From an uncultured delta proteobacterium (GTDB lineage Bacteria; Desulfobacterota; Desulfobacteria; Desulfobacterales; JAFDCJ01), in assembly GCA_963769935.1 (NCBI GenBank), contig CAVYNY010000013.1, positions 384,001-448,000 of the forward strand: a stretch of DNA of 64,000 bases. The letters run 5' to 3'. The translations under genes were made by a program, and so were the position numbers. How positions within the stretch are numbered: position 1 is the stretch's first letter; the number at the start of each line of letters is the position of its first letter. The notes under the pieces were generated by a model. The model saw only the letters and a program-made list of their open reading frames with translations, was not told the origin of the DNA and searched no databases. Positions 1 through 64,000 of the stretch are shown one piece after another.

Positions 1-75
1 TTTGCGCCAAGTGATTTGGGATCGAAATTCGGATTTAACTTTCGCAGGATATTTTGGGTCACCGGAAAAAAAGGG

Positions 76-107
76 CAGGATACCATTAAAACAGGATACC
101 ATTAAAA
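76..107. repeat. 16-bp tandem duplication (CAGGATACCATTAAAA x2)
   Basis: Exact copies at 76-91 and 92-107. Confidence 0.85.
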
Positions 108-131
108 TAAGATCAGGCTGCCGGAAGACGA

Positions 132-360
132 ATGACAGCCCGGGAGCTGAAAGAAGCCAAACAAATCCGGCTTAATCGAAGAATCAAGCTATGGCAGGAA
201 ATCAGCAAAGAGATCCAGGAGACGCTGCGTCGAATAAAAAACGGCAAATACGGCTGCTGTCGGGAAGACGGGAACTGGCGTCGGCCGACCCGCCTTAAGG
301 CTGTGCCGTATGCCGTTTTTTGCCTATCCCGACAGGCGAACGTTGCGATCCTGCGATATT
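132..360 (+). pseudogene. Degenerate DksA/TraR-family remnant
   Basis: TLRRIKNGKYGCCREDG...RLKAVPYAVFCLS resembles the DksA C-terminal zinc-finger region. The C4 pattern is broken and the DxxDxA coiled-coil tip is absent. The ORF runs on into the convergent gene; the end is approximate. Confidence 0.5.
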
Positions 361-654
361 CTATTCATCGTCGTCCAGATTGTAATTGGTCCGGTAGTCA
401 TTTTCATCATGCAGGACCTCATAGCCGGTTACCAGTATCCTGTTTTTGCCCTTCGGATCCCGGCTGACATATCCGGTGACCCGAACATCATTTTCAATTT
501 CTTTGCCAAGTTTCTCTACCCACTCGTTCGCTTCAACCACATACTCCTCATCTCCAGTGGAGATGGCAATTCCCTTGACCCAACCTTTATCTTCAATTTC
601 ATAGACAAAACCAATCAAGGTTTCTTCTTTTTCGGCTGTATTATTTATAAACAT
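361..654 (-). CDS. Small hypothetical beta-strand (OB-fold-like) protein, paralog A
   Basis: 97 aa with AGGAGG RBS. Aligns by eye with 18559-18837 and 31519-31758 (G-x-V-x2-[IL]-[AS]-I-x-T...EE..Y-x-[VI]-E...V-x-V-x-G). Confidence 0.8.
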   Translation of the reverse strand: MFINNTAEKEETLIGFVYEIEDKGWVKGIAISTGDEEYVVEANEWVEKLGKEIENDVRVTGYVSRDPKGKNRILVTGYEVLHDENDYRTNYNLDDDE

Positions 655-753
655 TTATTAATCCTCCTTGGGCGCAACCTTTACGTCTCGCAATTACTAC
701 AACTGAATCAAATTGCAGAAATTCTTCTCGATTCCGGAACCACGCTCCGCTAA

Positions 754-909
754 GGGTTCACGAAAAAATATGTTCACAATTCTAGGCGTTGCGGCGCCCG
801 TCTGGCAAAGCGCGAAAACGCGGGAATATCTGGATATTCCGAGCTTTCGCAACGCTGCCAGGCGGAATGCAGCGGCGGTTAAAATGTGAAGTTAATTTTG
901 AGTGAGCCC
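754..909. mobile_element. 156-bp MITE-like element, copy 1
   Basis: Imperfect terminal inverted repeats GGGTTCACGAAAAA / TTTTGAGTGAGCCC, flanked by TAA (751-753, 910-912). Central palindrome GGAATATC-TG-GATATTCC. Same-length copy at 21031-21186. Confidence 0.85.
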
Positions 910-985
910 TAAGCCCGGCATGACGCCGATAGTTGCCGGCTCGATGGTATCATCTTGGCGAGCGGCACGGACCATTAGTCTGGAT

Positions 986-1001
986 AGCAAAAAGCGTGCT
1001 A
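986..1001 (-). promoter_or_regulatory. Degenerate sigma54 -24/-12 promoter for paralog A
   Basis: Minus strand TAGCAC-GCTTT-TTGCT (AG in place of the invariant GG). IHF-like TTTCAA-N4-TTA at 1008-1020. Confidence 0.5.
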
Positions 1002-1053
1002 AATTTATAACCCTTTGAAATCAAAGCGATCATTGCGCAGGCCGATGAGGAAC

Positions 1054-1113
1054 CGGAACAGCCGATTCCGAAATACCGCCGGATTTTGCTCGAATCAGGA
1101 ACTGCTGATTCCG
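1054..1113. promoter_or_regulatory. Two putative activator (UAS) palindromes
   Basis: CGGAA-N7-TTCCG at 1054-1070 and AGGAA-N7-TTCCG at 1097-1113. Confidence 0.7.
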
Positions 1114-1297
1114 ATTGGATCAGGCTGAATTCGAAAAACTATATTAATTCTCGATCCTTACGAACTTTGCACTCTTTTTGCATATATAGGCCTTGAAATA
1201 TAAGTTAACTTTGCCTGAAAAATAGCTTAAAATATATATAGAGACGGCGATTAGAAGAGGGCTTCCAAGGCACCTGTCGACATGGAGATGTAAGATT

Positions 1298-2530
1298 TTG
1301 GATAAAAACGATCACCTAAGTTGTTCATTTTGCGGCAAAAATCAAAACGATGTCAAAAAATTAATTGCCGGACCGGCCGTGTATATCTGTAATGAGTGTA
1401 TTCTGCTGAGCGCAGAAATCCTGAATGAGGAACTGCAGGCGGAAGAAATTGCGACCCGGCGGATATTGACGCCGCGGGATATCAAGGCCCGGCTGGATGC
1501 CTATGTCATTGGACAGGATGCGGCCAAAAAAACGCTCTCGGTCGCCGTTTACAACCACTACAAACGTCTCGGTGTTCCCAGCATGACAGACGAGGTGGAG
1601 ATTCAGAAAAGCAATATCCTGCTCATCGGTTCGACCGGAACCGGCAAAACCCTGCTGGCCCAGACTCTGGCCCGCTTCCTCGATGTACCGTTTGCCATCG
1701 CCGACGCCACCACCCTTACCCAGGCCGGGTATGTGGGCGAAGACGCTGAAAACATTATCCTTTATCTGCTGCAGAATGCGGGCTACGACCTGGAGCGCAC
1801 CCAACGCGGGGTGGTCTACATCGACGAAATCGACAAGATTGCCAGAAAACCTGGATTTTCTTCGACAACCCGCGACGTATCGGGCGAAGGGGTCCAGCAG
1901 GCGCTGCTGAAGATTCTCGAGGGAACGCTCACCAGCGTACCGGTAAAGGGGGGGCGCAAACATCCCCAGCAGGATTTCGTCAAGGTTGACACCACCAACA
2001 TCCTTTTTATCTGCGGGGGAACCTTCACCGGGCTGGACCGAATTATTCAACGCCGTCTGGGTGCCAAAGTTATGGGGTTCGGCGCCAAAATCGCCCGGCA
2101 GCAGGAACGCGAATCCGGTGATATCTTGAGAATGGTCCAGCCTGAGGACCTGCTGGATTTCGGCCTGATTCCCGAATTTATCGGTCGCCTGCCGGTGTTA
2201 GCCGCCCTGCCGGATCTCAATCGGGAGTCCTTGGTGCGGATATTGCTGGAACCTAAAAATGCCATTGTCAAACAGCTGCAAAAACTCTTTGAAATGGAGG
2301 GGGTGCACCTCAGATTTACCGAAGAAGCGCTGAAGGCCACCGCCCAAGAGGCCATCGGTCGCAAGTCCGGCGCCAGAGGACTGCGGACCATTTTAGAGGA
2401 CTGTCTGCTGGATATCATGTATGAGCTTCCTTCCCTTGAAAATGTCAAGGAGTGTGTCATCGATGAAGATGTGGTTTTAAAAAAGGGCAAGCCCTTTTTA
2501 ATCTACGAATCGGTTAAACAACTTGCTTAG
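1298..2530 (+). CDS. clpX: ATP-dependent Clp protease ATP-binding subunit ClpX
   Basis: N-terminal CSFC...CNEC zinc domain, Walker [13 protein letters not shown] pore loop, Walker B YIDEIDK, GGRKHP, MGF loop, GARGLR. TTG start; no adjacent clpP. Confidence 0.96.
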
Positions 2531-2567
2531 GTGGAACATTTACAATCCCAATCGATAGGACCGCGTA

Positions 2568-3314
2568 ATGAAACGATTTGTCAAAGACATCGATCCATAT
2601 AGTACTATGGTTTTTGTTATATTTTGGCTGGCCTGCTGCGGGGCACTTCTTATTCCGGCATCGGCCCTCGGCGAAAATTCGGTTGCCGATGCAATCATTT
2701 CATTGGAAGTAGCCGATAAACCCTTGGGGGAAGTACTGGAAAACATCTCGGACGCCGCAGGCTGTCAATTCAATATCGATGCCAGCTGGGAAGATTATCC
2801 CATCACGGCATCTTTCAAAAATGAACCCTTGTACCGGGTTTTAAAAAGAATCTTTCGCGATCTCAACAATGCCGTCATTTACGGTTCGGATCGCAAAATA
2901 AAGATAATTATTTACGATGAAAGCGCGCCCGCCGGTAAGAAGACCGGCTATGCGATTGCCATCAAACCGGCCGAAACCGCCATGTCGCAAGCCCAGCCCG
3001 ACAGTGATGCAACTGCCCCCCAACCTGAAGTCCCGGCTGCTGAAGACAGCAGCAGTGCGGAAAATATCGAACAGCCCTCGGAAGAAAATGCCGGGTCGGT
3101 TTCGGAAGCAAATCAGGCCGGCACTGAAAACACGGAAGTCAATGAAGAATCCGGTGAGACGCAAGCCGAAGAGAAGACCCCGGCCGTTGAGACGGAACAG
3201 AATGACAACACCGCTGTTCAAAACAGCAGTCCAACCGAATCGACCGGGTCCGCTGCCGACAGCTCGGAGAGTACCGAAAAAAAAGAAAACAGTGAGGAAT
3301 CCAATCAAAATTAA
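2568..3314 (+). CDS. Exported protein with a secretin/TonB N-terminal (STN/N0)-like domain and long acidic disordered tail
   Basis: Hydrophobic signal-like segment, ISLEVADKPLGEVLENIS...ITASFKNEPL pattern, E/S/A/N-rich C-terminal half. Confidence 0.65.
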   Translation: MKRFVKDIDPYSTMVFVIFWLACCGALLIPASALGENSVADAIISLEVADKPLGEVLENISDAAGCQFNIDASWEDYPITASFKNEPLYRVLKRIFRDLNNAVIYGSDRKIKIIIYDESAPAGKKTGYAIAIKPAETAMSQAQPDSDATAPQPEVPAAEDSSSAENIEQPSEENAGSVSEANQAGTENTEVNEESGETQAEEKTPAVETEQNDNTAVQNSSPTESTGSAADSSESTEKKENSEESNQN

Positions 3315-3639
3315 ACCCGAATTGAATAAGCGGCCGGAAGACATGCGGCAGTCGCCGACATTTGTAACCGGGGCGCAAATTCAAGAAGTTCTTGCAACTT
3401 CTCAGCAGCTGAAAATACCGGCCTGCAGAAGTGAGAATTGATCCTGCCTGAATATCATGCCTGGCAACCCAAAAAATCATCATATGGCGACGATTTTTTA
3501 TTGACCCATCCAATGCTGTCGGGTTAGAGAATACCCGCCAATTGCCATATCGCCGGAAAAGTAGAATAAAATTTCGCCCGGCCGCTGTCCCGGTCCATCG
3601 CGGGAACCGGCCGCCGTGGACGAATCACCTTTCAGGCCC

Positions 3640-4851
3640 ATGAAACGACCCATCATCCGTTTTTATAATGTCTTCAAAAAATTCGATGCCAACCAGGTGC
3701 TGGCCGGCGTCAGTCTGAGAATTTTTCAAGGGGAAGTAGCCACCATTATGGGCAAAAGCGGCGTGGGCAAAAGTGTACTGCTCAAGCACATCATCGGCCT
3801 TTTGCAGCCGGATGCGGGTGAAATTCTCCTTTACGGGCAGCCCATGTCCAAGATGAAGGCGTCAAAAATCAACAAGCTGCGGGCCAAGTTCAGCTACGTT
3901 TTTCAGGATACGGCGCTTTTCGACTCCCTGACCGTCTACAACAACATTGCCCTGCCCCTGCTGGAAGGGACATCAATGGCAAAATCGGAAATCAGGGAAC
4001 GGGTGCAGCAAAAAATGCAGCAGTTCGAGCTGGAGGCGTTTCGTGACAAATTTCCCGCCCAGCTATCCGGCGGTATGAAACGGCGGGTCGCCCTGGCAAG
4101 AGCGCTGGTAACAGATCCTGAGGTGGTTTTGCTGGATGAGCCGACCGCCGGCCTTGACCCTGTACGCCGCAACGCGGTATATGCCATGATTGTGGACTTC
4201 CAGAAAAAATTCGGCTTTACCGCGGTCATGATCAGCCATGAAGTCCCGGATGTCTTTTTTTTCTCCCAACGAATCGTCATGCTGGATGAGGGTAAAATCC
4301 GGTTTGAGGGCTCCCCCGAGGAGCTTCAGCGCTGCTCCGACTCGGCGGTTCAGCTGTTCATCCAGGGCTTGGAAAAGCCGCGCGACGCCCTGACCGGCAT
4401 GGCTACGCCGGTGCAGGGGGAACGCAAATTCCATGAAGCGTTGGCGCACCTGCAGCGTCACCAGATTGTCTTCTCCGTGGTGATGCTCACCGTTGAAAAC
4501 CTGGCTGAAATTAACGAAAAAATCGGGCATGTGGGAGGCCAGACCATGCTCAAAAACTTTGCCGCTCAGATAAAGCAGCGTCTCGACCTCACCGATTCCT
4601 GCTCCCGCTACAGCATGGACAAGATACTCGTCGTGCTGCACAACGCCGGCATCGACGACGCCCGCCGGTTTGCAACCCGGCTGGCCCGGGAACTGAAAAC
4701 TGAGGATCTGATACACAGAAACGAGAATCCTGATCTGTCGGTTCGGATCAGCGCCGGCTACGCCCAGGCCGAAGAAGACAGCCTGATCAAAGCGGTGCTG
4801 GCAAATGCGGAATCAAAAGACAGCCTGTACTACGAATTTGAGTTGAAATAA
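3640..4851 (+). CDS. MlaF/Ttg2A-like ABC ATPase fused to a degenerate GGDEF domain
   Basis: GKSGVGKS, LSGGMKRRV, LLDEPT, SH motif. C-terminal INEKIGHVGGQTML...RYSMDKILVVL...ISAG. Alternative GTG start at 3616. Confidence 0.85.
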   Translation: MKRPIIRFYNVFKKFDANQVLAGVSLRIFQGEVATIMGKSGVGKSVLLKHIIGLLQPDAGEILLYGQPMSKMKASKINKLRAKFSYVFQDTALFDSLTVYNNIALPLLEGTSMAKSEIRERVQQKMQQFELEAFRDKFPAQLSGGMKRRVALARALVTDPEVVLLDEPTAGLDPVRRNAVYAMIVDFQKKFGFTAVMISHEVPDVFFFSQRIVMLDEGKIRFEGSPEELQRCSDSAVQLFIQGLEKPRDALTGMATPVQGERKFHEALAHLQRHQIVFSVVMLTVENLAEINEKIGHVGGQTMLKNFAAQIKQRLDLTDSCSRYSMDKILVVLHNAGIDDARRFATRLARELKTEDLIHRNENPDLSVRISAGYAQAEEDSLIKAVLANAESKDSLYYEFELK

Positions 4852-4866
4852 CACTCCTGATCGAAA

Positions 4867-7116
4867 TTAGAGTGACTTGCAGTAAATGACTTTGTTGTCG
4901 CCCGGAGCGTAGAATTCCGTTAGCACCGCATCCAGCCGGTAGCCGGCATTTTCATAAAAGGCGCGCGTGCTGGCATACTGCAGGCGCTGGGAGGTGTCCA
5001 CATAGATGCGGCTGCCGCCGGCATCCCGGATCAGGTGCTCGGTCTCCTGCAGCAGCCTTTGCCCCAGCCCTTTGCCCTGTATATCCGGATGCACCGCAAT
5101 CCAGTATAGATCGTAGCTGCCGACGGTACACGAAATCTGCCCGTAGCAGGCATAGCCCACCAGGCGGCCGTACTGTTCAGCCATCACGAAATTGTAACCG
5201 CTGGCCGCACCCCGTGCAAGGCGCTCCTGGGCTAGTTCCTCGGCCACATCGACCTCCTCCTGCGAAAAAAAGCCGGTAACCTCAACCAGATGACGAATGC
5301 GTCCGGGGTCTTCCGGCTGCAGTTCATGCCGCAGTTGAATGCCTTGCAGCCTTTCAGGCGAAACTTTGTGGCTTTCGGCCCAACGCTGGGCCGCAAAGGA
5401 CAGCCCTTTAAAGAAATGCAGGGCATTGGTTCCCAGACTGCGGGTCCGATAGCCCCCTTCCTGGACCACCAGCGTCGGCAGGCCCAAACCACCGATCAGG
5501 CGACCGTTGGCCTCGAAATCTTTGGCATTCAGGGACCAGGTACCGGTGGGATCCCCTTTGGCCGGATCCAACCCCAGCGCCACGACCAGGAAATCGGGTT
5601 TAAAATCCGCGATGCGGCGCAGGGCCTTTTCCAGTGCCTTGAGGTGGGCGGCCCCGTCGACGGCCTCCGGCAGCGGCAGGTTCAGGTTGAAGCCCTCCCC
5701 TTCTCCCTCCCCGCACTCCTCCTTGAAACCGCTGAAATAGGGATAGGCAAAGGTGGGATGGCCGTGAATCGAAACGGTCAGGACATCGCTGCGGCGGTAA
5801 AAAATATCCTGCTGCCCGTTGCCGTGGTGATAGTCGATATCCAAAATGGCTACCCGGCCGTACGCGGTCAGGTATTCGGCCGCGATGGCATTGTTGTTGA
5901 AATAACAAAAGCCGCCGAAGTTGCGCCGCTCGGCGTGGTGTCCCGGCGGGCGCACCAGCGCGTAGGTAATCCTGCGGCCTGCCAGCAGCTCGCGGGCGGC
6001 GGTCAGCGCGCAATCGACACCCCGGCGCGCCGCCGGAAAGGCATTGCGATGTATAGGGGTGAAGGTGTCGATACAGTAGTAGCCGGCGAGCACCGAGGGT
6101 TCGTGCGGCGGCCGCGTCTTGTTGCGGATGGGAAAAATGTACGGGTAAAGGGATTTTTTCTCGTCGACTTCCCGGCAGGCCCGCCGCAGATAGTTGACAA
6201 AATCGGCGTCATGGACGGCATAAAGGTGCTTGTCCGGAAATTTGCGCGGTTTGACTTCAACGAACAGCCCGTGGGGCATCAGGGCCGCAGTAATGCTGCG
6301 AATGCGAACCGGGGATTCCACGTAACCGCGATCATGCACATGATGGATGTCATGGCGGTCATTAATGACGACCACGATCTGCTCATCGGATTGCGACGTC
6401 ACGGTCGCGCGCACGGCTTCGGGCTTGACATAGCGAAAAGGACGCAGCTGAACCGGGTCGTCGCGAAAGGAACGGATAACTTTGGTCACGTATTCAGGCG
6501 GACAGTAGTCCGCGTATTTGCGCTCCAGCAAGGCGCGTACGGCTTTCCTGGCAAAACTGCAGCGCGGCGCTTTGATCCGGTCCAAACCGTCGTAAACCAG
6601 ATGCGGCATGCAGCGGTCACCAGGTTTGACCGGCAGTTCGTAGTTCGTGTTGATGATCGGTCGCGCGCCGTAGCGTTCGTAAAAGCGCAAACGCGCCCGG
6701 TTCTCCTTTAAAAGGGCTTCGTCCGGGCAGGCTTCGAATTCGTCGGGCAGGCATTCAAAAAACAGACCTTTGGCGTCCAGGGCCACCGCTTCGCGGCGCA
6801 CGCGGTCGTAGAGGGCCCCGCCGAAACCCCCGCCGGTTTTGCCCTTGACGGAGGCAATCCAGTCTAAAAAACAGAAGCCGATCTGCGGTTCGTGCAGCAG
6901 CATGGCAAACCCCAGCACGCGCCGGCGCAGGTTCTCGGCCACAAAAAGGATGCTGCGCAAGCGCTGTTTGAATGGATTGCGCAGCTTTTCACCGATCAGA
7001 TCAATTTCTTCGGCCGGCACTGCACTGAAGCGGCTCTGCAAAATGGCTTTAACCTGCCGCAAAATTTCGCGGTTGACCGGCACGATATCATCATAGATAC
7101 GACGTATTCGGAGCAT
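4867..7116 (-). CDS. GNAT / histone-deacetylase-family (acetylpolyamine amidohydrolase-like) / GNAT fusion
   Basis: Deacetylase motifs RPPGHHA, GFCYFNN, DIDYHHGNG, GLDPAKGDP, QEGGY. N-terminal GNAT-like region (GGGFGGALY...RFYERYG) and C-terminal GNAT (VHPDIQGKGLG...AFYENAGY). Confidence 0.9.
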   Translation of the reverse strand: MLRIRRIYDDIVPVNREILRQVKAILQSRFSAVPAEEIDLIGEKLRNPFKQRLRSILFVAENLRRRVLGFAMLLHEPQIGFCFLDWIASVKGKTGGGFGGALYDRVRREAVALDAKGLFFECLPDEFEACPDEALLKENRARLRFYERYGARPIINTNYELPVKPGDRCMPHLVYDGLDRIKAPRCSFARKAVRALLERKYADYCPPEYVTKVIRSFRDDPVQLRPFRYVKPEAVRATVTSQSDEQIVVVINDRHDIHHVHDRGYVESPVRIRSITAALMPHGLFVEVKPRKFPDKHLYAVHDADFVNYLRRACREVDEKKSLYPYIFPIRNKTRPPHEPSVLAGYYCIDTFTPIHRNAFPAARRGVDCALTAARELLAGRRITYALVRPPGHHAERRNFGGFCYFNNNAIAAEYLTAYGRVAILDIDYHHGNGQQDIFYRRSDVLTVSIHGHPTFAYPYFSGFKEECGEGEGEGFNLNLPLPEAVDGAAHLKALEKALRRIADFKPDFLVVALGLDPAKGDPTGTWSLNAKDFEANGRLIGGLGLPTLVVQEGGYRTRSLGTNALHFFKGLSFAAQRWAESHKVSPERLQGIQLRHELQPEDPGRIRHLVEVTGFFSQEEVDVAEELAQERLARGAASGYNFVMAEQYGRLVGYACYGQISCTVGSYDLYWIAVHPDIQGKGLGQRLLQETEHLIRDAGGSRIYVDTSQRLQYASTRAFYENAGYRLDAVLTEFYAPGDNKVIYCKSL

Positions 7117-7139
7117 CTTTACAAACTCTTTATCTCTGT

Positions 7140-7282
7140 CTCAACCCGGACAAGACGGTTGGACTGAAAGGGAAATCCCGATTCATCGGGGAACCATAAA
7201 GTGCACATTAATCACGAAAGCACGAAAGGACGAAAACACGAAATGTAGAGAAGATAAATTTCGTGTTTTCAAGATTTCGTGA
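7140..7282. repeat. CCGGCTTGTCCGGGTT(A/G)AG-type repeat plus inverted CACGAAA arrays
   Basis: 7140-7158 is the reverse complement of 54742-54760 with one mismatch. CACGAAA units at about 7213-7243 face TTTCGTG units at about 7259-7282. Confidence 0.7.
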
Positions 7283-7325
7283 TAATAATATTTTTCCATA
7301 AAATGCAAAGAAATCACAATTAAGA

Positions 7326-8378
7326 CTAATGCAGATCGGCCGACCGGATGCGGCGGTATTGCGGCTGCTCGATCCCGTCGGCAACAATCCGTTTTACCGC
7401 CAGGGTAAAATCGATCCCGGCCCGCGCCAGGGCGGCGGCAAAACCGGCGTCAGGGCTTAGACACGGATTGGCGTTGATTTCCAAAATCCAGGGCCGTCCC
7501 TGCCCATCGACCCGATAATCGACCCGGGCATAGCCTCGCAGTCCGAACAATTGCCAAGCTTGCAAGGCCAAGGCCTGCAGCTCGTCGAGCAGGGGGTTGT
7601 CTTCGGTACCGAAATCGAACCTGCGGGGCGTGCGCTGATAATCGTCGGAGTTCACGTCCCATTTGGCACGATAACCGACAATCCGCGGCTGGCCGGCGCC
7701 AAACCCTTCGAAGCTGATCTCGGCCGGCGGCAACACCTGCGGGCCCTTGGGACCGGCCAGGACGGACAAATTAAATTCCCGGCCTTCGACAAAGACCTCG
7801 GCAAAACAAACTCCGCCCAGCGAGGGGGCGCGCCTTTGCATCGTCTGCTCCAGGCTCTGATCGCAGGTGTCTTCGACGATATTGTCCGCCTCCAGACCCA
7901 CCGAGGCATGCTCCCATAAGGATTTGATGATCCAGTGCTGCCCGGAAGAAGCCTGCCGGCCGACAGGCCGTAAAGATGGCGCCGACGGCAAATCCTGTGG
8001 GCAGGGTCCGGTCCAGGCCGGGGTCGGCAACTGCGCGGCAACCATGCGCTCTTTGGCCATTACCTTGTGGGATGTCAACCAGATGGCTTCGGCAGGGGCG
8101 CCGGTGTACCGCAGCCCCATGGCATCCAGCAGTGATGGAACCAGATGAATCAGACATCCGTGTCCGGCCAGAGACTCCACCAGGTTGAACACGAGATCCG
8201 GCCGCTGGGCTTGCAACTGATCGCGCAGCTGTCCCAACTCCAACCCGGCGGGCAGCGAAAAAGTCTCGTGACCCAAAGCCCGCAAGGCCTTTCGGACGGC
8301 ATCCACCTGGACCAGCACGTCCTGCTCATCCGCCGGACCGTCGTCCGTCACGGCGTTGTAAACCACCGACACACGCAT
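7326..8378 (-). CDS. D-Ala-D-Ala ligase-like ATP-grasp protein 2
   Basis: VFNLVES, YTG, HASVG, EVFVEGREF, GYARVDYR, EINANP. Lacks the GGxSxE motif of true Ddl. Start set at MRVSVV, which has a GGGAG RBS. Confidence 0.88.
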   Translation of the reverse strand: MRVSVVYNAVTDDGPADEQDVLVQVDAVRKALRALGHETFSLPAGLELGQLRDQLQAQRPDLVFNLVESLAGHGCLIHLVPSLLDAMGLRYTGAPAEAIWLTSHKVMAKERMVAAQLPTPAWTGPCPQDLPSAPSLRPVGRQASSGQHWIIKSLWEHASVGLEADNIVEDTCDQSLEQTMQRRAPSLGGVCFAEVFVEGREFNLSVLAGPKGPQVLPPAEISFEGFGAGQPRIVGYRAKWDVNSDDYQRTPRRFDFGTEDNPLLDELQALALQAWQLFGLRGYARVDYRVDGQGRPWILEINANPCLSPDAGFAAALARAGIDFTLAVKRIVADGIEQPQYRRIRSADLH

Positions 8379-8477
8379 TGTTAGCTCCCACGCTTCTGCG
8401 GTCCGCACCATCATTCGCAGGACGAAAGATCAGATTAAGCCGACCTGGATACGCCGGGTCTGAACTAAAATTCGGAC

Positions 8478-9536
8478 CTATCTGCTTTCTCCCCCTGCAG
8501 CAGCCTGGCGCTGCGAGTCGATGATCTTTCCGGAAACTGCCTGCGACCGCGGCGAAGTCATCCGCCGGCGGGCGGAGGCCATGATTTTTTCGATCAGCAC
8601 CTGATAGGACATGCCGATCCGACTGCAGATGATCGGCAGATCCGAATGCTCCGGATGCAAACCGGCCAGGGGGTTGACTTCCACGAACTGGGGGTTGCCG
8701 CGAGCATCGCAGCGGATATCGATCCGGCCGGCGTCGCGGCAGCCCAGCACGCGCCAGGCCTGCAAAGCAATCGCCTCGGCTTCCCGCACCGTGGCATCCG
8801 CCGCGGCATCAACCAGCCGGTATTCCACCAGTTCTTCACAATTTTCTTTGTTCTCATACGAATAGACCTGGGGTTCGGCGGCCGACCGCAGATGGAGTTC
8901 AATCGAGCCTAAAACTGCGGAATCCATTCCCGTTCCGACCAGACCGACGGTGAACTCGCGCCCCGGCAGGAATTCTTCTACCAGGACCGGCTGCCGATAG
9001 GCGCCAATCAGCTCGGCGCAGCGGGGCAGCAACTCCTCGCGTTGCCGGATGACGGAGGCCGGCGTGACCCCTTTGCCCGTCCCCTCAGCTACCGGCTTTA
9101 CGAAAAATGGCGGATCGAAAGTCACTGGCTCTGCCTGACGGCCGTCTTCAACCACCAGAAAATCCGGGGTCGGCACGCCGGCGTCACGGATCACCCGTTT
9201 GGTAAGGCCCTTGTGCAGCGACAAACTCATGACCAGCGGATCGGAAAAGGTATACGGGATATCATAGGCTTCCAGTAGGGCGGGTACTTGGGCCTCGCGG
9301 CCGAATCCTCTCAAACCCTCGGCGATATTGAATACCATATCCCAGCGGTCCCCTGCAACCAGCCGCTGTGCGAGGCGCATGACATTGCCGATGCGCTCCG
9401 TCCGGTAGCCGAGATCCTGCAAGGTCTGCTCGATGGCTTCAATCGTATCCGGGCGGTCGAATTCGGCCGTCTCCGCCTCGTCGTAGCCCATCGCGCGATA
9501 ATCATCGCGCAAATCATAGGTAAGTCCAATCTTCAC
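8478..9536 (-). CDS. D-Ala-D-Ala ligase-like ATP-grasp protein 1
   Basis: VFNIAEG, FVKPVAEGTGKG, EEFLPGREFTV, RDAGRIDIR, EVNPLAG. GTG start at 9536 after AGGAG. Confidence 0.9.
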   Translation of the reverse strand: MKIGLTYDLRDDYRAMGYDEAETAEFDRPDTIEAIEQTLQDLGYRTERIGNVMRLAQRLVAGDRWDMVFNIAEGLRGFGREAQVPALLEAYDIPYTFSDPLVMSLSLHKGLTKRVIRDAGVPTPDFLVVEDGRQAEPVTFDPPFFVKPVAEGTGKGVTPASVIRQREELLPRCAELIGAYRQPVLVEEFLPGREFTVGLVGTGMDSAVLGSIELHLRSAAEPQVYSYENKENCEELVEYRLVDAAADATVREAEAIALQAWRVLGCRDAGRIDIRCDARGNPQFVEVNPLAGLHPEHSDLPIICSRIGMSYQVLIEKIMASARRRMTSPRSQAVSGKIIDSQRQAAAGGESR

Positions 9537-9565
9537 GACATTTCTCCTACTGCAAACCACGTCAT

Positions 9566-10900
9566 TTATTTCAATGGGCTTTCCGCGACCGGTGCCTCAC
9601 ATCCGCCGGCGATGGGATAACGGTAGATGTCACCGGCATAGTTTTTGAGCAGCAAATCGTTGCCCTCGCGGCCCACCACATATTCCGGCAGGAGCGGAAT
9701 TTTGCCGCCGCCGCCCGGGGCGTCGATGACATAGGTCGGCACCGCGTAGCCGGTGGTGTAGCCGCGCAACCCGTGGATGACCTCCAGACCTTTTTCCACC
9801 GCCGTTCGAAAATGCCCCGAACCCAGAATGGGATCGCACTGGTAAAGATAATAGGGCCTGACCCTGATTCGCAGCAGCCCGTGCACCAGACTTTTCATGG
9901 TATCGACCTGGTCATTGACCCCGGCCAGCAGAACGGTCTGACTGCCGAGCGGAATGCCCGCATCCGCCAGGCGGGTGCAGGCCTCCTGAACTTCGGAGGT
10001 CAACTCGGCCGGATGGGTGCAATGTATGCTCATCATGAGCGGGTGATAACGCTTGAGCATCCGGGTCAGCGCATGGGTAATGCGCTGTGGCAGAACCATG
10101 GGCGCTTTGGTGCCGATCCGTATGATTTCGACATGCGGAATCTGGCGCAATCGCATCAGGAGGTATTCCAGTTTTTCATCGGGCAGGGTCAAAGGATCCC
10201 CGCCGGACAGGAGCACGTCCCTGACCGCGCTGTTCGCTTCGATATAAGCGAAGGCCTCCTCCCACTGCTGCATGTGAAAGGCCGCTTTTTGTCTTTGGCC
10301 TACCATGCGGGACCGGGTGCAGTACCGGCAATACGTGGAGCAGAACTCCGTCACGAGAAACAGGACCCTGTCCGGGTAGCGGTGGATCAACCCCGGAGCG
10401 GGGCTGTCGCTGTCTTCTCCGAGCGGATCATGCGATTCGCCCGCGGAATGCACATACTCGCTCGTCACCGGCACCACCGTGCGGCGCAGAGCCTGTTGGG
10501 GATCGTTCACATCGAGCAGGCTTGCATAGTAAGGGGTGATCGCGAAAGGCAGCGAATGACCATCATGGATCAGGGCCCGGCGTTCATCGTCTGAAAGACG
10601 GATAATCCGCTCCAGCCCGCTCGCGGTTGTAATTCGATTTCTCAGCTGCCAACGCCAGTTATGCCATTGGCTGGCGGTGGCTTCGGGAAAAAATTGTTTA
10701 CGAAAATTTTGCGTCCGTGGATTTTCCGGCAACAGCAGGTTTACCGGTTCCCGGGGTAAGGATTTCATCCCGGGTTTTTTTATATTTGGCAGGATATTGT
10801 GTTCGCAATGCTGGCTTGATTCGGCGTCCATGCGGGGGAACGCCGCCAGCCCGGTACCGGGAGGCTCCGCCTCTTCCGTAGAAAAAATAACTTTTCGCAT
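9566..10900 (-). CDS. kamA: KamA-family radical SAM aminomutase (lysine 2,3-aminomutase-like)
   Basis: HRYPDR, CSTYCRYC, LSGGDPL, QTVLL, PYYLYQCD and VIDAPGGGGKIP (PLP lysine). Confidence 0.93.
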   Translation of the reverse strand: MRKVIFSTEEAEPPGTGLAAFPRMDAESSQHCEHNILPNIKKPGMKSLPREPVNLLLPENPRTQNFRKQFFPEATASQWHNWRWQLRNRITTASGLERIIRLSDDERRALIHDGHSLPFAITPYYASLLDVNDPQQALRRTVVPVTSEYVHSAGESHDPLGEDSDSPAPGLIHRYPDRVLFLVTEFCSTYCRYCTRSRMVGQRQKAAFHMQQWEEAFAYIEANSAVRDVLLSGGDPLTLPDEKLEYLLMRLRQIPHVEIIRIGTKAPMVLPQRITHALTRMLKRYHPLMMSIHCTHPAELTSEVQEACTRLADAGIPLGSQTVLLAGVNDQVDTMKSLVHGLLRIRVRPYYLYQCDPILGSGHFRTAVEKGLEVIHGLRGYTTGYAVPTYVIDAPGGGGKIPLLPEYVVGREGNDLLLKNYAGDIYRYPIAGGCEAPVAESPLK

Positions 10901-10976
10901 ACTGTTTTATTCTCCTTTCTGAAGTCGTATTTTATTAACTGCGATCCGCGCCGTCCCTCAATTTACCGAACAGTTC

Positions 10977-10992
10977 AGCAATATATGTGCCA
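10977..10992 (-). promoter_or_regulatory. Sigma54 -24/-12 promoter of the kamA operon
   Basis: Minus strand TGGCAC-ATATA-TTGCT, full consensus, 77 bp upstream of the start codon. Confidence 0.85.
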
Positions 10993-11045
10993 GTATAGTA
11001 TTATTAATAATTACAGGCTATTATAAAATTATCCCAACTCGGCTT

Positions 11046-11192
11046 CGGAACCGCAAGTTCCGAAGTTTCACGACTTTGTTCGACTACCGCCTGTTTAGCC
11101 GCTTAAAAAGCGGCTATGGGGACATTGGCCGGCAACCCGCAGGACGAACTGCAAGTTCTTATCCGGCTCAAAAACAGGAATTGTCATATCTG
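11046..11192. promoter_or_regulatory. Putative UAS palindromes for the kamA promoter
   Basis: Perfect CGGAA-N7-TTCCG at 11046-11062; weaker sites at 11144-11160 and 11176-11192. Confidence 0.7.
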
Positions 11193-11518
11193 ATTTGCAG
11201 CTGTTTGCTGAAACCGGCATTTTCATCGCATCAAAAATCCATTGGCTGAATCATGCCTGTTCCCGGCAAACGCGTACCTGTGAGTGGAGTCATATTTAAC
11301 TTGACAACATCCATCCTAAAGTTGAATATTACCCTGATCCGTAGTTTCCGCATTCTATTCCGAATTTAAACTCAAATCAAAAAATTAGCCTGAAAATAGT
11401 GGGTTATTTATCGCGGCGGCGGTCAGGGGCAAAATTCGCTTCATTTCTTTGCCGCGTGACTTGGGATTGAGAACCGGTAATCTTTCACACTCAACACACT
11501 CAACAAAAGGGGGTTCCA

Positions 11519-12502
11519 ATGAAGAAATGGTATATCTGTTCAATGATCATCGCGGCGCTGCTGGTTTTGACCTTCAGCCCGCAGGCTGCGCTCGCGGCAA
11601 AGAAGCTTAAATGGGCCCACGTTTATGAAACCAGTGAGACATTTCACAAATGGGCCCTGTGGGCGGCTGCCGAAATCGAAAAAAAGACCGACGGCAAATA
11701 CCACATCGAAGTCTACCCGGCCTCTTCGCTGGGCAAGGAGGCCGACATCGTTCAGGGCCTGTCGCTGGGCACGGTGGACATCGTCTACGCCGGTGCAGCT
11801 TTCATCGCCAACACCTACGGACCCCTGGGCATCGCTGAGGCGCCCTTTGTATTTCGCGATTTCGACCACTGGAAAAGTTTTGCCAAATCCGATCTGTTTT
11901 CTGATTTCATCGCCGGCTATCATGATGCCTCCCAGGGCAATCAGATTACATCGGTGACCTACTATGGCGCCCGCTGCGTCACCTCCAACAAACCCATCAA
12001 CTCACCGGCCGACATGAAAGGTTTGAAAATCCGCGTGCCCAATGCACCCCTTTACCTGATGTTCACAGAAGCGGTCGGCGCCAACGCCGCTCCGATTGCT
12101 TTTGCCGAAGTCTATCTGGCATTGCAGCAGGGGGTCGTCGATGCCGAGGAAAACCCGCTGCCGACCATCAAAGCTAAAAAGTTCTACGAAGTCCAGAAGT
12201 ACATCAACCTGACCCAGCATATCGTCAACAATCTGGTTACCATTGTCGGTGCGCCGACCTGGAAGAAGCTGTCCGACGATGAGAAGAAAATATTCACCGA
12301 AACCATGCTGGCGGCGGCCGCCCAAAATTCAGTCGAGGTGCGCCGGCAGGAGGACGATCTCAAACCCTGGTTCGAGGAAAAAGGCAACATCATCAACGCC
12401 GTTGACCGCCAACCGTTCATGGATGCCGTCAAGCCCTTCATCAACGGCCCCAAAGCGACCTGGAGTAAAGACGATTACAATCGGCTGGAGGCCATCAAAT
12501 AG
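11519..12502 (+). CDS. dctP: TRAP transporter substrate-binding protein (DctP/SiaP family)
   Basis: Signal peptide, EVYPASSLG, DMKGLKIRVP, FAEVYLALQQGVVDAEENP. Confidence 0.95.
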   Translation: MKKWYICSMIIAALLVLTFSPQAALAAKKLKWAHVYETSETFHKWALWAAAEIEKKTDGKYHIEVYPASSLGKEADIVQGLSLGTVDIVYAGAAFIANTYGPLGIAEAPFVFRDFDHWKSFAKSDLFSDFIAGYHDASQGNQITSVTYYGARCVTSNKPINSPADMKGLKIRVPNAPLYLMFTEAVGANAAPIAFAEVYLALQQGVVDAEENPLPTIKAKKFYEVQKYINLTQHIVNNLVTIVGAPTWKKLSDDEKKIFTETMLAAAAQNSVEVRRQEDDLKPWFEEKGNIINAVDRQPFMDAVKPFINGPKATWSKDDYNRLEAIK

Positions 12503-12526
12503 CTTGCGCACCAGAGGAGAAAAGAT

Positions 12527-13090
12527 ATGACCGACCAACGACCAGCCCCGGAAGAGAAGAGCCAGGAGGCCCCCGCGCCTGAGAATAACGACACAAATTC
12601 TTCCTTCAAATTCCGCGATTACTCCCTTGAGGACTATCTGGTTCTGATTATCTTCTGGGTGCTGGCCGGAGTCGTTTTTGCCCAGTTTTTCTCGCGCTAT
12701 GTCCTGAATTCAGCCATCACCTGGACCGAAGAGATTGCCCGCTATCTGCTGATTTCCGTCGGCTTCGCCGGATCGATTATGGCCGTGCGGAAAAATTCCC
12801 ACATCTTTGTGGAGGTTTTCTACCGATTCATGCCGCGGCGGCTGGCAATGATTGCGGCCCGGCTGGTTGATCTGATTAAAGTCGTGTTTTTCGGCATCGG
12901 CACCTGGCTTTCCTGGAAGATCATTCCGATTATGGCCCACCATCGGATGGTGTCGATCAATATACCGATGAGCTGGATTTACAAAGTCGTCTTTCTCAGT
13001 TTTCTCATCATGACCCTGCGAAGCATTTATCTCGCCTATCGCCATTTCAAATACCATTACGTCCCTTTGGCCGGTTTTTCAGACAAGTAA
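12527..13090 (+). CDS. dctQ: TRAP transporter small permease
   Basis: Four TM segments, SRYVLN...WTEEIARY, HIFVE. Confidence 0.92.
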   Translation: MTDQRPAPEEKSQEAPAPENNDTNSSFKFRDYSLEDYLVLIIFWVLAGVVFAQFFSRYVLNSAITWTEEIARYLLISVGFAGSIMAVRKNSHIFVEVFYRFMPRRLAMIAARLVDLIKVVFFGIGTWLSWKIIPIMAHHRMVSINIPMSWIYKVVFLSFLIMTLRSIYLAYRHFKYHYVPLAGFSDK

Positions 13091-13109
13091 CACCGCAAGG
13101 ATCGTTTTT

Positions 13110-14387
13110 ATGATCAGTATCCTGTTCATAGCACTGTTCGTTCTAATAATCATCGGCGCTCCGATTGCCATCGCCCTGGGCGGCTCGTCGATGCTCTGGG
13201 TCTACCTGACACAGGAAATACCCGACTTTGCCATCATACACCGGATGGTCAACGGGGTGGATTCCTTCCCATTGCTGGCTGTGCCGTTTTTTATACTGGC
13301 CGGCAACATCATGAACGCCGCCGGCCTGACCAACCACATATTCGGCTTCGCCCGGGCCCTGGTCGGCTGGCTGCCCGGCGGGCTGGGCCACGTCAACATC
13401 GGGGCCAGCATTATTTTTTCCGGTATGTCCGGTGCCGCCGTGGCCGACGCCGGCGGGCTGGGTACCATTGAGATCAAGGCCATGTCCGACGCCGGCTACG
13501 ACACCGACTTTTCCGTCGCCGTGACCGCCTCCTCGGCCACCATCGGGCCGATTATCCCGCCCAGCCTGCCGATGGTGATCTACGGCGTGCTGGCATCCGA
13601 ATCCATCGGTCAGCTGTTTATCGCCGGGTTTATCCCGGGTTTGCTGATGGGGGTGGCGCTGATGATTATGGTTGCCATTTATGCCCACCGGCGGCACTAT
13701 CCCCGGGACGCCGGCTTCTCCGTGCGCGAACTGGGCCGCTCCTTTCTGGTCGGCCTGCCGTCGCTGTTCACGCCGGTGATTATTATCGGCGGCATCGCAA
13801 CGGGCATTTTCACCCCGACCGAGGCGGCCATCGCCGCCGTGTTCTACGGTCTCTTCCTGGGCCTGATCGTCTACCGCTCGCTCAGTTTTCGCGATCTGGT
13901 TCAGGTCAGCCTGGAGACCGTTGAAACCACGGCCATCATTCTGCTGATCGTGGCCGGAGCCTCCATTTTCGCCTGGATATTAACCGAGAACCAGATCACC
14001 GAACGTTTCGCCGCATTGATTCTGAACCTGAGCCACAACAAGATCGTGGTTTTGCTCCTGATAAACGCCATTTTATTCGTGGTCGGGTTTTTCATGGAAA
14101 CCATTGCCGCCATTACCATCCTGGTGCCGGTGCTGCTGCCCATCGCAGTGCAAGTGGGTGTCGACCCGGTCCACTTCGGCGTCATCATGGTGCTCAACCT
14201 GATGATCGGCCTGCTCACGCCGCCGGTGGGCATGGTGCTCTATGTTCTTTCCCGGGTGGCCAAGATACCATTCGAGCGCTGCGCATCGGCGACGCTGCCG
14301 TTTCTGATTCCGCTGGTTATCGTCCTGCTGCTGGTTACTTTTATCCCTCAAATTTCCATGTGGCTGCCCACCATGCTGCTGCGCTAG
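13110..14387 (+). CDS. dctM: TRAP transporter large permease
   Basis: LLAVPFFILAG, IIPPS, FTPTEAA, DPVHFG, LLTPPVG. Confidence 0.95.
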   Translation: MISILFIALFVLIIIGAPIAIALGGSSMLWVYLTQEIPDFAIIHRMVNGVDSFPLLAVPFFILAGNIMNAAGLTNHIFGFARALVGWLPGGLGHVNIGASIIFSGMSGAAVADAGGLGTIEIKAMSDAGYDTDFSVAVTASSATIGPIIPPSLPMVIYGVLASESIGQLFIAGFIPGLLMGVALMIMVAIYAHRRHYPRDAGFSVRELGRSFLVGLPSLFTPVIIIGGIATGIFTPTEAAIAAVFYGLFLGLIVYRSLSFRDLVQVSLETVETTAIILLIVAGASIFAWILTENQITERFAALILNLSHNKIVVLLLINAILFVVGFFMETIAAITILVPVLLPIAVQVGVDPVHFGVIMVLNLMIGLLTPPVGMVLYVLSRVAKIPFERCASATLPFLIPLVIVLLLVTFIPQISMWLPTMLLR

Positions 14388-14400
14388 GGAGATCAAAAAA

Positions 14401-15483
14401 ATGGCTCATTTTCCTTACGGCAATGATCCGGTCAAGCTCGAAAAGTATCGGGCTTTCTGGAACCGGGATGAGATCGCTCGTCCCCTGGTTGGTTTTTCCT
14501 TTGTCGGCTGGTTTCCGATGGAAGAGTTTGCGGTCTGTCGCAATTGGGTGTCGGCGGATTATCTCACCCTGGATATGGTCGAGCCGCAGGATTTCCTGGA
14601 TGATCATGTGCGTCTGGCCCGCGAAGGCGAGATGATCGAAGACGATATGATTCGCGGTGCCTGCCCGACCCAGGTAGCCGTTCCGTTTCTGCCGGCCATG
14701 CTGGGCAACCCGCTGCGCATTTTACCGCAAAACATTCTGGGGGTGGAACGTAAACTGACCTGGGAAGAGGCCTTTGCCGTAGACCTGGATACAGCGCATC
14801 CCTGGTACCGCAAGTACATGGCGTTTGTCGAGGCCCTGGTGGAAAGGGCCGCCGGCCGTTTCCCCGTCAGCCACGGTCCGGAAATCGGCCCCACCGACCT
14901 GCATGCGATTCTGCGCGGCCACAACGAAAGCATCATGGACTTGATGACGGCGCCGGAGAACTCGGCCAAACTCCTGTGGCATCTGGGCGAAATCGTACGC
15001 GATCTGTTTAAGGCCGTCTGGCAGCGGATCCCGCTTTTTCACGGCGGCTGGTTCGATGCCCAGTACTGTCTGTGGTCGCCGGGGCCGATCATCCGCATGC
15101 AGGAGGACGCCACCGCCGTCTACTCCCCCGACTTGTACCGCCGCCTGGTTCAGCCGGTGGACCGCATGCTGGCCCAATCTTTCAGCTGCAACTTCATGCA
15201 CCTGCATTCCACCTCCATGTTTCTGCTGGATGCGTTTCTTGAAATCGAGGAAATTCCCTGCTTTGAAATCAATAACGACGCCAGCGGCCCGCCGGTTGCC
15301 GATATGGTGCCGTACTTCCAAAAGGTTCAGAATGCGGGTCGTTCGCTGCTGATCAGGGGGGCCTTTACCCCGACCGAGCTGCAGCTGCTGATGGATTCCC
15401 TGGAATCTCGGGGACTTTTTCTCAACATCATGGTAAAAAGTATGGCCGAAATCGAAGCTCTCAGACCCATTGTCGGCAGGTAG
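14401..15483 (+). CDS. Uroporphyrinogen decarboxylase / corrinoid methyltransferase superfamily TIM-barrel protein
   Basis: GPTDLHAILRG, QEDATAVYSPDLY, FMHLHS; starts 13 bp after dctM. Confidence 0.65.
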   Translation: MAHFPYGNDPVKLEKYRAFWNRDEIARPLVGFSFVGWFPMEEFAVCRNWVSADYLTLDMVEPQDFLDDHVRLAREGEMIEDDMIRGACPTQVAVPFLPAMLGNPLRILPQNILGVERKLTWEEAFAVDLDTAHPWYRKYMAFVEALVERAAGRFPVSHGPEIGPTDLHAILRGHNESIMDLMTAPENSAKLLWHLGEIVRDLFKAVWQRIPLFHGGWFDAQYCLWSPGPIIRMQEDATAVYSPDLYRRLVQPVDRMLAQSFSCNFMHLHSTSMFLLDAFLEIEEIPCFEINNDASGPPVADMVPYFQKVQNAGRSLLIRGAFTPTELQLLMDSLESRGLFLNIMVKSMAEIEALRPIVGR

Positions 15484-15516
15484 ATGCTGCAGCGGGATCA
15501 GGTAGTTTCCTCATTT

Positions 15517-17388
15517 TTATATTAGCTTATCCTGCGAGCGCAACAGCCGCAGCAGATACCGCTGGGCCAGGAGGTCGGAGCTGACCATACCAAGCACCTT
15601 TCCTTCATCCACTACCGGCATGGCCGAAATCTGGTTTTGCTCAAGGTCGGTAACAATATCCAGGATACTGGAAGCTGGATTTGCTGCAACCACCGTGCGC
15701 GTCATAATTGTTTCCACGCTTTGTTCGCACACATTTTCGGCCACGGCCTGGGTGATATCCCAGGCGGTAATCACGCCGACAAGTTTATCGTCCTGGGACA
15801 AAACAGCGATAATGTTGCTCTGGCTGTTTACGATCAGCGCTGCGGCAGCCTGCAGCTTGGCCTCATAGCTGATGGTGGGGATCGGTGCCATAATGTCTTG
15901 CGCCGTCCGCTTCCGTTCTTTGGCGGCAAGTCGCCCGAGGGCAATATGCTCTGCAGCTTGACTCGGCAGCAGGTCCGTGTCCGCGGCCAGCAGGTCTACC
16001 AGTTCCGTCATGTTGCGCCGAATCGCCGCTTCCCGGTGTGCGTTGCCCGCTGCCAGGCGCATTTCAGAGAGGGCTGCAAATTCAGTTTTATTTTCAGCCA
16101 GCCAGGTATCGACAGCCTGTCGATTGCCGAGCAAGGCCGCGGGAATCTGGAGATGCGCCGGGGTCGGGATAATGTGCTCCTGGGCGGCGAATATGACACC
16201 GCCGGAGTTGACCAGATAGTCATTGGCGATCATCACTCCCCTGCGACGATAAACTGCCCGCTCCATGCGGGTCCGCCCGGCTTTGCGATTCGGATCCGGT
16301 GAGTAGGTATTGGCCCCTTCGATAATGACCGACCAGCTTCCCATCTGATCGACACTCATGGAACAGGGATCGGAGGGGCGCACGCCTAAATAGTCGGCCA
16401 CGGGTGCCGCCGGGATGAAGCAAAAAGACGATTCCCGCAAGAGGTCGTCGGCATCTGTTGAAAATTTGGCGGAGTGGCGATGACCTGGGGGGGCGATTTC
16501 CGCTTCAAAATAATGAGGCGTTACCAGGCTGCCCTGCTTGGCCAGACCGATCAACTCGTTCACCGGCAGACCGGCTTTGTCGTAAAGATAACCATGCAGG
16601 TCGCTGATACCGACAACCTTGGCCAAGGGAAGTCTTTCGAACAATATGCGTGCCGTATGGGCGCCGACCGCGCCGAACCCCTGGATGATGACGGTCAGCG
16701 CTTCCGGAACGGGCACCTTGATTCGGGCAAATTGAGGCAGAACGGTCAGACGCGGCATGATTTCCAGCAGCCGCTCAAGGGCGATCACCAGGCCGCCGGC
16801 CGCAGCCCCGAGTTCATCGATACGGTTGCCGCCCATATCGGCGGGCTTGGAAACCGCGCTGTCGATGCCGTTTTCAACGGCAACCGTTTTCATGTCGGCA
16901 TCCTTGGTCCCGACATCCGGACCGGGTACATAGATGTCGCGATAACGAAAAAGCAGGCGCGCAAATCCCCTTACAATTTCAGCGTGCGCTTCGGGCGATG
17001 TTCCGGATTCGGCCACAATACCGGTCTTACCGCCGCCATAGGGAAGATCGGCGGCCGCATTTTTTAAAGTCATGCCGCGGGCAAGATTGTGGATGTCTGC
17101 CGGAGTGACGTCGGGCAGCATCCTGATGCCCCCCATGGAAGGGCTGCCCATGGCTAAATTGTCCACCACCAGGTAGCCGCCGATTTCCAAGTCGGAAGCT
17201 TCGTCCCACATGCAGGCAACCAATCGCGGACCGAGCCCGTCGCAGTTGATTCCCATGCGCGAGAGAAGCTGTTCGTCGGTGTAAACGAACTCCAGATAGC
17301 ACTTTCCGTTGCGCCTCTCGGTACGATTCTGAATGGCGGTTGCGGGTATATGATCCCTTAAATAGGCTTCCATGCTTGCGGGTATCAT
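15517..17388 (-). CDS. Glu/Leu/Phe/Val dehydrogenase with a C-terminal CBS pair
   Basis: GGIR, MTLK, GGGK, GPDVGT, QGFGAVG, EGAN, NSGGV, then two CBS repeats. Start uncertain (17433, 17388 or 17373). Confidence 0.88.
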   Translation of the reverse strand: MIPASMEAYLRDHIPATAIQNRTERRNGKCYLEFVYTDEQLLSRMGINCDGLGPRLVACMWDEASDLEIGGYLVVDNLAMGSPSMGGIRMLPDVTPADIHNLARGMTLKNAAADLPYGGGKTGIVAESGTSPEAHAEIVRGFARLLFRYRDIYVPGPDVGTKDADMKTVAVENGIDSAVSKPADMGGNRIDELGAAAGGLVIALERLLEIMPRLTVLPQFARIKVPVPEALTVIIQGFGAVGAHTARILFERLPLAKVVGISDLHGYLYDKAGLPVNELIGLAKQGSLVTPHYFEAEIAPPGHRHSAKFSTDADDLLRESSFCFIPAAPVADYLGVRPSDPCSMSVDQMGSWSVIIEGANTYSPDPNRKAGRTRMERAVYRRRGVMIANDYLVNSGGVIFAAQEHIIPTPAHLQIPAALLGNRQAVDTWLAENKTEFAALSEMRLAAGNAHREAAIRRNMTELVDLLAADTDLLPSQAAEHIALGRLAAKERKRTAQDIMAPIPTISYEAKLQAAAALIVNSQSNIIAVLSQDDKLVGVITAWDITQAVAENVCEQSVETIMTRTVVAANPASSILDIVTDLEQNQISAMPVVDEGKVLGMVSSDLLAQRYLLRLLRSQDKLI

Positions 17389-17504
17389 CGGCCGGTTACC
17401 CCCTTTGCTTTGCGCTTCGTAATTTTGAAGCATGTTGACTTATAACAAGTCATTCGAAAAGGCCCTCATCTCCTATTACCCGATAAAACGAGAAAACCAA
17501 AGTC

Positions 17505-18065
17505 TTACCTTCGCTTCAAAACCGACCGGCGCGCGTTAAAAAGGAAATAGGGCAACCGCCCGGCCTTGCCCACATCCCGCGCCATCTCCGTGATGTAGAA
17601 GGCATCGGGATCTTCTATTTTGACAATGTTCAATATCTGTTTCAATCCCCGACGGCGACAGGCGATATACAGCTCATCCACCGGCCCCCGCATACCCTCC
17701 CCCCTGAAAACGGTCACGGCCTGCCCCTTGGCCCTGATTCGATCCGCCAGCGGCCTGCCGGCCGTGCGGGTAAAGACTCTCAAAACGATAAAACCCAGGG
17801 CCAATTTGCGCTCAAGGCTGATTCCGACGACATTGCCGGTCGCATAACCGAAGGCATAGAAAAGGGCCAGGACCGGATGGGCGCCAATCTTATTGATAAC
17901 GGTACTCACCACCGTTATCCAGATGAGCAGTTCACAAATTCCAAGGAAAAATGCGATGACACTCCGGCCCTGAACCGTTACGATCACGCGGACCGTTCCA
18001 ATCGACACGTCGGCAATGCGGGCTGTAAAAATAAGCAAACCTGTTAGGAGGGTGTAAAAATCCAT
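17505..18065 (-). CDS. UPF0316 (DUF5698/DUF2179) membrane protein
   Basis: RIADVSIGTVR, YAFGYATGNVVG, GEGMRG, DPDAF. Start reassigned to MDFYTLL, downstream of the sigma54 site. Confidence 0.88.
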   Translation of the reverse strand: MDFYTLLTGLLIFTARIADVSIGTVRVIVTVQGRSVIAFFLGICELLIWITVVSTVINKIGAHPVLALFYAFGYATGNVVGISLERKLALGFIVLRVFTRTAGRPLADRIRAKGQAVTVFRGEGMRGPVDELYIACRRRGLKQILNIVKIEDPDAFYITEMARDVGKAGRLPYFLFNARRSVLKRR

Positions 18066-18079
18066 TATCTGAATCAGAG

Positions 18080-18095
18080 AGCAACAGATATGCCA
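18080..18095 (-). promoter_or_regulatory. Sigma54 -24/-12 promoter
   Basis: Minus strand TGGCAT-ATCTG-TTGCT. Confidence 0.75.
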
Positions 18096-18234
18096 GGCAG
18101 GCCCCGACCGGGTGGAAAATTCCCCGCGGGCCGCTATGTCCCTGTTCTTAATTGAAAACATACGATCGGCTGGGACTTGAAGAATTAGTTAATAAATCTC
18201 GCAGCAAAAGACAAGTTTGCGATTAACGAAAATC

Positions 18235-18283
18235 TAGAACTCCCAGTTCTGATGGCCGTGAAAAACAAGAACTTTTCTTTCTG
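18235..18283. promoter_or_regulatory. Pair of UAS-like palindromes between divergent sigma54 promoters
   Basis: TAGAA-N7-TTCTG at 18235-18251 and AAGAA-N7-TTCTG at 18267-18283, 32 bp apart. Confidence 0.5.
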
Positions 18284-18459
18284 ATTTGGAAGTGTCAATT
18301 GCTCCGGAGCCGGTCTTGGTTGGCAGGATTCCCTAAAATTAAAATTTGACCGGCAAAAAGTTTAAATTCACTTAGATGTTGATATCAAATCGAATTTCGC
18401 CCAGCCGTTGGAAACTGCATCCCTAAAAAAATTTGCTCTCCCAACTTGGGCGGGACGTA

Positions 18460-18475
18460 TGGCACACGCTTTGCT
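18460..18475 (+). promoter_or_regulatory. Sigma54 -24/-12 promoter for paralog B
   Basis: TGGCAC-ACGCT-TTGCT, full consensus. Confidence 0.8.
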
Positions 18476-18558
18476 CATTTAGTTGGTCGGCGAAAAATGG
18501 ATAAACAAATTCCCGCAAAATCCGGTGTCCGGCTGGAACACAACTTGAGACCAGAATA

Positions 18559-18837
18559 ATGAAAAAACCGCAAAACCCGGAAGTCACCGGCATCATCATG
18601 CCGAATAATTGGGATAAGAACGGCAATGTCATTCAAATTGCAATTTACACAAATGAAGAAGAGATCTATCTCGTGGAACACAACCACCTGGGGCAGGAGC
18701 TTTTGAATCATATCAACCGCAGGGTCGCGGTCAGAGGCAAAAAAAGGGAACGCCTGGACGGCAACAGCTATATTGCTGTTCAAAAATATATTGTCCTGGA
18801 AGAGATAGTCGAAGACGAAACTTTAATGAAATCATAG
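18559..18837 (+). CDS. Small hypothetical beta-strand (OB-fold-like) protein, paralog B
   Basis: GIIMPNNWDKNGNVIQIAIYTNEEEIYLVE closely matches paralog C (GIVIPSDWDSNGNVISLSIATRDEEEYIIE). Confidence 0.82.
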   Translation: MKKPQNPEVTGIIMPNNWDKNGNVIQIAIYTNEEEIYLVEHNHLGQELLNHINRRVAVRGKKRERLDGNSYIAVQKYIVLEEIVEDETLMKS

Positions 18838-20238
18838 TCCGTCTTTAAACGATTCTTTTTGAATACCATACTTTACCATCAACTTGTTCAATTGACGGGC
18901 GCTGATGCCGGCATCCTGCGCGGCACTGTTTACCCGGCCCTTGTTGCGGGAAAAAAGCTCCCTGAGGTAGTGGCGCTCAAAATTTTCGACGGCTCGGCGC
19001 CGGGCCTCGGCCAATGAAAGATTGACATTTACCGGCAACACGGCGGCCGGACCGCCGGATTCGAAAAGCTCGGCGGGAAAGCCGTCCGAGGTCAGCAGCG
19101 GCGCGGTCTCAAGAATATAGGCGCGTTCCATCAGGTTTTCCAACTCACGGATGTTGCCCGGCCAATGGTAGTTTTTCAGCGCCTGAAGAACCCGCGAATG
19201 GACGGAATGAATGTTTTTGCCGTATTTCAGGTTTAATTTTTTTAAAAATACTTCCAGCAGATAGGGGATATCCTCAATGCGGTCCCTGAGCGGCGGCACT
19301 TCAACGGCAAATACGTTCAGGCGGAAGTAAAGGTCTTTTCTGAACTCTCCCTTGTTGCTCATTCCGAATAAATCGGCGTTGGTGGCGGCGATGACTCGGG
19401 CGTCGGTCTGCATAACATCTTCACCGCCGACGCGGCTGAAGGTTCCGTCCTGCAGAACCTGCAGCATCTTGACCTGTGCCGGCGGCGAAATGGTGCCGAT
19501 CTCGTCCAGAAAAATGGTGCCGCCCCGGGCCATTTCGAATTTACCCGGTTTTCGGCGGATCGCTCCCGTAAAGGCGCCTTTTTCATGACCGAACAGTTCA
19601 CTTTCCAGCAAGGTGTCCGGAATCGCTCCGCAGTGCACGCTGATGAACGGGGCATCACTGCGGTGGCTGTGCCGGTGGATCATTCTGGCCAACAGCCCCT
19701 TGCCGGTTCCGGTTTCACCCATCAGCAGCACCGTAGCCCTGGTTGGTGCAACCGCCCGAATCTTTTTGAATACTTCCCGCATACCGGCGGTGTTCGTGTG
19801 GATGACTGCCAGCCACTCGGATTTCCAGAACTGGTCCCGCAGATAGTCCAGCTCCAGATTGGTGGTATGGGATTCATTCAGGGATTCGATCACCAGCCGC
19901 ACTTCGGACGGATCAATGGGGTAGGTCAGGTAGTTGTGAGCGCCGGCTTTCACGGCCTTGACGGCCTGTCGGATCGATTCTTTTGAGGCCAGCACCACGA
20001 ACTCTGTTAAAAAATTCGATTCCTTAAACGGCTTTACGGCATCCGTATAATCGTTGGCCGGCGAAGCTTCGCCCAAAACCGTCAAATCGGAAAAGATAAC
20101 ATCGAATAAACGCTGACGGTGAAGACCGAGCGCACCCTGAATACTGTCCGAATGCTCCGTATGATAGTCCGGCGGCAGCGATGACCGGATCAGGCGGGCA
20201 ATCTCTTGGTCCGGTGCTATAATGAGCACAGATTTCAT
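18832..20238 (-). CDS. Sigma54-dependent activator (NtrC-like bEBP) 1 with atypical receiver domain
   Basis: GETGTGKG, ESELFGHEKGAFTGA, FLDEI, WPGNIREL, Fis-type HTH. Confidence 0.95.
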   Translation of the reverse strand: MKSVLIIAPDQEIARLIRSSLPPDYHTEHSDSIQGALGLHRQRLFDVIFSDLTVLGEASPANDYTDAVKPFKESNFLTEFVVLASKESIRQAVKAVKAGAHNYLTYPIDPSEVRLVIESLNESHTTNLELDYLRDQFWKSEWLAVIHTNTAGMREVFKKIRAVAPTRATVLLMGETGTGKGLLARMIHRHSHRSDAPFISVHCGAIPDTLLESELFGHEKGAFTGAIRRKPGKFEMARGGTIFLDEIGTISPPAQVKMLQVLQDGTFSRVGGEDVMQTDARVIAATNADLFGMSNKGEFRKDLYFRLNVFAVEVPPLRDRIEDIPYLLEVFLKKLNLKYGKNIHSVHSRVLQALKNYHWPGNIRELENLMERAYILETAPLLTSDGFPAELFESGGPAAVLPVNVNLSLAEARRRAVENFERHYLRELFSRNKGRVNSAAQDAGISARQLNKLMVKYGIQKESFKDGL

Positions 20239-20545
20239 TTACTTATACCTAATCCGGCAAAGCCGGTGGGAAGCGGACGGGTGCTCCCCGGGTGTAAATC
20301 CCGATTTATTGGGGATCTAATTGCCACAAAGCGAAACCTTCGATTTGCTAATTTCTTTTCGTCTTCGCGGCAAATTTACTTTGTCATAAAATGCACTGAA
20401 TCCGCAAGCTAAAACACCGGATGCGGACGGAATAATTTTTGCGATGATAGCGTATAATCGATCAAAAAAAAATGGCAAATTTTTCAATTCCCCAAAAAAT
20501 GCTCTCGCTGAAATACCGAGATAGGGAGTCTGCTGTTCGCCGGAT

Positions 20546-20791
20546 TTGAACCCGATTGTAAAAGAACCGCCGGAGACAAAGTGCAGTCAAATTCCGCATC
20601 AATTTATAATCAGAACGGGTGTGCCTTTTCAGGAGCTGGTACAAGCTGCTCTGGCGGAAAAGGTCGATATGGTGGTGATGGGTACCAAGGGAAGAGGCAA
20701 CATTGCCGGTATCTTGATGGGCTCGCAGGCCGAAAAGATGTTTCGCCATTGCCCGGTGCCGTTGCTCAGTATTCGGGAAAAAGAGGATTAA
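20546..20791 (+). pseudogene. C-terminal fragment of a universal stress protein
   Basis: GVPFQEL...DMVVMGTKGRG...LMGSQAEKMFRHCPVPLL; N-terminal part and a credible start are missing. Confidence 0.7.
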
Positions 20792-20800
20792 AATTGACGT

Positions 20801-20952
20801 GATCCCGGCCTCCGGCTCGTAGAGCCTACGCCTCGGAGAGATACTGGTTTCTGGATACGACTCGACTGAGCTCGCCGAAGTCTAGATGTTTCTGGATCTC
20901 ACTTGCAGCGAATCCCGGAATATCCAGCATCAAGTATCCAGCATCCAGCATC
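20801..20952. repeat. Inverted heptamer array with nested REP-like hairpins
   Basis: GATACTG/CTGGATA units face CCAGCAT/CAAGTAT units at 20921-20952. Confidence 0.6.
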
Positions 20953-21030
20953 GTCCCGGCAGAAACGACTGCGTTACTTCTACCCCACATGAAGAGTTAA
21001 ATACAATTATGCGACGTTAGGGTGAAGTTA

Positions 21031-21186
21031 GGGTTCACGAAAAAATTAATTCACAGTTTTAGGCGCTGAGGCGCTCTTCCGGCAAAGCGCGAAAACGCAG
21101 GAATATCTGGATATTCCGAGCTTTCACAACGCAGCCGGAAGAGATGGACCGGCGTATAAAATGTGAAGTTGTTTTTGAGTGAGCCC
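21031..21186. mobile_element. 156-bp MITE-like element, copy 2
   Basis: Same termini and core as 754-909, flanked by TTA (21028-21030, 21187-21189). The right TTA is the stop codon of the adjacent minus-strand gene. Confidence 0.85.
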
Positions 21187-21543
21187 TTAGGCGACCTTCT
21201 GCAGTCTTTTCTCGATTCTGACGGTACCGGTATCCTTGCTGAACCAGCCGAAGAACAGAATCATATCCGGATGGTCGTCCAAAGAATTGTAATTTTTAAT
21301 CACCACGCCCTGGCGGGCCGCATCAGTGGGGTCGAAGACTCTGACTTCAAATGCATGCTTTTCCTCGGCTTTCGGACGCAGGGCACATTTCAGACTCCAC
21401 ACCCAATCCGGGTCTTCCTTCAGACGAGTCACCATATGCATTCCCACGCGGTCCGGCAGGTCCTTGGGTTTCGCTAATTTAACCTCACTGCTGCCGGAGG
21501 AATTTTCACCTTGTTTTTCCTTTTGCCAAAATTTCCAGCTCAT
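21187..21543 (-). CDS. Hypothetical protein (118 aa)
   Basis: Clean ORF with globular composition and an upstream sigma54 promoter. Confidence 0.8.
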   Translation of the reverse strand: MSWKFWQKEKQGENSSGSSEVKLAKPKDLPDRVGMHMVTRLKEDPDWVWSLKCALRPKAEEKHAFEVRVFDPTDAARQGVVIKNYNSLDDHPDMILFFGWFSKDTGTVRIEKRLQKVA

Positions 21544-21600
21544 GACACCGACCTTTCAATTTCAGGTTTGTTGCCAGAAGAAGATGGATGATTTTATAAT

Positions 21601-21683
21601 AGCAAGTCTCATGCCAAATAGTAATTGAATGATTTTATTATAATTAGTATTATCGTAATCGAAAATCAGAACCGGAAATTCCG
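21601..21683 (-). promoter_or_regulatory. Sigma54 promoter, IHF-like site and UAS
   Basis: Minus strand TGGCAT-GAGAC-TTGCT (21601-21616), AATCAT-N4-TTA (21622-21634), CAGAA-N7-TTCCG (21667-21683). Confidence 0.78.
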
Positions 21684-21714
21684 ACTTTTAAAAAACTTGA
21701 TTAGCGAGGAGCTA

Positions 21715-23156
21715 ATGGAAAGCCTCGGCTCACTGGGATTGATTAAAGCATTGCTTAATTGGCGGACAGCGCTGGACATCCTTCTGATGGCGGCCGGACT
21801 ATTTTTTTTGTACCGCACATTACTGCGTCTCGGAACCTGGCGGATATTTGTCGGCATTCTGGCGGCTTTAGGCCTTTTTCTCATCGCCAGTCTCCTGGAT
21901 CTCAGGGGCCTCGAATGGATTTTCGGCAACCTCAGTCAGGTAGCTGTGATCGCGCTGATCGTCATCTTTCAGCCGGAAATTAGAAAAATATTTGAACGCG
22001 CTGTATCGGTTAGACGCGCTGAAACGGGGATAGAGAGGATGAACTTTCACAAATAGCGGCCGAGTCCCTGTGGAAATTGGCCCAGCAGCACCGGGGAGCC
22101 ATTGTGGTCTTTCCCGGCAAAGAGCCCATCGATGAATGGCTTTCGGGCGGCTTTAAGTTGGATGCCAAGCCGAGCAGCCCCTTGATCATGAGCATCTTCG
22201 ATCCGAACTCGCCCGGACATGACGGCGCCCTCATTATTCAAAACGGAAAATTCAAGCGATTCGGCGTTCGCCTGCCGGTATCCCAGAGTTCCAGGCTGCC
22301 TGAAGAATACGGTACCCGCCACCACGCGGCCATGGGCCTGGCGGAGAAGTCGGATGCACTGGTTATTGTTGTATCGGAAGAACGCGGCCGGGTATCTATT
22401 TTCAAGGATCGCCGTTTCCGCACGGTGACCGACCTTGATCAAATCGGTAAAAGAATTATTTCCCATTGGAAAGACACGACTTCATACTTCAATAAAATGC
22501 CCGATCGAGAATCAAGGTGGAAACTACTGCCCCAGGTCTTTGCAAGTCTGGTCGTGGCGGTGTTTTTTTGGTCGACATTAATTACTGCCCAGGGCGAGAT
22601 GCTCGAAAAGATCATTGCCGTCCCGGTTGAATACACGGCATCCCCGGCCAATCTTATGCTGATCGGTGACAAGCAGAAAGAAGTCCGCCTGCATCTCGCC
22701 GGTTCGCGCTCAGACCTTGATTCCATTAACCCGTCGCAATTAAATGTAACGGTGGACCTTTCCAAGGCCGCCGCCGGCAAGCAAACCTTTCCAATTACCG
22801 CTGAAAATATTCGATTGCCGCGCGATGTCAAACTACTCGATGTAATTCCTTCCGGTGTGGAGCTGACCCTGGCCGAAATTGAAGAACGTGAAGTGCCGAT
22901 TATGCCGCAGTTGATCGGCAAACTGCCCGACAACCTGAAGATTTTGGATTTGAAAATTATTCCCGCCAAAGTTAAAGTGCTTTCGCCGGCCGCCGTTGGC
23001 AAGGACAATGCCGCCAGCATCATCACCACACCGATTTACCTTGAGGGCATTTACAACGATACCAGCGTCTTCTGCAAAATCATCGCACCATCGGCCTTTC
23101 AGCCGGCAGAAAAGCGCTGGCCGGATGTCGAAGTGCAGATCAAGGTAGGTAATTAA
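21715..23156 (+). CDS. cdaA: Diadenylate cyclase (CdaA-like TM + DAC) fused to a YbbR/CdaR domain; frameshift near 22026-22029
   Basis: TM helices ending IVIFQPEIRK, DAC motifs HDGA, GTRHHAA and VSEERG, then a TM segment and YbbR-like region. Adding one G to the G4 run joins ORFs 21625-22056 and 22077-23156. Confidence 0.85.
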
Positions 23157-23305
23157 TCCGCCCGGAAAGACAGCGCTTCCAGAGTTGTAAATTATTTTTC
23201 AAAAAATGAAAAAAGTAGTCACATCGAAGGGTGGCGGATTAATTACTTTATGCTGCGCGATAATATTTTTATATTTTCCTTTAAATTCATTCTATCTGCT
23301 AGCGA

Positions 23306-23521
23306 CTATTTTTGGGCTTTGTTTTTTTGTTGCTGCCTGCGTTTGGGAAATGCCAGCAGGAATCCGGCGATAACTCCCACGGCCAGCGTACCAAACAGCA
23401 TTAATGCCCTGGATATGGAAAAAGTCCACAACAGAAATTGGAATTCGACGACCTGCGTATTTTGAATGACAAAAATGAGCACGACCGCGATGAGTATGAT
23501 AAATAAAGTGTTCCTGAACAT
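23306..23521 (-). CDS. LapA/DUF1049-family small membrane protein
   Basis: IFVIQNTQVVEFQFLLW, two TM segments, AGGAGG RBS. Confidence 0.85.
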   Translation of the reverse strand: MFRNTLFIILIAVVLIFVIQNTQVVEFQFLLWTFSISRALMLFGTLAVGVIAGFLLAFPKRRQQQKNKAQK

Positions 23522-23601
23522 AATCGCCTCCTTTCTGCTTTGGTGCTTCAGCAACAAAACGCACAGCGGTAAAAATTTTCTTTTGGAAAAATTATCAGCT
23601 T

Positions 23602-24450
23602 TTACCAGTGCGGCTGATTGCCGATGCGTTTGCCCATGACTTCAAGCGTATCCGACACCACCACAAAGGCATCCGAATCAACTTTGCGAATCAGCTCTTT
23701 TAACCTGGCAAGTTCTTGAAAGGTCATGACCGAGTAAAGAATGCGTCTTTCCTGTCCGCTGAAGCCGCCCTCACCCCGCACGACCGTGACGCCGCGCTGC
23801 AAGTTGTTGATGATTTCCTGTGAGATCTTTTCCCATTGGGGAGAGATGATCATGATGGCTTTGCGCTGGCTGAGTCCGGTAACCACCAGATTCACAAAGT
23901 GTGAAGTAACATATAAATAGATGAGAGTGTAAAGAACCATTTCCAGGGGGATTTTAAAAGCCGCCGCTATCATCAGCAACGCGTTGAAAACCATGACGGT
24001 CGTCCCGAGCCGGATGGAAAATTTTTTGTACAAAATAACCGAAAGGATGTCCAGACCGCCGGCCGATCCCAATGAGCGCAAAATGATGCCGGATCCCGTC
24101 CCGGTGACAATACCGGCCGTCAGGGCGGCGAGAATCATATCTTTTATCTGAAAAATCGGGAAGGGGTAAAGCATGACGGCCGAAAAAATAAAGAGACCGG
24201 CCAGGCTGTAGAAAAAAAACCGCCGTCCGACAAACAGCCAGCCGATTAAAAACAGCGGTAGGTTCAGTAAAAAGTAAATCACACCTACCGGCAGTGAAGG
24301 CAGCATGTAATGCACCAATAAAGCCAGACCCGTAACGCCGCCGGCCAAAAATTGCTTCGGTATAAGAATACCCTTGATGGCCGCAGCGCAGATAATGCTG
24401 CCGACGCTGATCAGCAGCAAATTCCATAACAGTGTTTTGATTGGTTTCAT
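23602..24450 (-). CDS. YitT-family membrane protein
   Basis: [22 protein letters not shown]...GEGGFS, DAFVVV. Confidence 0.92.
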
Positions 24451-25508
24451 AAATCAAACCCCAATCCGGGTTTGCCGGTCGGATACAAAACCCCCTCCTT
24501 CAGGATGACGGCACCGGCCGATGGATCATTGATTAGATCCAGGTGGCCGTCCAGATCGGCATACACCACATTGGGGCGTGCCAGTGCAAAGTGCAGGCCG
24601 GCGGCGATCGCCAGGGCGGCCTCATCCATGCATCCCACCATGACTTCAAACCCCGCAGCCCGCGACACCGCATTGATGCGCACGGCTTCGGAAATTCCGC
24701 CGACTTTCATCAGCTTGATGTTGATCATGTCCACCAGACTGCGTCGTGCCAGACGAAATGCATCTTTTAGATTCATGATGCTCTCGTCGGCCATCACCGG
24801 AATCGGTGCCTTAGCGGTAATTCGTCCCAGCAATTCGAAATCCTGGCGGGCAGTCGGCTGTTCGATCAATTCCAGCCCGGCGGAGCGGGTTGCCTGCACG
24901 AAGTGCAGCGCATCTTCTTCATTATAACCCTGGTTGGCGTCGAAGCGAATTTCGATCCGCGGGCCCAGCGCTTCGCGAACTTTCAGGATGCGTTCGATAT
25001 CCTCGGCGGCATTTTTACCGCCTTTAATTTTGAGCACCCTAAAGCCCCTGTCCACATGCCCGCGCGCTTTGGCAACGGTTTCGGCCACCGGCAGGATGCC
25101 GATGGTGATGCTGGTTTTGATGCGGGTGCGAAACCCGCCCAGCAGCCGGCAGACCGGAAATCCGGCCGCCTTACCGAGAATATCGTACAGCGCCATGTCC
25201 GTCATGGCCGCGGCGGAGGGATGCTTGACCAGGATCGGCGCCAGTTTCTCGGTCAGCAACGCAATTCGCAGCGGATCGGATCCTTTCAGCACGGACTCGA
25301 TGACATCACCAAAAACCTTAACCACGGAATGCGGCGTTTCGCCGGTGACCTGCTCATCCGGGGCGGCACAGCCGAATCCGTTGATACCGGCGCTGGTCTC
25401 GATGCGCAAAAAAATATTCTCCACGGCCGCGATGGTCTCATAAGCGATCGTGTAGGGTTCCGTCAGCCGCATTTTAACCGGCCATATTTCAAGGCTGGTA
25501 ATTTTCAT
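24447..25508 (-). CDS. Enolase-superfamily dipeptide epimerase (L-Ala-D/L-Glu epimerase / DgcA-like)
   Basis: [28 protein letters not shown]. Confidence 0.92.
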
Positions 25509-25735
25509 TTATGGTAGTTCCTATGATGGATTTCTTCCAACGTCATATATTTTAGATCTGCTACCATCGCAACCAGATGGGCAATCAGGATTTCCCAAAT
25601 TTTACGGCCTTTGGCGGCGCCGGCCTTGGTGGGATCACCCCTTACCCCGGTTTTTGATATTTTGCGGGTAGGCGCATACCACCGAACGCCGCGCTTGGAG
25701 GTAAAATCCAGGTAGCGGCTGACACCGGAAACCTC
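25509..25735 (-). pseudogene. C-terminal remnant of a creatininase-family amidohydrolase
   Basis: Manual translation SRYLDFTSKRGVRWYAPTRKISKTGVRGDPTKAGAAKGRKIWEILIAHL matches the creatininase G-V-x-G-D-P-x2-A...KG pattern. No start codon; absent from the ORF track. Confidence 0.7.
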
Positions 25736-25751
25736 TAAAAAATTAAAGCAC

Positions 25752-26825
25752 TCATCTCAGAAATTCCGCCAAAAGATCCGCCAAGCCATCCGCGCCGTCG
25801 CGCAGGACATCAAAGGTCGGCAAACCAATAACCTTTTGAACGGCATCGCATACCAGCGGTATCCGGTCGTCGGCAATTTCTTCATGATTTAGCGTGACGG
25901 CCACCACGGGTTTGCCGGACAACAGCTCGATTACCTGTACCTGGCGGGCAAGCGGATGAATCGGATAGCCGGGGAACCCATCATATTCCTTGCGGGCCGG
26001 GGCATGCTGCAGAACAACGACATCCGGCCGGCCGGCCGCCAGAATCTCAAAGCCGCCGGGATAGGCCGGATTCATCAAACTGCCCTGGCCTTCGATCACA
26101 ATAACCTCCGGTGCAGCTTCCTGCCAGGCGCGCCAGACGGCAAACTCGATCTCACCGGAAACAAAATCGTTGATCAGCGAATCCATGACGACACCGAATC
26201 TGGCACCCTGCATCCAGGCGGTCTGCCCGGTTCCAACCAGTTCGGCCCGTCGCGCTTTTCTGCGAAAAGCGTCGACAATCAGCCAGGCCGTGGTTCGTTT
26301 GCCGACGGCTGAATCGGTCCCCAGCACGGCGATTTTCAGAGATTTCACCTGTTCGATCAGACCGCTGAAAAAATGAAGTTCATCGCGCGGCGGCGGTTTG
26401 CGGACATCCCGTATAGCCACCCGGTGCTGGGCGGCCAGTTCCGCCATCTCACGATCATCGGAGAGAAAGTCGTGCAGCCCGCAATCCACGTTGAGACCGC
26501 AACTGATAGCGGTTTTAAGGTCCAGTCGGGCTGTCTTGCTGAGTCGACCGCCGTCCGGCGCCAATCCCATAACCAGGTGGGTGGCCGGCGCATCACCGTG
26601 CCGCGCTGCTTGCAGGGCATCTGCAATACCAGCAAAAATCGGAACGCCCTTGGGTTTGCCGTCCAGCACGTCGCCGGCATCGCGCCCGGCGTAATGCGAA
26701 TCGATCACGGACAATACGCGGTAGCGCTGGGTAAACCGCACCAGTCCATGAGCGGTTTTGCCGTTGAGTGTATTAAATCCCCCTTCACAATATACGATGG
26801 CGTTGCCTTCCGGCATTTGAGTCAT
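25752..26825 (-). CDS. DUF1611-family P-loop protein (DgcN-like)
   Basis: KTAHGL, GLHDFL, GTDSAVGKRTT, GTGQT, IEGQGSL. Confidence 0.9.
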   Translation of the reverse strand: MTQMPEGNAIVYCEGGFNTLNGKTAHGLVRFTQRYRVLSVIDSHYAGRDAGDVLDGKPKGVPIFAGIADALQAARHGDAPATHLVMGLAPDGGRLSKTARLDLKTAISCGLNVDCGLHDFLSDDREMAELAAQHRVAIRDVRKPPPRDELHFFSGLIEQVKSLKIAVLGTDSAVGKRTTAWLIVDAFRRKARRAELVGTGQTAWMQGARFGVVMDSLINDFVSGEIEFAVWRAWQEAAPEVIVIEGQGSLMNPAYPGGFEILAAGRPDVVVLQHAPARKEYDGFPGYPIHPLARQVQVIELLSGKPVVAVTLNHEEIADDRIPLVCDAVQKVIGLPTFDVLRDGADGLADLLAEFLR

Positions 26826-27125
26826 ACTTTCCCCCCGTCAGCACCGCCACATAACGATCACCCGACAGGGGTTCACGCATGTGTCGGGTCATCAATGCAA
26901 TCAAGCCGGCCGTGGAAGCCGACAGCACCTGCAACCCTGCTTTCTGTCGAATCAAACTTGCATAATTGCGCACCGCGCAGCCCGTCGTAAATCTCATTGC
27001 AAATAAAAAGGTAAAATTAAGGTTGCCAAAAGTACTTGCGAGTGTCGAGCTATCCGCTTAATTTTGGGTTATATATCCGATAATTGTCAAGACCGATCAA
27101 TAGTATATGGCTTTTCCGATATGCG

Positions 27126-29432
27126 TCAAGGTCGATGCGATCTGTTGGACACAAACTTGTCGCCCGAAGCCTTCAATGCTTCCCGGACCCCGCGGATAGT
27201 GGTCCGGGCCAGAAGCGCGGCGGCGTAATCCCGGGCTTCGGCAATCTTTATGCCCGCTGCAGCTTGCTGGATCGCCGGTAAAAAGCTGGGATAAACACTG
27301 AAAATTCGAACCCCGATGCCGAGTAGAAAAGGAATATAGTCGGTTTCATGGGCCAGTTCACCGCATACGGACAGCTCCTTGCCGGCCTTTTCCGCTGCCG
27401 TAGCGATTTTGGACAGGCCCCTGAGTACCGCCGGGTGCCACGGCTCATAGTATTCGGCCACTTTGTCGTTCGATCGGTCGACGGCCAGCATGTACTGGAC
27501 GAAATCGTTGGTTCCGATAGACATGAAATCCGCTTCCGCCGCTATTTCATCAATTATCTCCAGCAGGGACGGGACTTCGATCATAATACCGATCAGCGGA
27601 TTTTTATGATGGGGGAAGTTGTTGTGTTTGAGATCGGCCAGACAATCGTCCACCGCCACTCTGGCCGACCTGAATTCATCCAGCGAGCCGATCATCGGAA
27701 ACATGATGCGCAGATCGTTAAAATCGGCTGCTGCTCTGAGAATGGCACTCAGCTGCTGTTGAAAAAGATCACGATGGCGCAGGGATAACCGAATGGCTCT
27801 TAATCCCAGGTCGGGATTCGACTCCCGGGATGTATCGGAATAGGACAGCAATTTATCGCCGCCCAGATCAAGGGTACGAATGGTCACCGGTCGGCCGGAC
27901 ATATCGTCGAACAGACGCCGATACACCGTGTATTGCTCTTCTTCCGAAGGTATTTCGGATCGAATCAAAAAGGGAAACTCCGTCCGATAAAGACCGACGC
28001 CTTCAGCCTTGAGCTCGCGCGCCAGAATCAAATCACGCAGCAAGTTGATGTTCGCCAGCAATCGAAGGCGCGTGCCGTCCCGGGTTTGCGTCACGGCTTG
28101 CATCGATTCGGCCAGGGAGGCGATAACCGCATGGATATCCTTCTGGGATTCAAACTGCTTGACGATCCTGGCCGACGGCTCCACGTATATATTGCCGATC
28201 TCAGCATCCATCAATACGGGAGTACCGTCGGGGATTTGCAGCAACTCCTCACGGTCGGCGATGATCATGGGGATCTGCAGGGAGCGGGCCAGAATGGCCA
28301 CATGCGAAGTTGCCCCGCCGCTGACCAGAATAATGCCTTTCACATCGTCAGATGCTATTTTCAAAACATCGGACGGGTAAAGCTTGTTGGCAATCACGAC
28401 GCGATTTCCACTAAAATACGTCTCTTGCCCGTTTGATTGTCTGAGATTGGCCAGCAGGCGCTCGGCAAGATCTTCGACATCGTGCGCTTTTTCCCGCAAA
28501 AGCGGATGACTGCTCGATGAAAATAAAGCCGCATAATGTTCGGAGACCGAACGGATGGCCTGGGCGACCGGTATTTTTTGACTGACGCGCGTCTTTATTT
28601 CCTCAACGAAATGAGCATCTTTGAGCATCATTATGTGGGCCGTAAAGATCAGTGAGGCACTCTCCGGCAGGCGCTCTGCAAAGCGGGACTGCATTTCTTT
28701 GATCTGCTCGACCGTTGCCAGCATTGCCCTTTGAAAATCGTTGAGCGTGTGCCCCGGATCGGATTCATGGTCCTCATTCAGCCGGGCGCCATGGTTTTTG
28801 TCGAGCCGCATGGAAGGCCCGAACGCAAAGCCGCCTGAGACTGTAACCCCTTTGATGAATTGCAGCCGGTCTTTAAAAATCTTGACTCGGGGAAGCTTTT
28901 GTTGGTGCCGGTTGTGATCCATTAGAAAGCGTGCATTTCCAATGGCGCCGGCCAGCTGGGACGCAATCGCCCGCATGGCAATCACGTCGCGATGATCGAA
29001 GTAGTCGCGTTTTTCGTGCTGCACGACCAGCACGCCGATTTTTTCCACCCCCCTGAGAATGGGCACGCCAAGCAGGGAATTAAATCGATCTTCTTCAGCT
29101 TCTTCAAAATATTTAAACCGCGGGTTGCGGCTGGCGAAACCTTCATTTATGGGTCCCCGGCTTTCAAAGATCGTGCCCACCAGGCCTTCACCCACTTGCA
29201 TGCGCACCCGGCCGACGGCAGCCGGATTCAATCCAATGGTTGCTTCCAGAACCAGCTCTTCATTTTCCTCATCGAGCAGATAAATTGAGCAAACATCCGC
29301 ATCCATATGCCGGTTGACCATTGCCACCGTTTGCCGTAAAAAGGATTCGATATTGTCACTGCCCGTTAGAAGAGCGGCCAATTCGGAAACGTCGCACAAC
29401 AGGTCTAAATGCTCACGGTTTTTTCTCGTCAT
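27126..29432 (-). CDS. ptsP: GAF-domain phosphoenolpyruvate-protein phosphotransferase (EI-Ntr)
   Basis: N-terminal GAF domain, GGATSHVAIL phospho-His motif, GVGLYRTEF, RTLDLGGDK, SIGTND, SVCGE. Confidence 0.95.
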   Translation of the reverse strand: MTRKNREHLDLLCDVSELAALLTGSDNIESFLRQTVAMVNRHMDADVCSIYLLDEENEELVLEATIGLNPAAVGRVRMQVGEGLVGTIFESRGPINEGFASRNPRFKYFEEAEEDRFNSLLGVPILRGVEKIGVLVVQHEKRDYFDHRDVIAMRAIASQLAGAIGNARFLMDHNRHQQKLPRVKIFKDRLQFIKGVTVSGGFAFGPSMRLDKNHGARLNEDHESDPGHTLNDFQRAMLATVEQIKEMQSRFAERLPESASLIFTAHIMMLKDAHFVEEIKTRVSQKIPVAQAIRSVSEHYAALFSSSSHPLLREKAHDVEDLAERLLANLRQSNGQETYFSGNRVVIANKLYPSDVLKIASDDVKGIILVSGGATSHVAILARSLQIPMIIADREELLQIPDGTPVLMDAEIGNIYVEPSARIVKQFESQKDIHAVIASLAESMQAVTQTRDGTRLRLLANINLLRDLILARELKAEGVGLYRTEFPFLIRSEIPSEEEQYTVYRRLFDDMSGRPVTIRTLDLGGDKLLSYSDTSRESNPDLGLRAIRLSLRHRDLFQQQLSAILRAAADFNDLRIMFPMIGSLDEFRSARVAVDDCLADLKHNNFPHHKNPLIGIMIEVPSLLEIIDEIAAEADFMSIGTNDFVQYMLAVDRSNDKVAEYYEPWHPAVLRGLSKIATAAEKAGKELSVCGELAHETDYIPFLLGIGVRIFSVYPSFLPAIQQAAAGIKIAEARDYAAALLARTTIRGVREALKASGDKFVSNRSHRP

Positions 29433-29676
29433 GGCTTCTTTCCTGATACCAGGCATATATCATTAGGCTTGCCAACACTGCGTTCGGTCGATTCGACCCT
29501 ATACGGTAGTTTTAAAATCAACCGTAATTCGGCGATTGCAAAATTATTTATGGGTATAAATACCATTTTTGGGGAAAAAATAAAGAGCATTTCAATTGTG
29601 ATTTTCACCATCTCCTGATATAAATACTAAAGTGTTAACTGTAACTTCCTTTCATTTTATGAAAATTTTGTTTCCA

Positions 29677-29822
29677 GCACGAAAACACGAAATTAAAAAA
29701 GCACGAAATTTGTCTTTTCTCCTTTTCGTGTTTTTGCCTGCCCGGTTAAACCTTTTTTCTCTGTTTAACCGGGGTCCTTTCGCAATTAATTCCTTTTTTG
29801 GTTCCGGCTTGTCCGGGTTAAG
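29677..29822. repeat. Inverted CACGAAA arrays, REP-like hairpin and CCGGCTTGTCCGGGTTAAG motif
   Basis: Same composite as 7140-7282, with a nested CCCGGTTAAAC...GTTTAACCGGG hairpin. Confidence 0.7.
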
Positions 29823-29870
29823 GTCTGGTGATTTAGATTCGGAAACAGAAAGTCTGACTGGGATCTGCCA

Positions 29871-31271
29871 ATGAAATCAATTCTGGTGGTAAGCCGAGCG
29901 GAACACGCCTATGAACGCATTCTGTCGGTATTCAAATCAAACGACACAGTGAAAAAGGCTGCGGAAAGGACATCGGCGCTGGAGCTTCTCCATAAGAAGC
30001 GATTTGATATGATTTTCATTGATTTGAATGTGCTGAATAACATCGATGCCGGTGAGAATTACCAGGAAGCCCTGATGCCTTTCTGGCAGTTGCATCCATC
30101 CGTGGAAATCATTGTCATGACACCTCAGGAAAAGATACGCAGCGCCGTCAAAGCTGTCAAAGCCGGCGCCAGTGATTATCTCACCTACCCGCTGGACGCC
30201 GAAGAATTGAAGTTGGTATCGGAAAATATAAACAAAACCAGAATGTTGCAGTCTGAGCTGGACTACCTGCGGGGTCAATTCGGACGAACGGACTTATGTG
30301 AGCTTTTAATGACCCACAGCGAACCGATGAAGAAGGTTTATCAACAAATCCGGTCTGTATCCCCGACCAAGAGTACCGTGCTGCTGATCGGTGAAACCGG
30401 AACCGGCAAGAGCGTCCTGTCAAAGCTGATTCATCGGCAGAGCAACCGCAAAGATGCGCCGTTTATCAGCTTCCATTGCGGCGCTATACCGGACACATTG
30501 ATCGAAAGTGAATTGTTTGGACACGAAAAGGGGTCTTTCACCGGAGCGGTGCGCCGAAAATTAGGCAAATTCGAATTTGCAACGGGCGGTACGATTTTTC
30601 TGGATGAGATCGGCACGATCACTCCGGCAGCTCAAATCAAACTGTTGCAGGTTCTGCAGGACGGAACGTATCAACGGGTCGGCGGCGAAGAGACCCTGAA
30701 AACCGATGTCAGGATTATTACGGCCACGAATGCCGACCTTAAAAAAATGTGCGACGAGGGAACGTTCAGAAAGGATCTGTATTACCGACTGAATGTTTTT
30801 CCGATTGAGATTCCGCCCCTGCGGGAAAGATTGGATGATATCCCGCTGTTTATCGACACTTTTTTAAAAAAACTGAACCAATTTTCACAAAAAAAGATTC
30901 ACGGCGTGCACCCGCTGGTAATAGAGTTTTTTCAGAAGTACGCCTGGCCGGGTAACATCCGGGAACTGGAAAATCTGGTCGAAAGAGCCTGTATCCTGGA
31001 AGTCTCCTCTGTATTGACGCCGGAAAGTTTTCCCGGCGAACTCTTCGATCCCGAAACGACCTCTGTATTTATTCCTTCCAGTGAGCATATGAATCTGGCG
31101 GAGGCCAGGCAGCGGGGCATAGAGGAAATCGAAAGGAAATATATCAAGGATGTTCTAACCCGCAACAAAGGCCGGATTAATGAATCCGCCGGCGATGCCG
31201 GCATAAGTTCCCGTCAGCTGAATAAATTGATGAACCGCTACGGCATACGTAAAGAAGAGTTTAAAGTTTAA
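29871..31271 (+). CDS. Sigma54-dependent activator (NtrC-like bEBP) 2 with atypical receiver domain
   Basis: GETGTGKS, ESELFGHEKGSFTGA, FLDEI, WPGNIREL, HTH. Clear paralog of 18832-20238. Confidence 0.95.
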   Translation: MKSILVVSRAEHAYERILSVFKSNDTVKKAAERTSALELLHKKRFDMIFIDLNVLNNIDAGENYQEALMPFWQLHPSVEIIVMTPQEKIRSAVKAVKAGASDYLTYPLDAEELKLVSENINKTRMLQSELDYLRGQFGRTDLCELLMTHSEPMKKVYQQIRSVSPTKSTVLLIGETGTGKSVLSKLIHRQSNRKDAPFISFHCGAIPDTLIESELFGHEKGSFTGAVRRKLGKFEFATGGTIFLDEIGTITPAAQIKLLQVLQDGTYQRVGGEETLKTDVRIITATNADLKKMCDEGTFRKDLYYRLNVFPIEIPPLRERLDDIPLFIDTFLKKLNQFSQKKIHGVHPLVIEFFQKYAWPGNIRELENLVERACILEVSSVLTPESFPGELFDPETTSVFIPSSEHMNLAEARQRGIEEIERKYIKDVLTRNKGRINESAGDAGISSRQLNKLMNRYGIRKEEFKV

Positions 31272-31274
31272 ATC

Positions 31275-31490
31275 CGGAATCCAAAATTCCGGGTATCAAA
31301 AATATCGGAATCTGCAATTCCTAACCCATCGTCTCACAAACCCCCACAGTCGGCTTTATTTTCACGTCCCATCAGCCGTCCCTGTTCGCCCCCCTGCAGC
31401 GAGTCGGAACCAATGGTTCCGAAATTAATTTCATCCAAATAAAATAATAATACAATTTCAATACGTTAGGAATTTGGCATCAGGATTGCA
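31275..31490 (+). promoter_or_regulatory. Sigma54 promoter module: three UAS, IHF-like site, -24/-12
   Basis: UAS at 31275-31291, 31306-31322 and 31405-31421; TTTCAA-N4-TTA at 31456-31468; TGGCAT-CAGGA-TTGCA at 31475-31490. Confidence 0.85.
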
Positions 31491-31518
31491 CTGCATAGCT
31501 GTTCAAAAAGCCAGGATA

Positions 31519-31758
31519 ATGAAAGCAACATCTATGGACAGCATAAGAGGCATCGTCATACCTTCAGATTGGGACAGCAACGGCAATGTAATCTCGCTTT
31601 CGATTGCAACCCGTGATGAGGAAGAATACATCATTGAAAACCATCATGATCTCTCAGATCTAAAAAAGCTTTTGAGACGGGAAGTGGTGGTGAACGGTTC
31701 CATCAAATGCCGCAATAATTCTAAAGTTATCGACGTGAAGTCCATTCGGGTTGAATAA
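31519..31758 (+). CDS. Small hypothetical beta-strand (OB-fold-like) protein, paralog C
   Basis: Paralog of A and B; start placed downstream of the promoter. Confidence 0.8.
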   Translation: MKATSMDSIRGIVIPSDWDSNGNVISLSIATRDEEEYIIENHHDLSDLKKLLRREVVVNGSIKCRNNSKVIDVKSIRVE

Positions 31759-31994
31759 GGCGTTCCGTCGTATCCGGCAGCTTCGCAAATGTCCCTGACC
31801 CTGCAACCCCTCAAATCGGTATCTGTCAGCTATTCCTCAGGTTAGTCGGCCCAGCCGACGGAGAAAATCCCTTGATATTGGCCTGGTTTGGCGCAGCGGT
31901 TTTTACATTGCAGCGATAAACTTCGCTTATTTTTGGGCCAATCATTGCGAGGGGAGTCCCTTTGAAAAATTATTGCGCCGGATATCGAAATGAG

Positions 31995-32211
31995 GAGAAC
32001 TGTTGATTCCGAACCAATTAAAAACAGGAACCTGTAATTCCGGTTTAAATTTTAAAATAATTCCAGTAGGTTATCATGCCATATAAAGACCTGAGCGTTT
32101 CAAAGCAAGATGTGCTATGTCGATCCCGGAATCAGCCGTTCCTATTCGATCCAAATTAGAACCATATTTCTTTAAATTTCAATATGTTAAATGTTTGGCA
32201 CACCTATTGCT
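31995..32211 (+). promoter_or_regulatory. Sigma54 promoter module: three UAS, IHF-like site, -24/-12
   Basis: UAS at 31995-32011, 32026-32042 and 32127-32143; TTTCAA-N4-TTA at 32177-32189; TGGCAC-ACCTA-TTGCT at 32196-32211. Confidence 0.85.
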
Positions 32212-32315
32212 CTTAGCGATGTGTCTTACTGCTTTGCCTTTAACTCGTCTGTGTTGATTCTTTCGAAGTACTTGATGAACCGGAATTCGAGGTCTGATGA
32301 CCCGCCGAGGGTGCA

Positions 32316-32531
32316 ATGAATCGAAGCGACAAAAAAAGTTCTGAATTTGAAGATCTGGAAGTAGATGACCAGCTTGCCGATGTCGGCCAGCCGGATTTTT
32401 GGGAAAGCGACAAGGAAGCGCCGAAGCGCACTCCGATACGCAGAAAAAACCGCTCTCGCGTTGACGAATTTGAGCCGAAAAACAAACGTGACGATAAGAG
32501 GAAAAACAAGCCTCTTAAATATGATTGGTGA
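32316..32531 (+). CDS. Small charged hypothetical protein (acidic N-half, basic C-half)
   Basis: 71 aa, GAGG RBS; stop overlaps the dksA start (TGATG). Confidence 0.6.
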   Translation: MNRSDKKSSEFEDLEVDDQLADVGQPDFWESDKEAPKRTPIRRKNRSRVDEFEPKNKRDDKRKNKPLKYDW

Positions 32532-32893
32532 TGGAACAAAACGACTTAGACTATTTCAAGAAACTTCTCACAAAGTGGCTGGCAGAACTCCTCAGTCAGG
32601 CAGGTAATACTGTGCTGGGTTTGAGAGACACGGAGGACAATTTGTCGGACCCTCTGGATCGGGCTGCCTATGATACGGAACGCAGCTACCTGCTACGCAT
32701 GCGGGATAGAGAAAGCGTCCTCATCAAGAAAATCAAGAGGTCATTGGAGGATATCGAAGACGGAAGCTACGGTATTTGTGAGGACTGCGGTGCCGACATC
32801 TCGATTAAACGCTTAAAAGCCCGGCCCGTCGCCAGACGATGTATAGAGTGCAAAACCAGGCAGGAAAACATTGAAAAATTAATCGGTGCCTGA
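32531..32893 (+). CDS. dksA: RNA polymerase-binding protein DksA
   Basis: DPLDRA tip, RDRE, YGICEDC...RLKARP...CIECK. Confidence 0.92.
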   Translation: MEQNDLDYFKKLLTKWLAELLSQAGNTVLGLRDTEDNLSDPLDRAAYDTERSYLLRMRDRESVLIKKIKRSLEDIEDGSYGICEDCGADISIKRLKARPVARRCIECKTRQENIEKLIGA

Positions 32894-32948
32894 TAAAATT
32901 CAACCTGTCTTCCTGATTAAATAAACTCCAGAAAATCAAACTGCGGAG

Positions 32949-33173
32949 ATGCTAAAAATGCCTCTAAAGCAACCGTATGAGCACACCGGCAGCCAGCGTC
33001 TATCTTCCAGGGACGAAGCAGACGACGGAGATCTGCATGAAATTGAATACAACGACAAGATGAAGGTTGAGTGCATTTGTCCCAAATGCGGCCAGAGGCA
33101 CATAATGACCTTTCATTGGATCGGCAGGGGAACACCCCGCAAGTATTGCCCCGCCTGCAAAGTTAACAATTAA
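32949..33173 (+). CDS. Small zinc-ribbon protein
   Basis: CICPKCG...H...WIGRGTPRKYCPAC; GGAG RBS. Confidence 0.75.
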   Translation: MLKMPLKQPYEHTGSQRLSSRDEADDGDLHEIEYNDKMKVECICPKCGQRHIMTFHWIGRGTPRKYCPACKVNN

Positions 33174-33214
33174 GCAAAAATTAAAGCAAACAATACATGA
33201 AGGGAGAATTGTTT

Positions 33215-33484
33215 ATGAACAAAGGAGATCTGATAAATGAGGTTGCTAAAATTGTCAATACCAAGAAGGCGGCGCAGGAAGCGGTCGATTGCGTGCTGAC
33301 ATCAATTACCAAATCCTTAAAAAAAGGGGATGATGTTACCCTGACCGGATTCGGAACCTTTAAGGTTGTTAAGCGCAAAGCCCGCAAAGGACGCAATCCG
33401 TTCACCGGCGAAGAAATCAAAATTAAAGCAACCAAGGCTCCCAAATTCAGCCCGGCCAAAGCTTTAAAAGAGGCGGTCAAATAA
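33215..33484 (+). CDS. hup: HU-family DNA-binding protein
   Basis: MNKGDLI...GFGTF...RKARKGRNP...PKFSPAKALK. Confidence 0.95.
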   Translation: MNKGDLINEVAKIVNTKKAAQEAVDCVLTSITKSLKKGDDVTLTGFGTFKVVKRKARKGRNPFTGEEIKIKATKAPKFSPAKALKEAVK

Positions 33485-33511
33485 GACCATAAAATACGGT
33501 TCAATATTCTT

Positions 33512-33549
33512 CAAAACGGCAGAAATCAGCTTCGATTCCTGCCGTTTTG
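33512..33549. terminator. Hairpin / probable intrinsic terminator after hup
   Basis: CAAAACGGCAG...CTGCCGTTTTG inverted repeat. Confidence 0.6.
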
Positions 33550-33568
33550 TATTTGGGAAATCGCCCGT

Positions 33569-33597
33569 TTGACAAATGATATCAAGCTCATTATATA
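33569..33597 (+). promoter_or_regulatory. Sigma70-type promoter
   Basis: TTGACA-17 bp-TATATA upstream of the glycosyltransferase. Confidence 0.55.
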
Positions 33598-33642
33598 GAC
33601 TGGAGATAAGATGGTAATTTAAGGAGGTCACACGGGGACAGG

Positions 33643-34905
33643 ATGGCAAAGAATATTGGATTCGTATCGACTCGATTTGCCGGAACCGATGGCGTTACCC
33701 TGGAAACCAGCAAATGGGCCCGGGTTCTCAAGCAGATGGGACATAATTATTTTTGGTTTGCAGGCCGTTTAGACCGCAGCCCCGCCAAAAGCTTCCTGGT
33801 GCCGGAGGCTTTTTTTCAGGATGAAAAAAATCGCTGGATCGATCAGCAAATTTTCGGCAGAAAACAGCGCGACCCGGCTGTCACCGAGGCGATCCACGAG
33901 CTGAAAAATTACCTCAAAATGAAGTTGCAGGCCTTCATTCAAAAATTTCGCATCGACCTGCTGGTAGCTCAAAATATACTGACCATTCCAATGCACATCC
34001 CCCTGGGCATCGCCTTGACCGAGCTTATTGCCGAAACCCAAATACCGACCATAGCCCATCACCACGATTTCTACTGGGAGCGCACCCGTTTCATGGTGAA
34101 TGCCGTCGGTGACTATCTGAGGATGGCGTTTCCACCAAATCTGCCCAACATCCAGCACGTCGTTATTAATTCAGCCGCCCAGGAGGAATTGGCGCTGCGC
34201 ACCGGGATTTCATCCATCATTATTCCCAATGTGCAGGACTTTGGCAACCCGCCCACGGTTGACCATGAAGTAACCCTGGATTTTCGCAAATCCTTGAATC
34301 TGAACCCGAATGAAAAAATAATTTTACAGCCTACCCGCATCGTTCAGCGCAAAGGCATCGAGCATGCAATCCAGTTGGTGGAAGAGCTGGAGGATCCGAG
34401 CTACAAACTGGTCATATCGCATGAAGCCGGAGATGAAGGCTACGACTATTTGGAATGGCTCAAAGACAATGCCCGGGAAAGGGGTGTGGATCTGCGGCTG
34501 GTGGATATCCATATGTCCGATCCCATAAATCCGGATGTAAACCACGTCGATAAATATTCATTGTGGGATGTATATCCCCATGCCGATTTCATCACCTATC
34601 CCAGTCTGTATGAGGGATTCGGCAATGCATTTCTGGAAGCAGTTTACTTTAAAAAGCCGCTGTTGATCAACCGCTATGCCATTTTTGTAAGGGACATCGA
34701 ACCCATGGGGTTTGATTTGATTGTCATGGACGGCTACCTGACCCGCAAAACGGTGCAAAAAGTCAAAGAAGTATTGGAATCACCTGCGCGGCGGGATAAA
34801 ATGATCAACACGAATTTTGAAATCGCCAAAAAATATTATTCTTTTGCCGTACTGCACCGCTGGCTCGATGTAATCCTGACCAACTTCTTCGGGACCGAGG
34901 TTTAG
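33643..34905 (+). CDS. GT4 glycosyltransferase (mannosylglucosylglycerate synthase-like)
   Basis: TRFAGTDGVTLE, AHHHDFYWER, QPTRIVQRKGIE, YPSLYEGFGNAFLEA. Subfamily assigned from recalled motif similarity only. Confidence 0.85.
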   Translation: MAKNIGFVSTRFAGTDGVTLETSKWARVLKQMGHNYFWFAGRLDRSPAKSFLVPEAFFQDEKNRWIDQQIFGRKQRDPAVTEAIHELKNYLKMKLQAFIQKFRIDLLVAQNILTIPMHIPLGIALTELIAETQIPTIAHHHDFYWERTRFMVNAVGDYLRMAFPPNLPNIQHVVINSAAQEELALRTGISSIIIPNVQDFGNPPTVDHEVTLDFRKSLNLNPNEKIILQPTRIVQRKGIEHAIQLVEELEDPSYKLVISHEAGDEGYDYLEWLKDNARERGVDLRLVDIHMSDPINPDVNHVDKYSLWDVYPHADFITYPSLYEGFGNAFLEAVYFKKPLLINRYAIFVRDIEPMGFDLIVMDGYLTRKTVQKVKEVLESPARRDKMINTNFEIAKKYYSFAVLHRWLDVILTNFFGTEV

Positions 34906-34908
34906 GGT

Positions 34909-36162
34909 TCACCTTGACTGTTCGGCCTTCTGCGGCACATCTTCCATCTTTTTAACGATGTATTCCTTAATCCGCATCCCGTCCATCTCTTTGACCGTCA
35001 CGAGAAAATCTCCCAGCTGGAATTCTTCTTTTTCCCGCGGGATGCGGCCGATTTGATCCAGCACATAGCCGGAAAAAGTATCATATCCTTTCGAATCGGG
35101 AAGGCTCATCTGCAGCTTGTCATTGACTTCGTCGATTTCGGATTTGCCCAGCACGCGCCACTCGCTTTTATTCAGTTTGACGATGTGGGGCTCGATTTTA
35201 TCGGTTTCATCAACGATTTCACCAACAATTTCCTCAAGCGCGTCCTCCAGTGTTATCAGACCCGAAACACCGCCGTGTTCGTCCACAATGATGGCCATGT
35301 GCTGCTTTCTTTTTTTAAACTGCTGAAGCAGATTGTCTAATTTTTTATTTACCGGCACAAAATAAGGTTCGCTCATAATTTTGCGAACATCTATCGGATC
35401 GGATGATGCGATGTGGTGCATGAATAAATCTTTGATATTCAAAATCCCGATGACATGGTCAATATCCTCTTCGATGACGGGAATACGGGTGTACCCGGAA
35501 CGTATGATTTCCTTAAGATCGATCGGTTCATCCACATCGATGACAAACATATCCGCCCGGGGCGTCATTATTTCCGAGGCACTGGTATCATCAAACTCGA
35601 AAATGTTTTCTATCAGCTCCTTTTCTTCCTCTTCGATGCCGCCTTCCTCTTCAACCACTTCAACAAACGTCATCAGCTCTTCTTCGGTGACATGGGCTTT
35701 TTTTTGCATCTTACCGGTCAGTTTGGGAATGAAGTTCAGCATGATAATTATGGGCGTAAACAACACCGAGAACCAGTACAACGGAACGATAACCAGACGG
35801 GCAATCAGCACATTGTTGCGGGTGGCAATTGATTTGGGAAAGATTTCGCCGAAAATCAGAATGAGAAAGGTCATAATGCCGGTAGCAATCCCCACCGCAT
35901 TGCTGGCCACAAGGTTAAGGGTAATGGCCGTCGCCAACGCCGAAGCACCGACATTTACGACATTGTTTCCAATAAGGATGGTGGAAAGCAGCCGGTGAGG
36001 GTCGTCTTTCATTTTTTTGATCAACGAATTTATTAATCCCTTGCCTTTTGCAAGATGAATGGCTTTGGCTTTGCTGATGGAGAATAAAGCAGTTTCGGCA
36101 GAGGAGAAAAACCCGGAGAGCAAAAGGAGGACGCTTAAAATCACTATTTGGTCAACCAGCAT
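34909..36162 (-). CDS. HlyC/CorC (CNNM-CBS-CorC) family protein
   Basis: SGFFSSAETA, GEIFPK, IMTPR, YTRIPV, VDEHGG...TLEDALEEIVGEI. Alternative start at 36183. Confidence 0.93.
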   Translation of the reverse strand: MLVDQIVILSVLLLLSGFFSSAETALFSISKAKAIHLAKGKGLINSLIKKMKDDPHRLLSTILIGNNVVNVGASALATAITLNLVASNAVGIATGIMTFLILIFGEIFPKSIATRNNVLIARLVIVPLYWFSVLFTPIIIMLNFIPKLTGKMQKKAHVTEEELMTFVEVVEEEGGIEEEEKELIENIFEFDDTSASEIMTPRADMFVIDVDEPIDLKEIIRSGYTRIPVIEEDIDHVIGILNIKDLFMHHIASSDPIDVRKIMSEPYFVPVNKKLDNLLQQFKKRKQHMAIIVDEHGGVSGLITLEDALEEIVGEIVDETDKIEPHIVKLNKSEWRVLGKSEIDEVNDKLQMSLPDSKGYDTFSGYVLDQIGRIPREKEEFQLGDFLVTVKEMDGMRIKEYIVKKMEDVPQKAEQSR

Positions 36163-36408
36163 CTGTGTTCCCAGTATTGTCATCTAATTTTTCGCTTGTT
36201 TGAAAATGTCCTCTTTTCCCTGTGTGGTAAGAGTTTATGGCCATGGCAACGGTTCCGGACCACGATGGTGATCTGAGTATGTCATTGCCGGATAATTTTC
36301 TTTCCTTATTTTTGTGTGTTCGAAAGCTTTTGGCGGTGGCAAAGAATATAGTGACGCTCAACAAGCATGTCAAACGGGGCTGAGCCCGCCGGCTTTGCCG
36401 GCCGCCTA

Positions 36409-37071
36409 TCACAGCAGGGAGGCGCGTCGACGCTGCTTTCGAGCAGAGAATCCGATAATAAAACCCACCAGCAGAACGCCGGAGCCGGCTAAAAACCATT
36501 TGATATATTGGTTCAGCTCAACCCGGCCCAATTCTTCATCCAGCTTTGCGGCCCTTTTTGTCTGCTCCGCAAGATTTTCGCTGGCTTGCTTGTATTTTGC
36601 CTTAAGCGTTAGGAATTCGGCTGATCCGGCCTTCAGTTCCTTATAATCCTTGTCCACTTTCTGAAAGGTCTGTTGGGTGCTGCCGAGGGTCGACTTTAAA
36701 TTTTTGTTTTCCTCTTTAAGCTGCGTATTTTCTTCAAGCAGGGTCGCCGCCTGCTGGGACAAAGCTTTATCCTTATCCTGCAATTGTTCCAGTAAAACAT
36801 TGTGGGTCGGATCGGGGGTAAGATAGCGGGTTAAAACATACCCCTCTTTTTCGTCGGCAAGTCTCACCAGGGACCAATCTTCGCCGGGTTCCAGGACCTC
36901 TACCTTCTGGCCGGATTCAACCACAGCCAGAATTTTGTATTCGGTGCTTGGACCGCTGCGCAACGTCAGCTTAATCAGGTCCGTCACGTACATGCTTTCA
37001 GCATGCGAAATACCGGTAAAAATTGTCAGACACATAATAGTGAAAACCAGACGCTTGAGCTGTAAATTCAT
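36409..37071 (-). CDS. SH3-domain coiled-coil membrane-anchored protein (TIGR04211/YgiM-like)
   Basis: Signal peptide, YVTD...LRSGPS, coiled coil, C-terminal WFLAGSGVLLVG. Confidence 0.88.
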   Translation of the reverse strand: MNLQLKRLVFTIMCLTIFTGISHAESMYVTDLIKLTLRSGPSTEYKILAVVESGQKVEVLEPGEDWSLVRLADEKEGYVLTRYLTPDPTHNVLLEQLQDKDKALSQQAATLLEENTQLKEENKNLKSTLGSTQQTFQKVDKDYKELKAGSAEFLTLKAKYKQASENLAEQTKRAAKLDEELGRVELNQYIKWFLAGSGVLLVGFIIGFSARKQRRRASLL

Positions 37072-37282
37072 AAACGGCACACTCCCTGATAGAGATTGAC
37101 TAATTTTAATTGTCGCTTTATTTTACAATATTCTGTTAAAATAGCAAATTATGCCAACAATGTCTTTAAAAATGTTGCCGGTTGTGATAATCTAATTTTG
37201 CTATCGTCGTATTTATCTAAATTTATTATTAATTCATTGAAATTCAGCTTTGAGCTGTTTCTGGAAGATCGGAATTTTCGGT

Positions 37283-37708
37283 ATGATCGCATATGATTTA
37301 CAATGTACCCATGGTCATACTTTTGAAGGCTGGTTTGAAGATCGCAAAACTTACCTCGACCAGCAAAAAAAAGGACTGATCAGCTGTCCGGTTTGCAACG
37401 ATACCTCTGTGGACATCATGCCTTCGACGTTTGCCATTAAATCTTCGCCGGCTGACAAGTCCCGGCATCTGCCGGTTGAAGAAGCCGTCCTGGAAAAAAT
37501 TAGCAAAGAAGCCATTGAATTTGTTGAAAAAAACTTTGACAATGTCGGCTGCGAATTTGCAAAGGAAGCCCTGAAAATCCATTACGGTGCCGCTGAACCC
37601 CGCAACATCCGGGGAGTCAGCACCAAAGAAGAAGAAAAAACCCTCAAGGAAGAAGGCATCGAGTTCTTCAAGATCCCGTTGCCCGCCAGGCCTGATACGG
37701 ATTCATAA
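37283..37708 (+). CDS. DUF1178-family protein
   Basis: MIAYDLQC..GHTFEGWF...CPVC...FAKEALKIHYG...RNIRG. Confidence 0.9.
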   Translation: MIAYDLQCTHGHTFEGWFEDRKTYLDQQKKGLISCPVCNDTSVDIMPSTFAIKSSPADKSRHLPVEEAVLEKISKEAIEFVEKNFDNVGCEFAKEALKIHYGAAEPRNIRGVSTKEEEKTLKEEGIEFFKIPLPARPDTDS

Positions 37709-37888
37709 AAACCACGTCACCGTGCCCGATGATTTATCAATATCGATAATTTTCTCCCCCGCCACATAGTCGCCTGTTTCATACCGGGCAATATGCATGA
37801 GATTGCGCGACAATTGCCGCAAGGCATTAAGCTGTGCTTGGGCTTGATTTCATCCGGCCCTTCTCTTACGATGTTTCGGGAGGGAACT

Positions 37889-40084
37889 CTAGCACAGTCT
37901 CGCGGCCAGTGATGTCAGCCGCAGCCGCGGCCGGTCATTTTTTAAGGCAATGTGCAGCGCTTTTTGGGTGCCGATTAAAATGACAAGCTTTTGCCCTCTT
38001 GTCATGGCGGTATATAACAGGTTTCTCTGCAACATGACATAATGCTGGGTCACCAGCGGTACGACGACGGCCGGATATTCAGACCCCTGGGATTTATGCA
38101 CCGAAATCGCATAAGCAATGGTTAACTGATCCAGTTCAGCAGCGTCATAACGAACGGTTCTGCCATAGTAATCGACGCTAAGCTCCGTCTTTTGCCGGTC
38201 GAACCTGCGAACCACGCCGATATCGCCGTTATAGACCTCCTTCTGGTAATTATTGATAAGGTGCATCACCTTGTCGCCGGCTTTGAAAGCATTGCCCGGG
38301 GCTTCGACCAGAACAGGCTGCGGATTCAGTATCTTTTGCAGCAGGTGGTTCAAGTTGATCGTTCCCACAGCGCCTTTGTGCATCGGCGTCAATACCTGAA
38401 TATCCAGAATGGGGTCGAAATTAAATTTACGCGGCAATTCCTCGCTGCACAGTCGCCCAATTTGGGCGGCCACCCGGTCGGGATCACCCTGCTCAATGAA
38501 ATAAAAGTCACAATTGTCATCAATGTGGTCCGACTGACCATCGACCGAAAAATCACCGTTGCGTACTTTGTGGGCATTTAGAATTATTGCGCTTTGCCGG
38601 TCCTGTCGGAATATTTTATTGAGGGAGAAAACCGGGATGCGGGCCGAATTGATCATATCGGAAAGAACATTGCCGGGCCCGATGGCCGGAAGCTGAGCGA
38701 CATCCCCCACCAGCACCATAACGGCCGACAGGGGAACCGCATCAACCAGATGATGCATCAGGACCGCGTCGACCATGGAGGCTTCATCGATGATAACGGC
38801 ATCGGCTCGAGCGGATTGTCCCGATTCCGAAGAAAGCCGCCTTCTATGAAATTGTAGCCTAGAAGACGATGGATGGTTCCGGCATTTCTGCGGGTGACCT
38901 CCGATAGACGCCGGGCGGCCCGGCCGGTAGGGGCAGCCAGCAGCACGCGCTTGCCCAGGGTTTCAAAGATGGCGCTGATAGATCGCAGCAGCGTCGTTTT
39001 ACCGGTTCCGGGGCCACCGGTGATAATGGCGATCCGATGGGAAAAGATCTGTTCGAGAACTTCCAGCTGCTCGGAGGACAGATTGATGGCCAGTTTTTTG
39101 TGAACTTCGGTTGCTATCCGCTCGGCATCAATTTCAGCGATCTCCAGCGGCAGCGAAAGCATGGCCTTCAACCGGTTTGCCAGGCCGGCTTCCGCCTGAT
39201 GCAGGTCCTTCATATATATGGCATTGGAGATCGATTCGCCGTCGAATGGGTTCCACGACAAGGACTTTCGCGGCGGCCATTTCCTCGATGGCATTTTGAA
39301 TGGTCCGGCGACCTGATTTGAAATTGATTTTCACAGCGCACAACAGGTTCTCCTCCTCGGCAAAGGTATGCCCGTCTTCGGCGTTTTGCAGCAGCATGTG
39401 CCGGATACAGGCCCTTACGCGTTCCGGATCTTCCTTTTCCATTCCCAGTTTCTGCGCGATGGTATCGGCGATAAAAAATCCGGCACCCGGAATGTCTTCG
39501 GCCAGTCTGTAAGGATCCTGCCGGATAAGATCCACCGCCTCCGGACCGTATTCTTTGTATATTTGCGCACCGCAAGCGGTTTGAACCCCCATTTGCTGCA
39601 GAAACTGCATCAGGCTCCTCAAGGTGTGATGCGCATGCCAGGCCGCGTGTATCATGGCGGCTTTGGCCTCGCCGATGCCTTCAACTTCAAGCAGGCGCTC
39701 GGGATTGCGCTCGATAATTTCGAGGGTGTTTTCCCCGAATACCTTTACCATTCTTGCCGCCATCGACGGACCGATACCTTTAATAATGCCGGAAGCCAGA
39801 TATTTTCCAATACCGTCCACCGCTGCCGGCAGGGTCACATCAAAGGATTGAATTTTAAACTGCTGGCCGTATCTGGGATGGGTCTCCCACGTACCTCTGG
39901 CTTTAATGGTTTCACCGGGGCTGACGCCGGCCAGATATCCGACCACGGTGATGCCGGTATCCAGATTCGCGGGTTTCAGACGGGCAATGGTGTAATGATT
40001 GGCTTCGTTAAAATAGGTAATACGTTCCAGGTGGCCTTCGAGAGTAAGCAAGGCGGGGGAGTTGTTTTTTTTATAGATGGCCAT
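37889..40084 (-). CDS. recD2: RecD2-like ATP-dependent helicase, split by several frameshifts
   Basis: HPRYGQQF, IKGIG, TGGPGTGKTT, APTGRAA, VGDVAQL, HKSQGSE, RNLLYTA spread over three ORFs. Breaks near 38807, 39250 and 39305-39340. Confidence 0.88.
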
Positions 40085-40166
40085 TTTTACAACTCAGATA
40101 GGAGCATTTAAATAAGATTGACTAAAATTTTAGATCATTTTAGTTCATTTTCCCAATTTATCCGGA

Positions 40167-40730
40167 TCAGGTTATAGCAGCTATAATCCACCGTGTGGCC
40201 GCAGGCAGGTCGGCGGCCGCATAATCTGCCGCAACCTGCCTTTTATGCAGCTGCTGTTCGACATCGGCCTCGCTGCCGGATTTTACCAGCACGGTCCGCC
40301 CGCAGCCGGCGAGGCGGCCGCACTCAATATCCTTGGCGGAGTCGCCGACCATGACGGCGTCGGTCAGATCGATGTTGTATTTTTGCCGGGCCTGAAACAG
40401 CAGTCCCGGCTCCGGTTTGCGACATCGGCATCCGGCTTCCGGCATGTGGGGGCAGAAGAAGACCTCCGTAATCTTACCCCCCCCGGCCGCAACCTCATCG
40501 CACATCATCGCGTGGATCGCATCCAATTCCGCGATCGAAATCAATCCGCGTGCCAGCGCGGATTGATTGGTAATCACCATACACGTAAACCCGCCGGCGG
40601 TAAGATCACCGATAGCCGTAATAGCGCCGGGCAAAAATTCAAATTCGGACCGGCTCTTGATGTAATCCGGCGAATCCCGGTTAATTGTGCCGTCCCGGTC
40701 AAGAAAAACCACCTTTTTTAACAATTCCAT
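40167..40730 (-). CDS. gmhB: D,D-heptose 1,7-bisphosphate phosphatase
   Basis: FLDRDGTIN, TNQS, CPH...CRCRKP, MVGD. Confidence 0.9.
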   Translation of the reverse strand: MELLKKVVFLDRDGTINRDSPDYIKSRSEFEFLPGAITAIGDLTAGGFTCMVITNQSALARGLISIAELDAIHAMMCDEVAAGGGKITEVFFCPHMPEAGCRCRKPEPGLLFQARQKYNIDLTDAVMVGDSAKDIECGRLAGCGRTVLVKSGSEADVEQQLHKRQVAADYAAADLPAATRWIIAAIT

Positions 40731-40759
40731 TCGGTCTTTTAATCCTCAAATTATTCTTT

Positions 40760-40950
40760 GGCCTTTTTCCTTTGACCTTAAGCCTTTTACCTATCAGCTA
40801 TGAGCCGGCACTGAAAAAGCTCTCCCGCACCCCGCGCGTGCTTTTTACCCTATGCTCCCTGCGCTATGCACCATGCACCATGCTCTATGCGCCTATCATC
40901 ACCCGTACCTCGCAAGGCGCAATCCGCAATCCGCAATCCGAAATCGAAAG
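40760..40950. repeat. Consecutive heptamer arrays
   Basis: CCTTTGA/CCTTAAG, CTATGCN/CCATGCA and CAATCCG x3 blocks. Confidence 0.7.
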
Positions 40951-40958
40951 CCCCCACC

Positions 40959-41747
40959 CTATTCGCCCACGACAAATATATCCGGATAGCCATCTTGGAT
41001 TAATATCTCTTCCTGGGCGGCAGCCTGCTCCAGGGTGTTGAATGAACCCACACGCACACGATAGAAAATTTGATCGCCCCGGTCGTAGACTTTTATATGA
41101 GCATTTTTATATTTTTGACCCAGTTTAGAGGTCAGGCGCTCGGCATTTTCTCGATTTACAAAGGCACCCACCTGAAAGGTAAAGTTGCCCGCGTTAAGAT
41201 CCACCGGTTCATAGCGCGGTGATCCGCCGTCGGTCACAGCCGGCGTGGCCAGGGCAACAACCTCGACGCTGGCCGTACCGGCTGCAACGATGCCGATCTC
41301 TTTGGCGGCCGCGTAGGAAAGGTCGATGATTCTGCTCCTCACAAACGGTCCCCGATCGTTAATCCGCAGCTCCACCTGCCGGTTGTTTTCAAGGTTGTGA
41401 ACGCGCACATAGGTGCCGAGCGGCAGGGTTTTGTGAGCCGCAGTCAGGGCATACATATCGTAAGGTTCACCGCTGGAAGTTTTCTTGCCGTGAAAATCTT
41501 CTCCGTACCAGGAGGCGATTCCGCGTTGTCGGAACCCTTTGGAATCCGGCAGCGGCTGATACCATCTGCCGTAAACTTTATAGGGCTTGGGGTAGCCGGA
41601 TGGCTGCGGGGGAGCGGGAGGTTCATGGATGACACAGCCGATAACGAAACCAAACAACACCGCAACAAATAGAAGAAGCCCCGTCCGGCAGTTTTTCTCT
41701 GAGCAAATAGCAATCTTGTTAATTTGGTTTAAATCCGCTTGACGCAA
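40959..41747 (-). CDS. rlpA: Septal ring lytic transglycosylase RlpA (DPBB + SPOR)
   Basis: Lipobox-like VIGC, GIASWYG, TAAHKTLP, INDRGPF, IIDLS, C-terminal SPOR. True start uncertain. Confidence 0.92.
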   Translation of the reverse strand: MRQADLNQINKIAICSEKNCRTGLLLFVAVLFGFVIGCVIHEPPAPPQPSGYPKPYKVYGRWYQPLPDSKGFRQRGIASWYGEDFHGKKTSSGEPYDMYALTAAHKTLPLGTYVRVHNLENNRQVELRINDRGPFVRSRIIDLSYAAAKEIGIVAAGTASVEVVALATPAVTDGGSPRYEPVDLNAGNFTFQVGAFVNRENAERLTSKLGQKYKNAHIKVYDRGDQIFYRVRVGSFNTLEQAAAQEEILIQDGYPDIFVVGE

Positions 41748-41751
41748 CTTC

Positions 41752-44157
41752 TCAATTTTCCGTTATTTTTGGCTTCTTTTTGCCGGGCTTCATTTTGGAG
41801 CGTGGTTTCTTATCGTCCAGAGCGATATCGATGACATCCAGCATCTTATCCACGAACTGGAATTTAATATCCTTTTCGACATTTTTGGGAATGTCTTCCA
41901 GATCTTTACGATTCCAATCCGGCAGGATAATCGTTTTTATTCCGGCCCGGTGGGCGGCAAGCACCTTCTCTTTAATACCGCCGACCGGCAGGACCTGGCC
42001 CCTTAACGTAATTTCGCCGGTCATCGCCAGATCCTTGCGAATGCGGGTATTCGTCAGCAGCGAGGTCAGTGCGGTCAGCATGGTTACACCGGCCGAGGGT
42101 CCGTCTTTTGGGATGGCACCGGCGGGCACATGGATATGGATATCATGTTTATCAAAAAAGTCCTCGTCGATTCCGAGGGCGCGGGCATTGGCCCGCGCAA
42201 AACTCAGCGCCGCGGTGGCCGACTCTTTCATGACCTCCCCCAGCTGCCCGGTAAGGGTCAGGCCATTTTTGCCTTTCATGGCCGTGGCTTCAATAAATAA
42301 AAGCTCGCCGCCGGCGGGCGTCCAAGCCAGGCCCGTCGCCACACCCGGTGTGGTGATTCTGGCCTTGGTTTCGGAAGTAAAACGGACAGGGCCGAGGAAA
42401 CTGTGAATGTCGTCGACTTTGATGGTCGTGGCATCAACTTTGCCCTCGGCAATTTTACTGGCTACCCCCCGGCATATATTGGCTATTTCCCGCTCCAGGT
42501 TCCGCAAGCCGGCTTCACGGGTATAGCCCATAACAATGTGCTTTACCGCACTGCTGCTGAATTTGATTTGCCTGGCACTCAGACCGTGTTCCTCCCGCTG
42601 ACGGGGGACGAGAAAGCGATTGGCAATTTTTATTTTTTCATCCAGGGTGTATCCGTGCAGCATCAGCACTTCCATCCGGTCGTGCAGCGCCGGCGGGATG
42701 GTGTCCAGAATGTTGGCGGTTGTGATGAACATGACTTTGGAAAGATCGAACGGAACGTCCAGGTAGTGATCGGTAAAAGAAAAATTCTGCTCGGGATCTA
42801 GCACTTCCAGCAAAGCCGAGGAGGGATCACCGCGGAAATCGCTGCCCACCTTGTCGATTTCATCCAGCATGAATATCGGGTTATTGGACTCCGCCCGCCG
42901 CAATCCCTGAATGATCCGACCGGGCAGTGCGCCGACATAGGTGCGCCGATGGCCTCGGATTTCGGCCTCGTCGCGCACTCCGCCCAGGGAAATACGGTAA
43001 AATTTGCGCCCCAGAGCCCGGGCAATGGATTGTCCCAGAGAGGTCTTACCGGTTCCGGGAGGGCCGGCAAAACACAGAATCGGTCCCTTCGATTCAGGCT
43101 TCAGCTTACGAACCGCCAGGTATTCAATGATCCGCCGTTTAGGCTTTTCCAGCCCGAAATGGTCATCGTCCAGTATTTTCCTGGCCTTCTGGATATCCAG
43201 ATTATCCTGAGTACTGGTATGCCAGGGCAGGGATGTGACCCAGTCCAGATAGGTGGAGGCCACCGTGTACTCGGCAGATGACGGGTGCATGCGGGACAAC
43301 CGATCCAGTTCCCGCTCGGCTTCCTTGCGCGCCTCTTGCGGCAGATTTTTTTCCTCGATCTTGGCCCGGTATTCTTCAATTTCAACACTGGCCTCATCTT
43401 TTTCACCCAGTTCTTCTTTGATGGCCTTCAGCTGCTGCCGCAGGTAATATTCGCGTTGACTTTTATCCATATCCCCCTTGACCTGGCTTCGGATCTTATC
43501 GCCCAGCTCCAGGATTTCGAGCTGATGGTTTACCAGGCGGGTGATTTCTTTCAGGCGCTTTTTAACATCTTCCAGTTCCAGGATCTTTTGTTTTTCTTCG
43601 TGATTCGAGTTGATGGTGGATGCGATCATATCCGCCAGGGTTCCGGGTTCCTGGATGGTTTTGGCCATGTGCGCGATCTCAGGCGGCAGCCCCGGAGACA
43701 GCTCGACAACCCTCTCAAACTGGGTGAGGATATTGGTCATCAGCGCTTCAGTTTCATTGTCTTTTTTCTCGACATCTTTGATCAATGCAATCTGGGCAAC
43801 CAGGTAGGGCTTTCCGTCTTTAAAGGATTTTATTTTAAACCGGCTCAGCCCCTGCACCAGCAATTGAGTTCGATTATCATGCGTCTTGGCCATTTTGAGA
43901 ATCAAGGCGCTGGTCCCCACCGGAGCGAGATCTTCCCGATCAGGAGTATTTTTCTCCTCGGGCTTTTTCGATACGACCAAACCGATTATCCGATCTTTGG
44001 CCATCGCTTCATCTACCAGCTTAACAGATTCACCCTGCATAACCACCAGCGGCAAAACCATTTTGGGAAACAGCACCGCATCATACAGCGGCAATATCGG
44101 TAGGTCTTCCGGTACCTGCTCTGCGTCAACTTCCATGGGTGACTGTTGATCAGCCAT
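41752..44157 (-). CDS. lon: ATP-dependent protease La
   Basis: GPPGTGKT, GHRRTYVG, LDEIDK, PKDGPSAG, GGIKEK. Confidence 0.97.
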   Translation of the reverse strand: MADQQSPMEVDAEQVPEDLPILPLYDAVLFPKMVLPLVVMQGESVKLVDEAMAKDRIIGLVVSKKPEEKNTPDREDLAPVGTSALILKMAKTHDNRTQLLVQGLSRFKIKSFKDGKPYLVAQIALIKDVEKKDNETEALMTNILTQFERVVELSPGLPPEIAHMAKTIQEPGTLADMIASTINSNHEEKQKILELEDVKKRLKEITRLVNHQLEILELGDKIRSQVKGDMDKSQREYYLRQQLKAIKEELGEKDEASVEIEEYRAKIEEKNLPQEARKEAERELDRLSRMHPSSAEYTVASTYLDWVTSLPWHTSTQDNLDIQKARKILDDDHFGLEKPKRRIIEYLAVRKLKPESKGPILCFAGPPGTGKTSLGQSIARALGRKFYRISLGGVRDEAEIRGHRRTYVGALPGRIIQGLRRAESNNPIFMLDEIDKVGSDFRGDPSSALLEVLDPEQNFSFTDHYLDVPFDLSKVMFITTANILDTIPPALHDRMEVLMLHGYTLDEKIKIANRFLVPRQREEHGLSARQIKFSSSAVKHIVMGYTREAGLRNLEREIANICRGVASKIAEGKVDATTIKVDDIHSFLGPVRFTSETKARITTPGVATGLAWTPAGGELLFIEATAMKGKNGLTLTGQLGEVMKESATAALSFARANARALGIDEDFFDKHDIHIHVPAGAIPKDGPSAGVTMLTALTSLLTNTRIRKDLAMTGEITLRGQVLPVGGIKEKVLAAHRAGIKTIILPDWNRKDLEDIPKNVEKDIKFQFVDKMLDVIDIALDDKKPRSKMKPGKKKPKITEN

Positions 44158-44393
44158 ATTTTCCTCCCAACCTTGTTGTGAACATCAGAAAAACCTGGGT
44201 GAAGACAATCTGCGCTGACATCCGCGCGGCATATCCGGTTTACTCAATCCGAAATCCCTGGCCCAGACCGACTTTACAGAGCTTTTCCTGTACTATACAC
44301 TTGTGATGAATCTCACATACTGTCATTTTAACCAATACGGTCGCACCAGGGCGGGCCGAATTCTGCAATCCGCCAACCGCAATCGAAAAACCC

Positions 44394-44840
44394 CTATCCG
44401 TCCTGAATGGGTATTTGATGGATTTTCTCCGGGGGTTGCTTGGCCAACCGGATTTCAAGCAGCCCGTTTTGATAGGCGGCGGAAACCACCTCGGGATCAA
44501 TAGCCGCCGGCAGAAACAGAATGCGCTCAAACCGGCCGTACTGAATTTCAGCGAGTCGATAAGTTGCATCGCTGGTGCAATGCTTGGCAACGCGATTGCC
44601 TTGAATCCTCACGGCTTTGGAACTTATTTCAACCTCCAGATCATCTTTGTCGACCCCCGGGACCTCGGCCACAATGACAACTTCTTCCGGAGTTTCATTC
44701 ATATCCATGGGCGGTTTCCATGAACGCTCGGCAAGTGTGAAAGCCGGACTCATCGATCGAAACATGTCTTCGATCGTCTTTTCGAATTTGGAATCTAGAT
44801 GTCCGAAATCATCTAAAAATCGTATTTTGATGTACTCCAT
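44394..44840 (-). CDS. Hsp20/alpha-crystallin protein
   Basis: WKPPMD, EVPGV, EIQYGRFER, AYQNGLL. Confidence 0.92.
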   Translation of the reverse strand: MEYIKIRFLDDFGHLDSKFEKTIEDMFRSMSPAFTLAERSWKPPMDMNETPEEVVIVAEVPGVDKDDLEVEISSKAVRIQGNRVAKHCTSDATYRLAEIQYGRFERILFLPAAIDPEVVSAAYQNGLLEIRLAKQPPEKIHQIPIQDG

Positions 44841-45030
44841 TTCCGGCTCCTAATGTTGGACTATGAGGTTTGCCAAAGTTGGAACGTTATTATCTCCTCC
44901 AAGTCAAATTGAAACGAAAATAACACCTACCGCAAGCTTTGTAAAGAGAAGATGGTTTCGATTCAGTGCTCCGTCATCGATATGAGTGATCGAAAGATTT
45001 TTATAAAAATATTGGTCCAATAAAATCCAT

Positions 45031-45243
45031 GAAAATTCCAAGCACCAAAATCCAAAGTCCAAACAAACTCCAAGAACCCAAATTCAAAATTCCAAACAAA
45101 CGAATCTGCTGCAGTTGCCCCAACGGCATCATCACCTATGAGCCCGAGATCTAAGAAGCAATACGAAGCACTTGTTGTGAATGTTTTTGGTCATTGAATA
45201 TTGAAATTTGTTTGTAATTTGGTGCTTGAGATTTGGGATTTTG
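45031..45243. repeat. Inverted heptamer arrays
   Basis: AAATTCCAAGCACCAAAATCCAAA block facing a TTTGGTGCTTGAGATTTGGGATTT block. Confidence 0.7.
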
Positions 45244-45390
45244 TGGTCTTATAAAGCCTACTGATGCATTAAGTTTAGATTTTGCGTTGACCTTACCCGG
45301 CGCAACACGCTCCCGGCAACCTGCCTTGACAAGGTAATCGGCATGCTTAAAGTGGTTAAAACACAACTAGCTAAACCAGGAGGTGGGATC

Positions 45391-45840
45391 ATGACACTCG
45401 TCAGATGGGACCCGTTCCGCGACGTTGCAGAGCTTCAAAACCGAATCAATCGCATGTTTGACGAATCCTTCGGCCGCACTAGAGATCCGGAGGATGAAGT
45501 CGGCTTGCGTGCCTGGAGACCTGCGGTTGACATTTATGAAATTGAAAACGGAATTGCGATTGATGTGGAACTACCCGGTGTCGCCAAGGAAGACGTTGCA
45601 GTAGAAGTCAAAGATGATGTTTTGACCCTCAAAGGTGAACGAGCCGCCAATCCTCATATTAAGGAAGATAATTACTACCGCCGCGAACGCCTCTATGGAC
45701 CTTTCAAGCGATCCTTCACCCTTCATCAAAACATTCAGCCCGCGCAAATCAAGGCAACCTTTAAAGACGGAATCCTGCGGGTAGAAATTCCCAGACCCGT
45801 GGAAGAGCGACCCAAACAGATCACGGTTAACGTTGAATAA
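45391..45840 (+). CDS. Hsp20/alpha-crystallin protein
   Basis: MTLVRWDPF, WRPAVDIYE, ELPGV, RRERLYGPFKRSF, FKDGIL; AGGAGG RBS. Confidence 0.95.
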   Translation: MTLVRWDPFRDVAELQNRINRMFDESFGRTRDPEDEVGLRAWRPAVDIYEIENGIAIDVELPGVAKEDVAVEVKDDVLTLKGERAANPHIKEDNYYRRERLYGPFKRSFTLHQNIQPAQIKATFKDGILRVEIPRPVEERPKQITVNVE

Positions 45841-45872
45841 ACTCTTAAATTGAACAAAATGAGTGAGACAGA

Positions 45873-47018
45873 TTGCGGACAAGTTTCAGGTTCTTCATCA
45901 GTTCCCAGTACTTTATTTATTTCGGCGTGCTGGGAATATTTTTGCCCTATTTCAATCTGTACTGCTACCATCTCGGATTCAACGGTCTTCAGATCGGGGT
46001 CCTCTCCGCCTTGCGGTCCGCGGCCCTGGTTCTTTTCCCGCTGATCTGGGGATCGCTGGCCGATCGTTTTGATATTCGCAAACCAATCTACATTCTCTGC
46101 ACTTTTCTCAGCGCATCCGTCTGGGTCCTGTACCTGTTCTATGTCGATTTCTGGCCGATGCTGATGATCACCGCTCTTTACGGCATTTTTTACGCCCCCA
46201 TCATTTCCTTTTTAGAAGCCGTAACTATCGATGGGCTGGGCACAGAAAAAAAAAGCTACGGCCGGATACGGGCCTGGGGATCGATCAGTTTTATTTTCAT
46301 GGTTCTCGTGCTGGGCAAGATAATCGACCTGTATGCCGTGGATATCATCCTGATACTCATTTTAGCCGGTTCTCTGATGTTGGCGGTTATTTCAATCCGC
46401 GTCCCCGCCATCAAAATCCGCCGTAAAGATCTCAGGGCGCAAAGCGCCGATAAGCTGCTGACAAAACGTTCCGTTGTGTTTCTTTTTTGTGGGTTTCTGA
46501 TGCTGGCCAGCCACGGCGCTTACTACGGCTTTTTTTCGATCCACCTGGAAAATTTGGGATACGACAACACCTTCATTGGAATTGCCTGGGCCGTCGCATC
46601 CACCTCCGAAATCCTGGTCATGATCAAATCCGATAAAATATTTGGCCGTTTTACATTGGAAAATGTCCTCTTCTTCTCCTTTCTGACGGCTGCTGTCAGG
46701 TGGATAATCCTTTTTTTGGCCGGGTCGGCCGCAGTCATTCTGCTGTCCCAGATTCTGCATGCCGTCACCTACGGCACATTTCACATGGCCAGCATCCTTT
46801 ACATTGATCGTCTGGCGCCGGAACAGGCCAAAACCATGGGCCAGGCAGTCAACAATGCCATGAGTTACGGTCTCGGATCGATGGTGGGTTTTTTCATCAA
46901 TGGTTACGTTTATGAAATCACGGGTTCATATACCTTGTTTTTGCTGAGCAGTTTAATCGCTCTGGCAGGGGGCCTGATTTTCCAGAGTTGCCAGCTTGCG
47001 CTGCGCGGTCGCAGTTGA
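45873..47018 (+). CDS. MFS transporter (HcaT / MFS_1-like)
   Basis: About 12 TM segments, WGSLADR, YGRIRAWGSI. Confidence 0.9.
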   Translation: MRTSFRFFISSQYFIYFGVLGIFLPYFNLYCYHLGFNGLQIGVLSALRSAALVLFPLIWGSLADRFDIRKPIYILCTFLSASVWVLYLFYVDFWPMLMITALYGIFYAPIISFLEAVTIDGLGTEKKSYGRIRAWGSISFIFMVLVLGKIIDLYAVDIILILILAGSLMLAVISIRVPAIKIRRKDLRAQSADKLLTKRSVVFLFCGFLMLASHGAYYGFFSIHLENLGYDNTFIGIAWAVASTSEILVMIKSDKIFGRFTLENVLFFSFLTAAVRWIILFLAGSAAVILLSQILHAVTYGTFHMASILYIDRLAPEQAKTMGQAVNNAMSYGLGSMVGFFINGYVYEITGSYTLFLLSSLIALAGGLIFQSCQLALRGRS

Positions 47019-47030
47019 AAAAAAGCCGAA

Positions 47031-48629
47031 TCAGTTTTCGATAAAGCACGCCAGCTGACGAAGCTGGGTCGGATGCCGCAACTTCTGCAAGGCTCTGGCT
47101 TCGATTTGTCTGATCCGCTCGCGGGTCAGCGCAAAGTCCCGACTGATTTCATCAAGGGTGTGATCGCTCGCTTCGCCGATGCCGAACCGCAGGCGCAATA
47201 CTCTTTCTTCACGGGGGCTTAGGGTGGCAAGCACCTTTCGGATTTTTTCGGCGGCATCATGATTGATGGCGGCATTCAGGGGGCCGCCCGGCTCTCCGTC
47301 GGAAATGAGGTAACCCAATTCGTGCCCGCCATGTTCGCTCAAAGGTGTATTCAGCGAAAGCGGCTCTTCATCGAATTTCAACATGCTATCGACATTTTCG
47401 CGGGAAATATTCAACTCGGCCGCAATTTCATCGGTATGCCCGGCGGGGGATTCCTCCGTTATCAAATTTTTTGATGTGCGCTTGATTTTTTTGAGGTTTT
47501 CATTCATATGCACCGGGATTCGAATTAAACGGGAATGATTGTCAATGGCACGAAAAATAGCCTGTTTAATCCACCAGGTTGCATATGTGCTGAATTTAAA
47601 TCCAAAACGATAATCGAATTTCTCGACCGCCTTTATCAGGCCAAGATTGCCTTCCTGGATGCAATCCAAGAGCTGCATTTTTCCGGACGAATACCGTCGG
47701 GCAATGTTGAAAACCAGCCGCAAATTCGCCGTGACGAATTCGTTTTTGGCTGTTTGGGCCGACCGACAGCCGAATTCGATCCTCTCCCGGATTCGCAGGA
47801 ATCTCCCGGCATTCATGCCAAGCTTTTTCTCCATTTGTTTAATCGATTGAACAGCGTTTTTTAGTTCCTGATATATCGACGCCCGCTCTGAGGTTGTCAG
47901 GGAACTGCGCAATCCTGCCCACCGCATGAAGCGACTTTGATTCCCCAAATGCGCCGACACTTCCTCCGCCGAGGCATTTACCAAGCCGGCAAGTTGATAT
48001 GCGCTGGATCTCAGGGAATCCATCCGATCAGCCTGTCCGCGGATTTCATTCACCAGGCATTCAATGATTTCGGGATTAATGCGCCATTCCTCCAAAAGAT
48101 CAGCCATCCGCTTAGCCTGTTTGATAGTCGCTTTGTACATGCGCCGTCTTTTTTCGGAGGTCCGGTTATCCGCTGCAAGCCGATCACGAAGACTTTGGTT
48201 TGCACCATGCAATTTTTTAATGAGTTTGACTGCTTTTAAAAAATTATGCTCGACGTCGCTTTCATCGGGAACATCTTCACCGAATTTCACACTTCGCAAG
48301 ACCTTTCTGGCTGACAAGGCGCCCGTCTCAATCTGCCGGCCGAGGTGCAGGATATGCTCCGCAGCACACGGGGTCTGCAATAGGGCATGCATGATGATGT
48401 TTTCACCGGCTTCAATCCGTTTGGCAATGCGGACTTCATCTTCCCGGCTCAACAATTTATAACTGCCGACTTCCCGAATATACGACGCGACGGTCTGGTA
48501 ATCTGAGCCGTAAAAGGAATCGCTGCCGGTCTTAATATTCGCAGAATTGCTGTTTGCATCTTCCCGGCGCATGGGCTCGCGCCTGTTTGCAAAGCTGGTT
48601 CTTTCCAAAGTGATGTCTATGTTCTCCAT
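47031..48629 (-). CDS. RpoD-like sigma70-family factor lacking region 1.1
   Basis: YIREV...LLSREDE, ANLRLV, QEGNLGL, FSTYATWWIKQAI, TRERIRQIE. Confidence 0.92.
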   Translation of the reverse strand: MENIDITLERTSFANRREPMRREDANSNSANIKTGSDSFYGSDYQTVASYIREVGSYKLLSREDEVRIAKRIEAGENIIMHALLQTPCAAEHILHLGRQIETGALSARKVLRSVKFGEDVPDESDVEHNFLKAVKLIKKLHGANQSLRDRLAADNRTSEKRRRMYKATIKQAKRMADLLEEWRINPEIIECLVNEIRGQADRMDSLRSSAYQLAGLVNASAEEVSAHLGNQSRFMRWAGLRSSLTTSERASIYQELKNAVQSIKQMEKKLGMNAGRFLRIRERIEFGCRSAQTAKNEFVTANLRLVFNIARRYSSGKMQLLDCIQEGNLGLIKAVEKFDYRFGFKFSTYATWWIKQAIFRAIDNHSRLIRIPVHMNENLKKIKRTSKNLITEESPAGHTDEIAAELNISRENVDSMLKFDEEPLSLNTPLSEHGGHELGYLISDGEPGGPLNAAINHDAAEKIRKVLATLSPREERVLRLRFGIGEASDHTLDEISRDFALTRERIRQIEARALQKLRHPTQLRQLACFIEN

Positions 48630-48921
48630 TCAATATCCCTTAATGTTTTTGTTGATGGTGGATCATAGAGGTCCGACACGCCTGCAGGGTCAACGACCAT
48701 CTCCCGGGCATGGCCGGGGATGATTTGAGAACTTGCGGCGAATTAATCCAATTAAGGATACTATACAGCCGCATATTAACCGGAAAATGACGGGAAAATG
48801 ACCAAAATGTTATCTACACGATCAAGCGGGATGCAACCAATTGAATTTGATGAGCATTACAATTCAAATTCAGATAGAAGACACAGCATCATTTTGGTTT
48901 ACAGGTTCAAATTTTTAAAGC

Positions 48922-48936
48922 GACCGGTTGGTATAT
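48922..48936. promoter_or_regulatory. Putative TetR operator upstream of the sigma factor gene
   Basis: Reverse complement ATATACCAACCGGTC matches 49653-49667 at 14 of 15 positions. Confidence 0.5.
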
Positions 48937-48963
48937 TAATTATCCAAGATAGCTTATAAGATT

Positions 48964-49563
48964 TTACTGTTTTTTCAGCTGCTGGATATAAAACCGCAGC
49001 TGGCGGATGGTTTGCTCCAGTACGGAGCGGTCATGGCTGGATATGTAAAGCGCCGCGGCCCCGTTTAAAGATATGATGATAAAGTTGGCAATCTCTTTAA
49101 AATCCAGGGCTTCCTTAAGCATGCCTTTTACAGCTGTCTCCTGCAGCCAGGAGCGCAGCAGACCGGAGAGGCGTACAAATCCACGCAGAATCTGCCTGCT
49201 CATCGATTCCGACTGGCCCGAAAGTTCAACCAGCATGTTGAGAAAGAAACAGCCGCCTTCAAAAACATCGGCTCCCAGGTAATTTAACAGGTCATTTTCA
49301 ATAAATTTTTCGACTCGCTTGAGCGGATCCGAATTGTTGCGGATTCCTTTGAAAACAATGCCTTTCCAGATGTTCACGGCTTCATCGTAAACCGCATACC
49401 AGATATCCTCCTTGCTGGCAAAATGGCCGTAGAGACCGCCCTTGGTCAAACCTGTGGCGTCGAGTATGTCGCTGACGGAGGTATTGTAATAGCCTTTCAC
49501 CGAAAAGAGCTGCAAGGATTTTTCAATGATATTTCGACGGGTTCGGATGCCTTTAGTGGCCAT
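48964..49563 (-). CDS. TetR/AcrR-family regulator
   Basis: LFSVKGY..TSVSDI...GLTKGGLYGHFASKE, GGCFF. Confidence 0.93.
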   Translation of the reverse strand: MATKGIRTRRNIIEKSLQLFSVKGYYNTSVSDILDATGLTKGGLYGHFASKEDIWYAVYDEAVNIWKGIVFKGIRNNSDPLKRVEKFIENDLLNYLGADVFEGGCFFLNMLVELSGQSESMSRQILRGFVRLSGLLRSWLQETAVKGMLKEALDFKEIANFIIISLNGAAALYISSHDRSVLEQTIRQLRFYIQQLKKQ

Positions 49564-49652
49564 AATCGGTTTCGTTAATTAATCCGCTCTGAAGAATATC
49601 ACATTCAGGGTGGTAATTTGCTTTTTGACAGCTGGGAAAAGATGAATTTTTT

Positions 49653-49700
49653 ATATACCGACCGGTCTTTTTATTTATAAGCTTAGTTTGCTCTTGTCAA
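49653..49700 (-). promoter_or_regulatory. tetR promoter with adjacent putative operator
   Basis: Minus strand TTGACA-17-TAAATA followed by GACCGGTCGGTATAT. Confidence 0.55.
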
Positions 49701-49798
49701 TATAATTTTTGAATTCAATTAGGATTGCAAAAGATCATGGTAGATTTCAATGGATAGGTAAAACAACAGCAGCAGCCTTGACAATTAAAAAATTGTTG

Positions 49799-49815
49799 AC
49801 TAAACTTAGTTTAGT
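49799..49815. promoter_or_regulatory. Palindrome in the TA promoter (putative autorepression site)
   Basis: ACTAAAC-TTA-GTTTAGT overlapping a TTGACT hexamer. Confidence 0.5.
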
Positions 49816-49832
49816 TTAAAATCGGGGTGTAA

Positions 49833-50063
49833 ATGATGCGTCAAGTAAATATTCACGAAGCAAAAACTCAATTATCCAAACTCATAGCTGATGGAGAGGA
49901 AGTCATCATCGCCAAGTATGGCGAGCCCGTGGCTCGGCTGGTCCCGATAAGGCCTCCCGCTGCCAAAAGAGTCCCGGGCTCTGCTGGCGGACAGTTCAGG
50001 GTTCCTAAGGAATTTTTTGATCCTCTACCAGAGGAAATACTTAACGCCTTCGAACCTGAGTAA
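49833..50063 (+). CDS. vapB: Phd/YefM-family antitoxin
   Basis: VNIHEAKTQLSKL...GEEVII...PVARLVP...FFDPLP. Confidence 0.92.
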   Translation: MMRQVNIHEAKTQLSKLIADGEEVIIAKYGEPVARLVPIRPPAAKRVPGSAGGQFRVPKEFFDPLPEEILNAFEPE

Positions 50064-50075
50064 TAAATCCGGAAA

Positions 50076-50462
50076 ATGAAACTTCTGTTGGATACACATA
50101 CATTTCTCTGGTGGATTACGGATGATCCTCAATTGTCGGTTCCAGCGCTCGAACTCATAGGTGATAGGCATAATAGTTTGTACTGGAGTGCGGCGAGTTC
50201 ATGGGAAGTTGCGATCAAATATGCCTTGGGACGACTGCCACTGCCTGATGCTCCGGCAATATTTCTGCCGGCTGAACTCGGCAAGAACCGTATCGAACCT
50301 CTCCCTATAGTTGATGAGCACGCCTACCAGGCCGGTTTGCTGCCCCGACATCATCGAGATCCTTTCGACCGCATGTTAGTCGCCCAGGCACAGGTTGAGG
50401 CTTTAGGGCTGATATCGAATGACCCAAAAGTTCGTCTTTATGATGTCGACATCTACTGGTAG
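50076..50462 (+). CDS. vapC: PIN-domain toxin
   Basis: LLLDTH, SSWEVAIK, HRDPFDRMLVAQA. Confidence 0.94.
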   Translation: MKLLLDTHTFLWWITDDPQLSVPALELIGDRHNSLYWSAASSWEVAIKYALGRLPLPDAPAIFLPAELGKNRIEPLPIVDEHAYQAGLLPRHHRDPFDRMLVAQAQVEALGLISNDPKVRLYDVDIYW

Positions 50463-50558
50463 CATCGTAACCGGTTTGCGGATAAAATATTGGTTGATGG
50501 GATTAAATGACGATCCAATTTATTTCGAATTCTTTGCTGGCAAAAAGGAGTAGTCCAA

Positions 50559-51677
50559 ATGAAAGGCAAACCCGTCATACCGCCGGTGCATCTGACCGCG
50601 ACGTTCAAATTCGACAAATCCGATGACCTGATCGATGTGGTGCAAAACCGCAGCGGCTACCTGTATTCCAGGTGGGACAATCCTTCGGTGGTTGAAGTCG
50701 AAAATGTGTTGGCCGCCATGGAGGGCTACGATAAAGCCCTGGGATTCGGTTCAGGCATGGCGGCTATTACAACCGCAATATTCGCTCATCTCCAAGCCGA
50801 AAGCCGCATCATCGCCACACGGGAAATATACGGCGGCACCTTTGAACTGCTGGATAATATTTTGCCGAAATTCAATATTGATGCGGTATTTGTTAACAGC
50901 TGGGAGACCCGGCAGATGCTGGATGAAATTGAAAGAGGCGTTTCCATTCTGTACCTGGAAAGTCCCACGAATCCCCTGTTGAGGGTGGTGGATATCAAAC
51001 CGCTGGCCGAGGCGGCCCATAAAAAAGGTGCGGTCGTGATGCTGGATGCCACATTTGCTTCTCCGGTCAACCTACATCCTGCTGACCTTGGAGTGGACAT
51101 TGTTATCCACAGCGCGACCAAGTATCTGGGCGGGCACCATGACATTACCGCCGGTTTTGTCTGCTGCAACCAGCGCCACTTTGATCAGGTCTGGACCTAT
51201 CGCAAGATTATGGGCGGCATCATGGATCCCATGAGCGCTTTTTTAGCCTTAAGGGGGATAAAAACTTTAGAACTGCGTGTTGGACGGCAGAACGAAAGCG
51301 CCATAAAGATAGCCGCTTATCTCGATGAACACCCAAAAATCAAATCCGTTTACTACCCGGGCTTACCCTCCCATCCCGATCATGCGATCGCCCGCAGGCA
51401 AATGAGTGGATTCGGTGGCATGCTTAGTTTTGAAATCAACGGCGATTTTGATATTACCAAGCAATTCATGGATGCGCTTAAACTGATCAAACTGGCAACC
51501 AGCCTTGGCGGAGTATCCAGTCTCGCCAATCAACCCATTACCAATACCCATGCCGCCCTGAGTCCGGAAAACCGCGCCAAAGCCGGCATCAGTGAAAGCC
51601 TGGTGCGGCTGTCGGTCGGCGTTGAAAATGTGGATCTGTTGATGGAGGATCTGGGACAGGCGCTGGAAAGGGTTTAG
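50559..51677 (+). CDS. Cys/Met metabolism PLP enzyme (cystathionine gamma-synthase/lyase family)
   Basis: YSRWDNP, SGMAAI, ESPTNP, HSATKYLGGH, SLGG, RLSVGVE. Confidence 0.93.
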   Translation: MKGKPVIPPVHLTATFKFDKSDDLIDVVQNRSGYLYSRWDNPSVVEVENVLAAMEGYDKALGFGSGMAAITTAIFAHLQAESRIIATREIYGGTFELLDNILPKFNIDAVFVNSWETRQMLDEIERGVSILYLESPTNPLLRVVDIKPLAEAAHKKGAVVMLDATFASPVNLHPADLGVDIVIHSATKYLGGHHDITAGFVCCNQRHFDQVWTYRKIMGGIMDPMSAFLALRGIKTLELRVGRQNESAIKIAAYLDEHPKIKSVYYPGLPSHPDHAIARRQMSGFGGMLSFEINGDFDITKQFMDALKLIKLATSLGGVSSLANQPITNTHAALSPENRAKAGISESLVRLSVGVENVDLLMEDLGQALERV

Positions 51678-51813
51678 GGTTCAGTTTGTTTTTCTTCTCC
51701 TGCGTTGTTGACATCTACTCAGTTCGTTACTAAGTTCTTGAAAGTTCAGCTGATTCCGAACCAATTCCCATTGAGATAAATTCCTTTTCCAAATTGCAAA
51801 GGGGGATAACGCC

Positions 51814-52647
51814 GTGAAGAAGTGGATATTGATCGGCTTGAGTGCCATTGTCGTCATCCTGATAGTGGTCGTGGTTGTGGGCCTCTCAAAGCTCGGTCCA
51901 ATTGTCAAATTGGCAGTCAATACATATGGACCCCAAATTACAGGCACTGAGCTCAAGGTGGGTGATGTAGGTATTTCTTTGTTTTCGGGGGAAGCCAAGC
52001 TCAAAAATTTTTTTCTAGGCAATCCGAAAGGCTTCAAATCCCCGAGCGCCATGAAAATCGGCTCGATCGATGTGGAGGTGGATAAGGGTTCACTGACAAA
52101 AGACCCGATTGTTATCCAAAAAATCGAAGTGATCGGACCGGAGATCACATACGAGAAAAGGGGCAAAACAGATAATTTCCAGGCCCTTTTAGCCAACGTG
52201 CAAAAAGAATTGTCTCGGGGAGAATCAGCCAAAAAGGAGCCCGGAAAGGAAGGGCCTGGAAAACAGCTGATTATCAACGATCTGATTATAAAACAAGGCA
52301 AGGTTCATCTGGCCGTGGAAATGCCCGGCGGCATGTTGAGCGACAAGCAAATCAGCGCCGATCTTCCCGATATTCATCTCAAAGACATCGGCAAGGACAA
52401 AGGCGGTTCTTCTCCGGCAGAAGTAGCAAAGGAGATTTTTCAAACGCTGTATGCCAAAATTACAGCGCCGAATGTGATGGGGGCTTTAGATGATCAGCTC
52501 AAAAAACTGGGAGGCACTGTCACGCAGGCGGCTGGCGGGGTTGTTCAAGAGGGCCTCAAAGGGGCGACCGATGTTGTTAAGGGCGCCGGCAAAGAATCGG
52601 GCGGCGTAACTGACAAGGTCAAAGGTTTGTTCAACAAAAAGGAATAA
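51814..52647 (+). CDS. AsmA-like membrane-anchored protein
   Basis: N-terminal anchor, LGNPKGF, EITYE...NFQAL, LPDIHLKDIG. Confidence 0.75.
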   Translation: MKKWILIGLSAIVVILIVVVVVGLSKLGPIVKLAVNTYGPQITGTELKVGDVGISLFSGEAKLKNFFLGNPKGFKSPSAMKIGSIDVEVDKGSLTKDPIVIQKIEVIGPEITYEKRGKTDNFQALLANVQKELSRGESAKKEPGKEGPGKQLIINDLIIKQGKVHLAVEMPGGMLSDKQISADLPDIHLKDIGKDKGGSSPAEVAKEIFQTLYAKITAPNVMGALDDQLKKLGGTVTQAAGGVVQEGLKGATDVVKGAGKESGGVTDKVKGLFNKKE

Positions 52648-52724
52648 AAACGCGAAAGTCCAATTTTCCCAGAATGGGAGTTCATATCATTTTATTCTGT
52701 CAAATCAAAGGCGAGGCGGGTCGT

Positions 52725-53444
52725 CTAATCTTCCCGCGCCGGAAACAGCAGATACCTCAGCCAGTGTATAAATGAATTCTCGCGCAAAAGCGCTTTGTCC
52801 GTCTGATCGAGCCCCCGAAACAGCCGGTCCGGTTCTGCAAAAAAGTGGGCCCGGGTTGTAAAGGATTCATTGGCATCCAGCTGCTTCACAATCCTGGCTG
52901 GATTGCCGGCCGCGACACAGTTGGCCGGGATGCTGTCCACCACCACGGCCCCGGCCCCGACGATACTGTTTTCACCAATGGTGACCCCCTTGCAGACGAT
53001 AGCGCTGTCACCAACCCAGACATTGCTTTCAATCTTTATGGGTGCGGTTTTCCCAAGGGATATGCGATTGTAAATATCATGCCAATCCGAGTCGGTAATG
53101 TATACATTGCTGGCGAGCATGCAATTATCACCAATTAGGATTTCGTGGGCTGAACCGATCCTCACCCCCGGGCAAATCAGGCAGTAATTCCCGATTCGAA
53201 TACACCCCTTGCCCGGTTGCTCCGACCAGATTGCCAGCCTGACCATTTTATCGGATGCGGCCACCACATTGACGTAATCTCCCAGTTCGATGGGCGCACC
53301 AAAAATTTCCACATGCCAGGGGCGCATAAACATAAAGCCTGCGCCTAAAGATTCCAGCTGGGGACGCAGAAAGTGGTTAACGTAGAATTCCTGAAACTTC
53401 AGGTAGGCTTTCTTGATAAAGTATGGGCGGTGGTCTCTGCGCAA
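52725..53444 (-). CDS. Hexapeptide-repeat (left-handed beta-helix) acyltransferase
   Basis: IGNYCLI, IGDNCML, DSDWH, KGVTIGENSIVGAGAVV, GNPAR. Confidence 0.9.
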   Translation of the reverse strand: MRRDHRPYFIKKAYLKFQEFYVNHFLRPQLESLGAGFMFMRPWHVEIFGAPIELGDYVNVVAASDKMVRLAIWSEQPGKGCIRIGNYCLICPGVRIGSAHEILIGDNCMLASNVYITDSDWHDIYNRISLGKTAPIKIESNVWVGDSAIVCKGVTIGENSIVGAGAVVVDSIPANCVAAGNPARIVKQLDANESFTTRAHFFAEPDRLFRGLDQTDKALLRENSFIHWLRYLLFPARED

Positions 53445-53505
53445 AAAAAGTCCTCATCGAGTGCAGACCGTCGATGGTTGTGGATAGTGCTCAATGGATA
53501 CTAAT

Positions 53506-54546
53506 TTAATACCCAAAGCCCTTCCAGAATTCATGGCTGAACAGTTGCGCGGCCGGTGTCAGGTTATTAAGGGCATCAACTGCCATGAGAGCCACGGCGT
53601 TGGTCCAGGTAATTTTATCCTCGGGCCATATAATAATGTCGGGACAGGTAAAGCCGCACCAGTATGAGCCGTCCTCATACTTTCGGTCCGCAATCCAGCT
53701 GAATACGATTTGGGCCAGCTTGAAATTTCCCATGGCCGCCAAGGCAATAACCAGCTCCGACGTTTCGGCAATGGTCACCCACGGCTCATCGGAAACGCAC
53801 AGGACGCCACGCTCTTCGATGACATATTTTTTCCAGTACTTATCGATCCGCTTCTGGGCATCACCGCCGGTCAATACCCCGGCCAGAATCGGATAAAACC
53901 AGTACATTGAAAAGCGGGACTTGGTCATGTTAAACAGATGGGGCTTATGCCGGATGGCATCTCCCAGTTTAACCAGGGCCTGCTGCCATCCGGCAGCGGT
54001 GCGGCCCAGTATTTTCGCCAGGGAGAGAGCACATTTCAAACTCATATAAATGGAGCTTGAACCGGTCAAAAGCGCCGTGGGATCCACTTTGCCCTCCGGG
54101 CTGATCGCCCAGTGGATTTCACCATTGGGGGTTTGAAGACCGACGGCAAAATCGATGGCCGCGGCGACGGTGGGCCACATTGCTTTTACGAAAGAAACAT
54201 CCGCCGTAATAAGATAGTAGTGAAGCACCCCTACCGCGATGTACGAGGACAGGTTGGCGTCCCTGGTTTTGTCCTGGGGCCGTCCCTGCAGGTAAGCCGA
54301 ATACCAGCTTCCGTCTTCATGCTGCTTGCGGGCCAACCAATCATAGGCGCGCTGCGCCTGGGTCAGGTAGCCGCCGATACTGAGTCCCATGGCGGCTTCA
54401 ATGTGATCCCAGGGATCTGTTTTCTGGCCCTCGCACCATGGTATCTCGCCTGTTGTCAACTGGGTTTTTGCAATCAGGCTGCAAACTGCATCAATATCGA
54501 TTTGATAATCTGCCGCCGGTCTACTGATCGAAGTCTCAGGTTTCAT
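53506..54546 (-). CDS. Alpha/alpha-toroid prenyltransferase/squalene-cyclase-like protein
   Basis: QW-like repeats (KQHEDGSW, LQTPNGEIHW, EDGSYW) and DPWDHIEAAM. Confidence 0.75.
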   Translation of the reverse strand: MKPETSISRPAADYQIDIDAVCSLIAKTQLTTGEIPWCEGQKTDPWDHIEAAMGLSIGGYLTQAQRAYDWLARKQHEDGSWYSAYLQGRPQDKTRDANLSSYIAVGVLHYYLITADVSFVKAMWPTVAAAIDFAVGLQTPNGEIHWAISPEGKVDPTALLTGSSSIYMSLKCALSLAKILGRTAAGWQQALVKLGDAIRHKPHLFNMTKSRFSMYWFYPILAGVLTGGDAQKRIDKYWKKYVIEERGVLCVSDEPWVTIAETSELVIALAAMGNFKLAQIVFSWIADRKYEDGSYWCGFTCPDIIIWPEDKITWTNAVALMAVDALNNLTPAAQLFSHEFWKGFGY

Positions 54547-54661
54547 CCAACCCCACCTTTCATTTCTGTAAGCCGGATTTATTACAAAGGATCAGGATTA
54601 TAATCAAGAACTAAATGAGCGGCTCAAAGGTAAAGGTTTGCATTTGGTTAGAAAAAAAATT

Positions 54662-54760
54662 CTCGCAAAGCCGCGAAGGTAAATTGTTAAAATAATCCCG
54701 GCGTCTTTGCGTCTGGGCAAGTCCACCCGGGCGGATCGATACCGGCTTGTCCGGGTTGAG
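54662..54760. repeat. CGCAAAG-type inverted repeat plus CCGGCTTGTCCGGGTTGAG motif
   Basis: Same end motif as at 7140, 20248 and 29804. Confidence 0.6.
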
Positions 54761-55316
54761 GATTTCGCCGGCGCAATTTTGCACCTTGACTTTGCCGACT
54801 TCTCTGTTTAATTTACCTCATACGCCCAAAAACATTTGAACACTTCAGACTGCGATTTGAAACTGCGCTAAAACCTGTTGCGGATAATTCTACCGGATCT
54901 TCACCGGATCAACTGATATTGGGCATTCATCTCTCCTGAGTGCAGGCCATGCAATTTTATCAATTATATATTTTGGCACTTATCCATTTCGATAACCCCT
55001 AACCCGAATCCGTCCCCAACGGACGCGTATCGGCGCCGAACTGCCTGGATATAGTTAACCGGCAGTGTTCATCTTTGCGAACTCCGCGGCCGGGTGATGG
55101 CCAAAATTTGCGTAGCCAACGATGAAAACGAGCAGTCTAAAAGAGCCGTCGCCGAGCCTCCGGCGGTAATGTTGGTGCCATTCAGGAGGCTTTTTGGAGA
55201 TAGTCGATCCACCTGTGACGTAAAAGTGGCAGCGTCGGTAAATCAACAACCGGCCGCTGCCGGGATTGGAACCAGAATTGTGTACCCTTTGTGAGGACAC
55301 AAGAAAGGAGGAAAAA

Positions 55317-55529
55317 ATGACTGACAGTGTATACAAAGTGATTCAACTAGTGGGCAGCAGCCCAAATTCCTGGGAAGAGGCTGCCAGGAATGCCGTAGAA
55401 AGAGCCGGCCAAACCCTCAGAGATCTGCGTGTGGCAGAGATTAACAAACTTGATATGAAGGTTGAAAACGGCAAGATTACCGCATTTCGCGCCAGGGTGA
55501 ACCTCTCATTTAAATACGGCGGCGAATAG
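55317..55529 (+). CDS. Dodecin-family protein
   Basis: VYKVIQLVGSSPNSWEEAA...TLRDLR...LSFKY; AGGAGG RBS. Confidence 0.92.
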   Translation: MTDSVYKVIQLVGSSPNSWEEAARNAVERAGQTLRDLRVAEINKLDMKVENGKITAFRARVNLSFKYGGE

Positions 55530-55668
55530 ACCGCCAATGGTGTCACCCGGCTAAAAAACCGAGGATACCCCGGACCCCGGACATCAAAAATAATGTCTTA
55601 TCCAAACACCGACCGCAGCCGGCGGAAAAACCCCGGAGATGGGGTATCCCTGATTAAGGAGTTTACAA

Positions 55669-56130
55669 ATGCAGGTTGTAGCAAGACTCAAAGAGATGGG
55701 CGTCAAACTCCCGCAGGCGGTAAAACCGGTGGCCAACTACGTTCCGGCTGTTCGCAGCGGCAATCTGGTATTTCTATCCGGTCATGGTCCTTTCGATGAA
55801 GATGGTTCCTTGATCACCGGCAAGCTCGGTTCGGAATTGACAACGGAACAGGGTTATGAGGCCGCTCGGCGGGTCGCCATCGGGCTGCTGGGTTCATTGA
55901 AAGCCGAGATCGGTGATCTGGAAAGCGTTAAACGGGTGGTGAAACTGCTGGGACTTGTCAACTGCACGTCGGATTTTACCGATCAGCCCAAGGTCATCAA
56001 CGGCGCTTCCGATTTTTTAGTCGAGGTATTCGGCGCCAGGGGCAAGCATGCGCGCTCCGCCGTGGGGACAAATGCACTGCCGATGAACATAGCCGTTGAA
56101 ATTGAGATGATCGTCGAGATAGCGGGTTAA
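55669..56130 (+). CDS. RidA/YjgF-family protein
   Basis: ANYVP, LSGHGP, PKVINGASD, HARSAVG, VEIE. Confidence 0.92.
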   Translation: MQVVARLKEMGVKLPQAVKPVANYVPAVRSGNLVFLSGHGPFDEDGSLITGKLGSELTTEQGYEAARRVAIGLLGSLKAEIGDLESVKRVVKLLGLVNCTSDFTDQPKVINGASDFLVEVFGARGKHARSAVGTNALPMNIAVEIEMIVEIAG

Positions 56131-56138
56131 GGGCTCAC

Positions 56139-56723
56139 TCAAAATCGATACTTGACGCCGACAGCCAGCGTGTTGGAACCGCCCCGGCCCCGCTCCTCGA
56201 CCAGGCCGAAAGCCCCGGAGCGATGGTGGATACGCAGCGAGGCCGCCCAACTGCTCTTGGGAGGGCCGAGGGTCAGTTCGCCAAACCAGTAAACCATAAA
56301 CTTCTTGGTTGAATTGTTCAGTTCGATTTCTTCCTCCGGTTCCGAGGCGGCATAAGACGGTCCGACACCGTAAGCGAGGCTGGTTGCCACATAATTTTCC
56401 CAGGGAAATCTGCTCCAGCGAATAGCTGCCGGAAGATTGAATTCCCAATTATGCTGGTCGCCGAACCATTTCCCCACCTGTCCCTCGATCTCGAAGGACA
56501 GCGCATCTCCATAAAAGCGTGCAAACGTCCAGGCAAGGGCGCCGACCACAACATAGGCATCGACAAAATCGGCCTGTCCGGTGAGGGTATCGCCGAAGTC
56601 ACTGTCGGTCATGCGTCCGGTATAAAGGGTAAGCGCAAAGTCCTGCCCCGCCAGGGATTCGTCGGCCACCGCCCATGAAGCGGCGACAAGCATAAAAACT
56701 GCAACAACACAATATTTGACCAC
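56139..56723 (-). CDS. Small outer-membrane beta-barrel protein (PagL-like)
   Basis: Signal peptide, amphipathic strands, RIHHRSG (H-x-S), C-terminal KYRF. Confidence 0.7.
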   Translation of the reverse strand: MVKYCVVAVFMLVAASWAVADESLAGQDFALTLYTGRMTDSDFGDTLTGQADFVDAYVVVGALAWTFARFYGDALSFEIEGQVGKWFGDQHNWEFNLPAAIRWSRFPWENYVATSLAYGVGPSYAASEPEEEIELNNSTKKFMVYWFGELTLGPPKSSWAASLRIHHRSGAFGLVEERGRGGSNTLAVGVKYRF

Positions 56724-56827
56724 ACCTTCACCCGCCTAAGTCAATTCCTGCTATAAAAAATTATGATTCTATGAACCTAAAAAAGGTAATCTTTGTGGGA
56801 ATATTCTAATTTCAATTTACTTCGGCG

Positions 56828-56906
56828 TGCTGGAGTACTGGAGTATTGGAGTAATGCTGAAGGTTTGATATCCTCCTTTTCAATACTCCAAAACTCCATC
56901 ACTCCA
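56828..56906. repeat. Inverted octamer arrays
   Basis: Three TGGAGTAN units facing three NTACTCCA-like units. Confidence 0.75.
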
Positions 56907-57468
56907 AGATCGAGACTTTCAAAACATTCTGATAAGATTCGATTACCTTATTATTGTTCATATTTCCGAAAAATTATTTGCCACCCTGTTTTCAAAGACA
57001 GCGCCGAGCATCTGGGGACCATGGCAGGGGCACCCTGACGGCATAAAGTGGGTAATATATCATAATGTCACGGAGTTTCAAACAAATTTCCCGCAAATGA
57101 ATTCAGGCTGTCTGAATACCATCCGGTCGTTCACTTTTGTAAATCTGGGGCTGCACCGCATGCATCGTCTCCCCAAATACTGTGTTTTATTACTCAAAAT
57201 GGATACTTTCCCCCATTGAATATGTTTTAAAGATATGTGATTAAATGCAGTCACTACCCAGTGGCAGCTCCCACTTGTGAAGTTCCAGCCGGAGTTCATG
57301 CAGAGTGGCTCAACTCTTTTTCTGATCCCTTTGGAAATATAACCCGTTTAACATATCTGTTTATCGTTTTGAGGTCGATAACTTCACCTGCAAAAAGACG
57401 GATGCAGAATAATGTGTTCGGACGTTTGCCCCTGAAACCAATCACCAAGCGCAAAGGAGGTTTGAATC

Positions 57469-59223
57469 ATGAAAGTCGCATTAATCGGTGCCGAGCTGGA
57501 GGAAAACATCGGCCTGCGTTACATGGCTTCCGCCCTGGAACGAAACGGCCATGAGGCCCTGATAATTCCTTTTAATTTCGACCGGGATAGACCCCAAACC
57601 GTTGAGAAGACTCTTGCGTTCGAACCGCATATCGTCGGATTGTCCATGGTTTTTACAAGCCGCGCACGGGAATTTTGTAAATTGGCAAACTCCCTGCGGG
57701 ATAAAGGCTGCCGGGGGCATATCATCGCGGGAGGGCATTTTGCATGTCTCAATGCCGGCCAACTTCTGCGGGACTTCACGGCGTTTGATTCCATCGCACT
57801 GGGCGAAGGCGAAGATATCATTTGTGCTTTAGCTGAAAACCTGAACGATCCGGGAAAAGTGCCGGGTATTTGTTTGCGCGGCCGCGACGGATCTTTGAAA
57901 ATAAATCCTTCGAAAGGCAATCCGGGCGACCTCGACGCATTGCCGTTTCCCAAGCGGACAACCTTTCACGATTATTTCGGCAAACCGATTGCGAGCATTC
58001 TAAGCAGCCGGGGCTGCTGGCGGGACTGCGCCTTCTGCAGCATCAATGCCTGGTACAAGCAGGGCGGTGGAAAAAAATTCAGAGTTCGAAGTGTGGCAAA
58101 CATCGTTGCCGAAATGAAGGAACTGTACTTTCAGCATGGTATCCGCATCTTTAACATGCAGGACGATAATTTCTTTCTACCCAACAAGACCCGGGCGCTG
58201 CGGCGCTTTGAAGACTTGCGTTCCGCGCTGCAGCGCGAAGGCGTGGAAGGCATTGCCATAGCGGTGAAAGCCCGACCCGACAGCATCACCTACGACGCGA
58301 TAAAGGTGCTGGATGATCTCGGATTGTTCCGCGTGTTTTTAGGCGTCGAGAATGCTTCCGAGCGCGCCTTAAAAAATCTCAACCGCAAATGCCGGGTCAA
58401 AGACATTCTGGAATCCTTGAAGATTCTCAACGATTTTGATGTGCATATCGCCTACAATCTTCTCCTGTTTGAACTGGATACCAACCTGGAAGATATACTG
58501 ATTAATTTACGGTTCATCGAACGGCACATCGACAATCCCTTCAACTTTTGCCGGGCCGAAGCGTATGCCGGAACCGGGCTGGAGCAAAAACTGCTGGCGC
58601 AGGGACGGCTGCTCGGCGATTACTTCGGCATCGATTATCGTTTAAAAGATCCCCGGGCGGAAGCCTTTCATCAAATCGCCAATTATGCCTTTTTCGACCG
58701 CAACTTCAGCGACAGCGGACTGCACTATTTTAATATGCAGGTCGACTTCTACTTTCAGCTCCTGAGACGCTTCCATCCTGAATTGCTTACCCAGGGTCTG
58801 CGTGGAACCGTACGCAACTTCATCAAGTACACAAATCTGGATACCTACGAGTGCCTGTGCCAAATATATGATTTCGCAGTAGCGGCCGATCCCGATGATC
58901 GGAGGCGCGTTCAGGAATTTTCACAGGATCTGCGCCAACGCGTAGACAGCCGAAGTTATGAGCTCCGCCTGCAGGGCGAACGCCTTTTAGAAAGATTGGA
59001 GGCCGTTTACCGTGATCGTGACAAAACCGACAAGCCGGCTGCATCTTCCTTCTCGCAGGTCGATCTTCCGCTTCTGCAGGGTCGTCCCGAACCTTATGCC
59101 GGTTTGGACGCTCTGACGCAATCGTCGAATACGGCGATGATGAGCGATATGGATTTATTTGGACTCGCTCCGCAACCCGTTCCCTATGATGTGTTTAAGC
59201 GTCAACTGTCTTCACACAGGTGA
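57469..59223 (+). CDS. Cobalamin-binding radical SAM protein (class B methyltransferase-like)
   Basis: N-terminal B12 domain (NIGLRYMASAL, VGLS, AGGHFA, GEGE), SRGCWRDCAFC, DDNF, LGVE; AGGAGG RBS. Confidence 0.93.
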   Translation: MKVALIGAELEENIGLRYMASALERNGHEALIIPFNFDRDRPQTVEKTLAFEPHIVGLSMVFTSRAREFCKLANSLRDKGCRGHIIAGGHFACLNAGQLLRDFTAFDSIALGEGEDIICALAENLNDPGKVPGICLRGRDGSLKINPSKGNPGDLDALPFPKRTTFHDYFGKPIASILSSRGCWRDCAFCSINAWYKQGGGKKFRVRSVANIVAEMKELYFQHGIRIFNMQDDNFFLPNKTRALRRFEDLRSALQREGVEGIAIAVKARPDSITYDAIKVLDDLGLFRVFLGVENASERALKNLNRKCRVKDILESLKILNDFDVHIAYNLLLFELDTNLEDILINLRFIERHIDNPFNFCRAEAYAGTGLEQKLLAQGRLLGDYFGIDYRLKDPRAEAFHQIANYAFFDRNFSDSGLHYFNMQVDFYFQLLRRFHPELLTQGLRGTVRNFIKYTNLDTYECLCQIYDFAVAADPDDRRRVQEFSQDLRQRVDSRSYELRLQGERLLERLEAVYRDRDKTDKPAASSFSQVDLPLLQGRPEPYAGLDALTQSSNTAMMSDMDLFGLAPQPVPYDVFKRQLSSHR

Positions 59224-59345
59224 TTGGAAATTTTGAGGTGGCTTCATCCGATCCGGTTCATCCATACGAACGAACAACCGGATAGTCTGTTCGCAATATT
59301 CATGTTCAATAAAAGTTTAACCTTATCAACAAAGGAGGCGTCAAG

Positions 59346-60121
59346 ATGGACAAAAAAAAGCTGCCATAATTCGCGATTGGGTAGAACCGGCCCATCCCAT
59401 GGTGGTACGGTTTTATGATGATTTGCTGGCCATTTACCGGCGTATTCGCGATAAATTCCAGCAAAGAATAGATGAGACCTTTGATGCAACTTCGCGTACG
59501 ATCGGTTTCCTGGTTACCACAACGTTGCCGCTGACGCTTGAAATCGATAAGAAAGGAAAAGTAAAACAAATCGAACTAGGGGCCGAACATCTTAAAAATA
59601 CTCTTTTTGACAAGAACTTTTCCCCGATACTCAGAGCCATTGCCGGTGAGGACCCTGAATTTGATCCCAGCATCTCAGCCGGAACCTATAATCCCTATTT
59701 AATCTGGTTTGACGCGCTGAAGTTAAAGCTGCGCACCGACTGGGTCGAACCGGCGCACTTCCGCGACTATTTTCGAATTCGGGAACGCTTCGCCGGCATA
59801 TTCAGATTTGACTGGGTGGAGCCGGCCCACATCGCCCTGGGTGGTTCAGCCCTGGCGGCGGTGGATCCGGATGTCATGGAGCCAGCTCATTTGGGACCGA
59901 CTCCGAATCCATGGCGTGACAGGGTTCTCATCGCTGTCATCGATGAAATCTATCCGGAGCTTGGTTTGGTGGAAAGGATCACCCGACTCAAAGATCTGCT
60001 GCGCACGCGCGTGCGGCCGGACGTCATGGAACCTGCCCATTTCCGGGATATCGGGCGTCAGTTGCCCCGCGAAGCATTAGCCGAGATTGAAGCCGTGCTG
60101 CGCCGCTTCGGCTACAAGTAA
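59346..60121 (+). CDS. Uncharacterised protein with five D-(W/V)-(V/M)-EPAH repeats; frameshift in the A8 run at 59352-59359
   Basis: AGGAGG RBS precedes ATG 59346. One extra A gives MDKKKAAIIRDWVEPAHP in frame with ORF 59399-60121. Confidence 0.82.
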
Positions 60122-60329
60122 TCAAGCCTGACATTAAGTTCAAGGTAAACTAAGTAAAGTGTTGCAGCAACACAGGTGGGACTTTCTCAACGATTTACAG
60201 AAAATTCCCACATATCGCGGCCGCCGCCGGGATGCCAGTCCCGGCGACAGTCAGCGTTTGAAGCAATTAGACCGCTGTAACCGATGCCATCGGATGGCGC
60301 AACCGGCCCACGGCGTTTTTTTTGCCCCG

Positions 60330-60485
60330 GGGCCGGAAACTTTTTTGAATCTTATCAAACGCATGTGCGAAAATATATTGCCCAGGCCGCGCCTGTTAAT
60401 TTTGAATTACCCGCATAATCCGACGGCCGAACTGGCTACGGTGGATTATTTTACAGAAATTGTCGCGGCGCCTGGTCCCGGCTGA
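60330..60485 (+). pseudogene. Internal fragment of a class I/II PLP aminotransferase
   Basis: PRPRLLILNYPHNPTA...FTEIV; no intact N- or C-terminus; overlaps the end of the OMF gene. Confidence 0.6.
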
Positions 60486-62008
60486 GCATTCCACCAGCCG
60501 CCTCCCAGGGCGGCAATCAGGGTCGCACTATCCTGATAGCGCTGGGCTTTCGACGTTAAGTATCCGATCCGGGCCTGCTGGTATTGCAGATCGGCGATCA
60601 GGACCTGCACGTAATCGGCTTTGCCCGCCTTGTAATTTTCCTGAACCAGCTTCAAGGACTGCTGCGAACTTGCCAGGGCCTGCGACTGGGCGTTTAAGGT
60701 TTGGGCGTCGTGCTCCAGCGCCCTGAGGGTATCGGCCACCTGAGCGAATGCGGCCAGCACCGTCTGACGATAGTCCGCCAGGGCGGCATCGTAGGCGGCC
60801 AGCGCGGCCTTGCGCTTGTACCACAGGGTCCCGCCTTGAAAGAGGGGCGCCGTGAGACCCACCCCCAGATTCCAGAAGTTGGAGATGGGATTGAAGAGCA
60901 GGCTGCTGTTGATAGTGGACTGACCGTAAGCGCCCGTCAAATCGATGCTCGGAAACATGTTGGCCGTTGCCACGCCGATGGCGGCACTGGCGACATGCAG
61001 CTGGGCCTCGGCCGCCAGGATGTCCGGGCGCCGGCGCACCAGGTCGGAAGGCAGACTGACCGGCAGATGCTCCGGCAGCGTGATATCCGCAAACTTGACC
61101 TCGGGCGGCGTCCAGGCCGACGGTATCTGCCCGACCAGGGTCGCCAGGAGGTGCCGGGTCTGGTCCAGAGACTGCTGCAAGGGCGGCAGGGTGGCCACGG
61201 TGGACGCCAGCCGGGCACGCATGCTCAATACGTCCTGCGAGGCGATAATTCCGGCTTTCACCTGGGCCTCCATAATGTCGAGCTGATGTTGCTGATCGTC
61301 GATGATCTCCTGGGTGGCCTCGATCTGCGCCCGGTAGGACGCTTCGGCAATGACCGTATTGATGACCCGGCCCAGCAGGGTCAGATAGGTGGCCCGGGCC
61401 TCGTAGTCCTGATAGTCCGACTGCGCCTTCAGCCCTTCGACTGTCCGGCGGCTGCGGCCGAAGAAATCGAAGTTATAGCTGACCGCGGCCGAGGCCGAAT
61501 AGACGGTAAATAGACTGCTGCCGAAGGAGCCGCCGAAGCTGGCCGAGTTGAACTTTTGCCGGGTGATATCGGATTTGCCCTCGATCTGGGGGAAAAACAC
61601 CCCATAGCCGGCCTGCAGATTGGCCTGGCTTTCGCGCAGCCGCGCCTGGGCGCCCTGCAGGCTTTGGTTGTTGGCCACGGCGAGCTGGATAACCCGGTCC
61701 AGTTTGTCGGAGTGGAACAGATGCCACCATTCACGGGAGATCTTGGCGCCCCAATCGAACTGCTGCTGCTTGCCGTCCGCTGCAATTGTCCTGGAAGGCG
61801 CTTGGCCCTGGGTGTAGCCTGCGACTTCGGGCGCCGCAGGCGGCACGAAATCCGGACCGAGGGCACACCCCCAGATTCCCATGCCGATCAGCACAAGACC
61901 GGCGGTCAAAATTAATTTCGGCCGTCGCCCGGCCTTCCTTCCCGGCGCCGCAGGCTGCCGAAGATCCGGCCGGTGGTTGGCCCGCGGTTGGATATGGTTG
62001 CGCGACAT
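60446..62008 (-). CDS. RND efflux outer-membrane factor lipoprotein (NodT/OprM family)
   Basis: Lipobox-like WGC-ALGPDF, WWHLF, PSDLVRRRPDI, ALGGGW. Start overlaps the permease stop (TGATG). Confidence 0.92.
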   Translation of the reverse strand: MSRNHIQPRANHRPDLRQPAAPGRKAGRRPKLILTAGLVLIGMGIWGCALGPDFVPPAAPEVAGYTQGQAPSRTIAADGKQQQFDWGAKISREWWHLFHSDKLDRVIQLAVANNQSLQGAQARLRESQANLQAGYGVFFPQIEGKSDITRQKFNSASFGGSFGSSLFTVYSASAAVSYNFDFFGRSRRTVEGLKAQSDYQDYEARATYLTLLGRVINTVIAEASYRAQIEATQEIIDDQQHQLDIMEAQVKAGIIASQDVLSMRARLASTVATLPPLQQSLDQTRHLLATLVGQIPSAWTPPEVKFADITLPEHLPVSLPSDLVRRRPDILAAEAQLHVASAAIGVATANMFPSIDLTGAYGQSTINSSLLFNPISNFWNLGVGLTAPLFQGGTLWYKRKAALAAYDAALADYRQTVLAAFAQVADTLRALEHDAQTLNAQSQALASSQQSLKLVQENYKAGKADYVQVLIADLQYQQARIGYLTSKAQRYQDSATLIAALGGGWWNAQPGPGAATISVK

Positions 62009-64000
62009 CACAGCCCACCCCCAGGTGCGGTTGCCTGCCGGGCCGAATCTTCCGCGGGCGGAATGGTTTTCAAGCCCAGGCGCTCGGCCAGACGGGTGAT
62101 AAGAATGTAAAATACCGGCGTCACCAGCAATGTAAATAGGGTGCTGAAAACCAGACCGCCGACCACGGCCCAACCCAGCGGCTGGCGGCTCTGGGAGCCC
62201 GGTCCGGAGGCCAGGGCCAGGGGCAGGCCGCCCATAATCATCGCCAGGGAGGTCATCAGGATCGGCCGGAAACGAATCTTGGCGGCCTTAACCGCAGCCC
62301 GACCAATTCCTCGCCCCCGGCCCTCAGGCGATTGGCGTAGTCCACCATCAGGATGCCGTTTTTGGTGACCAATCCGATCAGCAGGATAATTCCGATCTCG
62401 CTGTAAAGATTGATATTGTTGCCGGTCGCAAAAATTGCCAGCAGGGCCCCGGTGAGCGCGAGCGGCACGGAGAACATAATCGTAAGGGGATGGACCCAGC
62501 TTTCAAACTGGGCGGCCAATACCAGATAGATGAAGACCAGCGATACGGCAAATGTGACATAAAGCGACGCCGACGTCTCCCGGTAGTCCCGGCTCTGCCC
62601 CGTCAGGGCGGTGCTGTAACCGGCGGGCAGGATTTTTTGGGCATTGGCCTGCATGTCGTCCAGGGCCTTGCTGAGGGGCAGCGACGACTGCAGGCTGGCA
62701 CTGATGGTAAACGAACGCTGCAGGTTGTAGTGAAAGATGGTGTCCGGTCCGTAGGTGTTGGTCAGCGATACCAGATAAGACAGCGGCACCGGTTTTCCCG
62801 CGCGGTCGCGCACGTATATGTCGTTGATCTGTCCCGGTTGGGCCCGGAATTTGGGTTCGAGTTGAACCAGAACCTCGTAGCTTTTGTTGTTCATGATAAA
62901 ATCGGAGACATGCGAGCCGCCCAGACCCACCTCCAATGCCAGGGCGACATCGGCAACGGAAATGCCGAGATCCGAGGAGCGCTCCCGGTGAAAATCCACA
63001 TTCAGCTGGGGCGTCTCGGTGGTCAGGTCCGATTGGACATTGATCATGCCCTTGGTGCGCCGGGCCTGGTCGAGCAGCTGCCGGTTGAGTTTGGCCAGCT
63101 CTTTGAGGCTCGGCCCCAGAACCACGAACTGAACTTCCTGACTCGTGGCCTGCTCTCCGAGGGAGGGCGGATTGATGGGAAAAGCCAGCACGCCGGGAAT
63201 CTGCATTAAGCGCGGAAAGAGCCGGCGCACGATCTCCATCTGGCTCATTTTGCGCTGGTCGAAGGGCTTGAGCCGCGGAAACGCGAGCCCCAGCCGGGGT
63301 GACGCCGGCCCTCCGATGGAGATGCCGATGGCCGCGAAATAGTTCTGCACCGCCGGGATATCGCTGATGTCCTTTTCGATGTCCTGCAGGTAATGCCGGG
63401 TGTACCAGAGGTTTGATCCCTGGGGTGCCTTTACGATGACCAGAAAGTAGCCCTGATCTTCCACCGGCACAAAGGTTTTGGGCAGAATAAAGTATAATCC
63501 CGCCGCAGCCCCGATGTTCAGGAGCATAAAGCAGCCGACAATCTTGCGGTGGCGGACGGCCCATTCGGCCAGCTGCCCGTAACGACCTTGGAGCCATTGA
63601 AAAAAACGCTCGCTCAAACTGAAGAGGCCCCGGCGCGGTTCGGAGAGACGCAGGATGCGGGCGCAGAGCATCGGCGTCAGGGTGAGCGCCACCAATCCCG
63701 AAAGCCCGACGGCCATGGCGACGCTCAACGCAAACTCGCTGAACAGCCGGCCGATATCTCCCCGCATGAAGGCCAGCGGAATGAAAATGGCGATCAGGGT
63801 CGCCGTGGTGGCCAACACCGGAAAACCGATTTCACGGGCGCCCCTGACGGCGGCCGTTTGCTGTTCCTCCCCCAGCTCCTGGCGGCGGTAAATGTTTTCA
63901 AGCATGATGATGGCGTCATCGATCACCAGTCCGATGGCCAGCACCAGTGAAAACAGCGTCAGAACGTTGATGGAAAAACCGGCGATCCACATGCCGGCAA
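62008..64000 (-). CDS. RND efflux permease (AcrB family), 5'-truncated by the window; frameshift near 62300
   Basis: INVLTL...IGLVIDDAIIMLENI, ALTLTPMLC, LAAQFES, KNGILMVD, then RFRPILMT...VVGG...LLVTPV in a second frame. Confidence 0.93.

Follow-up and report, generated by a model that had tools for sequence, protein, structure and literature searches.

Genes and promoter elements of the locus

The window, i.e., the whole 64-kb stretch of DNA that was analysed, comes from the 8.0-Mb genome of a sediment bacterium, an uncultured delta proteobacterium. It carries the genes of two sigma-54 activators (bEBPs) and a set of candidate target genes:

361..654, minus strand: small acidic protein A (97 aa), small beta-barrel-like family (HMM of relatives, E 3e-12)
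1298..2530, plus strand: ClpX paralogue (NCBIfam equivalog), candidate target
4867..10900, minus strand: candidate target operon with a kamA-family radical SAM enzyme, two Ddl-like ATP-grasp ligases and a deacetylase/GNAT fusion
17505..18065, minus strand: UPF0316 membrane protein (DUF5698+DUF2179), nearly leaderless if its predicted start is right
18559..18837, plus strand: small protein B (92 aa), same small family (HMM E 4e-25)
18832..20238, minus strand: activator 1 (P0001), with pseudo-receiver, AAA+ domain with GAFTGA and Fis-type HTH
21187..21543, minus strand: 118-aa hypothetical protein, conserved candidate target, homologues of which adjoin the activator in relatives
29871..31271, plus strand: activator 2 (P0002), with pseudo-receiver, AAA+ domain with GSFTGA and Fis-type HTH
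31519..31758, plus strand: small protein C (79 aa), a member of the small family of the kind that commonly follows the activator gene as its first predicted target
32316..33484, plus strand: dksA cluster, comprising a conserved 71-aa protein (32316-32531), a DksA paralogue (32525-32893), a 71-aa CxxC protein (32958-33173) and HU (33215-33484)

For small protein A no Pfam family was found above the cut-off, the OB-fold match being faint (E 0.12), while the small-protein alignment had no match under E 0.96 among PDB sequences and the ESM Atlas returned only unnamed clusters for small protein C. The 118-aa protein had no Pfam match and no usable match in the ESM Atlas.

The promoter elements and predicted sites are listed below with their scores and with their gaps (in bp) to the -24 box. 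The transcription start of a sigma-54 promoter is expected about 12 nt after the GC, and the predicted starts are given on this basis. No strand is assigned to the activator sites.

986..1001, minus strand: sigma-54-like element with a non-GG -24 box, TAGCAC-N5-TTGCT, AG replacing GG; start about 975
1008..1020, minus strand: IHF consensus, no mismatches, 6 bp from the -24 box
1054..1070: candidate activator site, perfect palindrome, score 19.8; 52 bp to element 1001, 96 bp to element 1167
1097..1113: candidate activator site, score 21.6; 53 bp to element 1167, 95 bp to element 1001
1167..1182, plus strand: eighth sigma-54-like element, TTGCAC-N5-TTGCA, in divergent orientation ahead of the clpX paralogue; start about 1193
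10977..10992, minus strand: sigma-54 element of the kamA operon, read in the sequence; start about 10966
11046..11062: predicted proximal activator site of the kamA operon, perfect palindrome, score 23.3, gap 53
11144..11192: distal pair 11144 (weak)/11176, scores 10.3 and 16.0, gaps 151 and 183
18080..18095, minus strand: sigma-54 element of the UPF0316 gene, without proximal site or IHF site; start about 18069
18235..18283: site pair 18235/18267, 32 bp apart, scores 14.9 and 14.3
18460..18475, plus strand: sigma-54 element of small protein B, read in the sequence; start about 18486
21601..21616, minus strand: sigma-54 element of the 118-aa gene, read in the sequence; start about 21590
21622..21634, minus strand: IHF-like site, one mismatch, 5 bp from the -24 box
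21667..21683: predicted proximal activator site, score 21.4, gap 50, without distal pair
31275..31322: distal pair 31275/31306, scores 16.9 and 22.7, gaps 183 and 152
31405..31421: predicted proximal activator site, perfect palindrome, score 20.4, gap 53
31456..31468, plus strand: IHF consensus, 6 bp from the -24 box
31475..31490, plus strand: sigma-54 element of small protein C; start about 31501
31995..32042: distal pair 31995/32026, scores 17.0 and 21.5, gaps 184 and 153
32127..32143: predicted proximal activator site, score 14.4, gap 52
32177..32189, plus strand: IHF consensus, 6 bp from the -24 box
32196..32211, plus strand: sigma-54 element of the dksA cluster; start about 32222

The seven -24/-12 elements, 11 palindromes and three IHF-like sites of the initial annotation were all found at the coordinates it had given, and the element at 1167 and the sites at 1097, 18235 and 18267 are additional to its list. 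In five promoters, the proximal palindrome is separated from the T of TGGCA by 52, 53, 50, 53, and 52 intervening bases; the spacing of 51-54 bp given earlier is the same one, counted with one base more. The distal pairs do lie 98-101 bp further out and 31-32 bp apart, as had been described, with site 11144 being weak (four mismatches). A canonical element with GG at -24, GC at -12 and correct spacing is present in six of the eight cases, elements 1001 and 1167 being without the first G. The IHF consensus, derived as a block at -20 to -7 from 30 training promoters, is perfect at the three promoters where it had been placed 6 bp from the -24 box, has one mismatch at element 21616, and is absent from the other four, which include the weak element 1167. 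Elements 18095 and 18460, which are divergent, share the pair 18235/18267 at gaps of 139/171 and 176/208, respectively, and these three-mismatch sites are the only ones that the two promoters have; similar layouts are found at three further loci (L144, L145, and L202).

Metatranscriptome contigs of close relatives (four runs of one study) begin at 32245 and at 31535/31541, and one spans 32118-32721; strand and starts are unreadable from such contigs, DNA was possibly present, and the contigs were not counted as evidence. Some of the enhancer regions have no coverage, among them 1010-1171 in all four runs.

The predicted activator site

The initial annotation had written the palindrome as CGGAA-N7-TTCCG. 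The palindrome itself stands, and its consensus is better given as the 17-bp dyad MRGAAY-N5-RTTCYK. In the 8.0-Mb genome, 26 perfect and 522 one-mismatch palindromes occur in total, and four of the 262 TGGCA-N7-TGCW elements have a palindrome with at most one mismatch 50-53 bp upstream, versus about 0.07 expected; all four lie within the window. Six of the 262 promoters have a site 50-55 bp upstream, compared with a mean of 0.04 for shuffled profiles, which places the motif far above chance near sigma-54 elements. A site profile trained on other genomes only, for which 0.29 matches per 33 kb are expected, has 13 in the first 33 kb of the window and none in the last 31 kb, in agreement with the earlier remark that the right half holds no comparable module. 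Motif discovery in the promoters of relatives, performed without motif input, recovered the same dyad: GAA-N7-TTC ranks top of 1,408 dyads and is present in 39 of the 42 promoters of small-family genes versus 23 of 255 other promoters.

Palindromes of this kind could also be terminator hairpins or remnants of a repeat element, given that site 31275 begins 4 bp past a stop codon, that 31404-31422 was flagged as terminator-like, and that one of the ten tested pairs of arm positions covaries (distal 1/15, p 0.0004). Nonetheless, the remaining nine pairs vary independently or nearly so, which largely refutes the hairpin reading. Furthermore, sites 1054 and 11046 lie in divergent regions where there is nothing to terminate, the copies show no relation in spacer or flanks, and the distance to the -24 box is fixed. 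Binding of a protein is the preferred reading, and a hairpin or repeat origin is extremely unlikely.

The two activators

P0001 and P0002 share 54% identity. In a tree with 55 bEBPs of the genome, which encodes about 60, they are the only members of the activator clade, where they occupy separate subclades. The recognition helix G-I-S-x-R-Q-L-N-K-L-M is common to both, and the HTH_8 matches of the window bEBPs are weak. The GSFTGA variant of P0002 is listed as permissive. The genome contains rpoN, with a match above cut-off, and 12 genes of the HU/IHF family. No candidate site for autoregulation was found near either activator gene.

In the receiver alignment, Tyr106 takes the position of the conserved Lys of NtrC1. 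This Tyr is found in 55 of the 56 rows, the lone exception being a mis-picked neighbour, while Asp51 is kept in 52 of the 56 and the acidic pair is absent. In a search with two kinase queries, none of the 38 loci had a histidine kinase within 1 kb of the activator gene, and one had it within 3 kb. The complete receiver pocket of a phosphorylated NtrC-type regulator (acidic pair, Asp, Thr/Ser and Lys) is thereby lacking in this family, and so is an adjacent kinase. The receiver is probably not phosphorylated, and the activator may be controlled by a partner protein or a small ligand instead. Activators of the FlbD type have a FliX-like partner.

Candidate target genes

The promoters of the window would be co-regulated by the activator family. 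The target list proposed earlier is not equally firm throughout: the small paralogues and the dksA cluster have strong support, kamA and the 118-aa gene moderate support, and UPF0316 weaker support. The genome has five small-family genes, two of them outside the window, and each is preceded by the module or a part of it; two candidate targets are located on other contigs. In the dksA clade (at least 69% identity), the module is upstream in 10 of 12 loci, the two misses having just 853 and 103 bp of upstream sequence, versus 0 of 17 for other dksA loci. kamA lies within 3 kb of the activator gene in 9 of 38 loci, and the module is directly upstream of it in four of nine relatives, one of which is a 60%-complete genome where no activator was found. 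Of 119 module promoters, 6 have the 118-aa gene in first position. The UPF0316 promoter has the pair only, a layout found in one of five orthologues, with one further case inside an operon. No candidate site was found near ptsP. At C9:66319, C14:32915, C13:589824, and C13:29904 the module is incomplete, and these candidate promoters were left out of the regulon.

Distribution of the module in Desulfobacterota

The activator family is present in 38 of the 300 Desulfobacterota genomes sampled. The strict pattern of site, IHF box and promoter occurs in 12 of these 38, being absent from 26, and in none of the 262 without the family; the reversed control gave 0. The Fisher p of 3e-12 for this co-occurrence is overstated, because related genomes are not independent. 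P0002 was used to fetch 19 loci, and of the 56 near-perfect sites in them 48 lie at gaps of 50-54, 145-157, or 176-188. The module was missing at the first threshold from 11 of 40 20-kb loci, a few of which surfaced at relaxed settings, and it persists in three genomes whose activator gene sits on another contig. A loose pattern in G018, a genome without the activator, consists of matches derived from repeats.

Another regulator linked to the locus, such as a different bEBP or a LexA-like repressor, could bind these sites while the window activators bind elsewhere. The LexA box of Firmicutes is GAAC-N4-GTTC, with a spacer of 4 versus 5 here. A different bEBP is conceivable given the number encoded in the genome, and given that the published motif was assigned by co-localisation only. 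Moreover, the table of DNA-binding domains of Kazakov, as printed, gives the helix of the window activators under DVU0621 (NrfR), whose sites have a different motif (PMC4641369). Nonetheless, the labels of this table are probably shifted by one row, as four internal checks in the portion consulted indicate (FlbD-type, ZraR-type, DVU0539/DVU0946, and NrfR/LurR). The absence of the pattern from all genomes without the activator family, the fixed distance to -24/-12, and the fact that no other regulator family recurs across 117 clustered loci also argue against another regulator, which we consider very unlikely. The earlier proposal of a single activator specificity agrees with the single clade, the shared helix and the co-occurrence of the module with the family across the phylum, and the window activators are the probable binders.

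The non-GG form of element 1001 is found in five of six homologous loci in other genomes of the genus, and the 52+95 site layout upstream of it is kept in three relatives. The TTGCA start of element 1167 also occurs upstream in two relatives (G001 and G011). Conservation of such elements throughout the genus, together with sites and IHF box, argues against decay. TTGCAC is also found in three promoters of the part of the Kazakov 2015 list that was consulted (PMC4641369). A wider class of non-GG promoters was rejected: elsewhere in the order, matches occurred in 20 of the 250 genomes versus 9 in the reversed control, and nearly all loose matches outside the genus are without the AT-rich spacer. 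A literature search on non-canonical -24 boxes found nothing relevant.

It is also possible, though less probable, that the paralogues split the regulon or differ in signal, and that pair-only or non-GG promoters are weak, repressed, or silent. The modest identity of the paralogues, their separate subclades and the differing promoter architectures (1+2, 1 only, pair only, 52+95) are in line with such a division, while the nearly identical recognition helices, and the fact that most genomes with the family have one activator copy and the same sites, are against it, as is the genus-wide conservation of the non-GG elements against silent promoters. A split would alter the wiring only and leave the motif assignment intact.

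Proposed mechanism

The two paralogous window activators, which would co-activate these promoters, likely bind at MRGAAY-N5-RTTCYK. The sites, their spacing, conservation and co-occurrence, the common helix, the intact GAFTGA/GSFTGA loop, rpoN and the HU/IHF-family genes are all present. By analogy with NorR, three activator dimers, one centred near -87 and two near -186 and -217, may form one hexamer, and IHF at about -45 to -33 would bend the DNA, allowing the hexamer to reach the sigma-54 holoenzyme. Judged from gene content and names only, the output may be a stress or growth-arrest programme, formed by the DksA paralogue, HU, ClpX, the small beta-barrel-like proteins and the kamA/ligase/acetylase pathway; GroES/GroEL and Hsp20 would be among the targets in relatives. 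It is rather doubtful that the family acts as a phosphorylation-independent sigma-54 master switch of general stress across Desulfobacterota, checked by the small cytoplasmic beta-barrel-like protein that is its first target, in a PspA/FliX-like feedback, and driving non-GG promoters via the doubled 52+95 site.

Comparison with known systems

The module is real and its mechanism ordinary, making it a useful extension of the DVU0619 prediction. The motif and the three-site layout are already known from that prediction, in which a regulon of one two-gene operon was described in three genomes for Desulfovibrio vulgaris Hildenborough, with sites at -127/-253/-282, a promoter at -60, and DVU0619 listed as a two-component regulator, as given in the sections consulted (PMC4641369). 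The nine published sites all score 13.3-19.1 with the profile, which was trained without them, within the top 2e-5 of genome positions. The window activators likely belong to the DVU0619 family, a membership that depends on the row shift described above. Both systems have the same 17-bp dyad, three sites per promoter, a proximal gap of about 52 bp to the -24 box (from the listed positions), and an activator adjoining an operon of small hypothetical genes. The Desulfovibrio pair is 29-31 bp apart with distal gaps of about 178/207, whereas those of the window are 152/183, i.e., about 26 bp closer; given that distal spacing also varies among lineages, helical phasing is not fixed. The window differs further by its eight elements, with at least two elsewhere, its two activator copies, its strong IHF box, and a receiver that is apparently not phosphorylatable.

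The duplicated activator and the genus-conserved non-GG -24 element are new, as would be the wider regulon with small beta-barrel-like proteins, DksA paralogue, HU and kamA operon, and with chaperones in relatives. In the literature searched, which excluded subscription papers, RegPrecise and figures, DVU0619 and DVU0617/DVU0616 appear in one paper only, and no description of this multi-operon regulon was found. An orphan prediction for one operon becomes a testable multi-operon regulon, and one member of the activator family is likely present in D. vulgaris, a species amenable to genetics. Placing the unassigned kamA/ligase/acetylase pathway, the DksA paralogue and a small-protein family that has no name under a single switch offers a handle on the timing of their expression, and attention is drawn to a published supplementary table whose labels are probably one row off.

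Three enhancer sites are likewise used by NorR at norVW of E. coli, where they are needed for oligomer assembly and ATPase activity, according to the part of the report consulted (PMC2831303); several window promoters have just one or two, and NorR, which detects NO by means of its GAF domain, recognises another motif. DVU1063, of the FlbD type, is also a sigma-54 activator with an atypical receiver, which is described in the portion consulted as lacking phosphorylation-pocket residues and as possibly not needing phosphorylation (PMC3333781), but it has a flagellar regulon, another motif and another clade. OrpR, a redox-sensor activator with another motif, was tested experimentally. In the orp operons of D. 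vulgaris, a functional IHF site at -43 separates the sigma-54 box from the activator site, which is at -88, as the consulted part of that study states (PMC3897727), and this layout matches the positions predicted here, -87 for the proximal site and -45 to -33 for IHF.

Promoter architecture

The initial annotation had read a series of sigma-54 promoters in the window as the targets of one activator specificity, co-regulated through palindromic sites. All of the elements that it listed are present in the sequence, and both the observation and its interpretation are judged right, with binding and co-regulation being predicted from sequence. What emerges is a genuine sigma-54 regulon, conserved and conventional in its design; the genes of the window concerned include:

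361..654, minus strand, small beta-barrel-like protein A
18559..18837, plus strand, small protein B of the same family
31519..31758, plus strand, small protein C of the same family
18832..20238, minus strand, sigma-54 activator 1 (P0001)
29871..31271, plus strand, sigma-54 activator 2 (P0002)

Between the proximal palindrome and the T of TGGCA there are 52, 53, 50, 53, and 52 bases; for the distal pairs the gaps are 151/183, 152/183, and 153/184. The IHF consensus lies 6 bp off the -24 box without mismatch in three promoters, and at 5 bp with one mismatch in a fourth. The window covers positions 384001-448000 of contig C13 in a genome of 8.0 Mb and 41 contigs. This genome has one rpoN, about 60 sigma-54 activators, and 12 HU/IHF-family genes. 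It holds 26 perfect and 522 one-mismatch palindromes, and one of these is found 50-53 bp upstream in 4 of the 262 TGGCA-N7-TGCW sites, where about 0.07 are expected; all four are inside the window.

A site profile trained on 72 sites from 17 loci of other genomes only (consensus MRGAAY-N5-RTTCYK) has 83 matches scoring at least 14 genome-wide. Thirteen of these fall within the window's leftmost 33 kb, against an expectation of 0.29 for a stretch of that length, and its other 31 kb has none. The profile places a site at gap 50-55 in 6 of the 262 promoters; column-shuffled profiles average 0.04, and none of 2,000 attains six. Given that the profile had been seeded with the consensus of the initial annotation, a motif-blind dyad test was run on the small-family promoters of relatives. 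The top enrichment among 1,408 possible dyads was GAA-N7-TTC, found in 39/42 of these promoters versus 23/255 others (p 5e-29), with distance peaks at 51-54, about 151-157, and 182-188. That the palindromes are instead hairpins or repeats is extremely improbable, their arms varying independently or nearly so in nine of the ten position pairs tested.

Further elements were added. A second strong activator site at 1097 and a divergent sigma-54-like element at 1167, starting with TTGCAC, make 986-1182 a symmetric pair predicted to serve small protein A and a clpX paralogue. A pair at 18235/18267 lies between the two elements that had been left without a reported palindrome and could serve both. 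Outside the window, promoters C20:53274 and C22:436433 have the module and precede a fourth and a fifth small-family member, one of which begins with a signal-peptide-like stretch.

Decay does not seem to explain the -24 box at 986-1001, because non-GG boxes (TAGCAC and TTGCAC twice each, GTGCAC once) are also present at five of six homologous loci elsewhere in the genus; in the sixth no sigma-54 element was seen. Another sampled genome (G011) contributes two further non-GG boxes, and outside the genus the pattern is not above control. TTGCAC is also present in three predicted Desulfovibrio vulgaris promoters in the available part of PMC4641369.

Other features were seen in the window. A MITE-like repeat of about 165 bp, with 78 near-full copies in the genome, occupies 746-915 and 21030-21190; the one in the small protein A leader is a recent insertion, since it is missing from the RNA contigs of close relatives, where 747 is joined directly to 913/914. 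The remaining ones are:

3616-4851, ABC-transporter ATPase fused with a GGDEF-like domain, preceded by a 248-aa gene without family
20462-20790, plus strand, apparent universal-stress-protein C-terminal remnant, recognized by eye, with no intact ORF
21715-23156, diadenylate cyclase/YbbR gene in two frames, broken near 22050-22077 by a frameshift or an assembly error (one 344-aa ORF in relative L145)
37889-40084, RecD2 helicase split in two, the parts covering model positions 1-269 and 419-712

The activators

P0001 and P0002 are 54% identical and have a common recognition helix; the former keeps GAFTGA and the latter has GSFTGA. Arg448 of the helix is conserved in 56/56 and Gln449 in 52/56 aligned rows, which include some duplicates and one mis-picked neighbor. 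A quick maximum-likelihood tree built from 78 AAA+ domains separates the family from the rest at a branch with SH-aLRT 99; of its 55 own-genome rows, none but P0001 and P0002 are members. Their nearest relatives come from Desulfobacterales metagenome bins.

A family member (E 1e-125 or better, only five candidates per genome scored) was found in 38 of 300 genomes of the phylum. The strict pattern of site, IHF, and promoter occurs in 12 genomes, all among those 38, and in none of the 262 others, counts in which kin genomes are not independent; the reversed control gave none throughout the 300. The absence of the strict pattern from 26 of the 38 counts against the assignment. That a different regulator binds the sites is quite unlikely. 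In three genomes the activator is on a separate contig, adjoining gap, and the module remains with the small-protein genes, as would be expected of a trans-acting factor. The wiring of the two paralogues may be split or partly silent, a doubtful though by no means negligible prospect that is compatible with the motif assignment.

Four genomes of a single genus (L121, L122, L123, L135) have a GAF-only gene and then gap (GAPDH) after the activator gene, with no module near it. In G018, an identical 79-bp stretch fitting a loose pattern was seen at 18 contig ends; it recurs mostly at contig ends and is probably an insertion-sequence end.

The receiver Asp is kept in 52/56 rows, the acidic pair is absent, and the Lys of NtrC1 is aligned to Tyr106. 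At 38 loci, no histidine kinase lies within 1 kb of the activator and one lies within 3 kb. The receiver residues and this scarcity of kinases suggest control without phosphorylation. A small-family gene is at most 1 kb away in 22 of the 38 loci, and as a candidate partner this small cytoplasmic protein readily suggests itself.

Target genes

The 119 module promoters, from 117 partly redundant loci, are followed first by a small-family gene in 52 cases, the 71-aa pre-dksA gene in six, the 118-aa gene in six, and groES in five. Ligase/acetylase genes, dksA, kamA, groEL, HU, a CxxC protein, dgcN, Hsp20, and a glycosyltransferase recur within 3 kb downstream (groES, groEL, and Hsp20 being named by eye). 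Members of a dksA clade (69% identity or more) were found in activator-bearing genomes alone, and the module is present at 10/12 of their loci versus 0/17 other dksA loci. The module lies directly upstream of kamA in 4/9 cases, one at an odd gap of 73 and one in a 60%-complete genome where the activator was undetected, and UPF0316 has it in 2/5. Going by the gene names, a stress or growth-arrest programme is suggested.

Other genes noted in the window are:

15517-17433, Glu/Leu/Phe/Val dehydrogenase-like protein carrying CBS domains at its C-terminus, immediately downstream of UPF0316 and a possible member of the regulon
23602-29456, beside activator 2, GAF-containing PtsP-like enzyme I, DgcN-like protein, dipeptide epimerase, and YitT gene; dgcN is behind the module in relatives, and no activator site was found in the window copy
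41752-48629, right half, Lon protease, two Hsp20 genes, and a second RpoD-like sigma factor, where the module was not found

In relatives, the small-family domain shares its reading frame with a signal-peptide-like stretch and with a tail that is rich in Lys/Ala and peptidoglycan-binding-like (L111:8333-8929, L112:10742-11443, L124:8244-8951) or occurs with an OmpA-like domain (L075, L147); these are either fusions or overlapping genes.

Comparison with known systems

In the available part of PMC4641369 (Kazakov et al. 2015), nine sites are attributed to D. vulgaris DVU0619, three per promoter, upstream of DVU0617 and two orthologues; they were assigned by co-localisation, without experiment, and the function is given as unknown. 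All nine score 13.3-19.1 on the present profile. The listed positions, -60 for the promoter and -127 for the proximal site, correspond to a gap of about 52, as here, whereas the distal pair has gaps of about 178/207 versus 151-153/183-184.

The helix T-R-Q-I-H-K-L-M, which matches the present family, is printed under DVU0621 and not DVU0619 in supplementary file 2. The two-component block of the DNA-binding-domain table there appears to have its labels shifted by one row, because four checks agree. The helix of the own-genome flagellar activator (FlbD-like, adjoining flgB-fliH) is printed under DVU1156, one row below DVU1063, the FlbD homologue (PMC3333781); a ZraR-type helix is one row below DVU3381; and DVU0539 and DVU0946, which have a common motif, as well as NrfR and LurR, which have common sites, show near-identical helices only once the rows are shifted. 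Given this shift, the printed helices would make DVU0619 a member of the present family. The shift could also affect the tree in Fig. 2 of that paper.

No other paper of the searchable literature names DVU0619, and no account of the present regulon was found there. According to the available part of a survey from 2025, the link of sigma-54 to groEL/groES is found chiefly in other phyla; dksA is not mentioned there. As far as the accessible sources go, the motif was already predicted in print, for a single operon only. The geometry matches that of the experimentally tested orp2 promoter, with IHF at -43 and activator at -88 (PMC3897727, in the part available), and the three-site logic matches that described for NorR in the accessible part of PMC2831303. 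What the present finding contributes is a wider target set, a pseudo-receiver, and a conserved non-GG element.

Follow-up and report, generated by a model that had tools for sequence, protein, structure and literature searches.

A sigma-54-type operon that may make an acetylated beta-lysyl amide and bears a candidate ribosome-pausing Glu-Pro-Pro motif in its first gene

The window analysed here, a 64,000-nucleotide stretch of the genome of an uncultured delta proteobacterium (contig CAVYNY010000013.1), contains four genes that share the minus strand. The first, kamA (9566..10900), encodes a 444-residue radical SAM/PLP enzyme of the lysine 2,3-aminomutase type. It is followed by ligA (8478..9536), which has a GTG start with a ribosome-binding site and encodes a Ddl-fold ATP-grasp ligase of 352 residues; by ligB (7326..8378), encoding a second, 350-residue Ddl-like ATP-grasp ligase with 25% identity to LigA; and by a gene for a 749-residue GNAT-deacetylase-GNAT fusion (4867..7116). 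A minus-strand sequence match to the sigma-54 -24/-12 promoter consensus (TGGCAC-N5-TTGC; 10977..10992) stands 92 nt upstream of the kamA ATG, and the picture drawn earlier from the letters alone, of four co-directional genes behind such a consensus, holds as given. Chance would supply 0.004 strict matches per 350 nt in the source genome; we found them in 10 of 115 upstream regions and in 0 of 115 controls, and both genus relatives with the operon (L016 and L017) retain the site.

Farther upstream, two GAAC-N5-GTTC palindromes, listed without a strand (11146..11158 and 11047..11061), are candidate sites for a sigma-54 activator; the second has a counterpart in both of these genus relatives, and palindromes of this type lie upstream of 7/115 loci against 1/115 control stretches. 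The gap between ligB and the fusion gene holds a dispersed intergenic repeat (7143..7325, likewise without a strand) that has 80 blastn hits in the genome and is outside the pathway. Close relatives span the operon in four metatranscriptome assemblies from one study; these are contigs in which DNA carry-over is possible, two of the four lack coverage immediately upstream of the promoter, and we make no claim of expression from them.

KamA aligns with the C. subterminale lysine 2,3-aminomutase (LAM; PDB 2A5H) at E 3e-133 and belongs to the KamA family, with 350 bits against a TIGR00238 cut-off of 199, a CxxxCxxC motif and the PLP lysine. Equivalents of Asp293 and Asp330, together with Arg134, are marks of lysine 2,3-aminomutase. 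The D293, D330, K337 and R134 equivalents are all retained, and these and the other listed catalytic residues are invariant in 174/174 cassette KamAs, which bears out the lysine-type acidic pair noticed earlier. From these residues it is very probable that KamA makes beta-lysine from L-lysine.

Its scores nonetheless fall below the cut-off of every specific NCBIfam aminomutase model: the LAM/AblA model TIGR03820 gives 473 bits against 525, which is still the best NCBIfam score, and the EpmB model 252 against 369. The arginine 2,3-aminomutase model gives 391 bits, and the enzyme could in principle take arginine, another basic amino acid or a bound substrate, so that the product would contain a different beta-amino acid. 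Consistent with this, the match stops at 2A5H residue 369, without the C-terminal Zn-binding part of LAM, the Zn ligand Cys268 is not kept, the position beside D293 differs, and in two Planctomycetota loci ligA is preceded not by kamA but by an aminotransferase gene, presumably of the class-V type. We regard such a substrate as very unlikely, as the lysine models outscore the arginine model and the LAM catalytic residues do not vary.

Databases annotate the cassette ligases as D-Ala-D-Ala ligases. Pfam Dala_Dala_lig_C is found in both, the ATP-grasp Lys/Glu/Arg/Asp/Asn set is 95-100% kept in both (one LigA Glu at 99%), and the predicted structure of LigA is a Ddl fold (pLDDT 94, TM about 0.77), LigB having been judged by alignment only. 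Their TIGR01205 (Ddl) scores are 123 and 77 bits against a cut-off of 246, and the GGxSxE motif, His and omega-loop Tyr that mark D-Ala-D-Ala ligases were not found in LigA or LigB. The sequence-only reading had reported GGxSxE missing from both proteins; this is correct for the motif, but the Glu of that column persists in 99% of 154 LigA and 65% of 201 LigB sequences. The substrate sites, read as alignment columns mapped onto the genome's own Ddl, have Glu in place of the Ddl His in both ligases (100% and 99%). The LigA donor pocket is acidic, and LigA keeps the acceptor-carboxylate Ser (88%), followed by Asp (68%), where LigB has Ala-Gly. Two canonical Ddl genes with GGxSxE are present in the source genome, so the cassette ligases are not needed for D-Ala-D-Ala, in keeping with the earlier view that they are not simply its makers.

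The third protein type is modular. In the fusion, all of it on the minus strand, an N-terminal GNAT (GNATn; 6412..7116) precedes a Zn-dependent deacetylase (5383..6381; Pfam Hist_deacetyl) with catalytic motifs and a long L2 loop, and then a core GNAT (GNATc; 4867..5343) related to PDB 2R7H. Pfam recognizes the deacetylase and the C-terminal GNAT; the N-terminal 235 residues have no Pfam match, and Atlas assigns GNATs there at 0.98. GNATn is joined to the deacetylase in every full-length case, and in relatives GNATc is either a separate protein or part of a fusion with LigB or with the deacetylase; a locus-tag literature search for 2R7H returned nothing on function. The best solved relatives of the deacetylase are acetylpolyamine amidohydrolases (E 4e-70), and alignments to 6PHR and 9GKZ together with conservation show their Zn/catalytic motifs and extended L2 loop. 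In the accessible text of PMC11532494, acetylpolyamine amidohydrolases form the sole bacterial polyamine deacetylase cluster. The cassette deacetylase is almost confined to genomes with the ligase cassette. The GNATn-deacetylase module occurs in only 15/251 sampled genomes of the source phylum, 14 of which also have ligB, against 69/251 for ligB itself, a count that marks the cassette as common. Reversible acetylation, earlier placed in the pathway, is thus an accessory rather than a core part.

Linkage of kamA, the ligases and GNAT is conserved across 212 loci (a survey that counts L078, L080, L103 and L152 twice), which supports the earlier reading. The kamA-ligA-ligB-fusion layout itself accounts for 26/212, most others arranging or fusing this core differently, and the cassette is kept together across several bacterial phyla. 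It is present in 3/23 genomes of the genus and in archaea-like loci, and ligA-type matches occur in 31/201 and 19/201 sampled genomes of two other phyla. Two cassette loci lie on viral contigs; a plasmid search with LigA gave no match. A literature search found no description of the operon, although the 2009 Iyer/Aravind amidoligase review, likely relevant, fell outside its coverage.

This architecture bears on a simpler product. Aminomutase and GNAT had been compared with AblA/AblB, and the operon could make plain N-epsilon-acetyl-beta-lysine as an osmolyte, with the ligases separate or minor. AblA is indeed KamA's highest-scoring NCBIfam model, and, in the accessible parts of PMC3543383 and PMC11337218, methanogens have a documented KamA-plus-GNAT route and Pelobacter a proposed one. 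The comparison stands as an analogy and no further: AblB (TIGR03827) was found neither in the fusion nor in the genome, which is 97% complete. Moreover, the usual gene after kamA is ligA, not a GNAT, and the kamA-ligA pair persists without an adjacent GNAT; fused proteins include LigA-LigB, KamA-LigA (L177 and L210) and, in many loci, LigB-GNATc. We therefore give the osmolyte product little credence.

From the genes, their linkage and their residues, and from the distribution and codon bias of the motif described below, we infer both the chemistry of the pathway and the sense of its regulation. LigA would activate the carboxylate of the beta-lysine made by KamA with ATP and join it to an amino acid having a free carboxylate, a step read from the acidity of its donor pocket and its retained acceptor Ser. 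LigB with GNATc would then add a second unit that is free of carboxylate, such as a diamine, as the LigB-GNATc fusions and the lost acceptor Ser suggest, and GNATc would acetylate the product or an intermediate. Judged from these sequence features, the LigA and LigB/GNATc steps are somewhat likelier to be right than wrong. The optional GNATn-deacetylase module would probably recycle or unmask the acetylated compound. The cassette points to a candidate beta-lysine metabolite, and four purified enzymes could reveal the product.

KamA has a 41-residue N-terminal leader, predicted to be disordered, in which codons 9-15 (10856..10876, minus strand) encode an acidic Glu-Pro-Pro motif, a candidate ribosome pause or slip element whose Pro-Pro is written CCU-CCC (10864-10859, minus strand). 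The sequence-only reading overlooked it, as it did the epmA and efp genes of the genome. In kamA-containing operons the motif is found at codons 12-40 of the first gene. Where kamA comes first it is in KamA (98/113) and not LigA (0/115); where ligA comes first it is in LigA (13/31) and not KamA (0/38). It is missing from 18/31 LigA-first loops and 15/113 KamA leaders, several of which have CCU-CC variants, and from the archaea-like loci (KamA 0/4, LigA 0/7). Several stand-alone kamA genes retain it, one kamA-first locus within a leaderless clade (L276) has regained it, and 15-16 kamA-ligB loci share a different leader. Motif location and gene order cannot be separated from phylogeny, and the pattern amounts to about three independent events.

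The codons are as constrained as the position. The first Pro codon is CCU in 104/130 motifs against 17.5 expected, in 33/37 after clustering at 70% identity, and in 13/14 LigA copies (L078, L080, L103 and L152 are excluded from these counts as duplicates; stretches L120 and L149 are left out of the LigA count and included in the 130). Across the genome CCU comes first in 11.8% of 3726 Pro-Pro pairs. In-frame CCU-CC reaches 4.58 per kb in leaders against 0.02 per kb in KamA cores. According to the text available from PMC8129111, CCC/U-CCN pairs are slip-prone and avoided by bacteria, and, from that of PMC7577736, EF-P suppresses slips at such Pro codons. The motif thus shows the sequence feature expected of a programmed pause or slip element, a slow or slippery pair of Pro codons under selection at a constant place near the 5' end, and we consider it probable from these patterns that the motif acts during translation.

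Several other roles were considered and set aside. A leader-peptide attenuator of the pyrL/MgtL type does not describe the motif, which is in frame with kamA and shows no terminator enrichment: an intrinsic terminator follows it in 24/100 cases against 27 and 4 in controls. A conserved +1-frame product was also rejected, the stops lying at scattered distances (median 26 codons), and a C-rich skew downstream may be an effect of the Pro/Ser-rich linker only. A predicted complex of KamA residues 1-40 with LigA and LigB scored 0.02, a value that speaks neither for nor against binding.

Biosynthesis might proceed as proposed while the motif serves as a fixed brake on level or folding that senses nothing, as an anti-Shine-Dalgarno RNA element or as a docking peptide. 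CCU-CC after GAA is the anti-Shine-Dalgarno core, yet pairing with the gene's own Shine-Dalgarno, tried as a mechanism and rejected, is predicted in only 6/116 loci, and CCU-CC keeps to the frame that reads Pro-Pro, with 118 there and 35 and 7 in the other frames. The acidic residues are conserved as protein, with Glu written as GAA 63 times and as GAG 54 times, but a docking peptide would neither fix a synonymous codon nor shift between unrelated proteins, and the predicted disorder of the KamA leader also counts against these roles. A constitutive brake does have a precedent in the CCU-CCC-CCU of CadC, as the accessible text of PMC8129111 describes it. Together we hold these alternatives to be unlikely.

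Beta-lysine might instead be put on EF-P, another protein or the envelope, with the GNAT and deacetylase switching the mark and the Pro-Pro motif reading beta-lysine-dependent EF-P activity. The earlier statement that efp and epmA are absent is true of the window and not of the genome: epmA, over its cut-off, lies about 17 kb from the operon on the same contig, and efp, with a Lys-tipped loop, on another. The cassette kamA is also the genome's sole TIGR00238 match over cut-off, efp adjoins an epmA-like gene in several small-genome Chloroflexota with the cassette, and a Pro-Pro motif on a beta-lysine-making gene fits an EF-P link. The distribution of efp and epmA, however, does not follow the operon, and EF-P modification was rejected as its main role: epmA is over cut-off in 21/23 genus genomes, against 3/23 for the cassette, and in only 10/37 cassette-type genomes, while four motif-bearing genomes (G343, G403, G316 and G379) gave LysRS-sized hits only. 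The archaea-like loci also argue against a macromolecular target, as does the Ddl fold, which usually joins small molecules, and a loss of EF-P activity would reduce KamA, giving positive feedback. Such a target therefore appears unlikely.

On the small-molecule pathway that we favor, a stall or +1 slip at CCU-CCN would cut output of the first gene and then, by polarity, of the rest. Whether this sigma-54-type operon has as its product a small, acetylated beta-lysyl amide of polyamine-like character and is limited by ribosome pausing at Glu-Pro(CCU)-Pro in its first gene is, in our estimation, evenly balanced. The trigger might be a surplus of beta-lysine or of product that hinders EF-P in assisting Pro-Pro synthesis, a negative feedback to which we give slightly less than even chances. 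More speculatively, a widespread, undescribed pathway might yield a beta-lysine-based polyamine substitute and control itself through a portable in-frame sensor, re-inserted into whichever gene comes first, at which product or beta-lysine hinders EF-P and the ribosome stalls or slips. If so, bacteria would have in the portable Pro-Pro sensor a counterpart to the control that polyamines exert through eIF5A. One silent codon change would test for metabolite sensing via EF-P-dependent translation inside a coding sequence.

The cassette can be compared with several known systems. LigA and LigB share with Ddl/Van-type ligases the fold and the ATP and phosphoryl-transfer residues, at 23-29% identity and below all cut-offs, and their substrate sites differ at Tyr (Glu or Trp) and Leu (Asp or Gly) as well as at the His noted above. 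The deacetylase matches the cluster 4 deacylases (6PHR, 9GKZ and 3Q9B among its best solved matches), but it is fused to one or two GNATs and has a shorter N-terminal loop. AblA/AblB likewise combine a KamA-type aminomutase and a GNAT in one operon; the cassette, whose GNATs are not AblB, further includes two ATP-grasp ligases and, optionally, a deacetylase. EpmB/EpmA share KamA-family beta-lysine synthesis and amide-bond joining, and EF-P acts on Pro-Pro, but EpmA is a LysRS paralogue encoded apart from the cassette and differently distributed, and the linkage and co-occurrence with efp and epmA expected of an EpmA/EpmB system are not seen for the cassette. By description only, the cassette resembles NAGGN dipeptide osmolyte synthesis, which pairs a GNAT with an ATP-grasp ligase, and the blasticidin S pair BlsG/BlsI, an aminomutase with a ligase, both having other substrates and other gene sets. 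The motif may be likened to the polyamine-sensing Pro-Pro uORF of eukaryotic AZIN1. As far as the accessible text of PMC12856214 and PMC8129111 describes them, the MgtL leader and CadC share its acidic residues and 5' Pro codons of slow or slippery choice; the cassette motif differs from all three in lying inside the frame of the first enzyme, in changing to another, unrelated gene when gene order changes, and in belonging to a candidate beta-lysine pathway.

In the window, kamA (10900-9566), the genes for the Ddl-like ATP-grasp ligases LigA (9536-8478) and LigB (8378-7326) and that for a 749-aa GNAT-deacetylase-GNAT fusion (7116-4867) all lie on the minus strand between 10900 and 4867, consistent with the four co-directional genes of the sequence-only reading; the nearest named homologues are from Desulfobacterales. 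The consensus sigma-54 promoter of that reading was likewise found, as a strict match at 10992-10977. Given the low chance rate of this consensus in the window's genome (0.004 per 350 nt) and its occurrence upstream of the cassette in 10/115 loci versus 0/115 control stretches, we regard the promoter as real but confined to some lineages. Two GAAC-N5-GTTC palindromes farther upstream are candidate activator sites. A palindromic intergenic repeat between ligB and the fusion gene (7143-7325) has 80 blastn matches genome-wide and also produces loose ends in RNA contigs. Neighboring proteins include an ABC-transporter ATPase fused to a GGDEF-like domain (3616-4851), convergent toward the operon end, and a Glu/Leu/Phe/Val dehydrogenase joined to CBS domains (15517-17433); at another locus, L016, the kamA promoter is directly preceded by a C-terminus resembling that of the latter protein.

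Queries with ligA or ligB yielded 212 loci, the window included and four fetched twice. The window's layout recurs in 26 of them, ligA-ligB-GNATc-kamA in 33 (GNATc being the C-terminal, core GNAT), kamA-ligA-ligB-GNATc in 25, and kamA-ligA followed by a LigB-GNATc fusion in 15, with contig ends interrupting many of the remainder. LigA-LigB fusion proteins also occur, as do KamA-LigA fusions (L177, L210), and these recurrent orders and fusions bear out the conserved gene linkage proposed earlier. Among the groups named in record titles are Desulfobacterota, Planctomycetota, Krumholzibacteriota, Spirochaetota, Verrucomicrobiota and Chloroflexota, and some metagenome loci look archaeal, judged by their neighbor genes. 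Of 251 genomes sampled from the window's phylum, 69 carry ligB and 15 the module of N-terminal GNAT (GNATn) and deacetylase, 14 of these 15 also having ligB, at times on a separate contig. LigA-type matches were found in 31/201 and 19/201 genomes of two other phyla, and the cassette in only 3/23 genomes of the window's genus. Based on this distribution and the gene orders, the core consists of kamA, ligA, ligB and GNATc, with the deacetylase module as a dedicated accessory.

Several loci depart from these arrangements. In 15/80 loci (e.g., L059:6504-7025), kamA and ligA are separated by an optional gene for a CxxCxxCC (PF03692) protein of ~170 aa. At L130 and L131 (genomes G186 and G153), an aminotransferase-like gene precedes ligA-ligB, and kamA is solitary elsewhere with its proline motif retained; G153 has an additional, separate KamA-family gene linked to efp. 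Loci with kamA-ligB and no ligA (L161, L163, L165 and about 12 more) carry a different conserved KamA leader. Two viral-collection contigs (L234, L235) have ligB-like genes, with no further cassette genes detected on them.

Over residues 65-430, KamA can be aligned with 2A5H, the lysine 2,3-aminomutase (LAM) of C. subterminale (E 3e-133), and the LAM C-terminal part is missing from it; in a model search it passed the KamA subfamily cut-off and that of no specific aminomutase model. Equivalents of the cluster Cys, Arg134, Asp293, Asp330 and Lys337 are invariant in 174/174 cassette KamAs; among them are the two Asp residues of the sequence-only reading, a pair which we take to be a sign of lysine rather than glutamate specificity. 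A distant KamA-like protein of 750 aa (22% identity, under cut-off) is encoded elsewhere in the window's genome (G000:C22:123582-125834).

LigA and LigB share 25% identity, and the predicted fold of LigA is that of Ddl (pLDDT 94.3; top Foldseek matches Ddl, TM ~0.77). Measured against the two canonical Ddl of the window's own genome, 154 LigA and 201 LigB sequences are conserved at the ATP and phosphoryl-transfer residues and altered at the substrate sites. A Ddl His is Glu in both ligases. LigA retains the N-terminal Glu in 99% and the acceptor-carboxylate Ser in 88%, and the residue after this Ser is Asp (68%) or Cys. In LigB, the N-terminal Glu is retained in 65% only, Ser-Leu is replaced by Ala-Gly, and Trp invariably takes the place of the loop Tyr. 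From these residues we infer that the donor would be a diamino acid for LigA and an acylated compound or a peptide for LigB, and that the acceptor would be an amino acid for LigA and a compound free of carboxylate for LigB.

The fusion begins with a GNAT (Atlas 0.98) and ends with a second one, a relative of 2R7H from structural genomics (E 9e-45), and the best solved relatives of its deacetylase are acetylpolyamine amidohydrolases. The long L2 loop, which according to passages of PMC11532494 marks the acetylpolyamine amidohydrolase cluster into which bacterial polyamine deacetylases fall, aligns in this deacetylase. AblB matches neither the fusion nor anything in the window's genome, and the AblA/AblB route to N-epsilon-acetyl-beta-lysine, once offered as a parallel, is probably no more than an analogy. 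Most likely, KamA would supply beta-lysine, LigA and LigB would join it into an amide of two or three units, GNATc would acetylate this beta-lysyl amide, and the optional GNATn-deacetylase module would undo the acetylation. The product may resemble a polyamine, given the polyamine-type deacetylase and the LigB acceptor site.

The KamA leader (residues 1-41) is predicted to be disordered (pLDDT under 50) and is variable apart from an acidic Glu-Pro-Pro motif (54/58 in one set); Pro13 is invariant in 40 KamA sequences, most of these selected as motif-bearing. The position of the motif ranges from codon 12 to codon 40 (median 22; 116 genes). With four duplicate loci removed, it occurs in 98/113 scored KamA leaders and 0/115 LigA loops of kamA-first loci (n=116), and in 0/38 KamA and 13/31 LigA of ligA-first, kamA-last loci (n=38), where it sits in a loop inserted after the first strand of LigA. 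Where no kamA lies in the fetched stretch, 2/26 ligA genes have it, and archaea-like loci have it in 0/4 KamA and 0/7 LigA. Among eight cassette-type kamA genes apart from ligA (L306-L308, L311-L315), five have the Glu-Pro-Pro leader, two a single-Pro variant and one neither. Leaderless KamAs form one clade (support 1.0; FastTree, 174 KamAs), within which a kamA-first locus, L276, has regained the motif. With only ~3 independent motif/gene-order events, this is a pattern and not statistical proof.

The first Pro codon of the motif is CCU in 104/130, against an expectation of 17.5 calculated over the same genes, and either CCU or CCC in 123/130, two of the 130 being mis-scored sequences; the second Pro and the Glu codons vary freely. 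The CCU bias persists after 70% identity clustering (33/37) and in LigA copies (13/14), and CCU-CC is mostly retained in variants with His, Gln or Lys preceding the prolines. In-frame CCU-CC reaches 4.58 per kb in leaders versus 0.02 per kb in KamA cores, and in the window's genome CCU opens 11.8% of 3726 Pro-Pro pairs and 11.4% of the 88 acidic ones. At L025, the leader motif is repeated, with identical CCU-CCG codons, in an ORF inserted upstream of kamA. Parts of earlier reports describe CCC/U-CCN as slippery, slow and avoided at first position (PMC8129111), frameshifts at such codons as suppressed by EF-P (PMC7577736), and acidic-proline pausing in MgtL as well as stronger stalls close to the 5' end (PMC12856214). 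The motif most likely acts by an early ribosome stall or slip in the first gene, which would lower the output of the whole operon. An RNA-only reading is disfavored, as the motif is predicted to pair with the gene's own Shine-Dalgarno in just 6/116, and so is an attenuator, as terminators are not enriched downstream of it. No conserved +1-frame product was found after the motif, and the C-rich stretch that follows (skew 0.20 vs 0.05 and 0.02) could be a Rho site or mere linker composition.

The window's genome encodes a Lys-tipped EF-P and, ~17 kb from the operon and outside the window, an epmA above cut-off (G000:C13:370959-371933) with an adjoining, separate deacetylase-family gene (369503-370837) and neither epmB nor efp beside it. 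The operon KamA, the only KamA-family gene above cut-off in this genome, may supply EpmA on the side. Within the genus, epmA is present in 21/23 genomes, versus only 8/23 with a KamA-family match above cut-off. Among cassette-type genomes, only 10/37 have epmA above cut-off, and four more have EpmA-sized matches under cut-off adjoining efp; the epmA distribution argues that the cassette is not simply an EF-P system. Sensing of unmodified EF-P by the motif, which would be positive feedback, is the less favored trigger; we favor negative feedback by beta-lysine or the product, since the motif tracks kamA and is present in four genomes in which the search found no epmA. Eukaryotic AZIN1 is a precedent for control of this kind. 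We give this full explanation, pathway and motif-based negative feedback together, an even chance of being correct.

In the full-text literature searched, largely open-access articles, neither operon nor motif is described; PMC3543383, PMC11337218 and PMC9811515, in the portions available, cover AblAB or NRPS-linked beta-lysine alone. In membership tests, the cassette fell outside AblAB, Ddl and EpmAB. It would be a variant of two known kinds of system, ATP-grasp amide synthesis, here with a putative beta-amino acid substrate, and proline-codon translational control, which the motif of this probable beta-lysine cassette would exert.
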